From a virus (lineage: Duplodnaviria > Caudoviricetes), in the IMG/VR virus record IMGVR_UViG_3300036804_000165, positions 792 through 64,791 of that record: DNA of 64,000 nucleotides; one strand, 5' to 3'. Numbering within the stretch: the stretch's first letter is position 1; every line of letters begins with the position of its first letter. Positions 1-64,000 of the stretch are shown here, piece by piece. The notes beneath the pieces are model-generated. The model did no database searches, had not been told where the DNA came from, and saw only the letters and a list, made by a program, of their open reading frames with translations. Both the position numbers and the translations under genes were made by a program.

Positions 1-2
1 CT

Positions 3-33
3 TTGACAAGTAAATAGGCTATGACGTTATGAA
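3..33 (+). promoter_or_regulatory. Possible sigma70-type early promoter
   Basis: TTGACA at 3-8 in an AT-rich end region upstream of the early operon; -10 element unclear. Confidence 0.3.
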
Positions 34-357
34 ACACTAGCAAGCTATGCTGTGTGTTTCCTATGACGTCGCATGTATTGATACGCGCTTGACTATGCGG
101 AACGAAGTAGCAAGGGAACGGATTGCCTGATAAGGCAGGGATTGCGAAGGCAGAAACATAGAATAGCGCAAGTCAATTCATGAATTAGGTGTGTCCTCCT
201 CTGAAATATCCTAAGCATATCGAAAGGACACGTAAGCAATTCGTGACGCGTTCATGTCCAATTGCTTGCGCTGTTCTTTCGACCTGCTAGGGAAACACCT
301 AGTAGGCGATGCGCGCATGTGCGTTCATCGCAAGCCTACAATCAGAGGACACCTACG

Positions 358-819
358 ATGGCAAAAGATATCAAGAATGCTGCTCCCCGTACTCAGGTCT
401 ATGTTCGCGCGTTGACGCGTGCGAAAGGCGCGACTGCGACGGAATTGAAACAGGCAGTGATTGACGCGAACCTCCCTCGTCGAGCGGAGGCGAAGAACGT
501 CGCGACGATGACGCAATTCACGTCGCACAATTCGTACAGCCTCACGCTGCTTGCAGCGACGTTCGGATATGCGTTCCTCGCAGTTGATAACCTCAAGTCC
601 GATCGGACGTATTTCTTCCGTTCGCCGAAGAACGCGGAATTTTTCGATCGGATGATTGCGGAACAGGCGGAAGAGGAGCGCAACGCGAAGGCGGAACGTG
701 AGGCTGCGAAGGCTGCGAAGCAGGCTGCGAAGGCGGAGCGCGATGCGCGCAAGGCTTCCAAGGCTGCGACACCTCCGAAGGCTTCCAAGGCTGCGGAAGG
801 CGAGCGCGCGAGCGTCTAA
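358..819 (+). CDS. First early protein; possible HTH with Ala/Lys-rich histone-H1-like tail
   Basis: ATG after box 342; LTRAKGATATELK resembles the DUF3489-like motif; C-terminus AKAAKQAAKA..KASKAA. Confidence 0.75.
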   Translation: MAKDIKNAAPRTQVYVRALTRAKGATATELKQAVIDANLPRRAEAKNVATMTQFTSHNSYSLTLLAATFGYAFLAVDNLKSDRTYFFRSPKNAEFFDRMIAEQAEEERNAKAEREAAKAAKQAAKAERDARKASKAATPPKASKAAEGERASV

Positions 820-921
820 CACTCGCTCGCGATAAGCGGACTAAAGCAGGCGGAACGCGCAAGCGTTTGCCTGTTTTAGCCTCCTTATCTGACGATATGG
901 AGCGATCAGAGGACACCTTAA

Positions 922-1191
922 ATGACCGATCAAATGCACGATGTCACCATCTTACAGGTGAATGCACATCGAGCCAAAGTCTTCGTCAACACCGTCTATG
1001 TCGGAAAAATCCGCATTGACGCCGACCAATCGCGCATCTTGTTTCGTTCGTCACGAGACGCATGGAACCGTGCGATCTACGAGATCGATCCCGAGACCGA
1101 CATCGCCAATCTCGCTGACAACCAACTGGATGTTTTCATCCAAGAGGCGATCAAGGCTTACCACCGGTACTACGCTCCCAAGCGCGCTTAG
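922..1191 (+). CDS. Hypothetical protein
   Basis: ATG after box 906. Confidence 0.8.
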   Translation: MTDQMHDVTILQVNAHRAKVFVNTVYVGKIRIDADQSRILFRSSRDAWNRAIYEIDPETDIANLADNQLDVFIQEAIKAYHRYYAPKRA

Positions 1192-1281
1192 CGTACTGAA
1201 CCAGGCGGAAGGCTCCCAGTCTTTGCCTGATTCAGCCTGCTAATCCCAGGACTTACCCCATCCTTCAGAGGACACCGAACA

Positions 1282-1440
1282 ATGAGAACCGCCCTTTTCG
1301 CGCTCGTCTTTGCGGTCGCGATTGCGCTGGTGTTTGCGAGCGCGTTGCTCGCGACCGACCAGCGTTCATCCGGATTGATCTGCATGGACCAGCACACGAC
1401 CGATGGAGCGTGCCACCGCCTCGTGCGCGGAACGCTCTAG
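1282..1440 (+). CDS. Small membrane/secreted peptide (52 aa, not in ORF track)
   Basis: ATG after box 1265; MRTALFALVFAVAIALVFASALLATDQ..CMDQHTTDGAC.. Confidence 0.7.
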   Translation: MRTALFALVFAVAIALVFASALLATDQRSSGLICMDQHTTDGACHRLVRGTL

Positions 1441-1536
1441 CGATTGACAGACCAAAGCAGGCGGAAGGCCCAGCCTTTGCCTGCTTTAGCCTGCCGACCA
1501 TCGCAGGACCCCAGCCTTTTCAGAGGACACCAGACA

Positions 1537-1881
1537 ATGCCAACCACGACGATTATTGACTATCGCGCCGTTCCGCGCGCGTCGCGTGCAAAGCCGACCT
1601 ACGCGCTTTGCACCGATAGCGAACAGAGCCGCTTTCTGACAACCGAGAACAAATGGCGGCTCGCGCCCAACGCGAAAATCCGCCTGTTCGCCAGCCGCGC
1701 CGCCATCGATGCGTTCGTCCGCTCGCCGGAGGCCGTCCCCGCCATCTATGCGCTGAACCGCGCCTTTCCCGATGTAGGGACGATGCCGATACAGTTTACG
1801 CCGCCTGCCCCTCGCGCCGATCTGCGAGGCGCCACCAAGGTTACGCCGAGCTATTCGCTGCGCTCGTTCGAACGCCGATAA
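1537..1881 (+). CDS. Hypothetical protein
   Basis: ATG after box 1520. Confidence 0.75.
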   Translation: MPTTTIIDYRAVPRASRAKPTYALCTDSEQSRFLTTENKWRLAPNAKIRLFASRAAIDAFVRSPEAVPAIYALNRAFPDVGTMPIQFTPPAPRADLRGATKVTPSYSLRSFERR

Positions 1882-1974
1882 GCATACGGAAGCAGCGCCG
1901 ATCGCCATGTCGCCGCTGTTTCCGCCTGCCAATCCGCAGGCGATCGAAGACCGATCGAATCAGAGGACACCGAC

Positions 1975-2295
1975 ATGACGATCTACACCATATCGATGAC
2001 TGACCATTTCGATGCGTCAGGAACCGATGGAGGCTTCCCGTATATCGCTTTGACCGTTTCCCATGAAGGGAAGCCCCAGACCGACATACGGATCGACTTT
2101 GAGACCGATGGAAAGCCGGCGATCTTGAAGGCGACCAATCGCCGATCGCCGATTGATTTCTATCCCATCGGCTTCAGCAGTCACTTGGATCTCGCGTGCG
2201 CCGCCTGGACGTTCATTCAGACCGCGCACGATAGGACCGACAACGAGCAGTATTCCGAGCTTTTCGAGGTTGCCGATTTGCTCTGGACCACATGA
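1975..2295 (+). CDS. Hypothetical protein
   Basis: ATG after box 1960. Confidence 0.8.
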   Translation: MTIYTISMTDHFDASGTDGGFPYIALTVSHEGKPQTDIRIDFETDGKPAILKATNRRSPIDFYPIGFSSHLDLACAAWTFIQTAHDRTDNEQYSELFEVADLLWTT

Positions 2296-2347
2296 CAGCC
2301 GCCTGCCAATCCCGCAGGAAACCCCAACCAATCAGAGGACACCGCAA

Positions 2348-2476
2348 ATGCAGCATTCCGGCACCATCCTGCTCGTCGCCCTGGGCCTGCTCGCCTGGGT
2401 CTACATCGGGCGCGAAGCCGTCCGCTTCAACGATCTGCTGACCGAGACGATCGCTCATACCGTCGTTTCGCGCTGA
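2348..2476 (+). CDS. Small single-TM protein (42 aa)
   Basis: ATG after box 2332; ILLVALGLLAWVYIG. Confidence 0.65.
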   Translation: MQHSGTILLVALGLLAWVYIGREAVRFNDLLTETIAHTVVSR

Positions 2477-2574
2477 CCATACCGAAGCCGCGCGCGCATC
2501 CCCCGATGCGTGTCGCCGCTTCGGCCTGGCTAGCACCAGGGCAATAACGACCACTCAGAGGACACCAAATTCCC

Positions 2575-2859
2575 ATGACACCACCCGAAATCATCATCCC
2601 GATGCTGAGCGCCAATGGCACGCCCGGCACCGCGCTGCTGGACGGCTACATCAATGCCATGGATGCGTTGCGCAAGGCCCGATCGGCGATGGACGAGACC
2701 GCGCCGCACGGGCGGGATTATCCGACGACCGATATCCTGCAAATGGCGACCACGCATCACCGTATCCGCCTGGGCATGATCGACCAGATCATCGACGATT
2801 TCTACAAGATCGGCCTCGCCGTAGGGGCCGAAACGCGCAAGCGCCGCCGCCAGCCGTGA
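2575..2859 (+). CDS. Hypothetical phage protein
   Basis: ATG after box 2555; NGT..L and PHGRDY motifs. Confidence 0.8.
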   Translation: MTPPEIIIPMLSANGTPGTALLDGYINAMDALRKARSAMDETAPHGRDYPTTDILQMATTHHRIRLGMIDQIIDDFYKIGLAVGAETRKRRRQP

Positions 2860-2944
2860 CCGAAGCAGCCCCGATCCTGCGGGATTGGGCGCTGTTTCGG
2901 CCTGGGCTTTCCAGGCAATCACCACCCACTCAGAGGACACCGAA

Positions 2945-3088
2945 ATGAAACGCATCATTCTGGCTTGCTGCCTGCTGCTCGCCGCTTGCGACGATGGCAA
3001 GCCGATCCACGGCATCAGCGGACCGAAAACCTCGCTGCTCAACATGGCGACCATCCATTGTTGCCTCTACGGCAACGGTCGTCGCTGA
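2945..3088 (+). CDS. Small lipoprotein (47 aa)
   Basis: ATG after box 2930; MKRIILACCLLLAAC lipobox. Confidence 0.7.
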   Translation: MKRIILACCLLLAACDDGKPIHGISGPKTSLLNMATIHCCLYGNGRR

Positions 3089-3181
3089 TCGAAGCGCTGA
3101 CCGAAACAGCCCCATCCTCGGCGGATGGCGGCTGCTTCGGCCTGGGCTTTCCAGGGGACCAACCTTCAGAGGACACCAATC

Positions 3182-3433
3182 ATGCAAACACCACAGAAAC
3201 GCGCCCGCGAGCCGGTCTACTGGATCGGCAACCCGGTCGCGTGCGACCTGTGCAGAAAGCCGTTCGGCGAGGCGGTCGGCGTCAAGATCGTCGATGGCCG
3301 GCTCGCCGTGACCGGATCGTGGGGCATTCTCGACCTGGGATGCCATCGCACGCACGGCGTCGGCGTCGGCACGGGCAAGGGCCAGGTCTACGAGCGGCAA
3401 ACCGATGGCCGCTGGCTCAAAGTCGAGGGCTGA
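3182..3433 (+). CDS. Hypothetical protein with CxxC
   Basis: ATG after box 3166; CDLC, GxGxGQVY..DGRWLKVEG. Confidence 0.8.
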   Translation: MQTPQKRAREPVYWIGNPVACDLCRKPFGEAVGVKIVDGRLAVTGSWGILDLGCHRTHGVGVGTGKGQVYERQTDGRWLKVEG

Positions 3434-3436
3434 GCG

Positions 3437-3634
3437 ATGGCGCAATATTACCATCCGCTCGACCCCGACTGCCCGGTCGTCGCCAAATTCTCGACCGATC
3501 TGACCGACGATCCCATGACCGAGGCGATGGGTGCGCCCGTCGATGACATCATGGCGGGTTTCGCGCGCAAGCATCGGGTCAACTGCGAACGCTGCCAGCG
3601 GTACGGGGCGGCGAATATCGAAGTGAGGGACTGA
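3437..3634 (+). CDS. Hypothetical protein
   Basis: Closely coupled ORF with CERC motif. Confidence 0.7.
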   Translation: MAQYYHPLDPDCPVVAKFSTDLTDDPMTEAMGAPVDDIMAGFARKHRVNCERCQRYGAANIEVRD

Positions 3635-3717
3635 CCGCCGGACCGAAGCAGCCCACCCAGCGATGGGTGCGGCTGTTTCGGCCTCGCGATCGTGCGGGGC
3701 ACTCAGAGGACACCATA

Positions 3718-4041
3718 ATGATCACCATGACCCTGTTCAGCGCGGCTAGAACCGCGCTGGTCAATGCCAACGGCCGCGATCTGCCGATCGTCATGCTGGC
3801 GAGCATCGATGCGTTCATCTTCGGCGTGGTCAAGGATACTCCGCAGAATCGGCTGATCAAGCCCGGCGGGATCCATGACACGCGACCGGAGCGGTATGTG
3901 CCGTTCTCCATGCGATCGACGGGCGGCGCGGCGGTGATGTGGGACGATCGCGGCGATAACGATCCAACCCAAGCGATGCAGGAGATCGCCGATTTGATCG
4001 GCTGCATCGCGCGCGATGGCCGCGTCGATCCGCACCCATGA
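3718..4041 (+). CDS. Hypothetical protein
   Basis: ATG after box 3703. Confidence 0.75.
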   Translation: MITMTLFSAARTALVNANGRDLPIVMLASIDAFIFGVVKDTPQNRLIKPGGIHDTRPERYVPFSMRSTGGAAVMWDDRGDNDPTQAMQEIADLIGCIARDGRVDPHP

Positions 4042-4259
4042 AGACCGGACAGACGCTCTGGTGGATAATCGAGCATGCCACCGAGGGCGCGTTCCTCGGC
4101 TACGCGCGACAGCGCCGCACCCGCGAGATGGCGCCGCTGTTTCGTCGCGCCGATGATCGCAAACCGGCGATGCTGTTCGGCTCGATTGCCGCCGCCGCCG
4201 AGGAACTGCAGTACATCACCGTCGATGAGCGGGACTATCAAATCGTGCCGCTCCGATAG
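4038..4259 (+). CDS. Hypothetical protein
   Basis: ATGA overlap with previous gene. Confidence 0.7.
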   Translation: MKTGQTLWWIIEHATEGAFLGYARQRRTREMAPLFRRADDRKPAMLFGSIAAAAEELQYITVDERDYQIVPLR

Positions 4260-4345
4260 CCGGACCGAAGCAGCGCCATCCGCGAGGGTGCCGCTGTTTC
4301 GGCCTCGCCGTCGCTCAAGACGCCGAGGCTCAGAGGACATCGACC

Positions 4346-4711
4346 ATGACCAAAACCACAGAGCCGCCGCGCTTGACCTCGCTCAGCAGCTTGGTGCGCG
4401 AGATCGCGGTGCCGGGGGAGTTGGCCTTCGCGTTCGCCACCGATCGTGTCGAACTGCTCAGGCTGATCAAGCCGAAGCCGCTCGACGCGAGCCAATCCGC
4501 CAAACTCTACGAGATCATCGGCGTGCTGATGGAGACCAACCAGGCATTGCGCAACTACGCCGCAAGGATGACCGTGCTGGCGGAAGACCTGGGCGGCAGC
4601 ATCGAAGAAATCATCGCCGCCCAGGTGGATATCAACGAGACCGCCGCGCACGCCAAGAAGGCAACGGCGCAAGTCAAGCGCCTCGCCAGCTTTCGCGACG
4701 CCGAGGATTGA
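4346..4711 (+). CDS. Hypothetical coiled-coil protein
   Basis: ATG after box 4330. Confidence 0.8.
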   Translation: MTKTTEPPRLTSLSSLVREIAVPGELAFAFATDRVELLRLIKPKPLDASQSAKLYEIIGVLMETNQALRNYAARMTVLAEDLGGSIEEIIAAQVDINETAAHAKKATAQVKRLASFRDAED

Positions 4712-4797
4712 GCCGCTGACCGAAGGCGCCCCCGTCGCAGGAGGGGCGGCGCTTTCGGCCTGGGGCTTCGCCCAGGACACCACCAGAGGACAACACA

Positions 4798-5064
4798 ATG
4801 GCACTCGAACTGGGCGCTTTGCGTAAAGCGCTGATTAACGCCGGAGCCGATACGACAATGGCGGAAACCGCGTCGGAAGAGGTCGCCGGTTATGAGAACC
4901 GTCTGACCCGGCAGACGACGATGGTGCAGGCCATGCTCGCGATCGGCCTGATGATGCTCGCCAGCCAGGGCGCACTCTGGCTGGAGATCGGCAAGCTCGA
5001 CGGCTCGATGGTCGCCTTGAATACCAAGGTCGATCTGATCGCCCGCGCCGTGAACGCTCACTAA
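4798..5064 (+). CDS. Small coiled-coil/TM protein (CCDC90/DUF1640-like)
   Basis: ALRKALINAGAD..AETASEEVAGYENRL followed by a hydrophobic helix. Confidence 0.7.
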   Translation: MALELGALRKALINAGADTTMAETASEEVAGYENRLTRQTTMVQAMLAIGLMMLASQGALWLEIGKLDGSMVALNTKVDLIARAVNAH

Positions 5065-5177
5065 TCCGCCAATCCATACCGCAACGGCTGGCGCGCGCCT
5101 CGCGAGGGGCGCGCGTTTGCTGTTTCGGCCTGGATTTGCAATGACCTGCCAGGGGGCAAACAGAGGACACCATAACA

Positions 5178-5411
5178 ATGAAACTGGACTTAACCCGCTG
5201 CGAAGCCGCGGCCTGGGTCGAAGCCGAGATGACGATCGTCACCAACGGCGTCGATCCCGGTGCGCGGCTGCAAATGGCGCGGGGAACTTTGGCAGCGTGC
5301 CGGCAAGCACCGGACGTCGCGGCCCTCATGCCTCATGCGATCGCCGCCTGCCTGCTGCTGATCGCCCGCCTCGAAGCGACCGAGGATCGACTGAAATCCG
5401 CCGCCGACTAA
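5178..5411 (+). CDS. Hypothetical protein
   Basis: ATG after box 5161. Confidence 0.7.
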   Translation: MKLDLTRCEAAAWVEAEMTIVTNGVDPGARLQMARGTLAACRQAPDVAALMPHAIAACLLLIARLEATEDRLKSAAD

Positions 5412-5509
5412 CCGCATACCGAGGCATCGCCACGGTCTTTCGAGATCGTGCCGATGTCTCGGCCTGGGTTAGCTACACCGCCACCAGGGGCATCAGAGGA
5501 CACCAACAC

Positions 5510-5806
5510 ATGAAGCACAACAAAACGCCCGGCGGCACGCCGCTGGGCGTCATCAGTGCGCTCGTCGCCGACGCGCGCACGCCGGGTCAACCCGGCATCC
5601 CCGAGCAAGCGGTCAAGGCGCCGGTTCCCACGCCGCCGCCACGATCGATGAGCATCATCGTGACCGTCCTGACGTTCGTGGGATTGCTGTCGCTGTACCT
5701 GGGCCTGCTGGCGATGACCGGTGGGCTGCACGATTATCGCTCACCCGATGACGACCGGCCAATGGCTCAGAGCCAAGCACCGCTCAATATCGTCACGAGC
5801 CGCTAA
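5510..5806 (+). CDS. Single-TM protein
   Basis: ATG after box 5493; IIVTVLTFVGLLSLYLGLLAM. Confidence 0.7.
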   Translation: MKHNKTPGGTPLGVISALVADARTPGQPGIPEQAVKAPVPTPPPRSMSIIVTVLTFVGLLSLYLGLLAMTGGLHDYRSPDDDRPMAQSQAPLNIVTSR

Positions 5807-5907
5807 GCACCGAACCATTGACGACAGCGCTGCCCGAGCCGTTCGGGAGCGCTTTCGCCTTGGGTTCGCCTGGGGACAATCGAAACCTTTTCAGAGGACA
5901 CCAACCC

Positions 5908-6207
5908 ATGACAGAACAAGAACTGATCGTCGGCGCGCGGGTGCGGCTGATCCGCGACGTGTGCGGCGGTGGCGGCGCAGGCACGATCATTGACACGATC
6001 AAGGCGGGCGAGACCGCTGAGATCGTGGCGATCGACCTGGATGCCGCTATTCAGACTGGCGATGCGGCAGTCGTCGTGCGCTTCGACAACCACCTCGAAA
6101 CCCTGGATGACTGGGAAAACACGCTCAATGTTGGCCTCGACCGCGACGTCATGGACTGGGATGCCACGATCGATGATTTCGAAGTGGAGCGGGGCTTCGG
6201 GCAATGA
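5908..6207 (+). CDS. Acidic hypothetical protein (SH3/KOW-like barrel?)
   Basis: ATG after box 5891; LIVGARVRLIRD. Confidence 0.75.
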   Translation: MTEQELIVGARVRLIRDVCGGGGAGTIIDTIKAGETAEIVAIDLDAAIQTGDAAVVVRFDNHLETLDDWENTLNVGLDRDVMDWDATIDDFEVERGFGQ

Positions 6208-6413
6208 CAGACGCAATGAGCGACAGAGCCATGAAGCTGCTGATCCGCAACATCTGTAAGGCGGCGCTTGATGACGCCAAGGGTGATTTCGCGCATCAGC
6301 GCCAACGGATCGAAACATCCTTCGTCGATGACCGCACGATCCAGATCAAGTTGTTTGGTCCCGGCAACCCGCCACCGTCTTACCTGACCGTCACGGTAAA
6401 AGGGTCGATTTGA
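6204..6413 (+). CDS. Hypothetical protein
   Basis: ATGA overlap. Confidence 0.7.
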   Translation: MTDAMSDRAMKLLIRNICKAALDDAKGDFAHQRQRIETSFVDDRTIQIKLFGPGNPPPSYLTVTVKGSI

Positions 6414-6509
6414 ACCATTGACGACAGCGGCGCCCGAGCCGTTCGGGGCCGCTCTCGCCTTGGGTTCATCCCCGAGGACTACCGAAACCTTTTCAGAGGA
6501 CACCTACAG

Positions 6510-7394
6510 ATGAAAAAACCAGCGGCTCGAAAGACCGTCGAGCAACTGAAATCAGCGGTATGGCCGGATCGGGCAACGGCGCTGGCCGATCTCAAACCGG
6601 CCGGTCTGTCGGCGCGCGGTGCGGACTACGAACTGCGCGAATATAAGACCGGATCGTGGCAGTTAATGCCGCTGACCGACGAGGTCTCGCGTGAGGAGCG
6701 CGTGGTGCAGGCGCTGCGCAAGCAGCCCGGCCAGCCGCCACGCGGGACGGCGAAAGTCATCGTCGAGGCCAAGGCACCCGCCAAGGCCAAGGCGAAGGCC
6801 CCGGCCAAGGCGCCCGCTAAGGCACCGCCAGAGGCTCCGACCAAAACCCCGGCGGAAGCCCCTGCGGCGGCCCCGGTCAAGGCGCCCAACGGCGAGGCCA
6901 AGCCCACGATCGCCCCGCCGGACCCGGCGCCGGTCGCGACGCTGCAAGAACTGTTCTCGCCGATGCCGGAAGCCAACGCGCCGTACGAGATCGTCATCGC
7001 CGAGGGATCACCGGCTTTCCCCCGCCATACCGCGCATACCACGGCGATCGATATCTCGCGGAAGCTGAAAGCCCCGGTGCTGGTGCGCAGCGAGGGTTTC
7101 GAGATCAACCGCGTCTATGACTGGGCGGCGATCGAGAAGGCCCGCAAGGCGTCCCGCGTGCCGGGCAAGCGAGGCGGTCGGCAGGCGGGCGGCGAGAGCA
7201 AGTTTGCCCGCGCCGCGCGTCTGCTGTTCCGCCCCGAAGGCGCCACCGCCGCCGAACTGGAGGTCGAATGCGGCTGGACGCGCGTGGGCCAGCGGCACGT
7301 CAACCGCGCATCGAAGTTCAACGCCAACGCCCGGATCACCATCCTGGGCGACAAGCACTGGCGCCTCGAAGCGCCCAAGCCGACCAAAGCATGA
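6510..7394 (+). CDS. Protein with Ala/Lys/Pro-rich linker and C-terminal DUF3489-like HTH
   Basis: AKAPAKAKAKAPAKAP linker; SKFARAARLLFRPEGATAAELEVECGW. Confidence 0.75.
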   Translation: MKKPAARKTVEQLKSAVWPDRATALADLKPAGLSARGADYELREYKTGSWQLMPLTDEVSREERVVQALRKQPGQPPRGTAKVIVEAKAPAKAKAKAPAKAPAKAPPEAPTKTPAEAPAAAPVKAPNGEAKPTIAPPDPAPVATLQELFSPMPEANAPYEIVIAEGSPAFPRHTAHTTAIDISRKLKAPVLVRSEGFEINRVYDWAAIEKARKASRVPGKRGGRQAGGESKFARAARLLFRPEGATAAELEVECGWTRVGQRHVNRASKFNANARITILGDKHWRLEAPKPTKA

Positions 7395-7479
7395 CTTGAC
7401 TGATGCACCACCCGGACTTCGGGGGGCGGGCGGTGCATCAGCCTGATCATGCCGATCAGGACTTCAGAGGACACCGACA

Positions 7480-7836
7480 ATGAGCGAAATTATTCTGACC
7501 GACCCGATCGGTCTGCGCGAGGCGATTGCCTTCGCGGAGGCCAACGGCTGCCTCGATCAACTCGGCTTCGGCCTAATCCGGCTGCTCCAAACATTGACCG
7601 TCGGTATGACCAAAGACGACGAGCGCACAGCCGAGCTTGGCAGCGACTTCGCCCCTTACAGTCAGCGATTTTGCGTTTGGGACGGCGCGCGTCAGCAATC
7701 CAACGTGGTGCTCGCCGGCGGCTGGATTTACGACGGGCCGAGCGCACCGGGCGATGGCTCGTTCCCATCGCTGTCGGTCAATCTCGCGCGCCTGATGGGC
7801 AATGCGCCGACGCACTCATGGAATGTCCACACATGA
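7480..7836 (+). CDS. Hypothetical protein
   Basis: ATG after box 7464; DFAPYS..GGWIYDG..W.VHT. Confidence 0.8.
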   Translation: MSEIILTDPIGLREAIAFAEANGCLDQLGFGLIRLLQTLTVGMTKDDERTAELGSDFAPYSQRFCVWDGARQQSNVVLAGGWIYDGPSAPGDGSFPSLSVNLARLMGNAPTHSWNVHT

Positions 7837-8045
7837 GCGCCCAACCGATGCACCCCTCCATCACCCTTGAGCGGGTGATGGAGGCGGTCGAGCGGCACAA
7901 CACCACGCTCGACAACCCCGGCTTCTGCCTCGCCTGCGGGGAAGAGGCGGACGGCGTCGAACCCGACGCGCGGCGGCTTGAGTGCGAAGCCTGCGGCGAG
8001 AGCCGGGTCTACGGCGCCGACGAACTGCTGATAATGATGGCTTGA
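7833..8045 (+). CDS. Zinc-ribbon protein
   Basis: GFCLACG..VEPDA..CEACG..VYG. Confidence 0.75.
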   Translation: MSAQPMHPSITLERVMEAVERHNTTLDNPGFCLACGEEADGVEPDARRLECEACGESRVYGADELLIMMA

Positions 8046-8113
8046 CGGAATGGCCCGCATGTCGGAATGACATGTGGGCTATTCGCACAACATTGCGCCA
8101 AAAGCGACGCCTC

Positions 8114-8323
8114 ATGCTCATCGGCTATGTCATCCATACCGGCTTCGACGGCCTCTCGGTGCTCAGCGAGCACGATACCTGGGTCGATCCCAGCGCCGCC
8201 AACGTCCTGATGTTCGCCAGCTATGCCCTGGCCTCGGCGTGGCTGCTGTCGCATCATCGCCAATCACAGGTACTGGCCGGCACGTTGCCGACCGTTTCGC
8301 GACGCGACGATTTGCCCTCCTAA
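8114..8323 (+). CDS. Hypothetical protein
   Basis: Fills the gap before the next repeat; start uncertain. Confidence 0.5.
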   Translation: MLIGYVIHTGFDGLSVLSEHDTWVDPSAANVLMFASYALASAWLLSHHRQSQVLAGTLPTVSRRDDLPS

Positions 8324-8392
8324 CCCATACCGAAACAGCGCCCGCTGCTTCGGCCTGGGGATTAGGCCCTGGGGTAACAGAGGACACCACCA

Positions 8393-9019
8393 ATGAGCAA
8401 ACCAGCCAAAAAGCGTCTCCCGCCGCGCTGGGCGGAGCAGCTTCGCTACGACATGGTTTTCGCCGAGGACGCCATCACCACCAAAGGCGAACTTCCCCCG
8501 GTGTTCGTTCTGCACAACCCAGATCGCAGCGTCACGCCGTTCGTGGTGCCGCTGCGTGATGCCGCGCACAAGCGCCGGGTCTACCAGTTCCTCGCCCTGA
8601 CACTCCTCGCCAGCGGCGCGGTGGGCTTCACGATGATGACCGAGGCGTGGATGCGCGATGAGTTAGCCGAGCCCGGCGAAAGCGCGGAGGCGGCGATGGC
8701 GCGGGTCGAGCGCGACGGGCCGATGCCCAGCCAGGTATCGAACCGCAAAGAGATCGTCAGCATCGTCATGGTCTATCGCGACGACGCAGACGAGCGCCAG
8801 ACCAGCGGCGTGATCGGCGAGATCGTGCGCGCCGACGATGCCTCGGTCGCCGCTATCAAGTGGGAGGTGAACGCGGAAACGAGCGCCGCTGGCGCGATGG
8901 TCGACATCATGCCGGTCATCGCGCCAGACCCCCGCCATCGCGCGGCCGCGGCGCGGCTGCTGATCGAGATCGGACCGACGATCATGCAAGTGCTCGGCAT
9001 CGTCGAGGTGGCGGTATGA
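8393..9019 (+). CDS. Hypothetical protein
   Basis: ATG after box 8378. Confidence 0.8.
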   Translation: MSKPAKKRLPPRWAEQLRYDMVFAEDAITTKGELPPVFVLHNPDRSVTPFVVPLRDAAHKRRVYQFLALTLLASGAVGFTMMTEAWMRDELAEPGESAEAAMARVERDGPMPSQVSNRKEIVSIVMVYRDDADERQTSGVIGEIVRADDASVAAIKWEVNAETSAAGAMVDIMPVIAPDPRHRAAAARLLIEIGPTIMQVLGIVEVAV

Positions 9020-9330
9020 GCCAGACCATCGCCGATATCCACTTCTCGATGCAGATCGAGGATGATCTGGTCGTGCTGACCGACCACGGCTCCGGTTATT
9101 CGATCACCAACGGCGCCGAACTGGTGATCGCAGAACTGGCGCTGCTGCTGGGCGCCGATTTCGCCCGCTTCCGCGTGATCTACCGCGACACCGAGCAGGA
9201 CTGGGACGGCATCGCTCATCACGGTGATCGTTTCATCCGCTTCGTGCCGCTGCGCACCCGTGACCGGCACGTTGCCGTTGACCTCGCCAAACGCGGTGTC
9301 GACGCCAAAGGCGATCCCTGGAAGAAATGA
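9016..9330 (+). CDS. Hypothetical protein
   Basis: SITNGAE.VI..L..RVIYRDT..WDGI motif; ATGA overlap. Confidence 0.75.
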   Translation: MSQTIADIHFSMQIEDDLVVLTDHGSGYSITNGAELVIAELALLLGADFARFRVIYRDTEQDWDGIAHHGDRFIRFVPLRTRDRHVAVDLAKRGVDAKGDPWKK

Positions 9331-9423
9331 CCGAACCGCTGACGACAGCAGCCACCCAGCGCGCGGTGGCTGCTATCGCCTGGGTTCGCCCCGGGGCATG
9401 ACCTTTTTCAGAGGACACCAAAG

Positions 9424-9843
9424 ATGAAAATCACCTTCAACCGCGTCGGTGTGGAGCGTCTGCTCGCGCACACCAAGGCGGCCAAGGACCACAAAAAGAC
9501 CTACGCCGAAGAGGCTGACGGCAAAAAGTGTGTCGGGCCTGCGCTGTGGCTGGTCGGCGATGACGGCGTCTACTTGATGAGCAACGGCAAGCCCGCGCTC
9601 AAGCCCGAGGAGGGCGACGGCCACTTCGTCGTCTATGCCGATCAGATCAACCCCAAGACGATGGCCTTCGACGACTGGTGGGCCGCGAAAAACACCGCGT
9701 TCGGGGGTGACGACGGGGTCGATGGCATCGCCGCCGGCGAGATCGAACAGGCGCTGGCGGCCGCCCCCGGCAAGCCGTTGACGCTGGACCTGACGCCAAA
9801 GGCGATCACCCTGCACGTCGCCGCACCGAAGCGGAAGCATTGA
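9424..9843 (+). CDS. DUF3085-like protein
   Basis: LWLVGDDGVYLMSN..VVYA..DDWW..FGGDDG. Confidence 0.75.
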   Translation: MKITFNRVGVERLLAHTKAAKDHKKTYAEEADGKKCVGPALWLVGDDGVYLMSNGKPALKPEEGDGHFVVYADQINPKTMAFDDWWAAKNTAFGGDDGVDGIAAGEIEQALAAAPGKPLTLDLTPKAITLHVAAPKRKH

Positions 9844-9936
9844 CCGAGGCCGCCCGTCGATTTGCGCATGTGCGCAAATGTGCAAATACGGGCGGCATCG
9901 GCCTGGGCTTCCCCAGGGCTTTCAGAGGACACAAAC

Positions 9937-10944
9937 ATGCAACAACCCCAAGCCTACCGAACCGCCAGCGGCCCGGTGCTGGGCATCGAAGCCTCGCTGC
10001 GTGACATCCGAGAATGGCGGCCCACCGTCACGCAAATCCGCGAGCCGATCCTGACCTTCATGGTCGTCGGCACATCGATGTTCGCCGCCGACATGCCGCC
10101 GCTGGCGCGTGCCTTCGCGCCGACGCAAGACGATGTCGAAGGCATCGCCGAACTGACCGAGGTAGCGGTGCGGGCCGGGCGGCTGATCGATTTCGGCGCC
10201 TGGACCAATGACGTCATCAAGTACGGCGGCAACCGTGGCGGCCCGCTCTACTCGCGCGACGTCATCGGTCATCCGTTCCGCGATCCGTATGTGTTCTTCC
10301 ATACCTGGGAGGACGCATCGGCGGCCTATCTGGTCAACCCGCTGGAGCCGGAGCGGACCGGCGGCGATGTCGAGTGCATCGAACTGCAACCGATCGAGAT
10401 CAAAGGCAATCGGGCGCTGATGATCGGCGATCGGGCGGTGCTCACCCCGGACGCCAGCAACTTCGCGGGATGGTCGAAATACCATTGCCGATCGATGCCG
10501 TCGCTGTGGCGGTATCTGCCGGGCGCCGAGGCGATCAACACCGGCGGCAAGCCTGAAAACGCCGCAGCGGGCAACGTGCTCGACCCGCTGATGACCGCGC
10601 TCTTGATCCTGTCCACCAGGGGCATCGCGCGCGAAACCGTTGCCGCGCCGGACAAGCTGCAGAAGGCCCGCCGCAAGAACGGCAAGCCGCTGATCCCACC
10701 CTATCAACGGGTGGACTCGGCGCCCTACGTCACGGCGATCCAGAATCGCGCGGCACGGGGGCGCGCGCCGTCACAAGGCGGCACGCACGCTTCGCCGGTC
10801 ATGCATCTGCGCATGGGTCATGTGCGGACTTATGCGTCGGGCGTGCAGACGTTCGTGCGCGACGCCATCGTCAACGCCAGCGAGGCAACCCGCGCCGCCT
10901 TCACGATCGGACGCAGTCACTACACGGTCAAACAAAAAGTCTGA
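9937..10944 (+). CDS. Hypothetical phage protein
   Basis: ATG after box 9922; C-terminal GGTHASPVMHLRMGHVR motif. Confidence 0.8.
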   Translation: MQQPQAYRTASGPVLGIEASLRDIREWRPTVTQIREPILTFMVVGTSMFAADMPPLARAFAPTQDDVEGIAELTEVAVRAGRLIDFGAWTNDVIKYGGNRGGPLYSRDVIGHPFRDPYVFFHTWEDASAAYLVNPLEPERTGGDVECIELQPIEIKGNRALMIGDRAVLTPDASNFAGWSKYHCRSMPSLWRYLPGAEAINTGGKPENAAAGNVLDPLMTALLILSTRGIARETVAAPDKLQKARRKNGKPLIPPYQRVDSAPYVTAIQNRAARGRAPSQGGTHASPVMHLRMGHVRTYASGVQTFVRDAIVNASEATRAAFTIGRSHYTVKQKV

Positions 10945-11025
10945 CCGCAGACGGCAGTCGCATGGGCCCGCGCTCATGCGGCTGCCGCCTGGGATCGGCC
11001 CAGGACTCAGAGGACACAACCAAGA

Positions 11026-11481
11026 ATGAAGATTATGCTCGCCGAAGCCGTGACCCTGGACATCAGGCCAGGGGTGCGACTGTCGATTGAGGCCGATGGC
11101 TCGGTGCTGCTCGAACCCGAGGCGCCGCCGGGGGAGCCAGAGCCTCCGACAGTGGCGAAGCCCAAGGTGCTCCGATCGCGTCCGATCACCCGCCGCGCCT
11201 CGGGGGCGATATTCACCGGCACCATCGAGAATGATTTGCTGGTGAAGCTCGCGCAGGAGTCGGATCGCTGGGTCGGCTTCGGCGACGTGGTGAAACTCCT
11301 CTACCCCGAGGTGCCATTGCGAGCCAACGGCAAGCCGACACAGGACTACGAGAACCTCCGTATCGCCCTGCGCCGGCTGCTCAAGCTCGGTGAGGTCGAG
11401 CAGCGCTCCACCGGGGCAGGGAACGCCTCCGGGCGCGGCTTGAAGGCGCAATACCGCATCGTCAAGAAGCCCGTGTCATGA
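11026..11481 (+). CDS. Putative winged-helix protein
   Basis: ATG after box 11007; ENLRIALRRLLKLGEVEQ..YRI. Confidence 0.65.
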   Translation: MKIMLAEAVTLDIRPGVRLSIEADGSVLLEPEAPPGEPEPPTVAKPKVLRSRPITRRASGAIFTGTIENDLLVKLAQESDRWVGFGDVVKLLYPEVPLRANGKPTQDYENLRIALRRLLKLGEVEQRSTGAGNASGRGLKAQYRIVKKPVS

Positions 11482-11582
11482 TCGAGCGCGCGTATGCTCA
11501 GCCATTGACCGAACCCGCGACACGTCGAGCGTGTCGCAGGCTCGGCCTGGGGCTGGTCCCAGGGTTTCAGAGGACACAGACA

Positions 11583-11882
11583 ATGCCAAACATAAGCGAT
11601 TTCGAGGATGCCTTCGCCTTGGCGCGGGCGTATCCCGACACCTTCGAGGCGGTGCCCGCAGCCGAGACCGCGAGGCTCATGGCGGGCGACTGCGTCAAGG
11701 TCTGCCGCAACGACGAGCGATTCTGGGTGCTGATCCACACCAACGCGGACGGCCGGATCAGCGGCGAGGTCAACAACGAGCTGGTCGATCCGCGCAACGC
11801 CGACATACCGTGTGGGACCATCGTCGGCCTGGAATACCGCCATGTCTACCAGACCTACCGGACGCCCAAGGAGCGGCGCTGA
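11583..11882 (+). CDS. DUF2314/YegJ-like protein
   Basis: GDCVKV..ERFWV..G.VNNE. Confidence 0.6.
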   Translation: MPNISDFEDAFALARAYPDTFEAVPAAETARLMAGDCVKVCRNDERFWVLIHTNADGRISGEVNNELVDPRNADIPCGTIVGLEYRHVYQTYRTPKERR

Positions 11883-12550
11883 TGGACAAGCTCACGCCGG
11901 AACAGATGTTTCCGAAGAGCCTGGGACTGATCCGCGCGGCCCTGTCGCAGGCCGAGCGGCTGGCGATCCCGCTGCCCAAGCAGTTGCGCACCCGCCCACG
12001 CGACGCACGGGGCTATCCGATCCCGTTCATCGTGGTGATCGACCGCCGCCGGCAGCCGCAGTTCACCATCAACGACAGCACCCGTGTCACCGCCTGCCGC
12101 ACCCGCTCGCTCTGCGGCATCTGCGGCAAGCGGCTGGACAAAGACCTGTGGTTCGTCGGCGGCGCGCGCTGCTTCCTGCACCCGCGTGGCGCGTTCGTCG
12201 ATCCGCCGAGCCATTACGCGTGCGCCGAATACGCGCTGCGGGTCTGCCCGTTCCTCGCGGCACCCAGCTACGCCAAGCGGATCGACGACCGCAAGCTGCC
12301 GCCGGGCGGGTTGCCCGATGGCATGGCGCTCGGCCGCGTGGACTTCATGCCGCCCGCGCAGCCCGAACGCTTCGGCCTCGGCAGCACGCGCGCCTATCGC
12401 TGGGTGTCGCACGACAGGGACGGGGTCTACGTGGTCGACGCCTGGGACTATGTCGAATGGTGGAAGACCGGCGAGCCGGTCAACGCGCCGGACGGACTGC
12501 CGGCGGATCAGCCGATGCTGCGCAACTGGCGGGGAGGCAACGGCGCATGA
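11882..12550 (+). CDS. Cys-rich hypothetical protein
   Basis: RGYPIPF..LCGICG..DPPSHYACAEYALRVCPFL. Confidence 0.75.
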   Translation: MDKLTPEQMFPKSLGLIRAALSQAERLAIPLPKQLRTRPRDARGYPIPFIVVIDRRRQPQFTINDSTRVTACRTRSLCGICGKRLDKDLWFVGGARCFLHPRGAFVDPPSHYACAEYALRVCPFLAAPSYAKRIDDRKLPPGGLPDGMALGRVDFMPPAQPERFGLGSTRAYRWVSHDRDGVYVVDAWDYVEWWKTGEPVNAPDGLPADQPMLRNWRGGNGA

Positions 12551-12723
12551 GCGAGGGGGAAAAACTGGCACGCGCGGTGCTGCTGTTTTTCCGTGGCGGC
12601 CACTGGTCGGCCTGCGACCGCGAGGTCTGGCAGGCGCTGACCGGCTCGGAGGACGCGACGACGCGGGCGTTGTGCGATCTGGCGCGGCGGGTGCAGGCCG
12701 CCGAGGCAGCGATCCCGCGCTGA
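12547..12723 (+). CDS. Hypothetical protein
   Basis: ATGA overlap, GGAGG RBS. Confidence 0.6.
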   Translation: MSEGEKLARAVLLFFRGGHWSACDREVWQALTGSEDATTRALCDLARRVQAAEAAIPR

Positions 12724-12801
12724 CGATGATGGACCGAGGCAGCACCAGGCACCCCCTGGCTGCTGTCTCGGCCTGGGATCGTCCCAGGAATGGAGGACAC
12801 C

Positions 12802-13401
12802 ATGAGCGATGAACACCAAACTATCCAGCACACGGTGCTCTACGACGCCGCGGCGCGGGCGAACTCGACGCGGGTCTGCGGCGATTGCCAACTGTGCTGC
12901 AAGCTCGTGCCGGTCAGTTCGATCGGCAAGCCGGCGAACACGCGCTGTCGTCACCAGCGCGTCGGCAAGGGCTGTCTGGTCTATCATCAGGCCGGGATGC
13001 CGCCCGAGTGCGACCTGTGGTCATGCAAGTGGCTGCTGGGGGGCGAGACGGCGGACCTGCAACGCCCCGATCGCGTGCATTATGTCATCGACATGATGCC
13101 CGACATGATCGGCGCGATCCCGCCGGGGAGCAGCGAGCGTCACGACGTCATGGTCACCCAGGTCTGGCTCGATCCGGCGTTTCCGTTGGCGCATCGCGAT
13201 CCCGGCCTGCGCGGCTATGCCGAGCAGATCGCCGCGCGCGATCAAATGCCGATCCTGGTCCGCATCGGCTCGTCGGAGGCGTTCCTGCTGGTCGCGCCAT
13301 CCTTGGCGAGTGACGGCCAATGGCACGAGCAATCCATCAACCGCCAGCCCGAGCAGCCCAAGCACGGGATGATGTTTCTCGACCGGATGATGGGAGAATG
13401 A
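12802..13401 (+). CDS. YkgJ-like cysteine-cluster (Zn/Fe-S) protein
   Basis: CGDCQLCCK..C.H..GCLVY..P.EC..W.C.WL. Confidence 0.7.
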   Translation: MSDEHQTIQHTVLYDAAARANSTRVCGDCQLCCKLVPVSSIGKPANTRCRHQRVGKGCLVYHQAGMPPECDLWSCKWLLGGETADLQRPDRVHYVIDMMPDMIGAIPPGSSERHDVMVTQVWLDPAFPLAHRDPGLRGYAEQIAARDQMPILVRIGSSEAFLLVAPSLASDGQWHEQSINRQPEQPKHGMMFLDRMMGE

Positions 13402-13631
13402 CCATGGGCGAGCCAAATTGGCACGACGATCCCGACGTGCAGGCGTACGGGCAGATGATGCAGGCCGCGCTGGTGATGGGGCGCGTCAAGCTCGGCGCGG
13501 ACAAGGCGCTGTCCGTGGCGCTCGCCACGATCGCCGAGGAAATGGAGCGTCATCTCGGGCGGCAGACCGTCGCGTGGGTGCTACGCACCTTCGCCGAGGG
13601 GCTGGCGAGCGGGCGGGGAGGCGAGCCATGA
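13398..13631 (+). CDS. Hypothetical protein
   Basis: Coupled ORF. Confidence 0.65.
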   Translation: MTMGEPNWHDDPDVQAYGQMMQAALVMGRVKLGADKALSVALATIAEEMERHLGRQTVAWVLRTFAEGLASGRGGEP

Positions 13632-14002
13632 CGCGCCGGTACGGCCTGCGGCACTACATCCTCGACGAGGCCGACAACCCGGTGGAACTGCCGATGCCCG
13701 AGGGGGTGCCGCTGCTCGACGCGCTCGCCGCGGTGATCAAGCCGCACGCCCAGTGGATCGCCGATAACGAGGCCCGGATGCGGGTCGCCGAGGATTTTAT
13801 CGACGATGTGCGTGTCTCGACGGTGTTTCTCAGTGTCGGGATCAGCTTCGGCGAGCCGCCGGACATGTTCGAGACCATGCTGTTCAAGCCGGGGCAGGAG
13901 GCGTTCCTGTTCGGCCGCTGCGCCACCTGGAACGAGGCCAAGGGGCTGCACGACTTCGCGGTGGCGATGGTGAAGAACGGAGAACTGCCATGGCAATCGT
14001 GA
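13628..14002 (+). CDS. Hypothetical phage protein
   Basis: VSTVFL..FETMLF..R..TW.EA..H motif. Confidence 0.75.
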   Translation: MTRRYGLRHYILDEADNPVELPMPEGVPLLDALAAVIKPHAQWIADNEARMRVAEDFIDDVRVSTVFLSVGISFGEPPDMFETMLFKPGQEAFLFGRCATWNEAKGLHDFAVAMVKNGELPWQS

Positions 14003-14262
14003 TCAAGATCGTCAGTCGCGGCGACGGCAAGCCGACGCCGCACGCCGAGCGCTACCTCGCGCACTATGATCCCGATGCCGATCCGCTGAACGGCTGGGTC
14101 GAAAGCACCGAGTTCCTCGACGAGGCGCTGCTGTTCGCCAGCATAACCGAGGCGACGGAATGCTGGCGGCGGGTCAGCAAGACGATGCCGCGACGGCTGA
14201 GCGACGGGCGCCCCAACCGCCCGTTAAGCGCCTACACCTGTAGCTTTCAGCCGGTCGACTGA
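13990..14262 (+). CDS. Hypothetical protein
   Basis: DGRPNRPLSAYT motif. Confidence 0.7.
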   Translation: MAIVIKIVSRGDGKPTPHAERYLAHYDPDADPLNGWVESTEFLDEALLFASITEATECWRRVSKTMPRRLSDGRPNRPLSAYTCSFQPVD

Positions 14263-14336
14263 CCCTCGGACGGATGCAGCGCCGCCGCGCGCTGCATCTG
14301 CCTGGGGATCATCCCAGGATTTCAGAGGACACCACT

Positions 14337-14681
14337 ATGAGTGACATGACATGGCAGGATCGGGCCGTTTCGGCGACGCGCGAGACGCAGTTCGGCGCGA
14401 TCCTTAACTGCGCCTTGGGGCGGGAAATTCCGCCGCCTTGCTTTCACGGCAAGGCCGTCGTCAGCAGCGACGGCTTCTTGACGTGCGCCTACACCGACAG
14501 GCAGGGCAACGATCATCACGGCGCCTTTGTCGGCGCGGTCGCCGACCTCGAAGGCAACATCGTCGGGCTGTCGCGGCACCTGGCGCTCAACCCCACGGAC
14601 AAGGCGGCGCTGATCGCGGCGCTGCAAGCCTGGATCGGGCTGGACTATCGCGCCACTCCGGGCTTGGAGGTGGCGTCATGA
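14337..14681 (+). CDS. Hypothetical protein
   Basis: ATG after box 14322. Confidence 0.75.
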   Translation: MSDMTWQDRAVSATRETQFGAILNCALGREIPPPCFHGKAVVSSDGFLTCAYTDRQGNDHHGAFVGAVADLEGNIVGLSRHLALNPTDKAALIAALQAWIGLDYRATPGLEVAS

Positions 14682-15109
14682 GCTATCTCATCAGCATCCA
14701 CAATGACGGCGGCGAGATCGTCAGCACCAACTATTGGCAATCCGACTTGGCGGCAGGCGGCAAATTCTTTCTGTCGTTCAACGCCGGCACCGTGCGCCTA
14801 CTGGTGCCGCCTATCCTGATTGAGACGCTGCGCGAGATGGAGACCGGCAAGACGATCGTGCTGACCTTGGGTGAACACCAACGCAAGGAAGGCGCGGTGG
14901 AGCTGCTGTTTGACGACGGCAGCAATGCGCCGTTCGCGATCCTCCTCGACCCGGTGCAGCTTGAGCGCCGCTGGCCGACCGCCGACGACGGCAGAGAAGT
15001 CCCGTTTGCCGTCTACACCACCACCGGCAAGTCGCTGGTGCGTACCTGCTTCCTGCGCCGCACGCGCAAACTGCCCTACCTCAAGCCATGGAAAGGAGCG
15101 GGGCAATGA
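14678..15109 (+). CDS. Hypothetical protein
   Basis: TNYW.S..A..G.F.LS.NAG..RLLVP..ELLFDDGS.APF. Confidence 0.75.
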   Translation: MSYLISIHNDGGEIVSTNYWQSDLAAGGKFFLSFNAGTVRLLVPPILIETLREMETGKTIVLTLGEHQRKEGAVELLFDDGSNAPFAILLDPVQLERRWPTADDGREVPFAVYTTTGKSLVRTCFLRRTRKLPYLKPWKGAGQ

Positions 15110-15597
15110 GCGCGCCAGTATTTCCCGACTGCGTATTTCCCGACGATTGCGAGTGCGCCAAGCGCGGCTATCAACTGGAAATGGAAAGCTGCGCGGTGTC
15201 GCGCGTACGCACAGCGGTTGCCGACCTCGGCATCGATCTCGACTTGGAGAAAGCTGGCCTGGGAAAGCCCAAGCCCTGTGTGGCGCTGCTGATCGACCCC
15301 CTCAACCGGACGATCAGCGAAACCACCTACATCGGCCTCGAAGGACTGCAAACGCTGGTCGGCGGCTCGATCGAGGCCGCCTATCAGTGGCCCAACCGCG
15401 ATGTGCTGTACGTCGATGAGGAAGGACTGTTCAAAGACGCCCAGATGTTCTTCGCGATCAGCGTGCGGCCCGATCAGCCGCTCGCCGGCAACGGCGTGCT
15501 GGTCGGCCGCGAGGTCGATGATCTCGGCAACACCGCGCCGCCGCAGATGACGATCGAGCGATTGTCTTCGCTCGTCCGCTTCCTGGGGAGGCTGTGA
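15106..15597 (+). CDS. DUF3846-like protein
   Basis: LEGLQTLVGGSIE..LYVDEEGL..LAGNGVLVG. Confidence 0.65.
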   Translation: MSAPVFPDCVFPDDCECAKRGYQLEMESCAVSRVRTAVADLGIDLDLEKAGLGKPKPCVALLIDPLNRTISETTYIGLEGLQTLVGGSIEAAYQWPNRDVLYVDEEGLFKDAQMFFAISVRPDQPLAGNGVLVGREVDDLGNTAPPQMTIERLSSLVRFLGRL

Positions 15598-15896
15598 TGG
15601 ATCCCGATGCGACCCTCGCCGCGCTGCTCGACGCGTTCCGCGACGGCGATTACCCTGCCGCCTGGGACGCGATCGAGGCGTTGAACGACTGGCTGGCGAA
15701 AGGCGGGGCGATGCCCAAGGACCCGCGACTGACCCGCGCCGCATCCGAACCGCATCAGATTCACCCGCCGATGGACTGGTCAAAATACGAAAGTCCCGAC
15801 GATGTCGATCTCTCCGATGCGGACCGCTCGAAAATGATGTGGGACAGGTGGCGTGACGACATGGCGAGCCGTAAGGACGCCATCAAGCCGGATTGA
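15597..15896 (+). CDS. Hypothetical protein
   Basis: MDPDATL..L.DWL.KGG.P. Confidence 0.7.
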   Translation: MDPDATLAALLDAFRDGDYPAAWDAIEALNDWLAKGGAMPKDPRLTRAASEPHQIHPPMDWSKYESPDDVDLSDADRSKMMWDRWRDDMASRKDAIKPD

Positions 15897-15925
15897 GAGA
15901 AGGACACACCGAAGCCAACTGACAG

Positions 15926-15973
15926 AGCGCAACACCGCCGGGCGCATAGCCTTGCCGTGTTGCGCTTTTTTTT
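15926..15973 (+). terminator. Rho-independent terminator ending the early operon
   Basis: AGCGCAACAC / GTGTTGCGCT stem followed by T-run 15966-15973. Confidence 0.65.
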
Positions 15974-16149
15974 GGTGTCGGTGACACTCGGCCGGCGGAG
16001 CCGACAGACGGGGGCTGAGTCGCAGCCGCGCCGCCCGCCGGCTCGCCTTTGACCCCAGAGGACACCTCCTCGCTCACCGCATACGGATCTCGCGGGAATC
16101 TTCTGGCGACAGACTGAAACATAGGTCAGCGGCCGGGACGCGACAAGCG

Positions 16150-16608
16150 TTAGCCGCTCGCGTGCAGCCGATCCCAGATCAACAGTGACGTGCCCTGCTT
16201 GTCGTCGGCGTAGCTGCGATAGGCCGCGGTGGTGATGTTCAGCACGTCGCCGCTCAAGGTGTAGGTTCGCTCCAGGTCGGTGCCGGTCCAGCTTTCATTC
16301 CATGACGTTTCGACGTGATGGATGATCGTGCCGGGATGCGGCGAGGACCAGCGCCCGGCATAGGCGCACATCGAGCCATACAGCGCGGCGGCCTCCGCCG
16401 ACGTGGCGACCGCGCCGAGCGGCTTCACCCGGCCGGCCTGACAGAACTGCACATACATCCGCTGATCGGCGCTGTAGCTCAGCAGCCCCTGCGGCGCGGC
16501 GCCGAACTGCGGCGTGCGCGCGCCGGTGGCCTGATCGACGCGCAGGTAGGCGCGCAACCGCCACGTGCCGAGGATCGAGGCTTGTTCGGTCTGAGTGATC
16601 ATCGGCAC
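16150..16608 (-). CDS. Lipocalin-like domain protein
   Basis: ILGTWRL..FGAAPQGLLSYSAD.RM..YAGRW..HHVETSWNESWTGTDLER. Confidence 0.75.
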   Translation of the reverse strand: MPMITQTEQASILGTWRLRAYLRVDQATGARTPQFGAAPQGLLSYSADQRMYVQFCQAGRVKPLGAVATSAEAAALYGSMCAYAGRWSSPHPGTIIHHVETSWNESWTGTDLERTYTLSGDVLNITTAAYRSYADDKQGTSLLIWDRLHASG

Positions 16609-16623
16609 AGGTAAGACTTTTTG

Positions 16624-16881
16624 TCAGACCGATACAAGCATCACCGGCGGCGCCCCCGCCCGAGGGTTGCGCCAGCGCCGGGAGTCTTCCAGGCACAGGC
16701 TGACCTCGTCCACCGCCGGGGCGATCAGCCGTCGCTGCCTGCGCGTCGAGCCGTCCGGCAGCGTGATGACGCGGCTCGCCCATTCGGCTTCCGCGCCGGG
16801 CGAGAACACGCACGCGGGCCCGCCGCAGAGCAGGCAGCGGCGGGCCATGTTCAAGGCGGAGAGCACCGACACGCTCAGCAT
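16624..16881 (-). CDS. Small Cys-containing protein
   Basis: CLLCGGP; sits in the leftward operon. Confidence 0.55.
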   Translation of the reverse strand: MLSVSVLSALNMARRCLLCGGPACVFSPGAEAEWASRVITLPDGSTRRQRRLIAPAVDEVSLCLEDSRRWRNPRAGAPPVMLVSV

Positions 16882-17768
16882 GACACGTCCTCCTCATCGG
16901 GCCATTCGAGCGGGGGCAGCGGGCGCTCGTGCGCGATATCGACCGCGATCGCGCGCGGCGGCGTCTCGAATGCCTCGCTGGCGCGTCGCCGTTCCGCCTC
17001 GCGCGCTGCCTCAGCCTCAGCGATCGGGCGCAGCAGCGGGTTCGCCATGCGCACCGCCTGCATCTGCGCGGGCGTCAGCGCCCCGAGAGGCTTCGCCGGG
17101 GGCTGCGGCGCGGCGGCGTGCGACAGCGGCTCTGGCGGCGTCGCCAGCGCTTCCGGCGGCACGGTCGAGGCGCGATGATCGGCATCGGTCGTGCTGCTCA
17201 AGCCACCCAGCGCCGCCAGGGCCTCCTGCACGCGGGCGCCCACGTAGGCGATCTCGGCGGGATCGCGGTCGCCGTGGCGCGGCTCGCGCAGCCAGCCGCG
17301 TTTCACCGCGATCTCGGCGGCGACGAGATCGGTCCGACACAGATGCTGGAACGCCGCCGCGTTGGGGATGCGGATCATCGCCAGCCACGTTTCCAGCGTC
17401 ACGCGCGCCGGCAGGGGTTTGATCCCGCCGCGATACTCGTTCCAGAAGCCGACCATGCAGCGATCGGCGCCGGACATCTCGCTGTCCTCCAAGCCGGGCA
17501 GCGCCGTGCGCTTCGGCGTGTGCTTGTCGTGCCATGCCACCAGCCCTTTGCGCAGCCGCGCCAGCGACGGCACGCGGTCCATCTCGGCGCCGATGGCGAG
17601 CGCGAGGTCGGCCGGATTGGCGAACACGCTGTCGGGCAGATGCTGCACCGCAGGCAACATCGGCATCATCGCGTTCACCGCCTCGGTCGACTGCATCGGC
17701 GCCACCATCTTCGCCAGTGTCGCGATGAACACCCGCTGGTTGACCGAAGGCTGCCATTCGTCGCTCAT
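16875..17768 (-). CDS. Hypothetical protein, position of a helicase loader/replication partner
   Basis: Coupled directly downstream of the initiator gene. Confidence 0.65.
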   Translation of the reverse strand: MSDEWQPSVNQRVFIATLAKMVAPMQSTEAVNAMMPMLPAVQHLPDSVFANPADLALAIGAEMDRVPSLARLRKGLVAWHDKHTPKRTALPGLEDSEMSGADRCMVGFWNEYRGGIKPLPARVTLETWLAMIRIPNAAAFQHLCRTDLVAAEIAVKRGWLREPRHGDRDPAEIAYVGARVQEALAALGGLSSTTDADHRASTVPPEALATPPEPLSHAAAPQPPAKPLGALTPAQMQAVRMANPLLRPIAEAEAAREAERRRASEAFETPPRAIAVDIAHERPLPPLEWPDEEDVSC

Positions 17769-18766
17769 GACCGGCCTCCCGTCAGCGCGCGCAGCGTCGG
17801 TCGCGGCTCAGGCGACGGCTGTCGCAGTCCGGCCAGCATGTCCGGGCTAATGCCAGCGGCCACCAGTGCGGGATCGATAACGAGTTTCTTGGCGCTCTCC
17901 CAGCGTTGCTGACGCAGCCAGTTCACCGGATGGACGGTGTATTGCCCCGGACGAAATTGATAATTGCGCACCCCGGCCAGCAGTTCCTCCGGTGTCACGC
18001 CTTCGGCGAGCACCTGCGCGTAGGCGAGGCGAGCGTTGCGATAGTCGCCATCACAGGCGGGGAAGGCGTCCCAGAATTGCTGCCATCCCTCGGGGTCACG
18101 CTCGCGCGCGAGCGGGAGCGCACGCGTGGGGGCGCGCACGCGCGGGGGAGGCGATGAGAGAGAATGTGAGTCCCCGGATGACTCTTCTAAGGGGGAGTCT
18201 TTTAAGGGGGATTCATTATACATCTCGCACGCCTTGCGAGATGCCACTCGCACGCTTTGCGAGATGCTCGCGGCTGCATCTTGCACGGGTTGCGAGATGG
18301 ATGGCTCTGCATCTCGCACGCTTTGCGAGATGGGTTCCGAGATATCCACAGGCGCAGCATCTTGCACGCTTTGCGAGATGCCATTCAGAACGTTCTGATC
18401 TTCGTCTGCGTGCCAGGACGGGCGATAATCGCTCGATCGCGCTGGTTTCTCCGCCGCCTCGGCCGATCTGAGCAGAAAATAGTGCAGCCCATCGGCCTTG
18501 CTTTCGACGCGGATCAGCCCGCGCTCGACAAGTCCTCGCTCGCGGCGCTTCTCGTCGCCGTGGATCGCCGTCCAGACGCTGCGTTGGGAGATGCCTGTGT
18601 CGCACGCCAGGACGGGCAGCTTGGCATGACAATGCAGATCACCGTCGGCGCGTTCGGCCATGGCGATATAAACCCAGCGTTCGTGCTTGGGCAGATCGAG
18701 CGCGCGCGCGCGCCAGAACGCGTAGGCGATGTTGGGGCTGTTGCCGCCGCCGAGTTCGCCGCTCAT
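17765..18766 (-). CDS. Phage replication initiator (N-terminal wHTH)
   Basis: VYIAMAERAD..LPVLACDTGISQRSVW; C-terminal FWDAFP..HPVNWLRQQRW; internal iterons. Confidence 0.75.
   Translation of the reverse strand: MSGELGGGNSPNIAYAFWRARALDLPKHERWVYIAMAERADGDLHCHAKLPVLACDTGISQRSVWTAIHGDEKRRERGLVERGLIRVESKADGLHYFLLRSAEAAEKPARSSDYRPSWHADEDQNVLNGISQSVQDAAPVDISEPISQSVRDAEPSISQPVQDAAASISQSVRVASRKACEMYNESPLKDSPLEESSGDSHSLSSPPPRVRAPTRALPLARERDPEGWQQFWDAFPACDGDYRNARLAYAQVLAEGVTPEELLAGVRNYQFRPGQYTVHPVNWLRQQRWESAKKLVIDPALVAAGISPDMLAGLRQPSPEPRPTLRALTGGRS
18221..18381. repeat. Five palindromic iterons, putative replication origin
   Basis: CATCTYGCA-N5-TGCGAGATG at ~18221, 18245 (variant), 18277, 18310, 18358, next to a more AT-rich stretch at 18183-18220. 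Confidence 0.8.
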
Positions 18767-19069
18767 GACCGTGCCCCCCGATTGAACAGGATGCACAAGT
18801 CAATTTTCACGAAACTGAGATAAACCATAGCTTTAGCCCTCTTGAAAAGGGCGGTCGGCTATGGCACATAGAGAGCGCATGCTTGCTTTATGTGCCACAG
18901 GCGTTTGTACCGCCCTGGTTTGATCTAGCGATCAGAACGCCTCAAGGTCCCCACCTTGGGGCGCTTCGCTTTGTGCAGTATGCACTCACTCGCAAGGCCC
19001 GACAAGACAGCCTCGTAACGCGTTGATCGCGTATGGTCTTTTGTCATGGCGAGTCGCCTTTCGTGGCGG

Positions 19070-19618
19070 TCATGGAACTTTCTCGCTGGCGGCGAACAGG
19101 CGCCCGGCGACGGCTTGGCCGCCGCGCAACTGCGTGGTTTCCCAGGCCCAGGTGAGGCAGGCATCGCCGGCGTTGTGGTCGGGCACCTTCCAGCCTTGTC
19201 GCTTGCAATAGGCGAGCACCTCGCGCTTCACCGTGCCTTTGGCGAAGCGGGACTGCCCCAACATCGCGAAGCGCACCGCGTCGGCGCTGATCTCGCTGAT
19301 CGGCGCCGAGGCCCGCCATGCCTCGGCGTAGGCGATGCCGCGCAAGGTCAACTGCTGGGCGACCACCTTGAGCGTCGAGACCCCGCACAGCGCGCCCAGC
19401 GGCATCGGGGCTTCCAGCACCAGGCGGCCGGGCTGCAGGGTCTCCATCGCCGCGATCAGTTCGTCCTCGAACGCCGCATAGCGGCCGCCCTCGCCGCCTT
19501 CGTGCGGCAGTCGCCAGCAGCCGAACGCGGGCGTGCGGTCCTCGATCTGCCCGTACGCCCAGCCGACCATGCCGCTCAGGTCAAGCGCGAGCACCCCGCC
19601 GGGTCGTGTCGGCATCAC
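19070..19618 (-). CDS. RuvC-like Holliday junction resolvase
   Basis: VLALDLSGMVGWA, LVLEAP, KREV, DHNAGDA. Confidence 0.75.
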   Translation of the reverse strand: MMPTRPGGVLALDLSGMVGWAYGQIEDRTPAFGCWRLPHEGGEGGRYAAFEDELIAAMETLQPGRLVLEAPMPLGALCGVSTLKVVAQQLTLRGIAYAEAWRASAPISEISADAVRFAMLGQSRFAKGTVKREVLAYCKRQGWKVPDHNAGDACLTWAWETTQLRGGQAVAGRLFAASEKVP

Positions 19619-20250
19619 GCACGCGGGGACGCACCGTTGCCCGCTTTCTTCCGCCGCGGCTTGCGCGTCGGCGTCATCGTCGCCGCACTCGGCACGTAGG
19701 TATCGCTGACCAGGGTCAGCGCGCGCTGCGTCGCGCGCTTGCGTCGCGTCTTGGAGGCGCCGGCGACCTTGACGTCGGGCCCCAGCTCACGCGCGATCGC
19801 CGCCTGACCCTTGTTCCACCATTCCAGCCAATGCACGTGCAGTTCGGTGCCGGGGGTGTACGGGCACTCCTCGATCCTCACGCCGTGCCGCCCGGCCTTG
19901 TAGCCGGCGTCCTCGGCGTCCCACAGATCATCCTCGCGCTGCGTCTGCTGGCTGATCGTGGTGTCGAAGCCCTCGAACAGCGACGCCTGGGTCAGCGGGA
20001 TATGGATCAGGCCCATGTAGCGGATCTGATCGCGCAGATCCTGCGCCACCACTTCGGGGTCCAGCTTCGACGCCTTCACCGCATTGATCATCGCGGTGGT
20101 GTTGACGCCGTCGCTTTTCGCCCGCTTGACAATGTTGCGCAGCACACCATTGGCCTCTTCGCACAACCGCTTCTGTTTGCGGTACTGGCGCGTCCAGTCC
20201 ACCGCCGAGTCGTTGCTCGCGGTATTGGAACCGGCTTGATCAAGCGGCAT
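19615..20250 (-). CDS. GapR/DUF2312-like protein with C-terminal Rmf-like motif
   Basis: NIVKRAKSDGVNT.A..V.ASKLDP..YM; GYKAGRHG..CPY.PG..WL.WW.KGQ. Confidence 0.6.
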   Translation of the reverse strand: MPLDQAGSNTASNDSAVDWTRQYRKQKRLCEEANGVLRNIVKRAKSDGVNTTAMINAVKASKLDPEVVAQDLRDQIRYMGLIHIPLTQASLFEGFDTTISQQTQREDDLWDAEDAGYKAGRHGVRIEECPYTPGTELHVHWLEWWNKGQAAIARELGPDVKVAGASKTRRKRATQRALTLVSDTYVPSAATMTPTRKPRRKKAGNGASPRA

Positions 20251-20653
20251 GATGCTTCCCTCGGCGCCCTGCTTGCGCCCTGTTTGCGTTAACAATTGGT
20301 GGTACTTGCGCATCGACCGGTAGTGCATCTTGCACAACGCGGCGGACAGCTTTTATACCGGTCGCGTCACCGTCGACTGGATTTGCTTTGCTGTTTGTCA
20401 ATGTCGCGCGTTTCTTCGCCTTGGCTGCCACCGAGACGGCCCGGAGCGTTGCGTATGTCACACCCTGGATACCGCGCCGGCGAGCGGCCTTCACCAGATC
20501 GTCCCAGTACGCCACGGGAATAGACCCGCGGCGCAGCCAGGCCGCGACGGTGAAGTGCGAGAGCGTCAGATCGCGCGCCACCGTGGCGATGTCAGGCCAC
20601 AGTCGGAGCAGCTTGACCGCGATCATGTCGGTTGGAGGTTGAGACTTGGTCAT
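20240..20653 (-). CDS. Cro-like HTH regulator
   Basis: LWPDIATVARDL..TVAAWLRRGSIPVAYW; divergent from the CI-like gene. Confidence 0.7.
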   Translation of the reverse strand: MTKSQPPTDMIAVKLLRLWPDIATVARDLTLSHFTVAAWLRRGSIPVAYWDDLVKAARRRGIQGVTYATLRAVSVAAKAKKRATLTNSKANPVDGDATGIKAVRRVVQDALPVDAQVPPIVNANRAQAGRRGKHHAA

Positions 20654-20665
20654 GGCGGCGCGCAA

Positions 20666-20680
20666 TGTGCGCTTAGCACA
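20666..20680. promoter_or_regulatory. Putative operator TGTGC-N5-GCACA
   Basis: Palindrome between cro-like and cI-like genes; recurs at 21972 and 54825. Confidence 0.55.
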
Positions 20681-20740
20681 ATCGGAGTTCAAGCGGCTTT
20701 CCCCCCGTCGCGCCGGCGACGCACACAGGATATTTTTGTC

Positions 20741-21376
20741 ATGAGCCTGATCAGCAAAAGCAACTCGGTCGCCGAACGGCTGCGCGAGGCACGCACGCGC
20801 GCGGGCTACCAGAGCGCGAGCGAGTTCGCCCGTTTTGCGAATATCAATTATACCACTTACGCGCACCACGAGAATGGGCGCCGTGAGATCAAACCAGACA
20901 TTGCGCGTGTCTATGCACGCCTGTTGAGTCTGCCAGCGGGGACGCTACTGTATGGCGAACAGACGGCGACACGACCGTCGGTACGGATCATGTCGCGAAC
21001 CGGTGCGCAGGGGAGGATCGAGCCAATTCTAAGCAAGAGCGGCAAGACACCGGTCGTGGAACTGCCCGATCCCTGGAGCTTGGTCGGCACCCAGATCGTC
21101 GGCGATGACCTGTATCCGGCCTATCGTGACGGTGACGTGGTGTTTCACCGCGCGCTGCGCACAGAGCGCTACGATCCCACGATGATCAGCGGCGTCGAAT
21201 GCGTGGTTGAACTGCAGGATGGCACGGTGCTGTTGCGGCACGTGACGGTGCAGGCGGACGGCCGCGCCACGCTCTCGGCCTATCAGACGCCGCCGCTGAT
21301 CAACCAGATCATCGTCGCCGCCGCGCCGGTGGAGATCGTCCAGCGCAACCTGCCGCGCCGCTATGTCAATCACTGA
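20741..21376 (+). CDS. CI-like repressor (XRE HTH + S24-like domain)
   Basis: ERLREARTRAGYQSASEFAR..TTYAHHENGRR; VGDDLYPAYRDGDVV. Confidence 0.8.
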   Translation: MSLISKSNSVAERLREARTRAGYQSASEFARFANINYTTYAHHENGRREIKPDIARVYARLLSLPAGTLLYGEQTATRPSVRIMSRTGAQGRIEPILSKSGKTPVVELPDPWSLVGTQIVGDDLYPAYRDGDVVFHRALRTERYDPTMISGVECVVELQDGTVLLRHVTVQADGRATLSAYQTPPLINQIIVAAAPVEIVQRNLPRRYVNH

Positions 21377-21777
21377 TGGCCGCGCTGGTGATCGGTGCGG
21401 AGGAGCGCCTGGCGATCCTCCAATTGCGGCTGCTGGCGGAGGCCAACCCGTTTGATATCGCGCAGGCGGAGGCGCTGGCGGCGCGCGCCATCGACGACTA
21501 CCGCGCCTGGATGGAAACCATGAGCCTTGTCCTGCCCGTCGGCTATCAAGTGACCTATTCGCGCGAAATCCAGTCCTTCGGGCTGTGCGACCATATCAGC
21601 GTCAGCGTCGCGCGCCGCGACATGCTGCCCTCGCCCGAGGCGATGGAACTGATCCTCGAAGCGTTCGGGATGCAGCCCGCCGGCGCTCACGTCACCGCCA
21701 ATATCTGGGTCGAAAGCGTGGCCGTTGGGTTACGCGCCGTCAACATTGTGCAGATTGTCGCCGACGATCCGCGCTGA
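21376..21777 (+). CDS. Hypothetical protein
   Basis: TGATG coupling; HISVSV..LPSP motif. Confidence 0.7.
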   Translation: MAALVIGAEERLAILQLRLLAEANPFDIAQAEALAARAIDDYRAWMETMSLVLPVGYQVTYSREIQSFGLCDHISVSVARRDMLPSPEAMELILEAFGMQPAGAHVTANIWVESVAVGLRAVNIVQIVADDPR

Positions 21778-21943
21778 GGATCGATCGCAACCGCGAACGG
21801 GTTTGAGGCCCGGCTCCAAGCCCCGCAGTCGACCGCCAGCCTAACCTGACGCCGGGCGATCGCCGACACGCGCGAGCAATCGTCCGATCGCGCGTTCGTG
21901 TGCGTTGGCAGTCCGTTCTCACCGTGGTCTGTGCGTAGCGCGC

Positions 21944-21987
21944 TTGACACCCTTTCTTCGCGCGCACAGAATGTGCGTAACGCACAT
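21944..21987 (+). promoter_or_regulatory. Sigma70-like promoter with overlapping operator
   Basis: TTGACA(21944)-N17-CAGAAT(21967), then ATGTGCGTAACGCACAT palindrome. Confidence 0.65.
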
Positions 21988-22042
21988 ATTGCAAGGGAGA
22001 TCGGCGGTGTCGTCAGCACGTCATTCGTCCGCGCAGAAACGC

Positions 22043-22360
22043 ATGATCTGGCCGCCGGAACCCGGCCCGTTCAGCCTGCGTCTGGTCAAGGGCGGCTGGC
22101 GGGTGCCCGCGCGCATCGTCCGCGACGCCGAGGATCGCTGGCACGCCGAGGTCGATGGCGAGGCGCACGCGGCGGACGCCGATCCCGCGCAAGCCGTCAT
22201 GGTCGCCACGCTCTGGCATGTCGGCATCAAGATCGACGAGCAGACCTACGACTGGCTGCTCGCGATGAAGGCGCACGCGCTCGCGCGTGAGCCGGACCAC
22301 CCGTGTCTCCATCCGCGCAAGCCGATCGATCCACGGCTCTTAAAACCCCGATACTTCTGA
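22043..22360 (+). CDS. Hypothetical protein
   Basis: PEPG.F..RLVKGGW.VPARI motif. Confidence 0.7.
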   Translation: MIWPPEPGPFSLRLVKGGWRVPARIVRDAEDRWHAEVDGEAHAADADPAQAVMVATLWHVGIKIDEQTYDWLLAMKAHALAREPDHPCLHPRKPIDPRLLKPRYF

Positions 22361-22375
22361 GAGGACACCATTGTC

Positions 22376-23164
22376 ATGAACGACACATCGCTTGTGCATG
22401 TCCGCGACACGAACGCCCCGCCGCCGCCGACGCCGCTGTCGCCGCGCGAGATCGCCGAATTTCTCGACTACGCCGGCACCCAACTGAAAGACCGCCGCGC
22501 CGAAGTGACGGCGGCGCTGGACGCCAATATCGCCGCGCACCCGGAGATCGAGGACGACGAGGTGCTCGCCACGATCGCGGAAAACATGCGCTTGGCCGCC
22601 GCGCTGGGGCGCACCGCCGAAGAGCGCCGGGTGCAGCACAAAGACCCCTTCCTGGAAGGCGGTCGCGTGGTCGACGGCTGGTTCAAGCGTTTCCGGGCGC
22701 CGCTCGACAAGGCCATGGCGCCGGTGCAGGCGGCGATGGACGCCTACGGCGCGCGCAAGCTGGCGCGTCAGCAGGCCGAGGCCGAGGCGCAGCGGAAGAG
22801 CGCGCAGGCCGAGGCCGATCGCGCCATCGCCCGCGCCTCCGAGGCGCTGCGGCAAGGCGGCTCGGCGAGCGCGGCGCTGGACCTCGCCGCCGACGCCGCC
22901 CTGCGCGCCGAGGAAGCAGAGGAACGCACGCACGCGCGACCGGCCGATCTGACCCGCACCTACAGTGATTTCGGCGCCGTCGCCTCGGTGCGGCAGAAGT
23001 GGAAATGGCGCGTCGTCAATGCGGCGGCGGTGCCGCGCGAGTACCTGATGATCGATGATGATCTGGTCAAAGTCGCGGCCAAGAAACGCGACAGCGCCGG
23101 CAAGCCGGTCGTCATGATCCCAGGCATCGAGTTCTACGCCGAAACCAAAATGGGCGTGCGGTAG
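22376..23164 (+). CDS. Coiled-coil phage recombination-module protein (Gp157-like C-terminus)
   Basis: KDPFLEGGRVVDGWF; W.WRVVN..VPREYL..IPGIEFY. Confidence 0.7.
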   Translation: MNDTSLVHVRDTNAPPPPTPLSPREIAEFLDYAGTQLKDRRAEVTAALDANIAAHPEIEDDEVLATIAENMRLAAALGRTAEERRVQHKDPFLEGGRVVDGWFKRFRAPLDKAMAPVQAAMDAYGARKLARQQAEAEAQRKSAQAEADRAIARASEALRQGGSASAALDLAADAALRAEEAEERTHARPADLTRTYSDFGAVASVRQKWKWRVVNAAAVPREYLMIDDDLVKVAAKKRDSAGKPVVMIPGIEFYAETKMGVR

Positions 23165-23392
23165 ATGCCCCGCGAGCAGAGAAGCGCGTCGCGGCTGCTG
23201 AACGCCGCGCACGCCGCCTTGGTCTTCGTCAGCGACTACCGCGATGAACTGATGCGCTCGTACTGCCTGTGCGACGCGCTGGGCACGCCGCTGCGCGATA
23301 CCGCCGACCCGATCGAAAGCACACACCTGCGCGAAGTCGAGGCGCTGATCGACCGGCTCGCTTCCGCCATCAATGAGGAGCTGAGAACATGA
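23165..23392 (+). CDS. Hypothetical protein
   Basis: In operon. Confidence 0.6.
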   Translation: MPREQRSASRLLNAAHAALVFVSDYRDELMRSYCLCDALGTPLRDTADPIESTHLREVEALIDRLASAINEELRT

Positions 23393-25344
23393 ACGAAACC
23401 ATCAAGCCGCAGCCCGGCCAATCGACCGCGCTGTCCGCGCCGTCGAAAGCCAGCTTTAAGAAACTGGCCGACTGCCGCAGCCTGGGCGAGGCGTTCCAGA
23501 CCGCGGAACTGAAATCCCTGGTCGCCGATGCGGCGCCGAAGTTCATGGACGCGGGCGCGATGCTGCGGACCTGGGTGCAGGCGGCGAACAAGCAGCCGCT
23601 CATCTATCAGGCCGAACTGCGACAGGTCCTGGGCGCGTTCCAATCGCTCGCCTATCTCGGCCTCGTGCCCAACACCCATCTCAACCACGCGCACATGATC
23701 CCGTTCAAGACCAAGCGCTACAACCCGCAGACCAAAAAGCGCGACATCGACGCGGTCGATTTGCAGATCATCATCGGCTACGCCGGTTACATCGAACTGG
23801 GCTATCGCGCCGATGCGATCCTGCCGCCGCATTGCGACGTGGTCTACGACGAGCGGCTGGAAGGGTTCCATTACTCGTATGGTTCAAATTCGCATCTTGA
23901 GCATGGCGGCAAGCCGTATGATTTCCGCCCGAGCGGCGATCCGCGCTACGCCTACGCCTACGTCAAGCTGAAAGGTGGCGGCGAGCAATTCGAGGTCATG
24001 CCGTGGGTCGATGTGATGCGGATCAGGGATCGCTCGCAGGCGTACCGCACCGCCCTGGCGGCGAAGGAAAAGGCCGAGCAGGAAGGCTGGCGCATTCCTG
24101 TCACCTGGACCGAGGCGCCGTGGGTGCGCGATCAGGCCGAAATGGGCAAGAAAACCCCGTTGCGGCGGCTGTTCAAAATCCTGCCGAAATGTCCCGAACT
24201 GCGCGCGGCGGCGGCGCTGGAAGACGCGATCGACAGCGGCAAGCGGCTTGACTTCGGCCCGGTGATCGACGGCACCGCCTCGCCGCTGGAAGGCGGCGTG
24301 CCCGAGGCGCAGGAGGATGATCCCCCGGCGGCGGTCGATCCCGCGACCGCCTACGGCGTGCGCGGCAGTGCGCCCCCCATGGAGGACAAGCGCGCGGTCA
24401 GCACGCGCAAGGCCGAGCCGCCCACCGACGAGCACGGCTCGTGGATCGAGGAGCAGGAGCGCGACGAGCGCGCGGCGCAGACCCGCAGCCCGGCCGCGCC
24501 CAAGGTTGCGTCGGGCCCCGCGCAACAAAATCCGAAAACCGAGCCGCCCCGTCAACAGACGGCCGCGCCGGGTTTCGAGGCGGTGCTGATCGACGCCGGC
24601 GGCGAGGCATCCGATGCGGTCTACGATAGCCCCGCCGCGTTCGCCCGCGCCTACATGGCGCTGTGGCACGTCGCGGATCAGGCGGAGGACGCGAGCGCGA
24701 TCGACGCGCTGGCGGAGTACAACGCCGACGCGCTGGCCGACGCCGCGCAAGGGAGCGAGGATGCCCAGCGCATCCTGGCGGCGACGCAGGCGCACAAGCC
24801 CGCCGACGAGCCGGTCAAACAAAATGTTCGACCGCCGATCGTCGCGGTCGAACCGCCGGAAGATCGCGGCAAGACCTCCTGGCCGGGCTACATCAAGCTG
24901 CTCAAGGCGACGTTGGCGGAGGTTACGGCGGAGGAGTTCGGCGCCTGGGCCGCCGCCCAGCGGGCCGCCCTGGAACGCTGTCCGACCGCGCAGCGGGTGC
25001 TGGCGGTGCGCGCGATCGCCGAAACGGCGGGGATGCGCAAGGTCGAACAGCCGCTGTGGCTCGGCGATCTGATCAAGGCGAAGGAGAAACCCCCGGCGAG
25101 CGCGCCGCCGCCCGCCGAGCCGCCCGCCGAGCCGGTCACCGACGCGGACGAGAAATGGGTCAACAACCGCATCGGCGAAATGCACGAGATCACCACGCGC
25201 GACGCGTTCGATCAGCTTGTCGGATCGGGCGCGGTGCGCACCATCATGGCGCGGCTCAGGCGCGAGAAGCGCGCGCTGTTCGATCGCGCCGATGCGGCGT
25301 TCTCCGCCAAGCATCAGGCGCTGCCCCCGCCGGAGGCGGTGTGA
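23389..25344 (+). CDS. recT: RecT-family single-strand annealing protein with long C-terminal extension
   Basis: LGLVPN..AHMIPF..QIIIGYAGYIEL..PW....EMGKKTPLRRLFKILP. Confidence 0.8.
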   Translation: MNETIKPQPGQSTALSAPSKASFKKLADCRSLGEAFQTAELKSLVADAAPKFMDAGAMLRTWVQAANKQPLIYQAELRQVLGAFQSLAYLGLVPNTHLNHAHMIPFKTKRYNPQTKKRDIDAVDLQIIIGYAGYIELGYRADAILPPHCDVVYDERLEGFHYSYGSNSHLEHGGKPYDFRPSGDPRYAYAYVKLKGGGEQFEVMPWVDVMRIRDRSQAYRTALAAKEKAEQEGWRIPVTWTEAPWVRDQAEMGKKTPLRRLFKILPKCPELRAAAALEDAIDSGKRLDFGPVIDGTASPLEGGVPEAQEDDPPAAVDPATAYGVRGSAPPMEDKRAVSTRKAEPPTDEHGSWIEEQERDERAAQTRSPAAPKVASGPAQQNPKTEPPRQQTAAPGFEAVLIDAGGEASDAVYDSPAAFARAYMALWHVADQAEDASAIDALAEYNADALADAAQGSEDAQRILAATQAHKPADEPVKQNVRPPIVAVEPPEDRGKTSWPGYIKLLKATLAEVTAEEFGAWAAAQRAALERCPTAQRVLAVRAIAETAGMRKVEQPLWLGDLIKAKEKPPASAPPPAEPPAEPVTDADEKWVNNRIGEMHEITTRDAFDQLVGSGAVRTIMARLRREKRALFDRADAAFSAKHQALPPPEAV

Positions 25345-25679
25345 TGGCGTCGCTGCACGCGCACGGGCATCTGGCGGCGTTCTCCTCGCTGCTGGCGCAT
25401 GACCCGGACGCCTCGAAGCTGCACATGCGCGATTTGCAGGTGATCGCCCTGCTGGTCGCGCACGACGTGCCGCTGTCGATCGGCGCGATCGCGACGATGC
25501 TCTCGGTTTCCTCGCCGCATATCAGCCGGGTCTGCGACCGGCTGGTGACACGTGATCTGCTGGTGCGTAACGAAAGCCCCACGGATCGCCGGATTGCCCT
25601 GCTGACGCCGACGCCAGCAGGCCGCGCGCTCGATGAGCGGGTCGCGCGTCACTATCAGTCGTCGGCTATTCCCGCCTGA
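25344..25679 (+). CDS. MarR-family regulator
   Basis: SPHISRVCDRLV..LLVRNESPTDRRI..LT.AGR. Confidence 0.8.
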   Translation: MASLHAHGHLAAFSSLLAHDPDASKLHMRDLQVIALLVAHDVPLSIGAIATMLSVSSPHISRVCDRLVTRDLLVRNESPTDRRIALLTPTPAGRALDERVARHYQSSAIPA

Positions 25680-25697
25680 CCCCGAAAGGACACCCCC

Positions 25698-27320
25698 ATG
25701 TTGATCGCTATCGACACCATTCACGAATCCCCCGGCAACGCCCGCAAGGTCGGCGCCGGTCCGGCCGCCGACGCCGCGCTGCAAGCCTCGATCGACAAGA
25801 TCGGGCTGCTGCAGCCGGTCCTCGTCGCGCCGTCACCCGAGCCGGGGCAATGGCTGCTGCGGGCCGGGCATCGGCGCCTCGCCGCGATGCGCGCGCTGGG
25901 TCATACGCAGATCGAGGCGACGGATCGCGGCGCACCTGACGACGATATCCCCGAGGTCGCGATCAGCGCGGCGGAGAATATGGTGCGCGCGGGGATGCAT
26001 CCGGTCGATCAGTGGCGCGCGGTCGCCGCGTTGCAGGCGCAGGCGGGCTACGATCTGGATACCGCTGCCGCGGTGCTGGGCGTGGCGTCCAGCCTCGCGC
26101 GGCGGCTGTCCTGGCTCGGGCAGATGCATCCGGCGCTGCTCGACGCCATGGCCCAGGGCGATCTGCCCGACGCGCAGCATTTGCGCGCGATCGCGCTCGC
26201 ACCGCATGACGTGCAGCGCGAGGCGTTGGCGCGGGGCACCTACAGCACGACGACGCAGGCCGAGCGGGTCGATTGGCGCACCGTCGCTGAGTGCTGCAAG
26301 GTGCGCCGCATCCCGCAGTCGCGTGCGCTGTTCGACATCACGACGCTCACCTGGGACGAGGACTTGTTCGCCCAGCCGGACGCCGATGATCGTTACACCA
26401 CGACCGATACCACGGGCTTTCTGAACAAGCAGTCCGCCGCGCTCGACGCCCAGGTGGCAAAGTCCAAGGGGCGGATCGAACGCATCGCCTACGACACCGA
26501 GGGCAAGACCAAGGCGCCGAAGGGCTGGCAGCTAACCTACGGCGAGGTCCCCAAGCGCTGGAAAAAGGACGACCCGCGCCGCGCCTTCGCGGTGCTGATC
26601 GAGGACGGCTATCAGATCGGCACGGTGGTCTTCCAGTTAGGCGAGCCGGTCGCGACGCGCGCGGAGGCCGAGGACGCGCGCGGGGCAACGCGGCCGCAGG
26701 CGCGGCCGCCGATCAACAAGGCGGTGCAGGCGCGGCTGTCCTTCCTCAAGGCGCAGGCGGTGCGCGAGCGCCTCGCCGACATCGCCCCGACGCACGGATC
26801 GGCGTTCATGTTGAAGGCGCTGCTGCTCGCCTTGACGTTCCGCAACGTCAGTGCCCGCAGCGGGATCGCGGACGCGCTGATCGATCCGCAAGGCCAGCCG
26901 CTCGATCTGTCGGAGGCGAAGCTGTGCGCGCTGACGGCGAGCACGATCGCCGACATGACCGTGTTCGACCGGCCGGACGGCTTCAACTCCTCCGGTGCTG
27001 CGGCGGAATGGCTGGCGACGCTGATCGGGGCGAACATGCCCCGCACCGACACCGCCGACATCCTGCGCGGCATCAGCGGCGAGGCGCTGGCAGCGATCGC
27101 CGAGGCGCACAGCGTCAGTGCGCGCGGCACTGTCGGTGCGTTGCGCAAGCGTCTCGTGGGCGCGTTGCCGGACTGGCGCGCGGCGAGCTTCGGCAAGGCC
27201 GGGCCGATCCACTATACCGACGCGGACGAGGACGAGACCGAAGTGACGGAATTTGCCGAGGTCGGCGAACATGACGACGATGTCACGGTCGAGGCGGTTG
27301 GCGAGGAGATAGCGGAATGA
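25698..27320 (+). CDS. ParB/RepB/Spo0J-family protein
   Basis: SPGNARK..LQASI..IGLLQPVLV..AGHRRLAA..AENMVR.GMHPVDQW. Confidence 0.85.
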   Translation: MLIAIDTIHESPGNARKVGAGPAADAALQASIDKIGLLQPVLVAPSPEPGQWLLRAGHRRLAAMRALGHTQIEATDRGAPDDDIPEVAISAAENMVRAGMHPVDQWRAVAALQAQAGYDLDTAAAVLGVASSLARRLSWLGQMHPALLDAMAQGDLPDAQHLRAIALAPHDVQREALARGTYSTTTQAERVDWRTVAECCKVRRIPQSRALFDITTLTWDEDLFAQPDADDRYTTTDTTGFLNKQSAALDAQVAKSKGRIERIAYDTEGKTKAPKGWQLTYGEVPKRWKKDDPRRAFAVLIEDGYQIGTVVFQLGEPVATRAEAEDARGATRPQARPPINKAVQARLSFLKAQAVRERLADIAPTHGSAFMLKALLLALTFRNVSARSGIADALIDPQGQPLDLSEAKLCALTASTIADMTVFDRPDGFNSSGAAAEWLATLIGANMPRTDTADILRGISGEALAAIAEAHSVSARGTVGALRKRLVGALPDWRAASFGKAGPIHYTDADEDETEVTEFAEVGEHDDDVTVEAVGEEIAE

Positions 27321-27523
27321 TCGTGAAAATGCAGTTGGCACTGATGCCCCAGGACGCGCCGATCCTGGTCTATGACCAGTACAAGCGCGTGCATCACACG
27401 CTGCCGCAGACGCCGACGTTGCGCAAGATGTTCGCCGGTCGGATGAAAATCTACGCCGAGGCGACGATGAACCGCGATGGGACGCTGACGATCGGTCGGG
27501 TGGTGCCAGATCGCGGCTGGTAG
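27317..27523 (+). CDS. Hypothetical protein
   Basis: ATGA overlap, GGAG RBS. Confidence 0.65.
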   Translation: MIVKMQLALMPQDAPILVYDQYKRVHHTLPQTPTLRKMFAGRMKIYAEATMNRDGTLTIGRVVPDRGW

Positions 27524-27589
27524 CGCACACTGTCTGTGCGATCGGGGCAAATTCCCGGTCGCACCCTTTTTCGCAGAGGACGCCGCCTT

Positions 27590-27901
27590 ATGACCCAACG
27601 CTCACTCGCCGTGATGATCGTCATCGAAACCGAGGACGCCCGGCTGTTTCCCGAGAATATGGACAACGCGACAGTGGCGGCGACGCAGGCGCTGCGCGCC
27701 GCCGTCATCGACGCGCTGCCCGGCCTCTCGCGCGTCGTCGCGGTGATGGACGAGGAAGAGGCACGCCTGATGGTGAGCGCGCACGCGATGGCGGCGCGAC
27801 AGGCTGGGCTGGACGCGCTGTTCTCCCACCCGCCCGCATCCTATCGCGCGCCCGGCGATCGGCACGCCCCGGTGATGCCCGGCGCGCGACGGCGGCACTG
27901 A
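27590..27901 (+). CDS. Hypothetical protein
   Basis: ATG after box variant GCAGAGGACGCC (27573). Confidence 0.65.
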   Translation: MTQRSLAVMIVIETEDARLFPENMDNATVAATQALRAAVIDALPGLSRVVAVMDEEEARLMVSAHAMAARQAGLDALFSHPPASYRAPGDRHAPVMPGARRRH

Positions 27902-28104
27902 TGCCCGCCGATCGCCTGACGCGGCTTTGGCTCACCGACAAGGAGCGTCAACTGCTGGGCGATCTGGTGACAATCAAGATCGCCGGGGACGGCTACTGCG
28001 CTGACCCCGCCTACACCTCGGCGCTGGTGAAGCTGCGGGCGATCTTCCCGCGTCCGGCGCCTCGCATGAACGATCAGACCGAGGAACCACCATGTTCGAC
28101 GTGA
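27901..28104 (+). CDS. Hypothetical protein (paralogue of 29612-29782)
   Basis: LTDKERQLL..ADPAY. Confidence 0.6.
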   Translation: MPADRLTRLWLTDKERQLLGDLVTIKIAGDGYCADPAYTSALVKLRAIFPRPAPRMNDQTEEPPCST

Positions 28105-28298
28105 AACTCTACACCCGCGATGGCCGCTACGTGATCACCTTGACCGTGCCGCCGCTCTCGCCGCCGGCGGAAGTGATCGCCTGGGGGCAGCGGGTTTTCG
28201 TGCGTAACGAGCAGGGTCATTACTGCGAGGGGCTGCTCTGGCACGCTCAGGACGACCATCTGGCCTGGGAGCCCGCCGACACAGCGGATCTGTTCTGA
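28092..28298 (+). CDS. Hypothetical protein
   Basis: GAGGA RBS. Confidence 0.65.
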   Translation: MFDVKLYTRDGRYVITLTVPPLSPPAEVIAWGQRVFVRNEQGHYCEGLLWHAQDDHLAWEPADTADLF

Positions 28299-28432
28299 TG
28301 TCGCAGGCCCACGCGGCCTTCGCGCTGGCGCATCCGGTGTATGATCCGGACCGGCAGATCGTCAGCGATCATTACTGGCTGTGCGGCTCGCGCGTCAGCG
28401 CCTGCCTCACCGTCAACATCGGCATGGAATGA

Positions 28433-28726
28433 ATGACCTATGCGGCCGGTCGGCCGCTCTGGATGCTCAGCCTCGCAACCTGGGATGCGGAGCGACGATC
28501 GGTGCCGGTGCTCCGGTGGAGTCCGACCATACGCAGACAAATCGAAGCCGTGCGCGATCGTATCTTAATGCGCTTGGGCACCAATGAGCCGATGATCGAG
28601 GAATCGGCGGCGATGCTCTACGGCGAACGGGCGATCTCGATCGCTTGGCGCAAGCCGCTGTCGATCGAAGAGATCAACCGCATGGCGCCGACGCCCGAAG
28701 TCAAGGCACGGCCGGGGAGGGCTTGA
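28433..28726 (+). CDS. Hypothetical protein (possibly continuing from 28298 through an in-frame TGA)
   Basis: ORF track; upstream in-frame 44-codon ORF. Confidence 0.55.
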   Translation: MTYAAGRPLWMLSLATWDAERRSVPVLRWSPTIRRQIEAVRDRILMRLGTNEPMIEESAAMLYGERAISIAWRKPLSIEEINRMAPTPEVKARPGRA

Positions 28727-29362
28727 ATGACGCAACTGCTGGGAGGGGGTCTGCTCGCGGACCTCGACGCCTGCGCCGCGGTGTCGGATGCCTACGGCGC
28801 GGTGCCCAGCATCGCGGTCGGCGATGTGCGTCTGGTGATCACCCGCAAGCCGTGGGGCAGCATGATCGCGATCCCCGGCACGCGCAAGGACGTGCTGGCT
28901 GACTGGATACGCGACCTCGCGGCGCTGCCGCACGAATCGCGCACCCATCCGCAGCTTGGCGAATGTCACAGCGGCTGTCTGTCCGGCGCGGAGATGGCGT
29001 TTGATCCGGCGCTGCGGGCGATCGGCGATGATCCCTACATACTCGCGCTGCACAGCCTGGGCGCGCTCGGGGTGCTGCTGGGGGCGATGCTGACGCTGGC
29101 GGGCAAGCCGCCGCTGCGCATCGTCACGTTCGGCGCGATGCGGGTCTCGATCGGCGCGGACGTGCCCAACATCCTGCACGCGGCGGCCGGGGTGAGCTAT
29201 CGCAACGCCGGCGATCCGGTGATGGGCCTGCCGCCCTGGCCGTATGGTCACTGGCGGGCCGAGACGCAGCTTGGCGCCGATGCCCCGGACTGGATCCCAG
29301 ATCATTATATCGAAGCATACAGCGCGGCGCTGGGACTGCTGGCGGTCGGACCACTGGTTTGA
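28727..29362 (+). CDS. Lipase class 3 / alpha-beta hydrolase
   Basis: IAIPGT..DW..DL, HSG, HSLGA nucleophile elbow, TFG, N.GDPV..LP, DH.I..Y. Confidence 0.75.
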   Translation: MTQLLGGGLLADLDACAAVSDAYGAVPSIAVGDVRLVITRKPWGSMIAIPGTRKDVLADWIRDLAALPHESRTHPQLGECHSGCLSGAEMAFDPALRAIGDDPYILALHSLGALGVLLGAMLTLAGKPPLRIVTFGAMRVSIGADVPNILHAAAGVSYRNAGDPVMGLPPWPYGHWRAETQLGADAPDWIPDHYIEAYSAALGLLAVGPLV

Positions 29363-29628
29363 CCATCGATCCCGCGACCCGCTTTCCGCTGCGCGAGATG
29401 CGGCCCTATGTCAGCATCCCGTTCGCCGTCATGGAGCATTATCGGTCAAACTTCGAGTTCAATCACGGTCAGACACTGGAAGCGCTGCGCGCGCAGGGCG
29501 GGCTGGACTGGATCGAATTGTGGTGCGGCTTCACCGCGACGCCGCTGTTTCCCACCCCGCCGATCGGCCGCGACGCGGCGCGGACCTTCGTGCTGCGCGA
29601 GGTCACAAGGCTCACGCTGGGCGGCTGA
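29359..29628 (+). CDS. Hypothetical protein
   Basis: NHGQTLEAL..QGGL.W.EL motif. Confidence 0.65.
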   Translation: MTIDPATRFPLREMRPYVSIPFAVMEHYRSNFEFNHGQTLEALRAQGGLDWIELWCGFTATPLFPTPPIGRDAARTFVLREVTRLTLGG

Positions 29629-29782
29629 TCAGCACCACGACATCCACCCCGTTCAACTGCCGCAGGATCGACGAGTAGCCCGGATCGGCCGCGCAGCCAG
29701 CGCGCGTCAGCCTTTCCAGCACCAGGTTCAGCAGCAACTGCCGCTCGTGATCGCTCAGCGGGATCGGCTTGGACTCTACCAT
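29612..29782 (-). CDS. Hypothetical protein (paralogue of 27901-28104)
   Basis: LSDHERQLL..ADPGY. Confidence 0.55.
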   Translation of the reverse strand: MVESKPIPLSDHERQLLLNLVLERLTRAGCAADPGYSSILRQLNGVDVVVLISRPA

Positions 29783-29793
29783 CGCTTGGACCT

Positions 29794-30057
29794 CTACTGA
29801 CGCGTGAGACCGCGACACGGCAGGCGGATCGAGCGCGGATCGTCGGGCCGACCCGCCGTGGTGCAGACGGTGGAAAACCCGCAGGACCGACAGATCACGC
29901 CGTAGTAGCCCAGCCGCTTGGCGGGATAGGCCAGATTGACGCGACAGGTCGGCGTTGCCCCGGCGCTGACGTCGAGATCGATCCCGTCCGGATAGGCGGG
30001 GTCCGGTGGCATCTGCGGCTCCTGGTGGCGGTCGTACCAGGTGACCGTGAACCGCAT
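29794..30057 (-). CDS. Cys-containing hypothetical protein
   Basis: PDPAYPDGIDLD..YPAKR.G..CRSCG..TTAGRPDDP. Confidence 0.7.
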   Translation of the reverse strand: MRFTVTWYDRHQEPQMPPDPAYPDGIDLDVSAGATPTCRVNLAYPAKRLGYYGVICRSCGFSTVCTTAGRPDDPRSIRLPCRGLTRQ

Positions 30058-30461
30058 CACGCGCGACCGAGGCGGCGCGTCAGCACGCGCTGCGCGCCGA
30101 TCAGCACCTTGGCGTTGGGCGGCAGCGGACGGCCGCGCAGCTTGGCGATCGCCTGGGCGATCTCGACGGCGCGGCCGACCTCGTCGATGCTGAGCGGCGG
30201 CAGCGGGTCCAGCACCGCGATGTCGCTCCGCCCGGGACGCTCCGGGGGCAGCACGGTCAGCGCGTTCGGCTCGCGCTCGCGCTGCACCTTTTCCTCGATC
30301 GCCTCGCCGAGCCATTCCCCCGCCGTCTGGTGCGTGCGCTTGCGCGCGGCGGCGAGCAGTCGCTTGTGATGGGCCAACATGAATTTGACGGCGAACGGCC
30401 CGTCGATGATTTCCTTTTCCTCGTCGGGCGGGTTGTCAGACCGTGCGTCAGACCTTGTCAT
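30057..30461 (-). CDS. Possible ribbon-helix-helix DNA-binding protein
   Basis: PFAVK..AAARKR..TAGEWLGEAI; preceded by CCAGAGGACACC on the minus strand (30466-30477). Confidence 0.6.
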   Translation of the reverse strand: MTRSDARSDNPPDEEKEIIDGPFAVKFMLAHHKRLLAAARKRTHQTAGEWLGEAIEEKVQREREPNALTVLPPERPGRSDIAVLDPLPPLSIDEVGRAVEIAQAIAKLRGRPLPPNAKVLIGAQRVLTRRLGRA

Positions 30462-30675
30462 CTGCGGTGTCCTCTGGCCGGTGGATGCTCACGACTTCCT
30501 CGGTGATGATCGAACGGAATTGCCCGTGCTCGCGCAGCACCGCCATGGCGCCGGCGTGCTTGCCGAGCGTGGTGTCGAATGTCAACACCAGGGAATGACC
30601 GTTGTTCGACGCCAGTACAACCTCGGCGTCCAGGGTCAGCCGCACCCGGTCGCCCTTCTTGAAAATGTCCGCCAT
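30448..30675 (-). CDS. Hypothetical protein
   Basis: FKKGDRVRL. Confidence 0.6.
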   Translation of the reverse strand: MADIFKKGDRVRLTLDAEVVLASNNGHSLVLTFDTTLGKHAGAMAVLREHGQFRSIITEEVVSIHRPEDTADDKV

Positions 30676-31148
30676 CAGGCTGGTTCCGGCAAGCGTGTCC
30701 GCCCACGACCCAGCGGCACCCGCGCGATCGGCTGTCCGAGCGCGGTGGCGAGACGCTGACGCAGCGCCTCGGCCTGACGCACCGCGCCCACGCTGAGGCG
30801 GGGATCGCTATCGTGCATGGCGGCGAAGTAGGGGTTGTTCTCGATCGCCTCGACGAAGATCAGCCGTTCGAGCGGCGTGACGATGAACAGGTTTGCCGGC
30901 GGCGTACGCAGCACCCGCACGATCGCGATCAGCTTTTCCACGACATGATGCCGATCCCACGAGGATATATGGTGACCGGGCCTTGGATGATGCACGATCG
31001 CCTCCGCCGTGGCGCTGACATCGGCCAGTCGCGCCAGCAGGAACTTGCACTCGGCCGGGCTGACCGCCACCACGATGGCGTGGGGCCGCCCCTTCGAGCG
31101 GCGCACCGGCGCGATCGCGGTCTCGATGCCGCGTGTGAAGCTGGTCAT
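30675..31148 (-). CDS. Hypothetical protein
   Basis: Coupled ORF. Confidence 0.6.
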   Translation of the reverse strand: MTSFTRGIETAIAPVRRSKGRPHAIVVAVSPAECKFLLARLADVSATAEAIVHHPRPGHHISSWDRHHVVEKLIAIVRVLRTPPANLFIVTPLERLIFVEAIENNPYFAAMHDSDPRLSVGAVRQAEALRQRLATALGQPIARVPLGRGRTRLPEPA

Positions 31149-31363
31149 GGCGCGCCCTCGGCGTCGTAGGCGCGCTGCTCGGCCTCGGTCAGCCAGCGCC
31201 AGTGCGTCACGCCGACCTTGCGCCACCACGCCACATCGCTGTCGTGATCGATGTCCTCGACGCTCTCGCCGCCGTCGCGCCAGCGGAGGCACACCAGCCG
31301 CTCATCGTTGGGCAGCGTTTCGATCGGCAGCCACGGATCAACGTGGGAGTCAGGCTCGCTCAT
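31145..31363 (-). CDS. DUF551-like small protein
   Basis: WLPIETLP..VTHWRWL. Confidence 0.6.
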   Translation of the reverse strand: MSEPDSHVDPWLPIETLPNDERLVCLRWRDGGESVEDIDHDSDVAWWRKVGVTHWRWLTEAEQRAYDAEGAP

Positions 31364-31704
31364 GGCGGAAACCCGAGATCGGACATCGTCTTGTTCGCCA
31401 TATCGAGGTCGTAGAACACGACGCCGTTCTCGGTGCTGCGCATGCCGGGGAAGCGCCGCTCCATGTCGCGGTCGAGCCAGTCCGCCTCCTTGTTGAGCCG
31501 CCTTTGGAACTCGGCGGCGTTGATCACGTTCTTCTCGATCAGCAGGCCGAGGATGGCGTTATTCTCGGCCCGCATGATAAGCCATTTGTCCATCAGATCG
31601 CGCATCCCCTGCACCGCGGGCTGATCGATCGTGTGCGAGCCGAATATCCAGCCGGCGAGCACCATGCGCCACTTGCACAGCTTGTTCAGCGGGTCGATTG
31701 CCAT
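31360..31704 (-). CDS. Hypothetical protein
   Basis: LNKLCKWR..AGW..G; coupled. Confidence 0.7.
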   Translation of the reverse strand: MAIDPLNKLCKWRMVLAGWIFGSHTIDQPAVQGMRDLMDKWLIMRAENNAILGLLIEKNVINAAEFQRRLNKEADWLDRDMERRFPGMRSTENGVVFYDLDMANKTMSDLGFPP

Positions 31705-31708
31705 GCGG

Positions 31709-32095
31709 TCAGACCTTTTGTTCGACGTCGGGATAAGGCCGCCGCCAGCCGAGTTTGTCGGCGGTGGCGTTGATCTCGGGCACCGCACAGTGCTCACGCA
31801 GACCGATCGCCCCCGGTGGCAGGTGCTCGCGGCACGCGCAGGCGAGCGGGCGTACGCAATCGGGGTATAGCGCATCGATCCTTTGTTCGATCAGAGCGCC
31901 GTTCTTGATGTCGGCGAGGGTGCCGAGCTTGGCGAACGGGATATGGATTGTCTCGACGAAGACGCTGTTTTCGTAGACATCGACCAGCACGTGAGTGTGC
32001 GTCCAGTGCGGGCAAAGCCCGATGCGCCCGTCCAGCAGCAGGACCGGCAGAGCCGACATCTCACCCTGAAGGGACAGAAATTCCTCGTACGTCAT
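31709..32095 (-). CDS. Hypothetical protein
   Basis: ORF at the head of a leftward cluster. Confidence 0.55.
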   Translation of the reverse strand: MTYEEFLSLQGEMSALPVLLLDGRIGLCPHWTHTHVLVDVYENSVFVETIHIPFAKLGTLADIKNGALIEQRIDALYPDCVRPLACACREHLPPGAIGLREHCAVPEINATADKLGWRRPYPDVEQKV

Positions 32096-32394
32096 GCGGG
32101 GTTTGACCGTTGTTCGACCGCGAGCCTAAGCGGATCGATGCGCGATGACAAGTCCGTGCGTCCGGGCATAGGATGCGCGGCGCACAGATTGATATGGTCG
32201 AGCCGCTGGACGCGAACCCGCCGCCGCCCTAAGACCGTTGCGCATTCGACGGTGTGGTCAATCCAGCGCACCGCATTGGGCGCAGGGCGATGGTCGGCCG
32301 ATCATCGCCCTTTCCGCCAAGTAATCGGCTCTGCTAGCCGCTCTCGGGTGTTTTTACTCGACGCATAATGCACAACTCTGGCAGACTCCGCGCC

Positions 32395-32655
32395 ATGCAA
32401 ACCACGATCCGCAAGCGCGATCCGGCGAAGCACATGGCGCGGTTTTATAGCCTGCGCGCGCAAGGCGTGCTGCGCTTGACCCAGGACGGTCAACCGGACG
32501 CGCCGCTTGACGTGGCCGGGGTGGCGCTGCTGCGCGAATGGGGCCGCATCGGCTCGCCCGGCAAGGTTCGGCTTGACAGCGTGAAGAGCCTCGACGAAGC
32601 CGAGATCAAGGCGGCGCGCATCGCGGCGCTCAAGCGGCGGAAGGGCTATCGATGA
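32395..32655 (+). CDS. WGR domain protein
   Basis: RDPAKHMARFYSL..LLREWGRIGS.G..KRRKGY. Confidence 0.85.
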   Translation: MQTTIRKRDPAKHMARFYSLRAQGVLRLTQDGQPDAPLDVAGVALLREWGRIGSPGKVRLDSVKSLDEAEIKAARIAALKRRKGYR

Positions 32656-33194
32656 GCGAGGAGGAGCGGCGGGTCCGCCTGCGGCTGTCGAGCGACCGCA
32701 GGAAGGCATTGCAGCAGTACGACGACTTGCGCCGCACCGGCCGGCTCGATAGCGCGGTGATCCTGTGCGACATGAAGGACGGCAGCTTTCAGGTGCTCGG
32801 CCAGGGGATGGACCTCGCCCAGATCGCGCAGTCGCTGGTCATCGCCGCGCAGACCATCGCAAATGCCGAGCAAATGCGGCAACAGCCGCCAGCCCAGCCA
32901 ACCCCGCCAGAGCCGCAGCGGAGCACGCGCAACCCGCCGCCGGGCGCACCGATGCACTCGATCGCCGGGTCATGGGCGTCGCTGGAGGCTGAGATTTTCG
33001 ATGTCGATACCTCGGCGATCCAACGCCGCGAGATGCGACGAGGCTTTTACGCCGGGGCCCAAGCGCTGTTCAGCCTGATGATGGCCGCGCTCGACCCCGG
33101 CTTGGAGGAAACCGAGGACGACTTGCAGCGGATGGATCGCTGGGCGCAGGAGCTTGCCGACTTCGGCGCTCAGGTCGATGCCGGGCACGCCTGA
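32652..33194 (+). CDS. Hypothetical protein
   Basis: IQRREMRRGFYAGA motif. Confidence 0.7.
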   Translation: MSEEERRVRLRLSSDRRKALQQYDDLRRTGRLDSAVILCDMKDGSFQVLGQGMDLAQIAQSLVIAAQTIANAEQMRQQPPAQPTPPEPQRSTRNPPPGAPMHSIAGSWASLEAEIFDVDTSAIQRREMRRGFYAGAQALFSLMMAALDPGLEETEDDLQRMDRWAQELADFGAQVDAGHA

Positions 33195-33559
33195 TGACGA
33201 TGCAATGCCCCGCCTCGATGTGCCCGCTGATCGCGCCGAATGGCTCACCCTGGACCGGGGAGTATGGCGCCGAATGTCCCGGCCATGACGCGGTCCCTGA
33301 CGGCGGCTGTCCGTGGTGGTCGATGGCCTGTTCCTGCGGCGGCATCCAGAGCCAGGTCGAGGAAGCCGCCGCGCATGACGGCCGGGCGCTGGTGATCGGT
33401 CCCAATCAGCCAAGGCGGGGCGTTGGCGAGCCGCGCAGCTACGACTGCCCGCTCGCGCCCATCTGCCGCTGGCAGGAGCAGGCGACGGCGGCGAGCGGGT
33501 TGTGTCCGCCACGTGATGCCCTGGCGCGCGGCATCGATCCTCGCGTCACGCTGTTCTGA
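33194..33559 (+). CDS. Cys-rich hypothetical protein
   Basis: Nine Cys; coupled. Confidence 0.6.
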   Translation: MTMQCPASMCPLIAPNGSPWTGEYGAECPGHDAVPDGGCPWWSMACSCGGIQSQVEEAAAHDGRALVIGPNQPRRGVGEPRSYDCPLAPICRWQEQATAASGLCPPRDALARGIDPRVTLF

Positions 33560-33570
33560 GGGAACCAGCC

Positions 33571-33807
33571 ATGAAACTGACGATCGAACCCACGAAGCAT
33601 TTCTTCATGGCGGGCGACGTCATGGTGCGGATGTGGACCGGCCGGGACGAGGCCGGCGGCGAGGTCGTTGTGCTGGTATCTGCCGTCGCTTTCGCGGGGC
33701 AGGCAGCCGCCGTCGCCTCGGGACTGGTGGAAATCCCCCCGCCCGACGAGGCGACGGCGCAAGCCTGGGCGCAGCGCGTGCTGGCGCGGGCGACGGGTGC
33801 GTCATGA
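33571..33807 (+). CDS. Hypothetical protein
   Basis: MKLTIEPT..RMW.G. Confidence 0.65.
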   Translation: MKLTIEPTKHFFMAGDVMVRMWTGRDEAGGEVVVLVSAVAFAGQAAAVASGLVEIPPPDEATAQAWAQRVLARATGAS

Positions 33808-33977
33808 CGCACGCCTCGCTGCTCACGTGGTCGCAGATCGTCGTCGCGGTGGCGCTGGTGATCAACCTGTACCTGATGACGACGCAGGTTATCGCCATCC
33901 GTGCGCTGCGGCGGGCCGCCCGGCACTACATCGCTTTTCTCGAACAAATGGCCCGCGACAGCGCGCGGCCGCCATGA
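33804..33977 (+). CDS. Small TM protein
   Basis: IVVAVALVINLYLM; ATGA overlap. Confidence 0.55.
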   Translation: MTHASLLTWSQIVVAVALVINLYLMTTQVIAIRALRRAARHYIAFLEQMARDSARPP

Positions 33978-33996
33978 GGGTCATCGCGTAAGACAG

Positions 33997-34034
33997 AAAA
34001 GACCGGCCGCAGGAGGCTCCGTCTGCGGCCGGTC
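33997..34034 (-). terminator. Terminator at the convergence of late and middle operons
   Basis: 12-bp stem GACCGGCCGCAG / CTGCGGCCGGTC with T4 tail on the minus strand. Confidence 0.6.
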
Positions 34035-34107
34035 AGGCTAGGGGAGGCACGTTGTTCTTGCCGGTCATCTTGTGCGGATTGTTACCATCCGCGCAAGCGA
34101 TCGTTTC

Positions 34108-34527
34108 TCAGGTCGCCGCTGCCGGCTGAGCCGCCGGGGCGGTCAGCGCCTGCACCGTATCGTCAACCATTGTGGCGACACCCGTCGCGACGGCGATCAC
34201 CGGCGCGGCGGCGGGGTCAACGGCGCTGGCGATGCTGCCGCCCAGCGAGACCAGCCCGCCCAGGCTGGCGACGGTCGGATCGGCGGCGGCGATCGCCTTC
34301 AGGCTGGTGGTGACGTCGCTCTCGACCACGCCGACCACGGCGGTCGATACCCCCGAGCGGGTCAGCATCTCATTGGCGGCAGCGACGCCAGCGGACACCA
34401 GCGGGGCCACCACCGGGCTGCTCTCCCAGGAGGTGATCTCGGCGCCGGTCGCCAGCACCGCGTGATAGACACTCGCCGCGCCCTTTTCGGCGGCGGCGAT
34501 CAGTTCGGCAAAAGTCATGATCTTCAT
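34108..34527 (-). CDS. Ala/Val-rich hypothetical protein (lysis module)
   Basis: Coupled downstream of endolysin. Confidence 0.65.
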   Translation of the reverse strand: MKIMTFAELIAAAEKGAASVYHAVLATGAEITSWESSPVVAPLVSAGVAAANEMLTRSGVSTAVVGVVESDVTTSLKAIAAADPTVASLGGLVSLGGSIASAVDPAAAPVIAVATGVATMVDDTVQALTAPAAQPAAAT

Positions 34528-35081
34528 GCTCCCTCGTGAGGCTGGGCCGGATCGTCGGCCAAGCGGTTGATTTCGGCGTCGTTCAACGCGGCTGTCGCGT
34601 CCACCATCGGCGCGTCGGCGGCCGTGCGCAGGAACAACGCCCGCTCGCGCTTGCGGCGCGTCTCCAGGCCGCCAAGCTCTACGCCGCCGGCGTGATCGTA
34701 TTCAAGGAAGCGATCGGCGGCGGTCTGATAATGTCCCTGATTCAGCGCCGTGAGGATGTTACTGGCGTGAAAGTTGCCGATGCCGATGTTGTAGACCAGC
34801 GAGGTGAGCGCGCCAAGCTGCGGCGCGGTCAGGCCGACCAGCACGCACGCCAGCACCTGTCGCGCGCTGCTGGTCAAATCCGCGGCCGCCCAGGCATCGG
34901 CCTGCGTCAGCGTGCAGGTCATGCCCGCGTGCACCGGCTGGCCGTTGACGCGCGTGCTGCCGTGGCCGATCGTCCACACCGGCGGCTTGGCGAGCCTGTC
35001 GAGATAGGCCACCGATTTGAAACCTTCCGCCGGAAATACGAGCGGCACGGCGAGACCCAGGGCGGTGTTGATGTCGTCCAT
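34524..35081 (-). CDS. Endolysin, GH24 lysozyme
   Basis: EGFKSVAYLD..VWTIGHG..ALTSLVYNIG..GLETRRKRERALF. Confidence 0.9.
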   Translation of the reverse strand: MDDINTALGLAVPLVFPAEGFKSVAYLDRLAKPPVWTIGHGSTRVNGQPVHAGMTCTLTQADAWAAADLTSSARQVLACVLVGLTAPQLGALTSLVYNIGIGNFHASNILTALNQGHYQTAADRFLEYDHAGGVELGGLETRRKRERALFLRTAADAPMVDATAALNDAEINRLADDPAQPHEGA

Positions 35082-35085
35082 GACG

Positions 35086-35472
35086 TCAGTCCTTCGGTGG
35101 ATCGTCCAAGGTTTCGCGCAGCGCACGCACCGCATCGCGGGCGATCCGCAGTTGCTCGGGCGTCGGATGACTGCCCTCGCGTTCCAGCATCACCAGTGAG
35201 CGGCGCGCGGCGCGATCGGCGGCATGCACTTCGCGCACGCTTTGGGCGGTGGCGCCGGGCGCGATCACCGCCTTGATCGTCGGGGCCGCCGTGGCGGCGT
35301 AATCGCGTTTCAAGGCCGCGACCTCCGGCGGCGAAGCGGTCGGCGTCAGCAGCACCGGCGCCGGGCAGGCCATCGCCGGGGGGATCGCCAGGAACGGCAC
35401 CTCCTGCGCCAGCGGCGGTGCGCTGCAACAACCGGTACCGAGCAGTAACATCAGCGACACCATCGATTGCAT
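35086..35472 (-). CDS. Putative lipoprotein / spanin-like
   Basis: LMLLLGTGC lipobox-like, Pro-rich, beside endolysin. Confidence 0.5.
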   Translation of the reverse strand: MQSMVSLMLLLGTGCCSAPPLAQEVPFLAIPPAMACPAPVLLTPTASPPEVAALKRDYAATAAPTIKAVIAPGATAQSVREVHAADRAARRSLVMLEREGSHPTPEQLRIARDAVRALRETLDDPPKD

Positions 35473-35897
35473 CAGCGCGGTCCTATTGGTTTGGCCGCCA
35501 TAAAGCGATCGGCGAAGAAATGCACCTGCGCTTCCAGCACCGCGACCCGACCGCTCAGCGCCGCGACTTCCATATCACGCGTCCGGCGCATATCGAGCAC
35601 GTTTATTGTCTCTATGGTCAAACGACGATCGAGGTCGGTGAGGTCGATGCGCAGATCGGCGCTCTCCTTGGCGACGCGTGTCATGTTTGTATTGGCATCG
35701 GCAATCGCGTGCGTGGTGTCGGCGATCTGCCAAGTCGCGGTGGTCAGCGCGCCGCCGATCGCCGAGACGATGCTGATGACGAACATGGTCAGCGCGAGGT
35801 TGAGTTTGAGCCAGCCAATCACCGTCGCGCGCGGCGGTTCGACGATCTGAAGCTCGGCCATTTGGGGGTCGTCCTGACAACGACTGGTGAGTAGCAA
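35472..35897 (-). CDS. TM + coiled-coil protein (holin or i-spanin candidate)
   Basis: LALTMFVISIVSAIGGAL followed by heptads. Confidence 0.55.
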   Translation of the reverse strand: MLLTSRCQDDPQMAELQIVEPPRATVIGWLKLNLALTMFVISIVSAIGGALTTATWQIADTTHAIADANTNMTRVAKESADLRIDLTDLDRRLTIETINVLDMRRTRDMEVAALSGRVAVLEAQVHFFADRFMAAKPIGPR

Positions 35898-35976
35898 GCG
35901 TCGTTGTTACGTCTACCGATCCTATCATATTTTTGCGACCAATGCCTCATAAATGAATGCTTCACGACGCGCCATG

Positions 35977-36615
35977 TCAGATCATCCCGCTGCCCATGAA
36001 GGTCATCCCCGAATGCGCCACGACCGGCGCCAGCACCACGAAGCTGACCAGCTTGGTGACCCGGATATCCGTCTGCTGCAGGACGTTGAAGCTGACAAAT
36101 TTCGATGCCCGCTCGTCCGTCTGCTCCAGGACGTTGAAGGTGACGAGTTTGGACGCCTGAATTTGCGGCAAACCACCCACGGTGAACACAAGGTCCACGC
36201 CGTAATAAGATTGGTTGGCGGTTAGCAGGCCGGGAGAAGACAGGCTGCTCGAAAACGCACTGGACACACTGCCAGCATCATTAAGCGCGACGGGTGACGT
36301 ATCGGACCATTGATTCCCGCCGCTGGTCACCGTGGCAGCCAAATAATATTGGCTTCCCGCAGTCAATCCTATTGGCGAGATGGAAACGTAAGCGAAGCTG
36401 CCGGGCGTTGCGCCTGTTACACTGATGCTTACCGACGCTAAAACCGTCCCGCCTATTGCTAACGAAACGACAATTGAGCCGGTGTTGCCAGACTGGACGA
36501 GTGCGCCAAGTGCGGTGACGGTCATCGCCGCGGTCGGCGTAAACACCATGCCGACAAAGCCGGTGAAGTTGTTCCGTAACGTCCCGTGAGTATAAGACGC
36601 GACGAGATTGGTCAT
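35977..36615 (-). CDS. Tail-associated DUF4082-like protein
   Basis: VGMVFTP..TVTALG..LTAG..Y..A..Y.VDLVF. Confidence 0.6.
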   Translation of the reverse strand: MTNLVASYTHGTLRNNFTGFVGMVFTPTAAMTVTALGALVQSGNTGSIVVSLAIGGTVLASVSISVTGATPGSFAYVSISPIGLTAGSQYYLAATVTSGGNQWSDTSPVALNDAGSVSSAFSSSLSSPGLLTANQSYYGVDLVFTVGGLPQIQASKLVTFNVLEQTDERASKFVSFNVLQQTDIRVTKLVSFVVLAPVVAHSGMTFMGSGMI

Positions 36616-36616
36616 G

Positions 36617-37630
36617 TCACGCCAGGCTTTCCAGGCCGCTGTTCAGAAGCTGCCCCGCCGTCCACGGCGCGGCCGTGGCCGGGTTTACCGGAAGAATGTT
36701 CTGGAAATTGCCAAAGCTGCCGACCGGTGGCGCAACCGAACCGTTCTGGAACGAACCAGCCGAGGTATGCACATCCCAGGCGAAATGCTGCGGCCCGGAC
36801 GCGCCCGCCGACACCGACGCGGCCTGGGCCACCGCGGCGATCGTCCAGTTCCCGGTCGGCAGCGTGCCGGCGACGGTCCACTCGGACAGAGCGTTGGTCG
36901 AGGCGGTGTCGATGAACGCGCCTGTGTTGTTCGTCGCTTCGTTGATGCTGCCGACAACACCGGTCCACGACTGGGTAGCGCCAGCGGCGACGGGTGGAAG
37001 CGTTTGCAATGCCCATCCGAGCGTTGACGTTGACGCTACAATCACCTCTGACCATGACTGGCTGGGGGAGAAGCCACTAAAACCGGCAGACAGCAGCAGC
37101 GCGGTAAGTTGGGTCTGACCATCGGTTGTGACGTTGACCCCGGCTCCTGTGTTACAAACGAGGACCCCGTTGACATAGACCTCTACCTGTCCGGTCGTGC
37201 TGTAATTGCAGAATATGTCGATGGCGCTGACCGGTACGACGGCGGCGGCGGGTAGCGCCCCGGCAGTAGAAGTTGCTATGGGGGTGACCGTTCCCGCCGC
37301 GTTGCCGGTGCAGATCGTGAATGTTTCGCCCGCCCCCGAATAAGCCCCATAGCGCAGAATAATACGCTCTACACCAGCACTATCCAGCAGCGCCAAAAAA
37401 GTCCCACCACTCGTCATGGGGTTGGTAGCAGCAGCCTGTACACCGGTTTGCGCATGCACCCAGAACGAATTGGCAGGCCCCCAACTCGGCGTCACCGCAT
37501 AGGCTGTGGTGTTTGCTGACCCAATAGCCGCCCGCGCAAAGGCGCTTCGGAAATACGAGGCATTCGTGGTTACAGTCGCCCCAATCAAAGTGAAATTTAT
37601 ATCCTCGCCGCCCGCCCAAAGAATCGTCAT
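36617..37630 (-). CDS. Tail/virion structural protein
   Basis: MTILWAGGED..NPATAAPWT; beta-rich. Confidence 0.7.
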   Translation of the reverse strand: MTILWAGGEDINFTLIGATVTTNASYFRSAFARAAIGSANTTAYAVTPSWGPANSFWVHAQTGVQAAATNPMTSGGTFLALLDSAGVERIILRYGAYSGAGETFTICTGNAAGTVTPIATSTAGALPAAAVVPVSAIDIFCNYSTTGQVEVYVNGVLVCNTGAGVNVTTDGQTQLTALLLSAGFSGFSPSQSWSEVIVASTSTLGWALQTLPPVAAGATQSWTGVVGSINEATNNTGAFIDTASTNALSEWTVAGTLPTGNWTIAAVAQAASVSAGASGPQHFAWDVHTSAGSFQNGSVAPPVGSFGNFQNILPVNPATAAPWTAGQLLNSGLESLA

Positions 37631-37631
37631 C

Positions 37632-38198
37632 TCACGTCACCTCGAATTGGAAGGAGAGGCAGGCATTGGCGAACGTCAGGTCAGCCGTTGCCTGGTTGAT
37701 GAGTTCGATGGAATCACCGGCCGCCCAGGGCACCGCCGCGAACGTCGGAAAGGTGACAGTCCCGCCTGTGTTGACGGAAACCGTGCCCTGGGTATGCACC
37801 GTGCCGCTGTTGATGGTGTTCAGCGTCAAAGTATTGGACGCGGTCGGCCTGCCCTTGACCTGTGCTTGCGGGGCGCCGCCGTTCGCCAACAGCGTCCCGG
37901 CCTGCGTGAGGGTGATGATCATGTCCTGGCCGCCGACCAGGGTCCCGACCATCGGGAAGGGTATCGTCCTGATCATCGCTGAGGACCCGAGATCGAGCGT
38001 GCCGCCGCTCAGCGCGAGCCGCGTGGACAGCGGGATATTGGTTGCCTGAGCGCCGACCGTGCCGCCCAGCAGTCCGGTGGCGGCCAGTGTCGGCGAGGAG
38101 ATCGTGCCGCCATTGACGATGGTGCCGCCGTTGAGGAACGCGCTCGATGCGATGACGATCGATGTCACCGCCGGGGGCAGGGGGGTCACATTCGTCAT
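37632..38198 (-). CDS. Tail-associated protein
   Basis: Thr/Gly-rich, in tail operon. Confidence 0.65.
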   Translation of the reverse strand: MTNVTPLPPAVTSIVIASSAFLNGGTIVNGGTISSPTLAATGLLGGTVGAQATNIPLSTRLALSGGTLDLGSSAMIRTIPFPMVGTLVGGQDMIITLTQAGTLLANGGAPQAQVKGRPTASNTLTLNTINSGTVHTQGTVSVNTGGTVTFPTFAAVPWAAGDSIELINQATADLTFANACLSFQFEVT

Positions 38199-38202
38199 GT
38201 CG

Positions 38203-40740
38203 CTACCCCGCTGGCGCGCTGCTGCCGGCGGCGTTGACCGCCACCAGGAAAACCGACAGGGCGCTCGGTGTCTCGCCCGTCACGGTCAGGAAGGTCGCCG
38301 GCGCCGCCACGCTGCCGAGCAGCGAGGCGCCGCTGAACGGCTGGCTGGCCCCCGGCGCGGCCCATGCCTGATAGGACCGGATGGTCAAATCGGTGCTCGC
38401 GGTCCAGGCCATCGTGAAGCCGCCCACGATCGGCGTGACCACCAACCCGCTCGGCGTCGCCGGCACCGCCGCCACCAAGGCGCCGGAGTTGACCGCCGCC
38501 GAGGTGTCCCAGGCTGAAATCGCCAAGCCGTTTTGCGAGATCGCCCGGACCCGAGCGACATAGCTTGTCGCGGCGACGGCGGGGATCAGCGCGTAGCTGA
38601 GCGCTGAGGCGCCGAGGCTCTGATCGACCGGCCATGTCGTGCCGCCATCGGCGGAGAACTGCACCTCGTAGCGGCCGAGCGCGGGGCCGGTGCTGGCCGT
38701 CCAGGTTGCCGTCATCGCCAGCACAGTGGTGCCGTCCGCCTGCGTCGTGCGGCTGGCCGCGAGGGCAATCCCGCTCGGCGGGTTGATCGTGTAGACCACC
38801 CCGGTCGGGGTGTAGCTGTAGCGGGTGACCGCCGAGATGTCCTCGGACGCGGCGCCGAAGATATTGAAGCTGACCAGCTTGGCGTAGATCGTCACCCCGA
38901 CATAGGCGGCCGGCAGGGTGATCTGCAGCAGATGCGCGGGCACCACCGACCAGAACGGATCGCCGATGGCGTGCGCGGCGATGGTGGTGTCGTAGAAGCC
39001 CCGCCGCAGATAGGTCAGGTCCGACGAATAGGCGTCATGGCCGTTGACCGCGACGGCGCCGTAGGCCAGCAGTTCGGTGCCCACCATCGCCAGCGAACGC
39101 CCCGCGTCGGCGTCGGCGTGCGTCACCGTGGCGCTGAGCACGGACAGGCTCTCGATCAGATCGACCGACAGCGTATCGGTGGTGTCGGGATCAGCGTTCG
39201 CCGCCAGCGCCGCCAGCAGGACGCCCTGCGGGGTCGCCGCGGTGACCTGACCGAACGGCGCATAGGTGACGTCGTCAACCGAGAGATACACCGTCGCCCC
39301 GCCCCACCAGGGGCCGCCGGACGCGCCGATCCAGACCTGCGGCACGCCCACGGTCACGGAGGCGGGCGGCTCGAAGATCAGCGGCGCGTTGTTCACCGGA
39401 CCCGGCGCGACATTCAGCGCCGGCGTGCCGATGCCGCCGGCGGGCTGCGAGGCCATGACGATGCCGACGCCGACGCCGCTGGGGCATTCCTCGGCCTCGA
39501 CCGCAAGCTCGCCTGTGTCGTTCTCGCTGACCGTCTGGATGCGCACCGGATAGGCGACGAGGCCGAGCGCGGGGTCGGTGAGGCTGACGATGTCGCCCGG
39601 CTCCAGCAGCACGAAGTTGTAGCCGAGGGTGAACTTGTAGGTGTTGCGGATGTAGAGCGCGCGCGCGCCGATCAGCCCCACCATGACCCCGGCGATGCCG
39701 CGGTCGCAGACCTCGTTGGCCTGGATTTCATTGGCCTGGAACAGGCCGTATTTGTCGATCGAGGTCTGATCTTTGTATTCGACCGTCGCGGTCGAGTACT
39801 GATTGAGCCGATCGAGGGCGTTGATCCGGGTCCAGTTGTAGGCGGCGGATGGCTCGGAGCGGACGCAGGTGACCGGGGACTCGTTCTTTTTGGTGACGAA
39901 ATCGTCCCAGGTCAGGTCGTAGCGGACGGTGTTGACCGGCACGAACGTCACGCCGTTGGCGGTGATCTCGGTATCGCCCAGCGGCACGAACTTCATCTGG
40001 TTTTCCGACCAGAAAATCCAGCTATTGGTGAGTTGCGACCAGCGTTGCAGGATCGAGATCGCCTGCTCCTCCTGGTTCAGCGCAGGCGACAGCAGCAGGT
40101 TGAGCGCGGTGCAATAGGTCGCATACAGCGTCATGTCGCCGATCAGCGCCGGGGGGATGGCGAGGCCGTAGCGGGTCGAGGTGCAGATGTCGTAGATGAT
40201 CGTCGCGGCGTTGACGTCCGGATAGTTCGGCGACGAGGTTGAGTCGAAGAAGCCGATAATCTCGAAGTTGTGCTGCGGCACCGTCGCCGATGAGCCGAGA
40301 TCGTAGTTGTTGGTCGCGAGGTAGGCGATGCCGCGATAGGCGATCGGCACGAAGCCGGGCACCGTCGAGATGCAGCTAAACGGGGTTTGCGAAAAGGTGC
40401 CGGTGTAGGCGACGAGGTTGAGCGCGGAGAATGTCGTCTGGGTGGTGCCGTCAACCCAGATGCTGCCGTAGCTGACCGGTCCCTCGCACGCCGCGAGGAT
40501 CACCCCGGCGGTATAGGTGTAGTTCTGCGATCCCTTGCCGCCGCCTTTGCCGCCGCCGCCGCCTTTTTTGCCGCCGCCAGAGGCGAAGCGCTGGAAATTG
40601 TCGGCCCACACGAGGTTCGGCGCGATCTGGTTGCGGCCGTAGATCACGGGGACGATCATACCCTCCGAGGAGGTCTGGATCGCGACGCCGACATAGTTCG
40701 GCGGATTGGTGGCCTTGGTGCCTGAGCGCAAAAAGCCCAT
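38203..40740 (-). CDS. Tail tip / host-specificity protein (GTA-like, with FN3 repeats)
   Basis: VPVIYGRN, ACEGP, AYRGIAY, LLEPGDIV, C-terminal FN3-like units. Confidence 0.85.
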   Translation of the reverse strand: MGFLRSGTKATNPPNYVGVAIQTSSEGMIVPVIYGRNQIAPNLVWADNFQRFASGGGKKGGGGGKGGGKGSQNYTYTAGVILAACEGPVSYGSIWVDGTTQTTFSALNLVAYTGTFSQTPFSCISTVPGFVPIAYRGIAYLATNNYDLGSSATVPQHNFEIIGFFDSTSSPNYPDVNAATIIYDICTSTRYGLAIPPALIGDMTLYATYCTALNLLLSPALNQEEQAISILQRWSQLTNSWIFWSENQMKFVPLGDTEITANGVTFVPVNTVRYDLTWDDFVTKKNESPVTCVRSEPSAAYNWTRINALDRLNQYSTATVEYKDQTSIDKYGLFQANEIQANEVCDRGIAGVMVGLIGARALYIRNTYKFTLGYNFVLLEPGDIVSLTDPALGLVAYPVRIQTVSENDTGELAVEAEECPSGVGVGIVMASQPAGGIGTPALNVAPGPVNNAPLIFEPPASVTVGVPQVWIGASGGPWWGGATVYLSVDDVTYAPFGQVTAATPQGVLLAALAANADPDTTDTLSVDLIESLSVLSATVTHADADAGRSLAMVGTELLAYGAVAVNGHDAYSSDLTYLRRGFYDTTIAAHAIGDPFWSVVPAHLLQITLPAAYVGVTIYAKLVSFNIFGAASEDISAVTRYSYTPTGVVYTINPPSGIALAASRTTQADGTTVLAMTATWTASTGPALGRYEVQFSADGGTTWPVDQSLGASALSYALIPAVAATSYVARVRAISQNGLAISAWDTSAAVNSGALVAAVPATPSGLVVTPIVGGFTMAWTASTDLTIRSYQAWAAPGASQPFSGASLLGSVAAPATFLTVTGETPSALSVFLVAVNAAGSSAPAG

Positions 40741-41285
40741 CAGGTCGGTCCCTGCTGGCGCAGCCGGGCGAAGAAGTCGAAGCAGCGACGCGGGCGTTTG
40801 TGTGCCGCGCCGTGCCCCATATAGGCGAGCGCGGGATGGCGCAGCGGTGATTCGTTGACCTGTTTCTCGTCGGCGAAGGCGTGCACCAGGTGCTCGGGAT
40901 CGATGACGATGCCCGAGTGGGCGAACGCCCGGCCGATCTTGAACGAGACGAAGTCACCGGCCTGCGGCGTCTCGATCTCGACCCCGACGATACCGAGCCA
41001 GTCGATGTAACGTTCATCGTCCCGGTGCAGAAACCACGCCGGGGGGTAGGGGCGCGGATCGAACGGCTCGACCAGTCCGGCGTCGACCACGCAGCGCACC
41101 AGCAGCATCGAGCAATCGACCGCGATACCCTTGGTGTCGCCCAATTGGCGATAGGGCGTGCCGATCCAGCTGCGCGCCTCGGCGACCAGTTTCGCGCGCA
41201 GCATCGCCTCGCGTTCGCTGGTCAGTGGATAAATCGCGGCGCACGGGATCAGCCGGCTCGGTAGCATCTGCGGGATATCGGCCAT
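40740..41285 (-). CDS. NlpC/P60 tail peptidase
   Basis: EARSWIGTPY..VDCSML..AHSGIV..LVHA. Confidence 0.85.
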   Translation of the reverse strand: MADIPQMLPSRLIPCAAIYPLTSEREAMLRAKLVAEARSWIGTPYRQLGDTKGIAVDCSMLLVRCVVDAGLVEPFDPRPYPPAWFLHRDDERYIDWLGIVGVEIETPQAGDFVSFKIGRAFAHSGIVIDPEHLVHAFADEKQVNESPLRHPALAYMGHGAAHKRPRRCFDFFARLRQQGPT

Positions 41286-41380
41286 TGCTGCGGCATCCTC
41301 GTCTCGCGCCTGTGCGAAACGTATAGCCCATGGCAGACGCAAAATGAAAGCCTGCGCCGTTCGCACAGGTGGCGGGCGCG

Positions 41381-42232
41381 CTAAAGACCCGACTGCTGCG
41401 CCGGGATGTAGGGGAAGCCGCCGAAATTTAACTGATTGCCGAAGCTGATGCAGCGCGCCACGGTCTTGGCGCAGCCCTGGGTGACGCTGAAGGTGTCCCC
41501 CGGCGACGGCACGGTCAGCAGCGGATAGCCGAACGCGATGCCGCTTGATGAATAATTTGCGACCGTCAGCGCCTGCCCGGCCCCCGCGCCCGAGGTCAGC
41601 GTCATCGTGCCGAACAAATAGATCGAGGGGTCGGTGGGCGGGGCGGTCCAGGCGATCGCGATCGCATTGGCCGAGGCGACGATGTAGTTGTCGGTGAAAC
41701 TGCCGCGGCTCAGCGTGCACTGCGCGTCATAGAGGGTGTGCGCACAGGTCGCCTCGTAGGTGCGCCGGGGCAGGTTCTGTTCGAGTTGGATATTCGAGCC
41801 GGTGCAGGTGATCTTGGCGCCCAGGCTGTTGACCTCGACCTGACCGATGGTGCCGCCGAACAGGGTCACGACGCCGAGCGCGGTGTTGCCGAAACTCGAC
41901 ATGAAGGCCCGCTGCAACAACATGTAGGCGCCGTCCAGCAGGCCGTTGTGGATTTGGTTCTTGATGTTGTTGCCGGCGCCGAAGTCCAGCCCGTTGGAAT
42001 AAAGCTGGATGTCCATCTGCGGCACTTCGGTGGTGTTTTTGGTCGCCCAGGCCGAGCGCTGGATCGCCGGGCCGACCGACGAATAGGTGATACCGTTGGC
42101 AACGATACTCTGGTCGGCGGAGGTCCAGTAATAGTTCTGCGCGTTGGGCAGCGACAGAGTGAACAGATCGGCGCTCCACAGCGGCGTGCGCGCCGCCAGC
42201 GCCGCGATCAGGCCCGCTGATGCTTGACGCAT
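41381..42232 (-). CDS. DUF2163 / BR0599-like baseplate hub protein
   Basis: CAHTLYDAQC..GDTF.V.QGC.KT..C..F.N..NFGGFPYIP. Confidence 0.85.
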   Translation of the reverse strand: MRQASAGLIAALAARTPLWSADLFTLSLPNAQNYYWTSADQSIVANGITYSSVGPAIQRSAWATKNTTEVPQMDIQLYSNGLDFGAGNNIKNQIHNGLLDGAYMLLQRAFMSSFGNTALGVVTLFGGTIGQVEVNSLGAKITCTGSNIQLEQNLPRRTYEATCAHTLYDAQCTLSRGSFTDNYIVASANAIAIAWTAPPTDPSIYLFGTMTLTSGAGAGQALTVANYSSSGIAFGYPLLTVPSPGDTFSVTQGCAKTVARCISFGNQLNFGGFPYIPAQQSGL

Positions 42233-42235
42233 GGC

Positions 42236-42457
42236 TCAATCCACCCTGGCGACGTATTCGATGAACAGCCCCGAGGCGCTCCATTCTGCGGCAGAAGCGA
42301 CCGAGCCGCACTGGACTTTGGTGACGACGACGTCGCCCCCCGCGATCACGTCCGCGAACCGGCGCAACACCGCCGCGATGTCGGCGCCGTCAGCGAGGCC
42401 AAACGGCAAATTGCCGGGCTTGAGCACGGGCCGGGCGAACGTGGCGGCATCGATCAT
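42236..42457 (-). CDS. Hypothetical protein
   Basis: Gap-filling ORF. Confidence 0.5.
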   Translation of the reverse strand: MIDAATFARPVLKPGNLPFGLADGADIAAVLRRFADVIAGGDVVVTKVQCGSVASAAEWSASGLFIEYVARVD

Positions 42458-42473
42458 GATCGGGATCCCTCTC

Positions 42474-43115
42474 TCAGCCTCGCTGCGACATCAGCGTAAC
42501 TTTCTGCACCTGCCACAATTTGTCAAAAAACTTTTCGAAGTCGGTGTGATCATCCTGAAACCGCACATAATAGAAATAGCTCATGTCGACGGCTATTTCC
42601 GAGGCCGCGGCCGGGGCGGTGTCGAACTGCACCACCTGGGCGACCGGGGTGGTGTTCACCACGCTATAGGTCGCGGGGTTCTGCAGCACCCCGCCGAGAT
42701 AGAGGTGGAACGGCTCGCCCAGGTTGACAAAGCCGATCGGCTCGGTCCCGGTGCCCTCGCCGCCGCCGTAGGTGCGCACCAGGGTGAAGGTGGTCGTCGC
42801 GCCGTCGCTGGTGCCGATCGCCTGCGCGGTGACCGCGTTGTCGTCAGGGTCGGTAAACAGGAACCCGCCGAACGCGCCGCTGACCGAGAGGTAGAAGCCG
42901 ACAATCGCCTTGAGGTCCGATGGCGTCGCGGAGGAATCGGTCTGCTGGTCGGGCAGGTAGGCATAGGTCAGTTCCCACTCCCACAGCGGATTTTGCGCGT
43001 AGGAGACACGTACCTCCCGGCCGGTCGCGGCGACGGCGATGCCGGTGAAGAATTTCGGTCGTTTGATCACCGAATAGGCCAGACCGGGCAGGGTGGGGTA
43101 GATCGGCGGCGACAT
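42474..43115 (-). CDS. DUF2460 (TIGR02217) distal tail protein
   Basis: ATGREVR..PLWEWEL..GFLF.DPDD..F.YVRF.DD. Confidence 0.85.
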   Translation of the reverse strand: MSPPIYPTLPGLAYSVIKRPKFFTGIAVAATGREVRVSYAQNPLWEWELTYAYLPDQQTDSSATPSDLKAIVGFYLSVSGAFGGFLFTDPDDNAVTAQAIGTSDGATTTFTLVRTYGGGEGTGTEPIGFVNLGEPFHLYLGGVLQNPATYSVVNTTPVAQVVQFDTAPAAASEIAVDMSYFYYVRFQDDHTDFEKFFDKLWQVQKVTLMSQRG

Positions 43116-43122
43116 GATGGTG

Positions 43123-44037
43123 TTAGCTCCCTCGACGTTGCGACATCAGCGTGAGCGTCGCCGCCGACCACAACCGGTCAAGGAATTTCTCGAAGGCGAT
43201 TTCATCGTCCTTGAACCGTACGTAATAGAAATAGCTCATCGACACGGTGATTGTCACACCGGAGGCCGGCGCGACGGGAAACTTGAGTCGCTGCGCCAGC
43301 GGGGTCTTGGTGATCACGCTGTAGCCCGCCGGGCTGACCAGCGCACCGTCGAAATAGACGCTGAACGGCGCATTGAGATCGACATAGCCGATCGGCTCGC
43401 TGGCGTTGCCGTCGCCGCCGCCATAGGTGCGATACAGCAGGAAATTGGTCGTCACGCCATCCGCGACGGCGACATACTGCCCGCTGACGATATGATCGTC
43501 GATGTCCTGGAACAGAAACCCCAGCGCGGCGCCGAGGCGCGAGAGGTAGAGGCCGAACAGCGCCCAAAGGTCATCGCCGATACCGCCCGGATCGGGCAGA
43601 TAGTCGTAGTTCAGGTCCCATTCCCACAGCGGATAGGCGGCATAGGCGACGCGCACTTCCCGGCCGGTCGCGGCGATGCTGATGCCGCTGGAAAACTTCG
43701 GCCGCTTGATCACCGAATAGCTGAGGTAGGGCAGGCCCGAGCCGCCCGAGCCGTCCACCGCCTGCGACGGCGCGCCCGGCGACAGCAGGATCGGGTAAAT
43801 CTCCGGCGGCGCGTTCACCATGGCGCGTTGGTACAGCACCTCGACCACCGTCTGCGTGGCGCGCACCGGCGATTGTTTGATGATGAGGCCCGCCAGGACG
43901 TTTTGTGTCGCGTGCGCCGGCCGGTCGGAGTGCTGGTTGATGATGAGCGCGGTGACGACGTTCTGCGTGACCCGCACGTACGCGGCGTTACGGATCGACA
44001 GCGAGGCGATGATGCCCTGGGTGGAGCGCCCCGCCAT
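43123..44037 (-). CDS. Second DUF2460 paralogue with N-terminal extension
   Basis: Same motifs as 42474-43115 plus a 3x RVTQ.V repeat. Confidence 0.8.
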   Translation of the reverse strand: MAGRSTQGIIASLSIRNAAYVRVTQNVVTALIINQHSDRPAHATQNVLAGLIIKQSPVRATQTVVEVLYQRAMVNAPPEIYPILLSPGAPSQAVDGSGGSGLPYLSYSVIKRPKFSSGISIAATGREVRVAYAAYPLWEWDLNYDYLPDPGGIGDDLWALFGLYLSRLGAALGFLFQDIDDHIVSGQYVAVADGVTTNFLLYRTYGGGDGNASEPIGYVDLNAPFSVYFDGALVSPAGYSVITKTPLAQRLKFPVAPASGVTITVSMSYFYYVRFKDDEIAFEKFLDRLWSAATLTLMSQRRGS

Positions 44038-44039
44038 CG

Positions 44040-45551
44040 TTAGCTGATCAGGCTATAGCCGGCTTGCACCGCATCGACCGCCGCGACCGTCCACGCCGCC
44101 CCGGTGTTGGGATCGAGCGGGTAGAGATCGACAAAGTAGAAGTAGGACGTCGAGAGCGGTCGCGCGGCGCTGACGACGGACGTGCCGCCGGAAGAGAGCA
44201 CCTGGCTCAGCGTGCGCGCGCTGGCATCATCCTTGCGGTAACTGCCGATCTGCTGCACCGCGAGCACCAGCGGTGCATTGGCGCTGAGCGGCTGGTAATT
44301 GAACATGTCCTGCGCGCCGACCGTGGCCGTGCTGTTGTAGGTGGTATCGCCATCGTTGTTGTCCTCGGTGACCTCCATCCAATTGGTCAGCGTGGTGATG
44401 GTGAAGGTCTGCTGCGCGCCCGCCGTCCACACGGCGGAGCGGAAAGTCCACGCGGTTGCCCAGTTCGCGTTGTTATCGGACCATTGCAGTTGAAACTCGT
44501 TTGGCGCGAACTGATCGCCGTTGAGGAACGCGCCAGCGGTGATCTTGACTTCGAGGATTTGCTGGCTGGCGCCGGCGCCGAAATCATATTCCAGCCATTG
44601 TCCCGCTACCGCCGTTGCGGCGACAGACGACCAGTAGGTCGCCGGATTGCCATCGACCGCCATCGCGGCGGTGTTGGCGCCGCTGACCGATGAGGCGCTG
44701 GCGGTGCCGGCGCCGATCAAATTGGCGCCCCCGGCACTGGCGGCGAGGCTGAGTTCGGCGATCGCGGTGGTGTGGAGGTCCGCGCTCTGGTTGATCAGCA
44801 GCCGCCAGAAGCGGTGTGCGCCCGGCAGCACCCCGGCCGCCGGCTGGAATGGCGTCCAACCCGGCGTGCCGACGTTGCCGATGGTATGCAGGGTCTCCAC
44901 CTGCACATCGCCGACGAAATCGGAGAACGGATAGACACCGGCGGCGGTGGTGGTATCGGCGACGTAAAAATCATCGACATAAAGGCTTGCCCCGAACTGC
45001 GCCCCCGAACCGGCGAAGTTGATCGTATCGACCAGATTGTTGCTGCCGCCTTGCGTGTTAAGTCCGGTCAACGTGCTGACGGTCTCGCCGTTGACGGCGA
45101 CGGTGATCGAGCCGGCGCTCGGGTGAATGAAGACCCGTACCTCAAGATAGAGCCAGACGTTGACGTTGAAGACATTGTTCGGCGTGGAGCCGACGGCGAT
45201 GGCGTTGCCCCGGCTGAATAAGATGGCGCACGATACCGGATTGAAATTTAGCGAAAGCTGCTGACCGCCCGTCGAGCTGCTCAAGTTGATGGTCGGCCCG
45301 AATTGAGCCGCAATGGTGACAAGAATCGCGGCGCCGAAGAACAGCGTCGTGAGCGGGGTCGTCAGCACGCCGGAGAGCCCGTCAGCAAAGCCCAAAAGTA
45401 TACAGGCGCCCGTGCCGTTGCGCCCCGGTGTGACCATCTGGGCGCCCTGGAAGGTCTCGAAGTTCCATTGAAAGTTGCCGCCACGACGGGACAGCAGATC
45501 GGAGAGGTTGGACGCGTAGTTGTCGAACCCGTCGAAGGCGAGCAGCGCCAT
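44040..45551 (-). CDS. Virion protein with inserted discoidin (F5/8C)-like domain
   Basis: MALLAFDGFD..; AMAVDGNPATYWSS..WLEYDFG..FQLQWSD. Confidence 0.75.
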   Translation of the reverse strand: MALLAFDGFDNYASNLSDLLSRRGGNFQWNFETFQGAQMVTPGRNGTGACILLGFADGLSGVLTTPLTTLFFGAAILVTIAAQFGPTINLSSSTGGQQLSLNFNPVSCAILFSRGNAIAVGSTPNNVFNVNVWLYLEVRVFIHPSAGSITVAVNGETVSTLTGLNTQGGSNNLVDTINFAGSGAQFGASLYVDDFYVADTTTAAGVYPFSDFVGDVQVETLHTIGNVGTPGWTPFQPAAGVLPGAHRFWRLLINQSADLHTTAIAELSLAASAGGANLIGAGTASASSVSGANTAAMAVDGNPATYWSSVAATAVAGQWLEYDFGAGASQQILEVKITAGAFLNGDQFAPNEFQLQWSDNNANWATAWTFRSAVWTAGAQQTFTITTLTNWMEVTEDNNDGDTTYNSTATVGAQDMFNYQPLSANAPLVLAVQQIGSYRKDDASARTLSQVLSSGGTSVVSAARPLSTSYFYFVDLYPLDPNTGAAWTVAAVDAVQAGYSLIS

Positions 45552-45554
45552 GGG

Positions 45555-48500
45555 CTATCCCCTCCCGTGCGGCAGTTGCAGCGCGCCGTTGCGGGTGGCG
45601 TGCCAGAGGTAGCTTTTGAAACTGGCCGATTGCTGCCGCATCATCCCGGCCATGTCGGCGCTGTGGCCGCCGGCGATGTTGGGCGAATAGTTCAGCGTCT
45701 GCCCGCCGCCCGCGCCGCCAGTGCCTCCGCCGCCGCCCATCGCCCCGCGCAGCCCATCGGCGAAGTTCGCCGGCACCACCATTTCGCCCGCGTGCAGTTG
45801 CGCCGGCATATCGGAGGGCAGGTTCCACGCGCCGACATCGAGCGCGGTCAGGCTATCGAACGCCGCCACCGCCGCGAACGCCGCCGCCGCCGCCCCAGGC
45901 GCCAGCAGCCAGCCGACATAGGGGATGGCGGAGACCGAGGCGTAGGTATGCGCCGCCGCCTGATAGGCGCTGTTCATCACCGAGGCGGAGCCGACCGCGA
46001 CCTCTTGGGCCGAACCGGCTGCCGTGGCGGCGGTGTTGGCGGCGGTGCGGGCGGTGTTGCCCGCCACCGTGGCGGTGGTCTTGGCGGTCTCCCCGGTGAT
46101 CCAGTGGGCAAGCTGCGCCAGCAGCGCGGTGTTCTGCGTGGTCGTCGCGGTGGTGTCGATGCCCTCGCGGGTCAGCGTGGCGGCGGCGGTGGCGGCGGTC
46201 TTGGCGGTCTCGGTGGAATTGTTGATGAGCAGTTCATAGGCTTTGCCGGCGGCCCATTTCAGCGCCGCCTGCGTCGCCATCTGGGCATACGAGATGACGA
46301 TGTTGCCGGCGGCCTTTTGCACCGCCATGGAGATCGTCTCCTGGCCGCGCAGCACCGAACTGACCTGACCGGAGATCGCGCTTTCCACCGGGGCGATGGT
46401 CTTTTGCCAGGACGCCGCCTGCTCTTGCGCGATCTGGGTGTTGATCTTGGCGTCCTGCGCCGCGAATTGCTCCTTCAGATCGGTGATCTTGTCGAGCGTC
46501 GCCTTGTACAGCGCCGGTTCGTTGCCCAGCGTCACCAGCAGCGCCTGCTCGCCCGCCAGCATGACCTGTTGCTGCTGCGCGGTGAACTGCTGCAGGATTT
46601 GCAGTTCCTTTTCTTTGCCGATCTTGTGCTCGGCGACCTCGGCGTCGAGCGCGGACTTTACCGCGGCGGTTTCCTTCTCCATCGCGGTGCGTTCGGAGGC
46701 GAGGTATTTCTCCTCCTCGTTCGCCTGCTGCGTCGCGTGCTGGCGCCGCAGGTTGTCCTCCTTGGCGAGTTCGGACTCGTAATCCTTGCTGGCGCTGCCG
46801 TGCGCCGCCTTGATCAGCGCGAGCTTCTGCGCCTCGATCTGCATCACCATGGCGTAGTCGGCCCGGTTCGCCGCCTGCTCCTCGGACAGCGCCGCCAGTT
46901 TTTCCGCCAACGACTGCTTCGCCGCCTGCGCGGCACCAGCCAGATTTTCCTTGGTGAGCGCGAGCCGCGCGCGCGACAGATTGGCGAGCGCGACATTCAA
47001 CTCGCCCTCGGTCAGGCCGATCTGCTTCGAGGCGGCCTCCCAGAACGTCACCCGCGCCTTGTTCTCGTCGATCGCCAGCCCTTTCACCGAGGTGGCGTGC
47101 GCCGCCACACTGGTCAGGACCTGGTTGAGCGCGGCCTCCTGCTCCTGCGCCCAGGTGCTGTCGCCCTGCACCCGGTTCAGTTGGATCTGCACCTGGATGT
47201 TGTGCTCGGCGGCGGCGGCGATGGCGCGCTCGGCGTCGGTGCCGGCGGCGGCATATTGCGCCTGCGCGGCGGCGAGGTCGTGTTGCAGGCCCAGCAGCTT
47301 GTTCAGGTCCTGCGTGTGGGCAATGGTCTCGTCGCGCTGCTGCGCCACCTGCGGGCTTTCCGCGCGCTGCGGCGCCTCGGGCAGCGCCATCGCCTGCGCC
47401 GGGCCGGCCTGGAACTCCATATCGGCGCCGCTCTCGCGGAACTTCTGCGCCGCCGTGACGTATTCCTGGAACCGCGTGGTCAGCGCACCGATCGCGATGC
47501 CCATCGCCGCCGAGGAGTCGTGGGTGTCCTCCGCCAGCTTCAACTGGCTACGCTGCACGAGGCCGTTCTGCGCGTCCCACAGATGATACTCGTCCATCAG
47601 CGTGCGCACGCCACCGGCGCCTTTGTCGAGCGCGGCGACGAGTCGTTCCGTGGCCTTTTCCGGCGTCTCGCCGAGCGATTTGGAAAACGCGATGGCGAGA
47701 TCGGCCAACTGCGCGCGCTGCGCCTGGGTGGCGCTGGTCAGCGTCTGCAGCCCGCCCGCGACCTTCAGCGCCTCGGTCTGGCCGACGCCGGTCTGCTTCA
47801 ACTGATCGTTCAGTCCGGCGGCCTCGGCGCGCGCGCGGGCGGTGTCCTGACCCATCAGCACGGCGGCGTTGCCGATCTGGCGGATCGAGTTGGCGGCCTC
47901 GACCGCACGCGCGATCATCGCGACGATCGCCAGGGTGACGGCGGCGACCGCGCCGACCGCCACGCCCCCCATGAAGGTGAAGCTGGTGGCGAGTTCGCCC
48001 AGCTTGGTCATCAACCCGCCGCTGCGTTCGGCCATCGTGACCAGCGAGCCGGGGATCATGCTGAATCGCCCGTTCATCGCCTCGTGCCCGACGACGACGA
48101 TCTCCCGCATGATCCCGGCAAGCCCGGTCTGAGTCTTGTGCGCGCCCTCCGGGAGGTCGGTGTTCATCAGCGTCTTGAGCTTTTGCGCCGGGGTCTGCAC
48201 GTCGCCCAGGGCGATGGCGAACACCTGCGCGGACTCGGCGGCTGAGCGGAACTCGCGGTCCAGCCCGGTGCCGGCGCCGATCGCCTCTTGGATCGTCTGC
48301 GTGGTGACTTTCGTCGCCAGGGTCAAATCCGCCAGCCGCTGGCGCAGGGTGGCGGTGGGGGTCAGCGTCGCGTTGATCTCGGCGGCGAAGAACGCGGCGC
48401 TGTCGGCGGCGCTTTTCAGCCCGCCGCCAAGGCCGGTGGCGGCGTTGATCGCCTCGTTGGCGGTCTCGGTGGTCAGCCTGAGCGAGCCGATGTTCTCGTT

Positions 48501-49607
48501 CATCAGCTCGACAAGCTGCTGCGCCGGGGTCTTGATGTCGCCGAGCGCGCGGGCGAACACATCGGCGGAGTCAGCGGCCGACTGGAACGTCGTCCCCAGC
48601 CCGGTGGCGCCCTCGATCGCCTGGAGCGTGCTGACCGAGGTGAAGGTGACGCTCTCGGCCAGCGGTCCCATCAAATCGAGCAGTTGCTGGGTCGGCGAGA
48701 GGGTGTCGCCGAGTGCGGCGGCGAACACCGAGGCGGAGTCCTGGGCGGACTTGAACCCCGCATCAAGGCGGTTGGCGGTGGCGATGGCGTCCTGGGTCGC
48801 CGTCGAGGTCAGGGTCAGCCCCTCGGCGACGTCGAGCAGCTTGGCGCGCAGATCGGCGGTCGAAAGCCCGCTGATCTGCTGGGAAAAGAAGGCCGCGCTC
48901 TCGGCGGCGCTGACAAAGCCTTGTCCGAGGCCGGTCTGCGCGCCGATCGCCTGATGGATGGTCTCGGTGGTGCGCGTGAGACTGCCGACATTGGCGTTCA
49001 TCAGCGCGTTCAACTGCTGCGCGGGCGAGGCGATGTCGCCCAGCGCGGTGCCGAACAAATGCGCGGCGTCGGCCGCGCTCTTGGCCTCGGCCTCGATACG
49101 CTGCAGCGTGTTGATGACCCCGCCCGTGGCGTTCTGGGTCATCTGGAACGCTTCGGGCAGCGCGTCGCCCATCAGCGCGCGCAGCCGTTGCAGCGGCGTC
49201 GGGTTCAGCAGTTTGAGAAAGAAGTCCGCCGACTCCGCCGCCGATCGGAACCCGGCCCCGGCCTGTTCGCTGGCGCTCGCCAAATGCGCCAGTTCGGCGC
49301 CCGAGGCGCGTTCGGCGGCGGTCGCGGCCAGGATCGCCTGCGCCAGCCGGTCGCTGCCAAGGCCCAGGGCGGCGGTATCGATCTTGGCGAGGTTGCCCCC
49401 GGCGGCGGTCAGCGCGGCGGCGAAATCGGACGCGGAGAGCGTCGCCCGCTGCATCGCCCCGCCCACCGCGCCCAGCGACCCCGCAGAGCTTTGCAGCGCG
49501 GCGGTGAATTGCGTCGCCGCTTGCGCCGCGCTTTGCGTGCCATCCTGGAAGCCGGAGGCGTCGGCGGTGATGTTGACGTTGACGTTCTCGTCGCTCGAAC
49601 CGCTCAT
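45555..49607 (-). CDS. Tail tape measure protein
   Basis: 1350 aa, Ala-rich helical, follows chaperones; ~56-aa SAAxSAxxF repeats; C-terminal LHAGEMVVPA. Confidence 0.9.
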   Translation of the reverse strand: MSGSSDENVNVNITADASGFQDGTQSAAQAATQFTAALQSSAGSLGAVGGAMQRATLSASDFAAALTAAGGNLAKIDTAALGLGSDRLAQAILAATAAERASGAELAHLASASEQAGAGFRSAAESADFFLKLLNPTPLQRLRALMGDALPEAFQMTQNATGGVINTLQRIEAEAKSAADAAHLFGTALGDIASPAQQLNALMNANVGSLTRTTETIHQAIGAQTGLGQGFVSAAESAAFFSQQISGLSTADLRAKLLDVAEGLTLTSTATQDAIATANRLDAGFKSAQDSASVFAAALGDTLSPTQQLLDLMGPLAESVTFTSVSTLQAIEGATGLGTTFQSAADSADVFARALGDIKTPAQQLVELMNENIGSLRLTTETANEAINAATGLGGGLKSAADSAAFFAAEINATLTPTATLRQRLADLTLATKVTTQTIQEAIGAGTGLDREFRSAAESAQVFAIALGDVQTPAQKLKTLMNTDLPEGAHKTQTGLAGIMREIVVVGHEAMNGRFSMIPGSLVTMAERSGGLMTKLGELATSFTFMGGVAVGAVAAVTLAIVAMIARAVEAANSIRQIGNAAVLMGQDTARARAEAAGLNDQLKQTGVGQTEALKVAGGLQTLTSATQAQRAQLADLAIAFSKSLGETPEKATERLVAALDKGAGGVRTLMDEYHLWDAQNGLVQRSQLKLAEDTHDSSAAMGIAIGALTTRFQEYVTAAQKFRESGADMEFQAGPAQAMALPEAPQRAESPQVAQQRDETIAHTQDLNKLLGLQHDLAAAQAQYAAAGTDAERAIAAAAEHNIQVQIQLNRVQGDSTWAQEQEAALNQVLTSVAAHATSVKGLAIDENKARVTFWEAASKQIGLTEGELNVALANLSRARLALTKENLAGAAQAAKQSLAEKLAALSEEQAANRADYAMVMQIEAQKLALIKAAHGSASKDYESELAKEDNLRRQHATQQANEEEKYLASERTAMEKETAAVKSALDAEVAEHKIGKEKELQILQQFTAQQQQVMLAGEQALLVTLGNEPALYKATLDKITDLKEQFAAQDAKINTQIAQEQAASWQKTIAPVESAISGQVSSVLRGQETISMAVQKAAGNIVISYAQMATQAALKWAAGKAYELLINNSTETAKTAATAAATLTREGIDTTATTTQNTALLAQLAHWITGETAKTTATVAGNTARTAANTAATAAGSAQEVAVGSASVMNSAYQAAAHTYASVSAIPYVGWLLAPGAAAAAFAAVAAFDSLTALDVGAWNLPSDMPAQLHAGEMVVPANFADGLRGAMGGGGGTGGAGGGQTLNYSPNIAGGHSADMAGMMRQQSASFKSYLWHATRNGALQLPHGRG

Positions 49608-49945
49608 GCCTGCATCACCACCGTTTGGCCGGGCTTACCGCCGAGGCTCTGGAACAAGCCGCGCAACGCACCGGTCGGCGGCGGCACGCGCGGGCGGGCC
49701 ACCGGGCCGGCGGTGCGGACGACGATGGGGTCCGCCGGCGGCTTGAAGCCGAGGTAGCCGGCGATCAGCCATTCCGGCCTCGGATGCGCGCGCCAGTGGC
49801 GTTTCAGCGCCAGATAGCGCGGGATGGTGACGCGGCGTTCGACCGCGTCCCACGAACCGCCCTCGATGCCGTATGCCGTCAGTTCGGCGACGAGCCGGTC
49901 CCATTGAGGTGGGCTGGCACGTGACCCGTCGCCGAGGCTTCCCCC
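49604..49945 (-). CDS. Tail assembly chaperone, -1 frameshift extension (gpT-like)
   Basis: Open -1 frame after slippery GGGGGAA (minus strand, 49945-49939). Confidence 0.7.
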   Translation of the reverse strand, partial: GGSLGDGSRASPPQWDRLVAELTAYGIEGGSWDAVERRVTIPRYLALKRHWRAHPRPEWLIAGYLGFKPPADPIVVRTAGPVARPRVPPPTGALRGLFQSLGGKPGQTVVMQA

Positions 49946-50379
49946 TGCGGGTCGCCAGCCTCGCTGCTGACAAGGCCCGAGAGGTTCATCAGTTGCGTGC
50001 AGGCGACATGGATGCCGGCGAACTCGCTCGGCTGCACCTGCTTGGCAAACTGCTCGTAGCTGGGCGGGGGCGTGTCGAGCGCCAGCGCGGCGACGATGAC
50101 CTTGATCGCCTCGCGGGTCTGGCCGATGAAATCCGCCCCCTCCTGCTCGACCAGCGCCTGCGCGGTCACGAGGTTGTCCGTCGCCGTGGTGTGCTCCTCG
50201 GCGGTGATCGCGTTGCGCACCTGAAGCTGAGCGGCCGCCAGCGCCTGGCTCAGTGCGCCCAGCCGGCTCATCCGCTGGATGTGCGGCCACGCGCGTTCGA
50301 GGCAGTAGAACGGCATCGGCGGGCAGACATACGTCACACCCCCGATGACCACCAAGGTTGGCTGCTGCATGGCGTTCAC
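49879..50379 (-). CDS. Tail assembly chaperone (gpG-like)
   Basis: Between tail tube and tape measure genes. Confidence 0.75.
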   Translation of the reverse strand: MNAMQQPTLVVIGGVTYVCPPMPFYCLERAWPHIQRMSRLGALSQALAAAQLQVRNAITAEEHTTATDNLVTAQALVEQEGADFIGQTREAIKVIVAALALDTPPPSYEQFAKQVQPSEFAGIHVACTQLMNLSGLVSSEAGDPQGEASATGHVPAHLNGTGSSPN

Positions 50380-51113
50380 AGCGAGGTCGAGATGGTGACC
50401 GGCGAGCCGTTGCCGGCGAACGCCTGGAAATCGAACTCTTCCATGACGTAGTCGTCGATTTTCGTCGGCATGGTGAGTTTCGAGGAGACGCAGTTGGGCA
50501 TCGTGATGGTGGTGGTGTTGCCGCCGTAGGTCTGCGCGAACGAGGTCGAGAAGCGCGGCGTGGTGCCCATCAGCGGGTTGCCCGAGGCCATCGTGAAGCC
50601 GGTCGTCGCGGTGTAGGTGTAGTCGATCAGCACCGCGCGCGAGGCATCGACCGAGGCGAAGGTGTAGATGCCGGTCGCGGTGTCCACCTCATAGGTGTTG
50701 GTCAAGGTCGGCGCGACGGTGACGCGCTTGAACGGCGTGCCGGTGGCGGCGTCGTAGACGCCCAGATCGGTCACGAAGGTGGCGGCGTTCGCCACCGTGA
50801 TGATGAAGGTGGTCGCCGCCGGCACCGTGCCCGCCTCGCCGTACTGGCTGATCGTCTGGCCGGTGGCAACGGTGCCGCCGAAGAAGATCGCGTTCATGAT
50901 CGGCGCGCTAATCTGGGCGAATTTCGCCTTCGCCTGGATCTTCACCTTGCCGCGCGCCACGTCCAGGGCGAACTGGTTCTGCCCGAACAGTTCCTTGACC
51001 TCGCCGGAGAAGTCGAGTTGCAGGTCCTGGAACGCGCCGAAACGGATCGGCGCCTGCCCGGAGATGTCGGTGCGCGTGGTGTAGAGGAGGCCGGAACCGA
51101 AGCCGAACTGCAT
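50376..51113 (-). CDS. Major tail tube protein
   Basis: FGAFQDLQLDFSGEVKELFGQNQFA; position. Confidence 0.75.
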   Translation of the reverse strand: MQFGFGSGLLYTTRTDISGQAPIRFGAFQDLQLDFSGEVKELFGQNQFALDVARGKVKIQAKAKFAQISAPIMNAIFFGGTVATGQTISQYGEAGTVPAATTFIITVANAATFVTDLGVYDAATGTPFKRVTVAPTLTNTYEVDTATGIYTFASVDASRAVLIDYTYTATTGFTMASGNPLMGTTPRFSTSFAQTYGGNTTTITMPNCVSSKLTMPTKIDDYVMEEFDFQAFAGNGSPVTISTSL

Positions 51114-51131
51114 GGAAGTCTCTCCTTGTTG

Positions 51132-51569
51132 CTACGGAGGCATGATCTTGATGGGGATCACCGCGCCGCCGAGCCCGTTGGTGTCGGTATCGCCGGTTTC
51201 CTTGACGATCGTGCCCTCGACGCGGGCGTAATGAACCAGCCCGCCCAGCGAACAGACGTTGCGGCCGAAATCATCGACCGCGAGCGCGGTTTCGACCGCA
51301 TCGATCATCGGGTTGATGATCGTTGCGCCGGCGACGGTCGAATCGGGGTTGGTGAAGACGATGACGATCCAGGCTTCGAGGATGCGCTTGTCGGGCAGCC
51401 CGGTCTGATTGCGCGCGCGCTCGGGCTGCTCCCATTGCATCAGGCGCGGCTGATCGAGCGGCGCTACCTGACCGGGCAGCGTCATCCGCCGCGAGTACGA
51501 GGTGATGCCGGGCACGCTCTCCATGCGCGCGAACAGCGCCTGCATGATGGCTTCACGGGTCGGCATCAT
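51132..51569 (-). CDS. Tail terminator-like protein
   Basis: REAIMQALF..SLGGLV; position. Confidence 0.65.
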   Translation of the reverse strand: MMPTREAIMQALFARMESVPGITSYSRRMTLPGQVAPLDQPRLMQWEQPERARNQTGLPDKRILEAWIVIVFTNPDSTVAGATIINPMIDAVETALAVDDFGRNVCSLGGLVHYARVEGTIVKETGDTDTNGLGGAVIPIKIMPP

Positions 51570-52108
51570 CGCTCCGCCTCGGCGAAGCTGAAGGAAACGG
51601 CGCCCGCGAACGCCTCGCGGATCGCCTCGCGGCGCTGCGCCAGCGCATAGCGCAGATACGACCGCTCAGGCATCGGAATGGCGTGCGGATTGGTGTGCGG
51701 GGTGAACACCCAGTCGGCGGCGGAGGTGCTGCCGGCGCGGAACTGCGCCCAGCGGTCGGCGGCGAACGCCTGGAACTTGTCCGAGCCGGGGTGACCGATG
51801 ATGCCGCCGTATTCGTGGATCGCCAGATACGGCAGCCCCGAGGCCATCACCGAGAAGCTGATCAGCGCGCCGCCGGTGTCGATGGTGTCGGCGGTGTCGA
51901 CCCCGACCGCCGCCTGCATCTGCCCGGCGTTGCGGAACAACTCGCCGATCCGCGCGCGGGCCATCTCGGCGATCTCTTCGGCCTCGCTCAGCATGACGTC
52001 GTAGAGCCGGTCGTGCAGCCGCCGTGCGGCGCCCTGGAAGCGACCTTGGACTTTAGCGAGACCGACGACCTCAAGGCCGCGGACCGCAAAATCGCCGGAC
52101 CCGCTCAT
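51566..52108 (-). CDS. Neck / tail completion protein
   Basis: YLAIHEYGG..MPERSYLR. Confidence 0.7.
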   Translation of the reverse strand: MSGSGDFAVRGLEVVGLAKVQGRFQGAARRLHDRLYDVMLSEAEEIAEMARARIGELFRNAGQMQAAVGVDTADTIDTGGALISFSVMASGLPYLAIHEYGGIIGHPGSDKFQAFAADRWAQFRAGSTSAADWVFTPHTNPHAIPMPERSYLRYALAQRREAIREAFAGAVSFSFAEAER

Positions 52109-52563
52109 GAGCCGACCTCGCTCAGCGAACCCTCGGTGTTCACCGGGCCGACCGGCAGGTAGTTGTCCTGCATGCCGATGGCGAACTGCGGCCCCATACG
52201 ATCGGGATCGGCCAGCATCTGGTTGTAGTCGGCCTGACTGATCTGGCCGCTGTAGGGCAGCCCGGCGGAGCGGGCCATGGCCTGCACTTCGTAGCGCCCG
52301 GCGGCGGCGGCGTAGGCGCGCGAGCGGGCGGAATACAGCGTGTGCAGGCTGCCCTGCGTGCTGTCGGCCTGCCGCGCCATCTGCGAGGCGAGCGAACGGC
52401 AGGCATCGGCCGCCGCGCCGTAGATCGAGGTGCGCTGACCGCTGAGCCAGGTCAGTTCCTCGTCCTGCATCTGCGGGTCTTTGCTCAGCGTGTCGCCGAT
52501 CAGCAGCCGCAGTTGGAACAGCGGCGTGCTGGCGAGCGCGGTGGGGTCGTACGTCCAGGTCAT
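52105..52563 (-). CDS. Head-tail adaptor
   Basis: MTWTYDP..LRLLIGDT..DEE. Confidence 0.7.
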   Translation of the reverse strand: MTWTYDPTALASTPLFQLRLLIGDTLSKDPQMQDEELTWLSGQRTSIYGAAADACRSLASQMARQADSTQGSLHTLYSARSRAYAAAAGRYEVQAMARSAGLPYSGQISQADYNQMLADPDRMGPQFAIGMQDNYLPVGPVNTEGSLSEVGS

Positions 52564-52985
52564 GAGGACTGCACGCGGCTCCAGTTACCCACCTTGGTGC
52601 AGAAATACAGCGCCGCGACGCCATTGGCCTGGGCGACGCCGGTTGCGGTCGCGACGAGGTTGATCGTATCGGTGCCATTACCGAACACCTGCATCGAGGC
52701 GACGCCGTCGTTGCTCAGGAAGAACTCGCCGCCGACGACAGCGGCCGGCAGCAGCACCGAGTCCGCCGCCGTCGCCACGGTGCCCACCGAGGCCATCGCG
52801 CCGGTCAACTGCAAGGCGCCGGCCTTGCCGCCGCCGGCGTGCGCGGTCAGCCCGCTCGCCGTCTGCGCCTTCAGCGGTGCGCTGGCGAAGGTGGCGGTGC
52901 CGAAGGATGCGGTGCCGAAGGTGGCGCTGACGAACGAGCCGTAGACGGCGGCAATTTTGCCCTGGAAGCGTTGCATGACACCCAT
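52560..52985 (-). CDS. Virion-associated hypothetical protein
   Basis: TAHAGGG..VATAADSVLLP. Confidence 0.65.
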   Translation of the reverse strand: MGVMQRFQGKIAAVYGSFVSATFGTASFGTATFASAPLKAQTASGLTAHAGGGKAGALQLTGAMASVGTVATAADSVLLPAAVVGGEFFLSNDGVASMQVFGNGTDTINLVATATGVAQANGVAALYFCTKVGNWSRVQSS

Positions 52986-52997
52986 GGCGGCTCTCCC

Positions 52998-53312
52998 TCA
53001 CGTGGCTTTGGTTTGCGCGAGCGCTTCGGCGGCCTCGCGGGACAGCGGCTCGGCGTTCAGCACGGTCCCGTGCACCACGTCGTAACGGCCGCCGCCGCGA
53101 TGGATGACGTGGCGTTCGTTACTGGCATGGCGCGGCACGTAGAACGGGGTGATCTGCCCGTCGCGCAGCCACAGCCGCTTGATCGTGTATTTGATCGCGG
53201 CATAGGCGGCGGTGGACAGCACGGTGCCCGCCAGGACGCGCTGGGCGCCCTGCCCGTAAGGCTTGCGCACGATCGCGCCGGCGATCGTGTAGCCGGGGAT
53301 GGAGTCGTCCAT
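52998..53312 (-). CDS. Hypothetical protein
   Basis: HRGGGRYDV..LN..PL.REAA. Confidence 0.6.
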   Translation of the reverse strand: MDDSIPGYTIAGAIVRKPYGQGAQRVLAGTVLSTAAYAAIKYTIKRLWLRDGQITPFYVPRHASNERHVIHRGGGRYDVVHGTVLNAEPLSREAAEALAQTKAT

Positions 53313-53314
53313 GC

Positions 53315-54301
53315 TCAGGCAACGATCGAGTTGAACATGTAGCCGAGGTCGGCGCCGACCAGGTGCATGTCGAAGCTCATCTCGGTCTCGACGCGGGTCG
53401 CGCGCAGCTTCTGCTCGTACCACGAGGAGGTGCGGATGCCGACGTCGTTCAGGCCGGTATAGCCCCGCCAGCCGAAGATGTAGCCCGCCGAGGGGATCAT
53501 CAGCCCGGGGCTGGGCGGGGAGTAGGACAGCAGCGCCGATTTGCCCATGATCCACGAAAAGCTGTCGGTGCCCCCCTCGATCCCGGCGTTGTAGACCGCC
53601 TTGGAGACGATGACCTGTTCGAGGTCGAACATCTCGGCGAGCAGGATCGCGGTGACGTTCTTCGCGGTCGGCATCGAGGTGTACTTGATGCGATCGACGA
53701 TCAGCGGGTGTTTGATCAGCGCCTGGAACACCGGGTAGGAGATGGTGAGCTTGTTCGGTTCCATCCCCGTGGTCAGCAGCACGTAGGTCTTGCCGTTGGC
53801 AACGTCGGTGATCGGATCGCCGTTGGTGTCGTCGGACCACTGGATCGTCTGCCCGGTGGTGGGCGTCGCGGAGACGCCGGTGATGTCGGTGCCCCAGATG
53901 CCGGTCGTCAGGTAATTCTGCACGAACAGCCGATCGCGGCGGATCAGCAGCCGCTGGGTGCAGAACTCGGTCGAGGTGGTTTCGATATCCACCGCCGGAT
54001 CGGCGTTGGAGCGCACCTGATCGCCGATGTCCTTGTGGAACGCCCACACCGCGGCGGAATAGGCGCCGGTTGACATGTTGAAGCCGCCGCCAGCGGACTC
54101 GGTCGCATCGGCGCGCTGCTGGGCCTCATCACGGAAGAAGTCCGACTTCGAGAAAATGAAGTATTTGTCCGCCTGATTGTTCACCGGCACCATCGGGAAC
54201 ACTTTGTCGGCGATGTAGGCATCGGCCGACTGCAGGTAGGCCACGCTGATGTCGGTCAGCGCGGCGGATACGTGGACGTCACTAAATACTGGCTGCGGCA
54301 T
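53315..54301 (-). CDS. Major capsid protein
   Basis: ALTDISVAY..IADKVFP.VPV; 328 aa; position. Confidence 0.85.
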   Translation of the reverse strand: MPQPVFSDVHVSAALTDISVAYLQSADAYIADKVFPMVPVNNQADKYFIFSKSDFFRDEAQQRADATESAGGGFNMSTGAYSAAVWAFHKDIGDQVRSNADPAVDIETTSTEFCTQRLLIRRDRLFVQNYLTTGIWGTDITGVSATPTTGQTIQWSDDTNGDPITDVANGKTYVLLTTGMEPNKLTISYPVFQALIKHPLIVDRIKYTSMPTAKNVTAILLAEMFDLEQVIVSKAVYNAGIEGGTDSFSWIMGKSALLSYSPPSPGLMIPSAGYIFGWRGYTGLNDVGIRTSSWYEQKLRATRVETEMSFDMHLVGADLGYMFNSIVA

Positions 54302-54406
54302 CGAGAGGCTCCATCTATGGGACTGGGCGCCTCAACGGCGCTGCGGGGATGTCTTGCCCAAGGGCATCCTTATGTCGGAAACGGCGCGGGCGGCGCCGAA
54401 GGCGGT

Positions 54407-54784
54407 TCAGGCGGCGGCGCCCTGCGGCACGAGCGCGATGGTGATAAGCTGACCGGCGGCGGTGGCCGCTTCGAGCGCCACGCCAAGACGCTGATTGGTG
54501 CTGGCCGCGGTGATCACTCGCCCCGAGGTGTCGCTGGTCAGTCGTGCGGCGGCGCTGATCGCGGCCCCGGCAACCGCCTTGGTGACACCGAGGATGCCGA
54601 CGTCCGCCGCCTGCCCCAGCGTCGGCTTGTTCTGCAGGATGCCGTAGGCAACATCGCCCACCGCAGCGGTGAGATTGACCTGCCGCGCAGCGGTGATTTT
54701 TACGATGTAGAACTGGTTGGCCGACAGATCGACAGCAGCGGTGGTCTGGCTGCCGTCGTGGATGAGCGGGGATTCGGTAGCCAT
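54407..54784 (-). CDS. Capsid decoration/cement protein (DUF2190-like)
   Basis: GILQNKP..G.TK..AGAAI..GVALEAATAAG. Confidence 0.75.
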   Translation of the reverse strand: MATESPLIHDGSQTTAAVDLSANQFYIVKITAARQVNLTAAVGDVAYGILQNKPTLGQAADVGILGVTKAVAGAAISAAARLTSDTSGRVITAASTNQRLGVALEAATAAGQLITIALVPQGAAA

Positions 54785-54853
54785 GTGCGCCTTGTCCTTA
54801 TGTTGACGGCGAAAGCGGGATTATTGTGCGTTACGCACAGATCGCGGGCGTGC

Positions 54854-56170
54854 TTACGTCACCGCGCGAACCGCCGCGCGCTCCTCGTCGCGCTCGCGCT
54901 GCGCCAGATCGGGGTTGGCTTTGCGCACCGCGACGCGGGCGGCGATCAGGCTGAGCTTGGGATCGGCCTTGCGCAGCGTTTCCGCTTGCGCCGTGACCTC
55001 GGCCTGCGCCTGCCCGCCGGTCGGCGGCAGTCCGCCGGAGCCGCCGAACTCCTTGAACACCGCACCGGCCTTGGCCTGGGCGTTGGCCGCCTTGATCATG
55101 TCGAGCACCGCCTGGAACGCCGTGCCGTCGCCTTTCGACGCCTTGAGGATGGTCTCCGCCTGGGCATCGGCGAGGCCGATCTCCTTGGCGCGCTTCTGGA
55201 ACGTGATGACCTCCCGCTCGGCCTCGAAGGCTTCCAGCCGCTTGCGCAGATCGGCGGTCTCGCCCAGCGCCTTGGTCAGCCGCTTCGCGGTGTCGTCGTC
55301 GCCGTCGTCGGGTTCGGCGGCGTCCATCTGCGCGTCGCGGTCTTCCGGCGACTTGGCGAGGAACTTGCCCTTGGCGTCATCGGTCTTCAGCTTGTCGTGG
55401 AACGCCTTGTGCTTGGCGCTCATCTTCGCCTTGGTGATCTCCAACTCGGCGGCGGCGAGGCGCTTGTGCAAATCGGCGTTGGTGGCGACCACCTCGTCCA
55501 GCGTCGGCATGGTGTTGTCCTTCTGTTCGATTGTGACACCTGCCAGCGCGACATCGCGCATGGCCTTCTCGATCTGCTGCGGCATCGCGTCGCCCAGAAA
55601 GTCGCGGAACTCGGCGAGCGATTTGCCGATCGCGGTGGCTTTGTCGGCAACCGCGGTGTCGGCGAGGATCGAGGCGATCGACTTGCCCAGCGCGGTGGTG
55701 GCCTGATCGACGCTGGCGGCGGCGGCGTCGGCATAGGCGTCGGGATCCAGCGCGTCGGCCTGCGCCTTGCGCAAGCCCAGCCGGGTCAGCAGTCGGTCGA
55801 GCGGGCCATCGGCCTTGGCGGCTTTCCACGCATCGGGCAGCGCATCGGCGGCGCCCAGCGCGCGAGCGCGGCTCTTGATGTGCGCCTTGGCCTTCTCGGG
55901 ATCGGCCGCCCGGCCGACCGCCTTGATGGCGTTGTGCAGATCGGCGGTGTTCTCGATCGGAAACGAGCCGTCCGGCAGCGCCGCGCCCGAGGCGGCGAGG
56001 TCTTTGCGCTGATCGGCGGTGAAGCTGCGCTTGATGATGTCATCATAGTCCACCATGACGGTCGGGTTCCTTCGCTTGAAGAGGACATGCAGCGCGCCGG
56101 GGTTGGCCGGGGCGTCCACGAGGCTGACCTCGTCCACCCGCAGGCCCTTCAAGGTGTGCGCCCGGCCCAT
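54854..56170 (-). CDS. Scaffold / prohead-associated protein
   Basis: DEVSLVDAPANP; LPDGSFPI..DL.NAI; coiled-coil C-terminus. Confidence 0.7.
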   Translation of the reverse strand: MGRAHTLKGLRVDEVSLVDAPANPGALHVLFKRRNPTVMVDYDDIIKRSFTADQRKDLAASGAALPDGSFPIENTADLHNAIKAVGRAADPEKAKAHIKSRARALGAADALPDAWKAAKADGPLDRLLTRLGLRKAQADALDPDAYADAAAASVDQATTALGKSIASILADTAVADKATAIGKSLAEFRDFLGDAMPQQIEKAMRDVALAGVTIEQKDNTMPTLDEVVATNADLHKRLAAAELEITKAKMSAKHKAFHDKLKTDDAKGKFLAKSPEDRDAQMDAAEPDDGDDDTAKRLTKALGETADLRKRLEAFEAEREVITFQKRAKEIGLADAQAETILKASKGDGTAFQAVLDMIKAANAQAKAGAVFKEFGGSGGLPPTGGQAQAEVTAQAETLRKADPKLSLIAARVAVRKANPDLAQRERDEERAAVRAVT

Positions 56171-56172
56171 CG

Positions 56173-56751
56173 CTATGCTCCCACCGGCACGCGGCGGGCC
56201 TTGCCGCCGATCGAGAAACCCTTCAGCACGCCGCGCTTGACCAGGTCCCAGGCGTCGGGGTCGTTGACCCGGTAGCCGATGAACCAGCCGGTTTTGCCGA
56301 GATCGACGCCGAGCGCCTTCTGCACGTCCGCCGTCAGCACGATCGACTCCACCACATCGCCGCCGGAATGCGGCGTGCCGTCCGCCCGCAGCGCGTGCAG
56401 CACACCGCCCTCGCGGCTTTGCGCGACGAAATCGTGCGCCGCCTTGGTCATCTCGGCGTCCTCGACCTGATCGTCCTGATGATCGGTGACCAGCCGGCCG
56501 CCTTCGCTGTTGACCGTGGCCCAGCCGTAGACGGTGCGCAGTTCGTCGTTGACCTTGCTGATCGGCACATAGAACGACAGCGTCGCGTCGTCGGCTTTGC
56601 TGGTGGTTTCAGAGGGAACCTTCGTCGCGGTGTCGCCGATCAGCGCGATCGGCACAGAACGCCGACGCCGACGGCGGGATGTGCTTGCGATATGCACATC
56701 GCCGACGCTCGGGCTGTCCTTGATGATGTCGGCGAAGCTGCGCATCGGCAC
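56173..56751 (-). CDS. XkdF-like prohead serine protease
   Basis: VYGWA..DHQDD..AAHDF..W.LVK.G.LKGFSIGG. Confidence 0.8.
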   Translation of the reverse strand: MPMRSFADIIKDSPSVGDVHIASTSRRRRRRSVPIALIGDTATKVPSETTSKADDATLSFYVPISKVNDELRTVYGWATVNSEGGRLVTDHQDDQVEDAEMTKAAHDFVAQSREGGVLHALRADGTPHSGGDVVESIVLTADVQKALGVDLGKTGWFIGYRVNDPDAWDLVKRGVLKGFSIGGKARRVPVGA

Positions 56752-56830
56752 CCTGAATTTGCCGCAGTTGTCAATCGGAAACGTGTTCTACGCACATTCC
56801 GACATCAATTGCACCATCTATAGTGCCTAA

Positions 56831-57841
56831 TTATCCGGCGAAGCGGACAAATCGTTCGGTGCACCGACAGACCGGGTGCGGATCGGGCGGCGCGTCGAGT
56901 GGTCCGATCGGCGTCGCGTAGCGCTCATCCAGGCCGATACCCTCGGGATTCAGGCCCGGGATCGGTGCGCAAATCGCACAAACCAGTTCATCACCGGCGG
57001 TGAGCCAAAATCGCCGCACGCCTTCGCCGGTCAAGCCGGCATACTGCGTCCAGGCGGCCTTGCGGCCCTGGTTGGCCGCGCGCAGGCTTTCGGTGCGGGC
57101 GAGTCGCATCGCGCGGAACGCCCGGTAGCGCGCCGCGTAGCGCTCGACCATGCGATCGATCTGCGCCTCGTCCAGCCCGCCGCGCCGGGTCGCGGCATCA
57201 AACCGGCGATCGCGCAGCGCCCGGTTGAGCGGGCTGAGCGTGCCGGAATTGAGCGCGGCGCGGTAGTTCTGGATCGCGGTGGCCTCCTGCAACGTCATCC
57301 CCAGCGTGTCGCGCAGCTGCCGCGCGATCTGCGCCGGGCGCACCCCGGCGGACAGCCCCTGGCTCAGAATGTGTTCCGCTGTCGCCTGCGCGTTCGCCTC
57401 GACCCCGGCGACGATCTGCGCCGCCTGGGCCTGCTGCGCCGCGACCGTGGCGGGGTCCAGCGGATCGTAGGTGAGCGGGATGACGGCGGGGGTTTTCAGC
57501 TTCGAGGGGGCCGCCTTGAACACCGGCGCATCGGCGATGCCGAGCGAGGCTTCGATCGCGGACTGATCATGGGTCAGCGCGATGCGGTTGAGCGCGGGAC
57601 GCAGCGCCGGGGCGAGCCGTTCCAGCGCGAGGTGATCCCACAGCGCATCGAAGCGGTTGGCCTGGATCGCGAGGCCCAGGCTTGTCGGGTTAAGCTCGCC
57701 GATGATCGCGTCGAAGCCCGCGCGCACCAGGGCCGCGATCGGCCGTTCCGCCCGCTCGGCCAGCACCCGCGCCGGATCGCTGCGCGGCTGGATTTGCCCC
57801 GCCCGGAGATAGGCCGGACGCACGCTGGCGGCGTAGGGCAT
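56831..57841 (-). CDS. Head morphogenesis protein (SPP1 gp7 / Mu gpF-like)
   Basis: ARTES..WLTAGDE.VC.IC..PHP.CRC. Confidence 0.8.
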   Translation of the reverse strand: MPYAASVRPAYLRAGQIQPRSDPARVLAERAERPIAALVRAGFDAIIGELNPTSLGLAIQANRFDALWDHLALERLAPALRPALNRIALTHDQSAIEASLGIADAPVFKAAPSKLKTPAVIPLTYDPLDPATVAAQQAQAAQIVAGVEANAQATAEHILSQGLSAGVRPAQIARQLRDTLGMTLQEATAIQNYRAALNSGTLSPLNRALRDRRFDAATRRGGLDEAQIDRMVERYAARYRAFRAMRLARTESLRAANQGRKAAWTQYAGLTGEGVRRFWLTAGDELVCAICAPIPGLNPEGIGLDERYATPIGPLDAPPDPHPVCRCTERFVRFAG

Positions 57842-59517
57842 CAGGCCCTGGCGCGGTGCTGGCGGGCACGCCGTTCGGCGGCGGCTTCCAGCATCTTGAT
57901 CACCGCCTGCGCGGCGTCGCGCTTGAGGTTAACGGTCGGGCCCCCCGAGGGCTTCTTCACCTGCCCGGTGCCGATCGCCTCGGCCGAGGGTACCTGGACG
58001 AAACCCGGACTGGCGGTGCGCTGCTCGACCGAGGGCGCGAGATCGTCGGGGGTTTGCAGGTCGGTGGTTTTCAGATCCTGCGGATTGGTCTGATCGTTGT
58101 CGGCATAGGCGGTGTCGCCCTTGTCCGGCATGCCGGCGGCGTCGCGCAGATAGTTCTCCAGGTCGTCGTCCGGGAACATCTGCATCCCCGACTGCGCCAG
58201 CTTGAGCACGAAATCGCTGATCGCGCCGAGATCGATGCGCTGGGCGAGGTCGGGGACATATTCCGGCATCAGCGCCGGATCGAGCGCGTTCAACTGCCAC
58301 ACCCGAGGCAGCAGATAGCGGTTGACCACGGCGGCGATGGCGTTGATCCAGCCCTCGATCGCCTGGAAGAACATATCCACCTTGTTCTCGGCGAGCGACT
58401 GGGTGCCGTGCGCGGCGTGGCCCAGCGCGATGAAGTCCGCCAGCATGGTCATCAGCATGTTAAGCTGGTGGCGGTGGATCACCTTGTCGCTGTCGACCGC
58501 CGCGCCGCCACGGCTTGCCGGGGTGATCAACTGGAACTCGTACATCCGCACGCTGCCCTGCGCCCCGGCGGCGGTCGGCCACGTATTGCTCGGCAAGAGC
58601 AATCCCATCTGCTCGCCGATCTTGGTGTTGGTGACCATTTTTTTGTAGGCGTTGACCTGGGCGATGGCGTTGGGATCATTCGCGGCGGCGGCGTCCATCA
58701 GTTCCTGCGGCACGAACATGCAGGGCACGCCGGACATCCGCTCGTAGAAAATCGCCTCCTCTTCCTCGAACCGCTTGAGGAAGAACCACGAGCGGTAGCT
58801 GTTGCGCAGCATCGAGCGGCCTTCGGGGTTGCCTTTGTGCGCCGAGGGCCGGAACAGCAGCAGCTTCTCGATCGGGATGTTGACGGTCGGGCCGGTGTAG
58901 GGCTGCTGGGTCAGGCCCTCGATCTCGCCGTTGTCGCCGAAGAACCATTTGATCACCGTATCCTGGCCGCGGATCGGCAGCTTGCGCAGCCCGATGCGGC
59001 CGTCGTCGAACTGGCTCGACGGGGTTTCTTCATCGGTGTTGGTCGGATCATTGGGCTGACGGCCGAGCCGGCGCTTGTAGACGATTTCGTGCGGCGCGAA
59101 ACCGTACGGCAGCATCGACAGCGCCTCGGCGATGAAATCCTCCCAGGTGTGGCTCATGTCGAAGCGCAGGCTGTCGGCGAACTGTGCCTCGGCCAGCGCC
59201 TCGGGGGTGTCGTCGGCCGGTTTCACCCGCCAGTCGATCTTGCGCATCGTCTGGGTTACCGCAAACAGCATGGCTCCGATCGTGGCGTCGTTATCCGACA
59301 TCTCGCGATAGACCCGCGCCGCTTGGCGGCCTTGCAACTGCGGCAGGAACTCCTCGCGGACCCAGCCGGAATACTGCCGCAGCCCGGTCTGACCGACCTC
59401 GCGGAACGTCATACCCTGGTCGAACACCGGCGTGCCGTAGGTGCTGAGGTTCTGTCCGCGCTGCGCGTCCTGGCCGGGCGCGGGGCCGATCGGCGAGGCG
59501 GTTGGTGCGGTTGCCAT
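57841..59517 (-). CDS. Portal protein (DUF935-like)
   Basis: EEFLPQLQG..YREM.DND; NPEGRS.LR; follows terminase. Confidence 0.85.
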   Translation of the reverse strand: MATAPTASPIGPAPGQDAQRGQNLSTYGTPVFDQGMTFREVGQTGLRQYSGWVREEFLPQLQGRQAARVYREMSDNDATIGAMLFAVTQTMRKIDWRVKPADDTPEALAEAQFADSLRFDMSHTWEDFIAEALSMLPYGFAPHEIVYKRRLGRQPNDPTNTDEETPSSQFDDGRIGLRKLPIRGQDTVIKWFFGDNGEIEGLTQQPYTGPTVNIPIEKLLLFRPSAHKGNPEGRSMLRNSYRSWFFLKRFEEEEAIFYERMSGVPCMFVPQELMDAAAANDPNAIAQVNAYKKMVTNTKIGEQMGLLLPSNTWPTAAGAQGSVRMYEFQLITPASRGGAAVDSDKVIHRHQLNMLMTMLADFIALGHAAHGTQSLAENKVDMFFQAIEGWINAIAAVVNRYLLPRVWQLNALDPALMPEYVPDLAQRIDLGAISDFVLKLAQSGMQMFPDDDLENYLRDAAGMPDKGDTAYADNDQTNPQDLKTTDLQTPDDLAPSVEQRTASPGFVQVPSAEAIGTGQVKKPSGGPTVNLKRDAAQAVIKMLEAAAERRARQHRARA

Positions 59518-59535
59518 GGAAAATGCCCTTGCCTG

Positions 59536-60918
59536 TCAGTCCATTACCGCCCAGCCCTCTTGTTCCCGCGACTCGGTGAACACGTGGCCGGTGCCGATCG
59601 TAACAAAATAGCGGGTCAAACCCTTGAATGCAGTACTGGTCGCATCCGGCATGTCGTCATGGCTCGCCTCGGGGAAGGCTTCCAACTCCGAGAGGAACCG
59701 TTCATTCCACGGCCCGCGCAGGATCGACACGTTGCCCGCCTCGGCCTGCGCCGAGAACGGCGAAAACCGGGTGATCTTGTCGCCGCTCTCGACCGCCACC
59801 TTGACGATGTAGCCGCCCAGCGCGGCGACGAAGTCCTGCGCCTGGGATTTGCCCGCCTGGGCGGGGTCCTGCGGCAGATGGATCGCCACCCGCGCGCCGT
59901 CCTCGCTGGCGGTGTTGGCGATGAAGCGCTTGACCTCGCCCGGCGAGCCGCGCAGCCAGCGCGCGTCGAGCACGAAATACCGCCCGTCATAGGTGCGCCC
60001 CATCTTGCAGGCACAGGTCCAGTCGGGATCGTTGCTGCCGGTGTATTTCGTCGCCGCAAGATCCCAGCCGCGCTTGATCGTCAGATGCGCCGGGGCGATG
60101 TCGACCACGGGACACCACGAGCGCTGGAAATACAGCCCCGCGCTCGGCCTGATCTTCCAGTTGGCGCCGAGCAGCCGCTCGCGCTCGACCAGTTGCAGCG
60201 CCATCAGGTTGGCGCGATAGCCGGGGTCGGAGGCTTCGAGCGTCGGGTTGTCCGCCAGCGTGGCGCCGATGAAGGTCAGCGATTTCGGCTTCGCCTCGGG
60301 AAACCGCTCGACCATCTCGGCGTAGCTGTCGCCCCATTCGAGGCGGTCCTCGACGCGGACGAACCAGCGGATCACCCCCGAGCGTGCCTCGATCGCCAGC
60401 CCGGTGTCCTGGTCGATCCACCACGCGATCAACTCGGCGACCCAGCTATCGGCGTCGGGGTTGCAGGAGGCGCGGATGTAGCCGCGCACGCCCGACATCG
60501 AGCGGTTGCGGCTGAGCAGGTACCAGAACTGCGTCGAGGTGAACGTGGTCAACTCGTCGAAGCAGATCAGCGGCAACTCCGCGCCGTGCCAGTCGAGCTT
60601 GGTGCTCTCGTGCTCCAGATGCGCGAACTTGACCTTGCCGCCCTCGCGCCAGCGCCATTCCAGCGTGTAGGAGGGGATGCCGCCGACCAGCGGATAGAGC
60701 CGCATCGACTGATCCCACAGCCCGCCGGGGTTTTTGATCTGTGTCGTGGTGCGGCGAAAGTAGACCGCGGCGAATTTCGCGTTGCGCACCGCGTGGCGCA
60801 GCGTTTCCAGCAGCAGCGCCCAGGATTTGCCGCCGCCCGCCGCGCCGCCGAAGATGGCGATATCGGCGGTGCACGAGAGGAATTTCTCCTGCGGGCCGGT
60901 ATGCGGGCGGATTTCCAT
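59536..60918 (-). CDS. terL: Terminase large subunit
   Basis: PQEKF, Walker A GGAAGGGKS, Walker B ICFDELT, CNP, GWDLA, HDD.PDA. Confidence 0.95.
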   Translation of the reverse strand: MEIRPHTGPQEKFLSCTADIAIFGGAAGGGKSWALLLETLRHAVRNAKFAAVYFRRTTTQIKNPGGLWDQSMRLYPLVGGIPSYTLEWRWREGGKVKFAHLEHESTKLDWHGAELPLICFDELTTFTSTQFWYLLSRNRSMSGVRGYIRASCNPDADSWVAELIAWWIDQDTGLAIEARSGVIRWFVRVEDRLEWGDSYAEMVERFPEAKPKSLTFIGATLADNPTLEASDPGYRANLMALQLVERERLLGANWKIRPSAGLYFQRSWCPVVDIAPAHLTIKRGWDLAATKYTGSNDPDWTCACKMGRTYDGRYFVLDARWLRGSPGEVKRFIANTASEDGARVAIHLPQDPAQAGKSQAQDFVAALGGYIVKVAVESGDKITRFSPFSAQAEAGNVSILRGPWNERFLSELEAFPEASHDDMPDATSTAFKGLTRYFVTIGTGHVFTESREQEGWAVMD

Positions 60919-61640
60919 CAGCGTTCGGAGCGGCCGTTGTCGGGCAGGAAGATCGTCACCCGCGCGTCGCCGCCGCTGATCTGCACCGGCACCTCGATCT
61001 CGGCGGTGCGGCTTTTCGGCTGGAACTCCGGCCCGCCGAGCCGGTCGAGCAGATAGGTCTGCGCGCGCACGCTGCCGTTCTGCGCCGCTTTCGCCAGTTG
61101 ACCCTTGACCGAGGCGACGAAACGCTCGCGGCCCTCGGTCAGTTCCCGCGAAAAGTGCTTCACCAAAGTGGCTTCGGAGACGCCCTTGTCGCCGATCATC
61201 CCGGCGATCGTCGCCTGCGGCACCGCCATGCCGATCATCACCATGACGAACATGCGCTGTTCGTTGCTCGGCACGAAGCTGGGGTTGCCCAGCGGGTTGC
61301 CGGTGGACGCGTAGGGCTTGCGCTTGCGGCCCTGACGGTTGCGCGTGTCCTTCTTTTTCGGCTTCCCTGCGTCATGACCGACAAGCCGCTGTTCGTCCCG
61401 CTGATGGGGATTTGGTTCGACCTCTTCGAGCGGGGGGAGAAGTTCGATGAGTGGCGCAAGCTGGGCGCGCGATGGCGCGTAGGCAACTGCCCGCCGGGCC
61501 GGGCGGTTGTGCTGAGCCGGGGCTACAGCGGGCGACGGCTGAGCGCGCGCATCCTCCACGTCGCGGAGCGGCGCGCGATCGAGAACCCCGGCGCCTTCAG
61601 CCTCTACGGCGACGCACTCTGCCTGGTTATGACGCTGCAC
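60918..61640 (-). CDS. terS: Terminase small subunit (start uncertain)
   Basis: FVPSNEQR..PQATIA..SEATLVKHF..EL; directly upstream of terL; GTG 61640 preceded by AGAGGGG. Confidence 0.65.
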   Translation of the reverse strand: MQRHNQAECVAVEAEGAGVLDRAPLRDVEDARAQPSPAVAPAQHNRPARRAVAYAPSRAQLAPLIELLPPLEEVEPNPHQRDEQRLVGHDAGKPKKKDTRNRQGRKRKPYASTGNPLGNPSFVPSNEQRMFVMVMIGMAVPQATIAGMIGDKGVSEATLVKHFSRELTEGRERFVASVKGQLAKAAQNGSVRAQTYLLDRLGGPEFQPKSRTAEIEVPVQISGGDARVTIFLPDNGRSER

Positions 61641-61664
61641 CAGATTACCCCTCTGGTGGGATAG
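61374..61664 (+). CDS. ASCH/PUA-like domain protein
   Basis: LFVPLMGIWFDLFERGEKFDEWR..W..V.LSRGY. Confidence 0.6.
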   Translation: MTDKPLFVPLMGIWFDLFERGEKFDEWRKLGARWRVGNCPPGRAVVLSRGYSGRRLSARILHVAERRAIENPGAFSLYGDALCLVMTLHQITPLVG

Positions 61665-61851
61665 CGGGGAACGGGTCGCGCGTGTCGGCGAAGCGGCGGG
61701 CGAAGGCCACGATGGCGCGCTCGCATTCCGCGTCGCCCTCGCTGATATCGGCCAGCACCTCCGCCAGCGCGTCGACATTCGCGGCGAACACCCGCAGCGC
61801 CTGGGCCGCCTGCCGCAGCGCGTCGATCGCCTCGTCGTGGCGTTCGCTCAT
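61645..61851 (-). CDS. Hypothetical protein
   Basis: ATGA-type coupling to the ATPase gene. Confidence 0.55.
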   Translation of the reverse strand: MSERHDEAIDALRQAAQALRVFAANVDALAEVLADISEGDAECERAIVAFARRFADTRDPFPAIPPEG

Positions 61852-62954
61852 GTCAGCAGCACCGCGGCGTCGGCCTGCGCCATCGCGGGGCCGATGTATT
61901 CGAACACCGCGCAGGGTCGGGCCCCGAACACGCCGGTGATGGTCGTGGTCTCGTTGCGCGACGAGCGCACCCGGCCGGGCGGCTTGTCCAGGCGCCACAC
62001 CGGGGAGCGGTCATGCGCGCGGACGTAGCCCGGATGCGCGGGGTAGGAGCGCAGGCGAAACCCGCGCGCCTTGTAGGCGGCACCCAGCCGGTCGATCAGC
62101 GCGAAGATCAGCCCCATGCCCTGAAAGTCCGGCATCACCACGCCGCGCGAGAGGCCGTAGATGTTGCGCACCTTGGCGTGCGGGCGATACAGCGCGGCGG
62201 CGAACGCGGCGGGCGTGCCGTCCACCGACAGCACATAGCAGCGCGCGGCGCGGTGCAGATCGGCGCTCATATAGTGAAAGCGAGCGAACGCGTCCCACGC
62301 GGCGTAGGGGACGTGCGCGAGGGTGCAGGCGAGGCCGGGGCGTGGACAAACCGCCCTCCAGCGAAACGCCATGCTGGCCGGCTCAAACACCCAATCGGGC
62401 TGCAGCCAATCCTCCAGATCGTAGTGGCACGTCACCGCGACGAACTGCCGGCCCTGCTTGCGGATGTGCTTCTGCACCGCGTGGGCGCCGATATGCGCCA
62501 CCTGACGGTCCACCACGGAGGTGAACTCGTCGCACACCACGCGCGAGCCGCCTTCCAGCAGGCGCCGCGCCAGATCGACGCGGAACTGCTCGCCGTTGGA
62601 CAGCACGCGGTAGGGCCGGAGCCACGCGGGGATGGTGTTGAAGCCGACCGCCATGCAAATCTGGGTCACCGCCTCGACGGAATGGCGCTTGTCGAAATCA
62701 TCGATCACCGAGGCGCCTTCCCAGGCGAAGGACTGCGGCTCGCCGAACACCTTGCGCATCACCGTGGTCTTGCCCGCCCCGGACGGACCCACGATCAGCC
62801 CGACATTCCAGTCCCGCGCCTCGATCGGCAGGCTGCCGTGCCATTCGAGCCGTGCGGTCTGCGCAGGCGGCACGTCAAACATCGATGATACTTGTGCCGC
62901 ACGCACAGACTGCGAGATCGGGCTTTCAACGACGATGGCGACGTCGGGCATCAA
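61848..62954 (-). CDS. ABC-type ATPase fused to GNAT (Mom-like) acetyltransferase
   Basis: GPSGAGKTT, LSNGEQFR, DEFTSVVDR, VTCH; C-terminal F..FHY..SR.VV.PDFQG.GL. Confidence 0.85.
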   Translation of the reverse strand: MMPDVAIVVESPISQSVRAAQVSSMFDVPPAQTARLEWHGSLPIEARDWNVGLIVGPSGAGKTTVMRKVFGEPQSFAWEGASVIDDFDKRHSVEAVTQICMAVGFNTIPAWLRPYRVLSNGEQFRVDLARRLLEGGSRVVCDEFTSVVDRQVAHIGAHAVQKHIRKQGRQFVAVTCHYDLEDWLQPDWVFEPASMAFRWRAVCPRPGLACTLAHVPYAAWDAFARFHYMSADLHRAARCYVLSVDGTPAAFAAALYRPHAKVRNIYGLSRGVVMPDFQGMGLIFALIDRLGAAYKARGFRLRSYPAHPGYVRAHDRSPVWRLDKPPGRVRSSRNETTTITGVFGARPCAVFEYIGPAMAQADAAVLLT

Positions 62955-63075
62955 ACCACCCCTGGGTGCTGACGATCTCTTCCCCGGCGGGCGGGCGCGC
63001 GCGGATACAAAGAAGGACCGCTGTACAAAGAAGAGAGGATCGGCGACCGCGCTGTCAATGCCCGTTTTGCACAGG

Positions 63076-63705
63076 CTACAGGATCAGCGGGCGGCATTTG
63101 ATCGACCGGCCCTGCAACTCTTCCAGGATCGCGGCCTGGTCCGCCTCGTCGGTGCACTCGATAACCACCTGATATTGCAGACGGTCCGCCAGCCTCGGAC
63201 CCTCGGGATCATCCGCCTTGCCGAAATAGGTGCCCAGTTCGACGGCGGAAAATCCGGTCAAACTGAGGTCGAACCCCTCGGTTTGCAGGTCGCCCAGCTC
63301 GATCCGGAGCAATTCATTGTCCCAGCCGGCGTCCAAAGCGAGGCGGTTGTCGGCAATGATGTAGGCGCGGCGCTCGGCCGGGCTGAGATGCGACAGATCA
63401 ATCGTGGGAACGATCCGCAGATCGGCATGCCGGGCGATCAGCCCCGCCTTGTCGCGGATATTCGTCGCCGCTTGCAACCGCGCATGGCCCGCCAGGACGT
63501 CATCACCCGCGAGCAGCAGCGGATTGGTCCAGCCGAACTTCGCCAAGCTAAGCTCCAGCTTGCCGATCTGCTTGGCGCTGTGGGTGCGGCTGTTGTGGGC
63601 ATAGGGTCGCAGGCTGTCGATGGCGCGGTAGCGGATGGATAGCTGCCCCACAGGCACAGATGCCTCGGCGGGAATTTTTTTCGGCGCGTCGTGTTTGAAA
63701 GCCAT
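63076..63705 (-). CDS. ParB/Srx-like N-terminal domain protein
   Basis: LRPYAHNSRTHS..FGWTNP..LAGHARL.AA..AYIIADNRL..GWD. Confidence 0.85.
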   Translation of the reverse strand: MAFKHDAPKKIPAEASVPVGQLSIRYRAIDSLRPYAHNSRTHSAKQIGKLELSLAKFGWTNPLLLAGDDVLAGHARLQAATNIRDKAGLIARHADLRIVPTIDLSHLSPAERRAYIIADNRLALDAGWDNELLRIELGDLQTEGFDLSLTGFSAVELGTYFGKADDPEGPRLADRLQYQVVIECTDEADQAAILEELQGRSIKCRPLIL

Positions 63706-64000
63706 TGCGGCAAATCCTCCAGCGTGGCCTCCAAAGTGGCAGATTTGAAATTTTTCCGCGAGCGGCTCAGGGCTGCGTCCAGGCGTCGATCCTACCTACG
63801 GTTGCACTAATGGGCGTCGGTTGCGGAGGTGTCATTTCGGGGACAATAGGGTTGTGTCGTGTCCAACGATATCATGCACGCGCAACGTGCAGTGAGAGGC
63901 GGCTTAACATAATAATGAATTATGCGTTCTATCTACAGTTGCAGCCGACGTCAGCGGGCAGGCGGATCGATCGTTACACTTTAGCGCAACGGAACGCGCT

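What the first reader, a model, noticed from the sequence alone, without database searches (positions are those of the whole stretch)
160..14333. Cassette-like early region: 24 gene units each headed by a covarying two-hairpin module plus a TCAGAGGACACC box
Seen: almost every intergenic gap from 0.16 to 14.3 kb has one architecture. After a stop codon and AC comes hairpin 1 (about 10-bp basal stem, usually a bulge, then a variable upper stem). It is abutted with no spacer by hairpin 2, which starts CCT and nearly always closes on AGG or GGG. A short linker then leads to TCAGAGGACAC(C) and an ATG 0-8 nt later. Example 1: CCGAAGCAGC(2860)/GCTGTTTCGG(2891), CCTGG(2901)/CCAGG(2911), box 2930. Example 2: CTGATGCACC(7400)/GGTGCATCAG(7432), CCTGATC(7442)/GATCAGG(7454), box 7464. 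Primary sequence changes while pairing is kept, including G-U pairs, which argues for selection on a folded RNA or ssDNA. The TCA and CACC flanks are not explained by 16S anti-SD pairing. Each module heads 1-4 unrelated small genes. Known analogues: T7 early RNase III sites, HK022 put two-stem antiterminators, T4-type PeSL shuffling elements and mycobacteriophage start-associated sequences; I do not recognise this motif as any of them. Inference: a modular expression and exchange system in which the early transcript is cut or protected into unit mRNAs with a standard 5' end and RBS, and the repeats double as recombination joints for swapping accessory (probably anti-host) genes.
Basis: partly seen in the sequence, partly recalled or inferred. 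Interest (0 to 1): 0.9.

Follow-up and report, generated by a model that had tools for sequence, protein, structure and literature searches.

The report
Folded RNA modules punctuating phage operon
Between almost every pair of early genes, this uncultured soil phage carries the same folded RNA module plus a standard ribosome-binding box, in the slot where sister phages carry self-cutting ribozymes, so it probably marks where one long message is cut or insulated into gene-sized units.

Summary
24 copies of a CAGAGGACAC(C) box head gene units on the + strand between 342 and 14332. 21 of them carry a full module found by a covariance model; there are no hits elsewhere in the 64-kb window.

About 109 distinct copies occur in about 14 uncultured phage contigs. 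Early proteins in these contigs are only 26-62% identical or unrelated.

Hairpin 1 (P2) and hairpin 2 (P3) covary strongly. G-U pairs outnumber A-C 99:16, so the sense RNA is what folds.

New here:
- A third helix, P1, contains the upstream stop codon. It competes with P3 at about equal predicted energy.
- In sister phages the same slot (stop codon, element, box, ATG) holds hammerhead or twister candidates (E down to 8e-9, below Rfam cut-offs).
- The box flanks match a conserved leader 'anti-box' that differs with the box variant in two relatives.

Best reading (0.55): an intercistronic RNA processing or insulation module plus a standard RBS. The nuclease is unknown. No RNA data exist.

Gene order is shuffled at module boundaries, which fits but does not prove a recombination role.

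No Rfam or literature match. The scan noted similar two-hairpin modules in ribozyme slots on other genomes (e1-6081348, e1-3287705).

The parts
189..206 (+). Leader anti-box GGUGUGUCCUCCUCUGA, complementary (with a bulge) to the box
   Evidence: It is conserved upstream of the first box in 8 genomes. In the MFE fold it pairs with the first box over 14 bp.
342..353 (+). Box 1 (leader, no canonical module); ATG at 358
   Evidence: No model hit.
828..919 (+). Module 2 (divergent hairpin 2), box at 906
   Evidence: 25.2 bits, E 0.0011; z -4.6.
1195..1276 (+). Module 3 (hairpin 1 plus weak CCUG/CAGG), box at 1265
   Evidence: No model hit at E<=0.01.
1439..1533 (+). Module 4, box at 1520
   Evidence: 36.7 bits.
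1874..1973 (+). Module 5, box at 1960
   Evidence: 40.1 bits.
2296..2343 (+). Partial module 6 (hairpin 2 CCUGC/GCAGG only), box at 2332
2471..2568 (+). Module 7, box at 2555
   Evidence: 41.8 bits.
2847..2943 (+). Module 8, box at 2930
Evidence: 45.2 bits.
3088..3179 (+). Module 9, box at 3166
   Evidence: 56.2 bits.
3630..3716 (+). Module 10 (P3 variant CCUCGC/GUGCGGGG), box at 3703
   Evidence: 68.0 bits.
4252..4343 (+). Module 11 (P3 variant CCUCG/CGAGG), box at 4330
   Evidence: 49.3 bits.
4707..4796 (+). Module 12, box variant CCAGAGGACAA at 4783
   Evidence: 68.6 bits.
5072..5173 (+). Module 13, box at 5160
   Evidence: 33.1 bits.
5406..5506 (+). Module 14; P1 CUAACC/GGUUAG includes the stop codon UAA at 5409
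   Evidence: 52.6 bits..
5809..5904 (+). Module 15, box at 5891
   Evidence: 41.8 bits.
6409..6506 (+). Module 16, a near-copy of module 15 with compensatory differences; box at 6493
   Evidence: 40.8 bits.
7387..7477 (+). Module 17 (P3 CCUGAUC/GAUCAGG), box at 7464
Evidence: 44.2 bits.
8317..8390 (+). Module 18 (short P2, long P1), box at 8377
   Evidence: 52.3 bits.
9330..9421 (+). Module 19, box at 9408
   Evidence: 56.3 bits.
9831..9935 (+). Module 20, box at 9922
   Evidence: 45.9 bits.
10939..11020 (+). Module 21, box at 11007
   Evidence: 64.0 bits.
11496..11580 (+). Module 22, box at 11567
   Evidence: 49.3 bits.
12721..12803 (+). Module 23, box variant AUGGAGGACACC at 12790
   Evidence: 64.6 bits.
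14258..14335 (+). Module 24, box at 14322
   Evidence: 71.8 bits.
15925..15978 (+). Stem-loop followed by a run of eight T: probable end of the early operon
   Evidence: Read directly from the sequence. The pattern scan did not list it.

Best explanation
Each module is an RNA element within one long early transcript, running from about 350 to about 15,900 on the + strand. It makes the following gene unit autonomous.

Anatomy, 5' to 3':
- P1a: 6-7 nt that usually contain the upstream stop codon.
- A short linker ending in an invariant GA.
- P2: a stable hairpin with an 11-bp covarying base and a variable top.
- P3: starts directly after P2 as CCUGG...CCAGG. Its 5' arm and loop (P1b) can pair with P1a instead.
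- A linker, commonly 3-9 nt.
- The box CAGAGGACACC, which holds the Shine-Dalgarno core.
- 0-8 nt, then ATG.

The most likely function is intercistronic processing or insulation. The module would direct endonucleolytic cutting of the polycistronic RNA and/or block exonucleases, so that each unit mRNA ends in a protective hairpin, starts with one, and carries an unstructured, uniform ribosome-binding site.

What is shown: the structure, its conservation, its RNA polarity, its position, and its slot equivalence with ribozyme candidates.

What is inferred: that cutting happens, where, and by which nuclease. The candidates are a host RNase III-type enzyme acting on the P1, internal loop and P2 helix; RNase E or another host enzyme; or self-cleavage.
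For: 1. Real, selected RNA structure. G-U:A-C is 99:16 in P2 plus P3.

2. Conservation far exceeds that of the genes. About 109 distinct copies occur in about 14 contigs. Only 8 of 37 window early genes have homologues in four relatives, at 26-62% aa identity. The closest relative, L289, shares about 7.

3. Slot equivalence.
- In L294 the stop-element-box-ATG slots hold three twister-P1 matches (E 7.7e-9, 8.8e-6, 5.2e-5), a twister-P5 (E 3.4e-4; 37.3 bits against a cut-off of 37.6), a hammerhead III (E 6.2e-6) and 2 modules.
- In L293 three of the first four slots give hammerhead matches and the fourth looks like one by eye. The next nine hold module-like elements by eye, 6 of them model hits.
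- G004 has a hammerhead III candidate (E 0.025) in its leader.
- Clustered hammerheads flanking single genes in prophages, proposed to process long phage transcripts and shown to cleave in vitro, are in print (PMC3088659, passages read).

4. Only two kinds of gene junction occur: overlap or near-abutment, or a module.

5. No promoter- or terminator-like sites occur above chance inside the operon, so one long transcript is plausible.

6. In MFE folds the box is mostly unpaired.
Against: - No RNA data exist. The only sequencing run that holds the stretch is the probable source DNA metagenome.
- The ribozyme matches in relatives are all below Rfam gathering scores. A gathering-threshold search of 9 relatives found nothing.
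- The window itself has no ribozyme match at E<=1, so the equivalence rests on position only.
- The module has few invariant unpaired nucleotides (G12 and A13; CCU pairs in P3). That argues against self-cleavage and gives no clue to a nuclease.
- P1 is weaker than P2 and P3. It is 69.7% paired, and an A-C mismatch at its centre accounts for many of the 56 unpaired cells of 86 there.
- Hairpins could insulate or stabilise without any cut.
- The host and its RNases are unknown.
Confidence: 0.55

Rival explanations
1. Ribosome-gated bistable switch without obligatory cleavage. The ribosome terminating on the upstream gene melts P1, whose 5' strand holds the stop codon. The shared G-rich strand then refolds into P3. 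This would couple the state of the intergenic RNA to upstream translation, for example to place the next RBS close to the terminating ribosome, to tune initiation, or to keep Rho from loading.
For: - P1 and P3 cannot both form fully. In 21 of the 56 copies with P1 of at least 5 bp, 2 nt or fewer separate P1b from the P3 3' arm.
- The two states are close in predicted energy. The mean difference is -0.08 kcal/mol. Of 65 copies, 20 favour one state, 25 are within 1 kcal/mol and 20 favour the other.
- P1 contributes -8.2 kcal/mol, against -5.1 when P1a segments are swapped between copies.
- The stop codon starts 8-11 nt before P2 in 53 of 82 copies, with a peak of 30 at -10.
- Two type II hammerhead matches in L293 also begin with the upstream UGA.
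Against: - No segment was found that would hide the box or the start codon in either state, so the switch has no visible output.
- 34 of 90 copies have only 3-4 contiguous P1 pairs.
- Placing a structured element directly after a stop codon may simply reflect genome compaction.
- Energies are nearest-neighbour predictions.
Confidence: 0.15
2. Operator for a trans-acting regulator of early expression. The uniform box, and perhaps the conserved GA/CCU junction, would be recognised by a phage factor that switches all early genes together. One candidate is the leader anti-box RNA, possibly released by the leader ribozyme in relatives. Another is a conserved early protein. T4 RegA and RegB are functional analogies recalled from memory.
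For: - A 16-17-nt anti-box lies upstream of the first box in 8 genomes. It differs with the box variant in L293 and L294.
- Duplex energies with a genome's own boxes are -14.5 to -19.2 kcal/mol, against -8.9 to -12.9 for the anti-box read backwards.
- In G004, L293 and L294 a ribozyme candidate lies between the anti-box and the first box.
- Box variants are uniform within a genome.
- Two DUF3489-like early genes are shared by most relatives.
Against: - There is one anti-box per transcript against 24 boxes.
- The advantage of cognate over non-cognate pairs is clear only for L293.
- In MFE folds the anti-box pairs in cis with the first box, which needs no action in trans.
- This explains the box but not P1-P3.
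- Uniform boxes could also come from gene conversion among modules.
Confidence: 0.12
3. The repeats act mainly at the DNA level, as homologous joints for cassette exchange in the manner of PeSL, with the RNA fold incidental. Alternatively they are a selfish, spreading repeat.
For: - Homologous genes occupy different positions relative to the core gene in W, G001-G004 and L289.
- The units homologous to W 2575 and W 3182 are swapped in L289.
- A 3.8-kb stretch of W corresponds to 0.7 kb in L289.
- The same gene heads a unit in one phage and is internal to a unit in another.
- The phage encodes a RecT-family protein.
- Neighbouring modules are near-copies, for example 5809-5904 and 6409-6506.
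Against: - Compensatory substitutions and the 99:16 excess of G-U over A-C show selection on the sense-strand fold, not merely on sequence identity.
- The box and the CCU...GG nucleotides are kept across genomes whose genes are unrelated.
- All copies lie on one strand, between a stop and a start codon.
- Breakpoints could not be placed within modules. No genome pair exceeds 76% nt identity in shared early genes.
Confidence: 0.1
4. put-like cis-acting antitermination RNAs (HK022 type, recalled from memory). The two abutting hairpins would repeatedly modify RNA polymerase so that it reads through the 15.6-kb operon.
For: - The module has two abutting stem-loops of conserved structure and variable sequence on the nascent RNA.
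- The operon is very long, with about 24 untranslated gaps.
Against: - 24 copies are present, rather than one per promoter.
- No terminator-like sites occur above chance to read through.
- The module is always fixed to a stop codon and an RBS.
- Ribozyme candidates occupy the same slot in relatives, which points to RNA cutting rather than polymerase modification.
Confidence: 0.04

Closest known systems
Clustered hammerhead (and twister) self-cleaving ribozymes flanking single genes or short gene blocks in prophages (Perreault et al. 2011, PMC3088659, passages read; review PMC6765202, passages read)
   Same: - One structured RNA per gene junction, all in the sense orientation, in phage operons of small and changeable genes.
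- The proposed role is processing long phage transcripts into gene-length mRNAs.
- In sister phages (L293, L294, G004) hammerhead or twister candidates and the present module alternate in the same slot of the same operon.
   Different: - The module has no hammerhead or twister core and no Rfam match at E<=1.
- It has few invariant unpaired bases.
- Cleavage is unproven.
- It has a competing helix pair, P1 and P3.
RNase III processing signals of the phage T7 early polycistronic mRNA (R0.3-R1.3); details recalled, no paper read here
   Same: - Intercistronic irregular hairpins in one long early transcript.
- A lower stem, internal loop and upper stem, here P1, the GA/CCU loop and P2.
- Cleavage there leaves a stabilising 3' hairpin.
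   Different: - 24 sites, against 5 in the T7 early region.
- The module is fused to a uniform 11-12-nt RBS box.
- A second hairpin is present that is exclusive with the lower stem.
- No sequence relation was tested and RNase III cutting was not tested.
Start-associated sequences and extended SAS (SAS/ESAS) of Cluster K mycobacteriophages (Pope et al. 2011, PMC3203893, passages read)
   Same: - An asymmetric conserved box that contains the SD core, lies a few nt before mostly ATG starts, and has flanks that 16S pairing does not explain.
- 11-19 copies in the non-structural half of the genome, in one orientation.
- About half carry inverted repeats with a variable spacer just upstream.
- The elements are associated with changing gene families.
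- The function is unknown.
   Different: - The sequence differs (GGGATAGGAGCCC).
- The authors report that ESAS repeat variation does not support RNA pairing and favour a DNA-binding protein. Here compensatory changes and G-U excess support RNA pairing.
- No P1/P3 alternative or leader anti-box came up in the passages I read.
PeSL promoter-early stem-loop cassettes of T4-type phages (PMC2839356, PMC4122927; search listing and abstract starts only)
   Same: Repeated intergenic regulatory motifs that border small accessory genes and are proposed to mediate modular shuffling.
   Different: - PeSLs are composite promoter-terminator motifs.
- No sigma-70-like promoter or terminator signal occurs above chance in this operon.
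- The present module is conserved as an RNA fold plus an RBS.

Membership tests
Hammerhead ribozyme (Rfam RF00008, RF02276) | Catalytic core CUGANGA / GAAA / UH with three stems; detectable by the Rfam model | tested here: not met
   Window 1-17000 searched at E<=1 on both strands: no hammerhead match. Relatives do have candidates in the same slot: L294 at E 6.2e-6; L293 at E 0.0044, 0.022 and 0.024; G004 at E 0.025. All are below gathering scores.
Twister, twister-sister, pistol, hatchet and HDV-like ribozymes (Rfam) | Match to the family covariance model | tested here: not met
   No match at E<=1 in window 1-17000. Twister-P1 and twister-P5 candidates occur only in relative L294.
T7-type RNase III processing signal | Intercistronic position in a long phage early transcript | tested here: met
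   Modules lie between the stop and start codons of consecutive + strand ORFs. There is no internal promoter or terminator excess.
T7-type RNase III processing signal | About two turns of irregular duplex, with an internal loop separating a lower and an upper stem | tested here: inconclusive
   P1 (at least 5 bp in 56 of 90 copies), the GA/CCU internal loop and P2 (hairpin of median 36 nt) can form such a helix. P1 competes with P3 and is weak in 34 of 90 copies.
T7-type RNase III processing signal | Cleavage by host RNase III | not testable with these tools
   No RNA data. The host is unknown.
SAS/ESAS of Cluster K mycobacteriophages | 13-bp consensus GGGATAGGAGCCC, 3-7 bp before start codons | tested here: not met
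   The box here is CAGAGGACACC. The position rule is similar: 0-8 nt, and 85 of 86 starts are ATG.
SAS/ESAS of Cluster K mycobacteriophages | 17-bp imperfect inverted repeats whose variation does not support RNA pairing (PMC3203893) | tested here: not met
   Here 11 of 11 P2 pairs and 3 of 5 P3 pairs show changes on both sides. G-U:A-C is 99:16.
PeSL cassettes of T4-type phages | An early promoter joined to a terminator-like stem-loop | tested here: not met
   One promoter-like site was found, on the minus strand, against 2.5 expected. 15 terminator-like sites were found against 12.6 expected. None marks the modules. Only a sigma-70 consensus was tested.
Integron attC-type recombination site | Structure selected in single-stranded DNA and recombined by a nearby integron integrase | tested here: inconclusive
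   The G-U over A-C asymmetry fits sense RNA, or + strand ssDNA only. Integrase was not searched for systematically: only 19 window proteins were scanned in Pfam, and none was an integrase.

The most novel reading that the evidence does not exclude
The P1/P2/P3 module is a catalytic or ribosome-gated RNA of a class not yet described. It has taken over the hammerhead and twister slot in these phages. It would cut itself, or be licensed for cutting, only after the ribosome terminating on the upstream gene releases the stop-codon-containing strand of P1. A leader-derived anti-box RNA would then act on the 24 identical ribosome-binding boxes as a global timer of early translation.
Probability: 0.15. 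Interest if true: 0.9.

Novelty: new variant of a known kind. Interest (0 to 1): 0.72.

Why it matters
Phage operons punctuated by self-cleaving ribozymes have been known since 2011, but their biological purpose is still unsettled.

Here an uncatalogued, strongly covarying RNA module fills the same slot 24 times in one genome. In sister genomes it alternates with hammerhead and twister candidates. That gives three things:
- A well-defined candidate for either a new processing signal or a new ribozyme class.
- A natural set of slot-swapped operons for testing what the slot does.
- A testable link between translation termination, RNA refolding and initiation at the next gene.

The uniform box and the leader anti-box also suggest a simple RNA-based way to control a whole early gene set.

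The module could be useful as a compact insulator part for synthetic operons.

Tried and rejected
- Megablast of window 1-15000 against cultured phages found no match. Blastn of one module found only two short chance hits. So no cultured relative is known.
- TerL and portal searches gave distant hits, at most 59% (Rhizobium phages) and at most 38% (Arthrobacter phages). The host stays unknown. One early protein had no phage hit.
- The genome contigs pattern scan returned 120 loci, all with a single box and no second copy. These are chance hits.
- The viral scan with the window's T-type box returned 17 loci, none with multiple copies. No closer relative was found that way.
- Sequencing runs: no RNA holder is listed. 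One DNA soil-metagenome run, the probable source, holds the stretch.
- Rfam search of the window gave one irrelevant match, a Flavi xrRNA at E 0.84 on the minus strand. Rfam at gathering threshold on 9 relatives gave 0 hits.
- Reading P1 and P3 as a pseudoknot was rejected as a general fold. In 21 of the 56 copies with P1 of at least 5 bp, 2 nt or fewer are left between P1b and the P3 3' arm.
- An ermC-like attenuator, with the P3 3' arm masking the box, was rejected. No complementarity to the box or start was seen, and the box is mostly unpaired in MFE folds.
- Compensation of a short P2 by a long P1, which a fixed RNase III duplex length would predict, is not supported. Spearman rho is +0.22.
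- Internal promoters or terminators: none above chance.
- PHROGs on 10 early proteins gave no family. Pfam on 10 gave only DUFs.
- My first two ad hoc hairpin parsers mis-parsed many copies and were replaced. For the 43-copy tests I dropped 10 of the 53 parsed rows by eye as mis-parsed or non-module, and 16 of the 69 box hits had no parse.
- The Rhizobium phage RHph_N28_2 (50 kb), L069 and 5 chance-hit loci gave 0 model hits. They served as negative controls.
- Supplementary files of papers were not requested. Figures and supplements of PMC3088659 and PMC3203893 may show details that I did not see.

Full report
**What the sequence is**

The window is 64,000 of the 64,791 bases of a single-contig virus record. 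The record has an imperfect direct terminal repeat of about 256 bp. It encodes a Mu-type portal, a large terminase, a 1350-aa probable tape-measure ORF (no Pfam match), a Phage-tail_3 protein, a RecT-family protein and a weak ParB_N match below the Pfam cut-off. GC content is about 65%. The only sequencing run that holds the stretch is a DNA soil metagenome, probably its source. No cultured phage is close, and the host is unknown.

From about 350 to about 15,900 all plausible genes lie on the + strand. I called at least 37 ORFs. The region ends in a stem-loop followed by a run of eight T.

**Observation**

- TCAGAGGACAC with up to 1 mismatch occurs 22 times on the + strand between 342 and 14332. 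Chance expectation for the whole window is 0.73, and 0 of 100 shuffles reach the observed total.
- Two further variants, at 4783 and 12790, bring the count to 24.
- A covariance model built from 12 copies finds 21 full modules in the window. All are on the + strand between 828 and 14335, and none lies in the remaining roughly 49 kb.
- The boxes at 342, 1265 and 2332 have atypical or partial upstream structure.
- Gene junctions are of two kinds only: overlap or near-abutment (-13 to +3 nt), or a module-bearing gap of 52-113 nt. Two odd values come from my imperfect gene calls.
- Starts after the box are ATG in 85 of the 86 copies with a callable ORF, 0-8 nt after ACACC.

**The family**

Pattern scans and an anchor-gene search recovered relatives, all from uncultured viral or metagenome contigs. 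They are G001 (70.6 kb, complete, terminal repeats), G002-G004, L259, L261, L264-L266, L289, L293 and L294.

The model finds 101 hits (91 distinct) in 292 kb, and 18 more in three of 44 anchor-gene loci. In each locus all hits are on one strand. A Rhizobium phage, L069 and five chance-hit loci gave no hits.

The genes differ far more than the modules do. Only 8 of 37 window early genes have homologues in four relatives, at 26-62% aa identity. Shared DNA is at most 76% identical.

**Structure**

Results on the 91 distinct copies:
- The base of hairpin 1 (P2, 11 pairs) is 93.8% paired, with changes on both sides at 11 of 11 pairs.
- Hairpin 2 (P3, 5 pairs) is 99% paired, with such changes at 3 of 5 pairs.
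- The covariation score is 0.515 against 0.175 in shuffles (0 of 500 reach it).
- Slid controls pair at 34-48%.

That alignment was fitted to the model. Two other checks agree:
- An unfitted MAFFT alignment of 43 copies gives 93% pairing for P2.
- An independent set of 18 copies gives 92.2% pairing, with 12 of 16 pairs compensatory. This set includes a CCCC/GGGG version of P3.

Arm-swap permutations agree too, with 0 of 2000 reaching the observed value for each helix. G-U outnumbers A-C by 68:15 in P2 and 31:1 in P3. So the folded strand is the sense strand, most simply the RNA.

Invariant positions:
- A13, just 5' of P2 (90 of 91).
- C100, C101 and U102 at the start of P3.
- G150 and G151 at its end.
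- The box CAGAGGACACC.

**A third helix**

The 6-7 nt upstream of P2 (P1a) pair with the end of the P3 5' arm plus its loop (P1b). Examples are CUAACC/GGUUAG, CUGAUC/GAUCAG, CUAGCC/GGCUAG, GAACC/GGUUC and CCUGGC/GCCAGG.

Evidence for P1:
- The model alignment was not fitted to P1. On it P1 is 69.7% paired against 58.4% in shuffles (0 of 500 reach it).
- All 7 pairs show changes on both sides.
- At the central position 56 of 86 cells are unpaired. Many of these are the A-C mismatch of the common CUGACC/GGGCCAG version.
- P1 has at least 5 contiguous pairs in 56 of 90 copies.

P1a usually contains the stop codon of the upstream ORF. The stop codon starts 8-11 nt before P2 in 53 of 82 copies, with 30 at exactly -10.

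P1 and P3 share nucleotides. In 21 of those 56 copies 2 nt or fewer remain between P1b and the P3 3' arm, so a pseudoknot is not a general solution.

The two states have nearly equal predicted energy. The mean difference is -0.08 kcal/mol, and of 65 copies 20 favour one state, 25 are within 1 kcal/mol and 20 favour the other. P1 adds -8.2 kcal/mol, against -5.1 when P1a segments are swapped between copies.

**The slot in sister phages**

The box varies between genomes but is uniform within each one:
- ACAGAAAGGAACA in L293.
- ACAGAGGAACACC or ACAGAGGAGCACC in L294.
- Some CAGAGGGCACC in L289.

In L294, the slots between the stop codon and the box hold the following:
- Three twister-P1 matches (E 7.7e-9, 8.8e-6, 5.2e-5).
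- One twister-P5 match (E 3.4e-4; 37.3 bits against a cut-off of 37.6).
- One hammerhead III match (E 6.2e-6).
- Two of the present modules.

In L293, three of the first four slots give hammerhead matches: two type II and one type III with a core insertion (E 0.0044-0.024 in a 1.4-kb search). The fourth looks like a type II hammerhead by eye only. The next nine slots hold module-like elements by eye, and 6 of these are model hits.

G004 has a hammerhead III match (E 0.025) in its leader.

All these ribozyme matches are below Rfam gathering scores, and a gathering-threshold search found none. Their catalytic cores are nevertheless visible in the alignments. In the two L293 type II matches, the upstream UGA forms the first three nucleotides of the match. 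This echoes the stop codon inside P1a.

Perreault et al. 2011 (PMC3088659, passages read) describe multiple hammerheads flanking single genes or short blocks in prophages, including Agrobacterium and Azorhizobium. They showed cleavage in vitro and suggested that long phage transcripts are processed into gene-length mRNAs. A 2019 review (PMC6765202, passages read) says the purpose is still undefined.

**Mechanism**

Because the module alternates with known self-cleaving motifs in the same slot of homologous operons, I think its most likely role is the same kind of job: intercistronic processing or insulation of the early transcript, followed by a uniform RBS (confidence 0.55).

Two geometries fit:
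- A cut on the extended P1, internal loop and P2 helix, as at T7 RNase III sites (recalled). After the cut, the freed CCUGG strand refolds into P3 as a 5'-terminal hairpin.
- A cut 5' of P2 near the invariant GA, which leaves P2 and P3 as a structured 5' leader. A twister or a type III hammerhead would leave a similar leader.

Nothing here shows that cutting occurs. No RNA data exist.

The near-equal energy of P1 and P3, with the stop codon in P1a, keeps a ribosome-gated switch alive as a rival (0.15). I found no output for such a switch, since neither state masks the box.

**Box and anti-box**

The flanks of the SD core are complementary to a conserved leader element, GGUGUGUCCUCCUCUG, at window 189-204.
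- It lies on the sense strand upstream of the first box in 8 genomes.
- No ORF follows it on the other strand.
- It differs with the box variant in L293 and L294.
- In MFE folds it pairs with the first box over 13-14 bp, and the flanks covary between W and G001.
- Duplex energies with a genome's own boxes are -14.5 to -19.2 kcal/mol, against -8.9 to -12.9 for the reversed control. Cognate specificity is clear only for L293.

I add its conservation, and the ribozyme candidates that lie between the anti-box and the first box in G004, L293 and L294.

**Cassette exchange**

- Relative to the conserved DUF3489-like gene (W 6510-7394), homologues of W 3182, 3437, 4346, 8393, 12802 and 15106 sit on the other side or in another order in relatives.
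- In L289, the closest relative (anchor protein 76% identical), the units homologous to W 2575 and W 3182 are swapped.
- W 8045-11882 (3.8 kb) corresponds to 0.7 kb in L289.
- The homologue of W 11882 is box-headed in L289 but internal to a unit in W.

This fits exchange at module boundaries. But every intergenic gap is a module, and no genome pair is close enough to locate breakpoints.

**Comparison and novelty**

- The module is not a member of any Rfam family.
- It does not have the SAS/ESAS sequence, and unlike ESAS it shows RNA covariation (PMC3203893, passages read).
- It is not a PeSL: no promoter or terminator signal was found (those papers were seen in the search listing only).
- No paper among the 15 listed of 80 that hold AGAGGACACC concerns phages. 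Three word searches found no description of such a module.

I rate it a new variant of a known kind, namely structured RNAs that punctuate phage operons.

After I had found the ribozyme candidates, the scan's notes showed that similar two-hairpin modules in ribozyme slots had been noted on other genomes (e1-6081348, e1-3287705, e1-6048622). These are unchecked notes and do not count as evidence.

Noticed in passing
window 189-206 (and leaders of L131, L132, L133, L265, L289, L293, L294): A conserved sense-strand anti-box, GGUGUGUCCUCCUCUG, lies upstream of the first box in 8 genomes. It differs with the genome's box variant in L293 and L294, and in MFE folds it pairs with the first box. In G004, L293 and L294 a hammerhead or twister candidate lies between the anti-box and the first box.
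   Followed up: partly
window 22358 (+), 25687 (+), 30467 (-), 16055 (+): Box-like sequences occur outside the early operon. Three sit just before the ATGs of middle-region genes: 22376 (+), 25698 (+) and 30461 (-). The one at 16055 follows the operon terminator and has no ORF. None has the hairpin module.
   Followed up: partly
window 358-819 and 6510-7394: Two early proteins carry a DUF3489-like 'GATxxEL' segment and Lys/Ala/Pro-rich tracts. They are the only early genes shared by most module-bearing relatives, which makes them possible partners of the module or box. Binding was not tested.
   Followed up: partly
Only a minority of those loci carry the module.
   Followed up: partly
L069 (IMG/VR contig, lower GC): CAGAGGACA(C) recurs after stop codons and is followed, not preceded, by a hairpin. 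This looks like a different repeated element with a similar core.
   Followed up: no
L294 (reverse strand; about 12222-18219 in sense coordinates): One early operon mixes twister-P1, twister-P5, hammerhead and two-hairpin modules, one per gene junction. Several twister candidates begin with UUAAUGC soon after the upstream stop codon.
   Followed up: partly
window 9424-9843 and 15106-15597: Early accessory genes with DUF3085 and DUF3846 domains.
   Followed up: no

Follow-up and report, generated by a model that had tools for sequence, protein, structure and literature searches.

Two stretches of some 90 nucleotides that closely resemble each other lie on either side of a pair of small genes in an uncultured phage, and the question is whether the pair arrived recently between its flanks or whether the likeness of the flanks has another origin. 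The window, that is, the whole stretch of DNA analysed, is 64,000 nucleotides long and covers bases 792-64791 of a virus record of 64,791 bp with a direct terminal repeat of ~260 bp. The genome is that of a siphovirus-like, uncultured soil phage, and its nearest isolates according to the terminase are Rhizobium phages (58-59% amino acid identity). Genes for terminase, portal, major head protein, tail proteins and endolysin occupy the right 30 kb (- strand), and the left 16 kb form a one-strand (+) arm of ~38 small genes, to which the pair belongs. For 34 of the 38 early proteins no PHROG family was found at E <= 0.001.

The flanking stretches and the two-gene unit

The unit, its flanks and the neighbouring genes are as follows.

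5807-5907, + strand: D-type module upstream of the unit; outer stem CGAACC/GGTTCG encloses the long hairpin H1; box TCAGAGGACACC at 5891-5902; ATG at 5908; fold z -2.16
5908-6207, + strand: g5908, 99-aa ORFan, first gene of the unit; no PHROG or Pfam family; homologues of 34-39% amino acid identity in L015 and L030 (two copies in L030)
6204-6413, + strand: g6204, 69-aa ORFan; ATGA overlap with g5908; no module of its own
6414-6509, + strand: D-type module downstream of the unit; outer stem TGAACC/GGTTCA; box at 6493-6504; ATG at 6510; fold z -3.64, with 0 of 200 shuffles folding as well
6510-7394, + strand: g6510, 294-aa conserved early protein; homologues in L004, L005, L015, L030, L032, L036 and L048
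9331-9423, + strand: third D-type module, upstream of g9424 (DUF3085)

The first-pass annotation had described the flanks as near-identical. The flanking copies are real, but near-identical is too strong a term, as 81 matches, 11 mismatches and 2 gap columns (86% of 94) result when the two are aligned with gaps, starting at GAACC and finishing with the box. Aligned without gaps, 5812-5867 agrees with 6412-6467 at 91% over 56 nt and 5869-5920 with 6471-6522 at 81% over 52 nt, and the exact runs shared by the pair measure 18, 16, 13 and 22 nt. The similarity spans exactly the intergenic gap, from the upstream stop codon to a few bases before the ATG; in the module at 6414-6509 the first base of the outer stem comes from the stop codon TGA of g6204. 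The copy that had been placed at ~9333-9419 does belong to the same subtype, but it is more distant, with 62 and 65 matches in 94 columns against the focal copies (about 66-69%). Three compensated stem pairs are among the 13 of 94 columns in which the focal copies differ. The apex of H1 is an identical 16-nt stretch in both, while apices otherwise vary between modules, and this counts for identity by descent of the focal pair.

The second gene of the unit, g6204, is predicted to be translationally coupled to g5908. No homologue of it was found at E <= 0.1 among 14 other proteins compared (2 from the window, 12 from L030 and L015), and the complete relative G002 gave a match of 12.9 bits only. 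Paralogues were not found among the 38 early proteins, the top match having E 0.001 over 26 aa. Tandem gene duplication was considered as the source of the repeats and rejected because the flanked genes are not paralogues.

A linker between the genes of the early arm

The focal stretches are two of 24 intercistronic modules of the 16-kb arm, where this linker separates nearly all early genes. From the stop codon on, a module consists of a long hairpin with bulges (H1), a short one (H2, mostly CCTGG..CCAGG), the 12-nt box TCAGAGGACACC and ATG. The core of the box, CAGAGGACA, occurs in exactly 24 copies on the + strand between 343 and 16064, and when up to one mismatch is allowed there are 34 matches against 9.3 +/- 2.9 expected, a number reached in 0 of 100 shuffles. 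An ATG follows 23 of the 24 exact cores; the 24th (16056) stands behind the terminator of the arm and has no start codon, and one further module (12724) carries the box variant TGGAGGACACC. The spacer from GAGGA to ATG is 4-12 nt long (median 8), all 23 module starts are ATG, and the first paired base lies 0-13 nt 3' of the preceding stop. The modules separate units of one to four genes, and genes that have no module are coupled to the preceding gene. Each module thus fills the entire gap from stop to ATG and holds the only ribosome-binding site of the next gene. Outside the arm the box is also found before three genes, there without hairpins.

Along the arm, the remaining modules fall into further groups. 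The shared signatures quoted in the first-pass annotation are all present, including TTCGGCCTGGGCTTTCCAGG, which is found in modules 2860 and 3089.

820-921, 1192-1281, 1441-1536, + strand: sub-family A; H1 CAGGCGGAA..TTTGCCTG (820, 1192, 1441)
1882-1974, 2296-2347, + strand: sub-family B; H2 CCTGCCAATCC(C)GCAGG; signature CCGCCTGCCAATCC (1882, 2296); mutual best partners
2477, 2860, 3089, 3635, 4260, 4712, 5065, 5412 (span 2477-5509), + strand: sub-family C, eight modules; H1 base CCGAAGC..GCTTTCGG, which abuts H2 CCTGG..CCAGG
7395, 8324, 9844, 10945, 11482, 12724, 14263 (span 7395-14336), + strand: remaining modules
15927-15973, + strand: canonical intrinsic terminator closing the arm after its last gene; 9-bp outer stem GCGCAACAC/GTGTTGCGC followed by T8

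This terminator is the sole canonical one of the arm. Terminator-like sites with a T tract occur in the arm at chance level (15 against 12.6 +/- 3.8). Sigma-70-like sites were not found on the + strand of 1-16500, and the - strand has one, compared with 2.5 +/- 1.6 in shuffles. With no promoter-like site on the + strand, terminators at chance level and a single terminator at the end, the arm is therefore read as one long operon and the modules as its intercistronic linkers.

Structure of the linkers and signs of selection

In the predicted folds every module consists of the long bulged H1 followed directly by the short H2, and the region of the box is unpaired. Twelve modules fold with z scores between -2.1 and -5.1, and for 7 of the 12 none of 200 shuffles folds as well. 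In the three D-type copies all 45 of 45 cells pair; four pairs differ at both of their positions and no pair at just one, and slid controls are paired to at most 44%. Three of the four double changes separate the focal copies, one in the outer stem (C-G to T-A) and two in H1 (C-G to G-C and T-A to C-G).

The same was seen on a larger scale in 80 modules from seven sources (the window and six relatives). The arms of a module pair with each other at -30.3 kcal/mol as against -14.6 +/- 6.4 when arms are swapped, and the own partner arm is the best of all 80 in 54 modules. The largest helix domain has a median of 19.5 pairs (range 10-33). H2 is found in 65 of the 80 modules, with the covarying variants CCTGC/GCAGG, CCTGA/TCAGG, CCTTG/CAAGG and CCTCA/TGAGG. 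Both stems covary, and the hairpins are, judging from these comparisons, selected as structures.

Folding has no strand bias in the modules compared, the sense strand being better in 23 of 46 (Wilcoxon p 0.71) and G.U counts being equal, and the hairpins may form in single-stranded DNA instead of RNA. An Rfam scan returned no matching family and one irrelevant match below the threshold. No RNA sequencing run with sequence of this phage was listed; one DNA run, the probable source, was.

Relatives and conservation of the box

Relatives were found by DNA pattern scans. The same box arrays, on one strand and in the order stop-H1-H2-box-ATG, are present in the viral contigs L004, L005, L006 and L048 and in the soil metagenome contigs L015, L019, L022/L023, L030 and L032, so that the architecture and the box are shared by at least eight other soil viral or metagenome contigs. 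L006 and L023 are 100% identical over 9,999 nt and L006 is the same phage as L022/L023; the two were considered as a pair for micro-evolution and, being identical, are of no use for this. Shared early proteins are 27-72% identical among the relatives, for the comparison of which g6510 served as the anchor. The closest relative is L030, with 67-76% nucleotide identity in shared genes, and genomes of >90% nucleotide identity that could show an exchange event were not found, none being closer than about 76%. In the contigs compared, the box is invariant over a depth at which proteins nearly lose their similarity. What the first-pass annotation missed is that the modules are a functional, structured and lineage-wide linker and not merely scars of recombination.

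Other searches returned no relative. The region 5000-12000 had no blastn match in 50,697 phage records, and g9937 had no match in phage records; scans of viral contigs seeded with the g6510 and g5908 proteins and a scan of metagenome contigs with a three-sequence g6510 alignment found no relative either. The sequence AGAGGACAC is absent from RHph_N28_2, the nearest isolated phage. Among 185,579 bacterial and archaeal genomes there were no module arrays and nine loci with one box each, in unrelated phyla; these look like chance and give no lead to a prophage or a host.

Two other explanations can be weighed at this point. Stoperators of Cluster A mycobacteriophages are asymmetric 13-bp sites, and the box could be a DNA operator of that kind through which a phage repressor silences the arm, with hairpins that are incidental or act as terminators. 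Its 12 nt are likewise asymmetric, invariant and in one orientation (three relatives have 0 forward against 12, 6 and 5 reverse copies; controls 0), conserved far past the 4-5 nt that a Shine-Dalgarno sequence needs, and present without hairpins before the three genes outside the arm. However, the position of the box is fixed relative to the ATG (spacer 4-12 nt, 23/23 ATG) as is expected of a translation signal, the stems covary and are thus not incidental, and neither a repressor nor an integrase family was found among the proteins scanned with PHROG and Pfam. As the bacterial and archaeal genomes hold nine single matches and no arrays, there is also no sign of a prophage, and we consider an operator quite unlikely.

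It would be still more surprising, and is in our view highly improbable, if the modules were small non-autonomous mobile repeats of the REP or MITE kind that spread into intergenic gaps, above all those close by. Hairpins, a location between genes and many copies agree with this, and the D type has short terminal inverted matches. Nevertheless, a hopping repeat does not account for copies that each hold the only ribosome-binding site of the next gene, fill the whole gap from stop to ATG and are all co-oriented with transcription. Target duplications were not seen, nor was a transposase among the proteins scanned (PHROG, Pfam), and the bacterial genomes that were scanned do not contain the family.

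The relatives L004, L005, L015, L030 and L032 vary in which genes they contain and in how these are arranged. Gene order differs also at coupled junctions that have no module, an instance being g3437, which comes after g3182 in the window and before the g7833 homologue in L030; the modules are therefore not the sole breakpoints; shuffling is frequent and not confined to them.

Similarity follows position in the window and its closest relative

The claim that neighbouring modules are alike holds in the window. Eleven of the 24 modules have an adjacent module as their best partner, while permutations give 2.0 on average and reach 11 in 2 of 10,000. The mean score of adjacent modules is 0.47 compared with 0.29 +/- 0.03, and similarity drops with rank distance (Spearman -0.33), neither being equalled in 10,000 permutations. 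When fixed segments of 85 nt were used, the effect of adjacency held in the window (0 of 5,000) and in L030 (50 of 5,000), where the first seven modules share a different type of H1. In five of the seven arrays (L004, L022, L032, L015 and L005) adjacency was not significant, as 589 to 1,858 of 5,000 permutations reached the observed mean. Local homogenisation is therefore not general, or the test was underpowered with the 7-12 modules of these smaller arrays.

Selection could also produce such a pattern if the sub-families were functional classes and the same variant were kept at adjacent genes that need an equal level or timing of expression. The types are architecturally distinct, as seen in the outer stem GAACC/GGTTC of the D type, which is old, since L004 and L032 also have D-like modules. 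On the other hand, D-like modules precede genes that are unrelated from phage to phage, orthologous genes have different types in the window and in L030, and no structural class requires the 16 identical nucleotides in apex and loop of the focal copies. We find this explanation hardly probable.

History of the unit at its locus

It had been proposed that the bracketed unit would be present in some relatives and missing from others, and this is the case. In L015 and L030 the g6510 homologue is immediately preceded by homologues of g5908, whereas the complete relative G002 (70.6 kb) yielded none at E <= 0.1, although a g6510 homologue is present there. The g5908-g6510 linkage is common to three phages with g6510 proteins that are 28-40% identical, and with the absence from G002 it follows that the unit has long been at this place but is not present in every relative. 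In each phage g5908 is coupled to a different partner, which in L015 lies upstream (79 aa), in L030 lies downstream (96 aa) and in the window is g6204; none of the three are alike. In L030 a second g5908 paralogue (46% amino acid identity) is situated 1.5 kb away, and the two paralogues have modules that are not alike.

The modules at orthologous places were compared between the window and L030. The focal module with its box at 5891 scores 1.24 with its partner in the window and 0.06 with its L030 ortholog, and the one with its box at 6493 scores 1.24 and 0.22, respectively. In L030, the homologues of g5908 and g6510 are preceded by modules of an L030-specific type, which are each other's best partners. 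At three of five orthologous places the best partner within the genome is far above the ortholog; the two remaining places have the ortholog as best match across genomes, and modules are therefore also inherited vertically. On the whole, the modules tend to go with their neighbours and not with their genes, a pattern of concerted evolution by local exchange.

The phage has recombination genes of its own, as had been suggested from the sequence.

22376-23164, + strand: exonuclease (PHROG exonuclease, E 1.1e-12); a small ORF lies between it and the RecT-family gene
23389-25344, + strand: RecT-family annealing protein (Pfam RecT, 67.3 bits against a cutoff of 24; PHROG RecT-like, E 1.7e-39)

The first-pass annotation had offered duplication, gene conversion or the insertion of circular units for the focal pair. 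In the last case the two-gene unit would have been recently inserted, or excised, as a small circle by way of the flanking modules, with the D-type copies as its duplicated target. In favour of this, the unit does lie between direct repeats that share exact runs of up to 22 nt, RecT and an exonuclease are encoded by the phage, G002 lacks the unit, the gene between the g5908 and g6510 homologues is different in each of three phages, and mini-circles are documented for the PeSLs of T4-type phages in the part of the account we draw on (PMC2839356). Against this stand the old linkage in L015 and L030, the divergence of the copies with its three compensated pairs, and the L030 modules of another, mutually alike type at the same two places, which call for homogenisation and not for one insertion. 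A recent insertion is thus unlikely. Gene conversion or another form of local sequence exchange between functional linkers appears to fit better, given the other type of modules in L030.

A joint between 5812 and 6412 was not present among the assembled contigs of the one DNA run, and since only contigs are concerned this absence is no evidence. Thirteen other joints listed from the same run have depths of 2.3-15 compared with about 97, nine of them with sides of 20-24 nt and the others with sides of 38-159 nt. In our reading these contigs come from other phages with module motifs in common, or from relatives at low depth. In one low-depth relative a g15106-like gene stands directly before a g11583-like gene.

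Comparison with known elements

Integron arrays consist of co-oriented, promoterless small genes separated by attC sites, imperfect palindromes that are conserved in structure and variable in sequence, with neighbours more alike. The arm resembles such arrays in its co-oriented promoterless small genes, its variable palindromes of conserved structure and its neighbours that are more alike. In contrast to integrons, 0 of 23 modules hold RYYYAAC/GTTRRRY cores, no integrase was found, and the modules carry a ribosome-binding site.

Sites for RNase III in phage T7 are alike more in structure than in sequence, and the modules likewise. According to the sections of PMC4858673 on which we rely, the T7 early region has five such sites in 7 kb, and these are, as are the modules, irregular hairpins of ~20 bp between the cistrons of a long early transcript from the left end. 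The arm differs in having 24 modules in 16 kb, a second hairpin and a fixed box; the likeness, as far as that source describes the T7 sites, is one of placement and helix size.

The promoter-early stem-loops (PeSLs) of T4-type phages combine a strong sigma-70-like early promoter with a working terminator (Arbiol et al. 2010, PMC2839356), and have been treated also by Comeau et al. 2014 (PMC4122927). As far as the consulted parts of these accounts go, the modules are like PeSLs in being short composite cassettes of a stem-loop and an expression signal that flank ORFans in a hyperplastic region, in having copies alike enough to recombine, and in that the gene content between copies differs among relatives. 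They are unlike PeSLs, as described there, in that the + strand lacks promoter-like sites, and in that their conserved element is a ribosome-binding box. The modules do have hairpins, but terminator-like sites with a T tract are no more frequent than chance predicts. Mini-circles and indels between near-identical phages have been shown for PeSLs (PMC2839356, in the portion used here); for the modules, the assembled contigs of one run listed no joint between 5812 and 6412.

The SAS and ESAS elements of Cluster K mycobacteriophages are of unknown function, with a trans-factor suspected, in the portion of Pope et al. 2011 (PMC3203893) used here. The SAS is a 13-bp asymmetric sequence 3-7 bp before the start codon, and the arms of the ESAS are conserved 17-bp sequences (PMC3203893, same portion). 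Compared with that description, the box is similarly a conserved asymmetric sequence (12-13 nt) with a Shine-Dalgarno core a few bases before the start and a strong preference for ATG. It is found in one orientation only and in a non-structural arm (here with the exception of three box-like sites), and it is conserved before unrelated genes, as the SAS is across sub-clusters; an inverted repeat often precedes it with a variable spacer, as in the ESAS. The sequences differ, however (TCAGAGGACACC against the SAS consensus GGGATAGGAGCCC), as does the host phylum, and unlike the ESAS arms described, those of the modules are variable and covary, with two hairpins that start at the stop codon at nearly all boxes. 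The position-linked sub-families of the modules have no counterpart in the consulted part of the SAS/ESAS account (PMC3203893). A search of open-access full text on repeats in phage early regions found no description of the present element. The modules are closest to PeSLs, SAS/ESAS and T7 RNase III sites and a member of none.

Proposed function and its significance

The best explanation, which we regard as somewhat probable, is that the modules are structured intercistronic linkers of one long early operon that are homogenised by local exchange. It builds on the anatomy of the modules, the covariation of the stems, the conservation across the lineage, the link between adjacency and similarity, the flanked genes that are not paralogous and the other module type at orthologous places of L030. 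From these observations we infer action at the level of RNA, processing, a trans-factor and the recombination enzyme. Each linker most likely acts on mRNA, where H1 and H2 would insulate the message and probably allow its processing or stabilisation; with the RNase III sites of T7 as a model, H1 would form the structure at the 3' end of the preceding cistron and H2 that at the 5' end of the following one. The unpaired invariant box would supply the Shine-Dalgarno core GAGGA at a median of 8 nt before the ATG, and its additional conserved bases suggest a trans-acting factor. All linkers have identical stretches of 10-25 nt in common and are at most a few hundred bases apart, which would make them substrates for homologous exchange by the RecT/exonuclease of the phage or by host recombination. 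Short-range gene conversion together with unequal exchange may then homogenise neighbours, giving rise to the position-linked sub-families and to the 86%-identical pair around g5908-g6204.

A more far-reaching version of these structured linkers, which we put forward only tentatively, is an adaptor with a dual role. The linker would be an expression socket through which any captured ORF is translated and its message trimmed, and at the same time a patch of homology by which RecT-type recombination adds, removes, swaps and homogenises cassettes. The arm could then be a counterpart of integrons and PeSLs that has neither promoters nor an integrase, with the box read by a dedicated phage factor.

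Early regions of phages are the main reservoir of ORFan genes for host takeover. To our knowledge, the capture of ORFans and how they become expressible are known in detail only for T4-type phages, through the PeSLs. The linkers of these high-GC soil phages represent a second, unrelated design, with a 12-nt box that is invariant at protein identities down to about 30%, two covarying hairpins and evidence for neighbours that evolve in concert. The box together with H2 provides a simple sequence tag for finding this lineage and its early genes in metagenomes, and the linker is a well-delimited element on which the control of translation and the processing of mRNA can be tested in hosts of the Alphaproteobacteria type, with a practical value that is modest until the host is known.

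Upstream of the arm, at 189-212 of the window, lies the conserved motif GTGTGTCCTCCTCTGAAATATCCT, which contains an imperfect complement of the box and is also present in L030. It was considered as the ribosome site of a leftward gene and rejected as such, as no ORF follows in the window or in L030; if the linker is an adaptor of the dual kind, the motif may belong to the control of the box.

Position-linked module sub-families and a rearranged relative

A distinct short H1, the first hairpin of the intercistronic module, is common to eight consecutive modules (reverse strand 950-3800) of L030, the soil metagenome contig most closely related to the window phage. It reads CCCCnnGnCGCCGAGnCnnGGGG followed by TTTGGCG, and one of the eight modules also carries the box variant ACTGAGGACACC. 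These short-H1 modules are a second, independent case of a position-linked sub-family.

In the sequencing run that holds the window phage, a g15106-like and a g11583-like early-arm gene are joined, with a spacing of 115 nt, on one 496-nt contig of depth 4.6, which matches two parts of the window:

15337-15556, first matched part
11667-11825, second matched part

This order of the two genes is absent from the window and indicates that a rearranged relative is present in the same sample. The arm's only sizeable intergenic gap without a box or typical module lies at 8046-8092, and contigs of the same run show a low-depth relative that skips 8076-8159.

Box-like sequences outside the modules

Ordinary GGAG/GAGG sites are found at other genes. 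Three genes outside the arm have a box-like ribosome site upstream:

22359-22378, + strand, GAGAGGACACC, before the exonuclease gene
25680-25700, + strand, AAGGACACC, before a ParB-like gene
30461-30476, - strand, CAGAGGACACC, before a - strand gene

None of the three is accompanied by H1/H2 hairpins.

Upstream of the early arm, a 24-nt motif lies in non-coding sequence:

189-212, + strand, GTGTGTCCTCCTCTGAAATATCCT

L030 carries an identical copy on its reverse strand, and the first box of that contig follows some 550 nt later. Within the motif lies an "anti-box", which is imperfectly complementary to the box. The opposite strand of the motif resembles an extended box, but has no ORF after it.

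Genome ends and an RMF-like stretch

Positions 1-260 and 64530-64791 (the window end) of the whole record form a terminal direct repeat, roughly 260 bp long. It is imperfect, with at least one short stretch differing between the two ends, and therefore may be true terminal redundancy rather than assembly wrap-around.

One further gene was noted:

19615-20337, - strand, 240-aa protein with an RMF-like stretch

The stretch scored 27.2 bits against Pfam RMF (ribosome modulation factor), slightly below the 27.9 cutoff, and could be a phage-borne ribosome-targeting domain.
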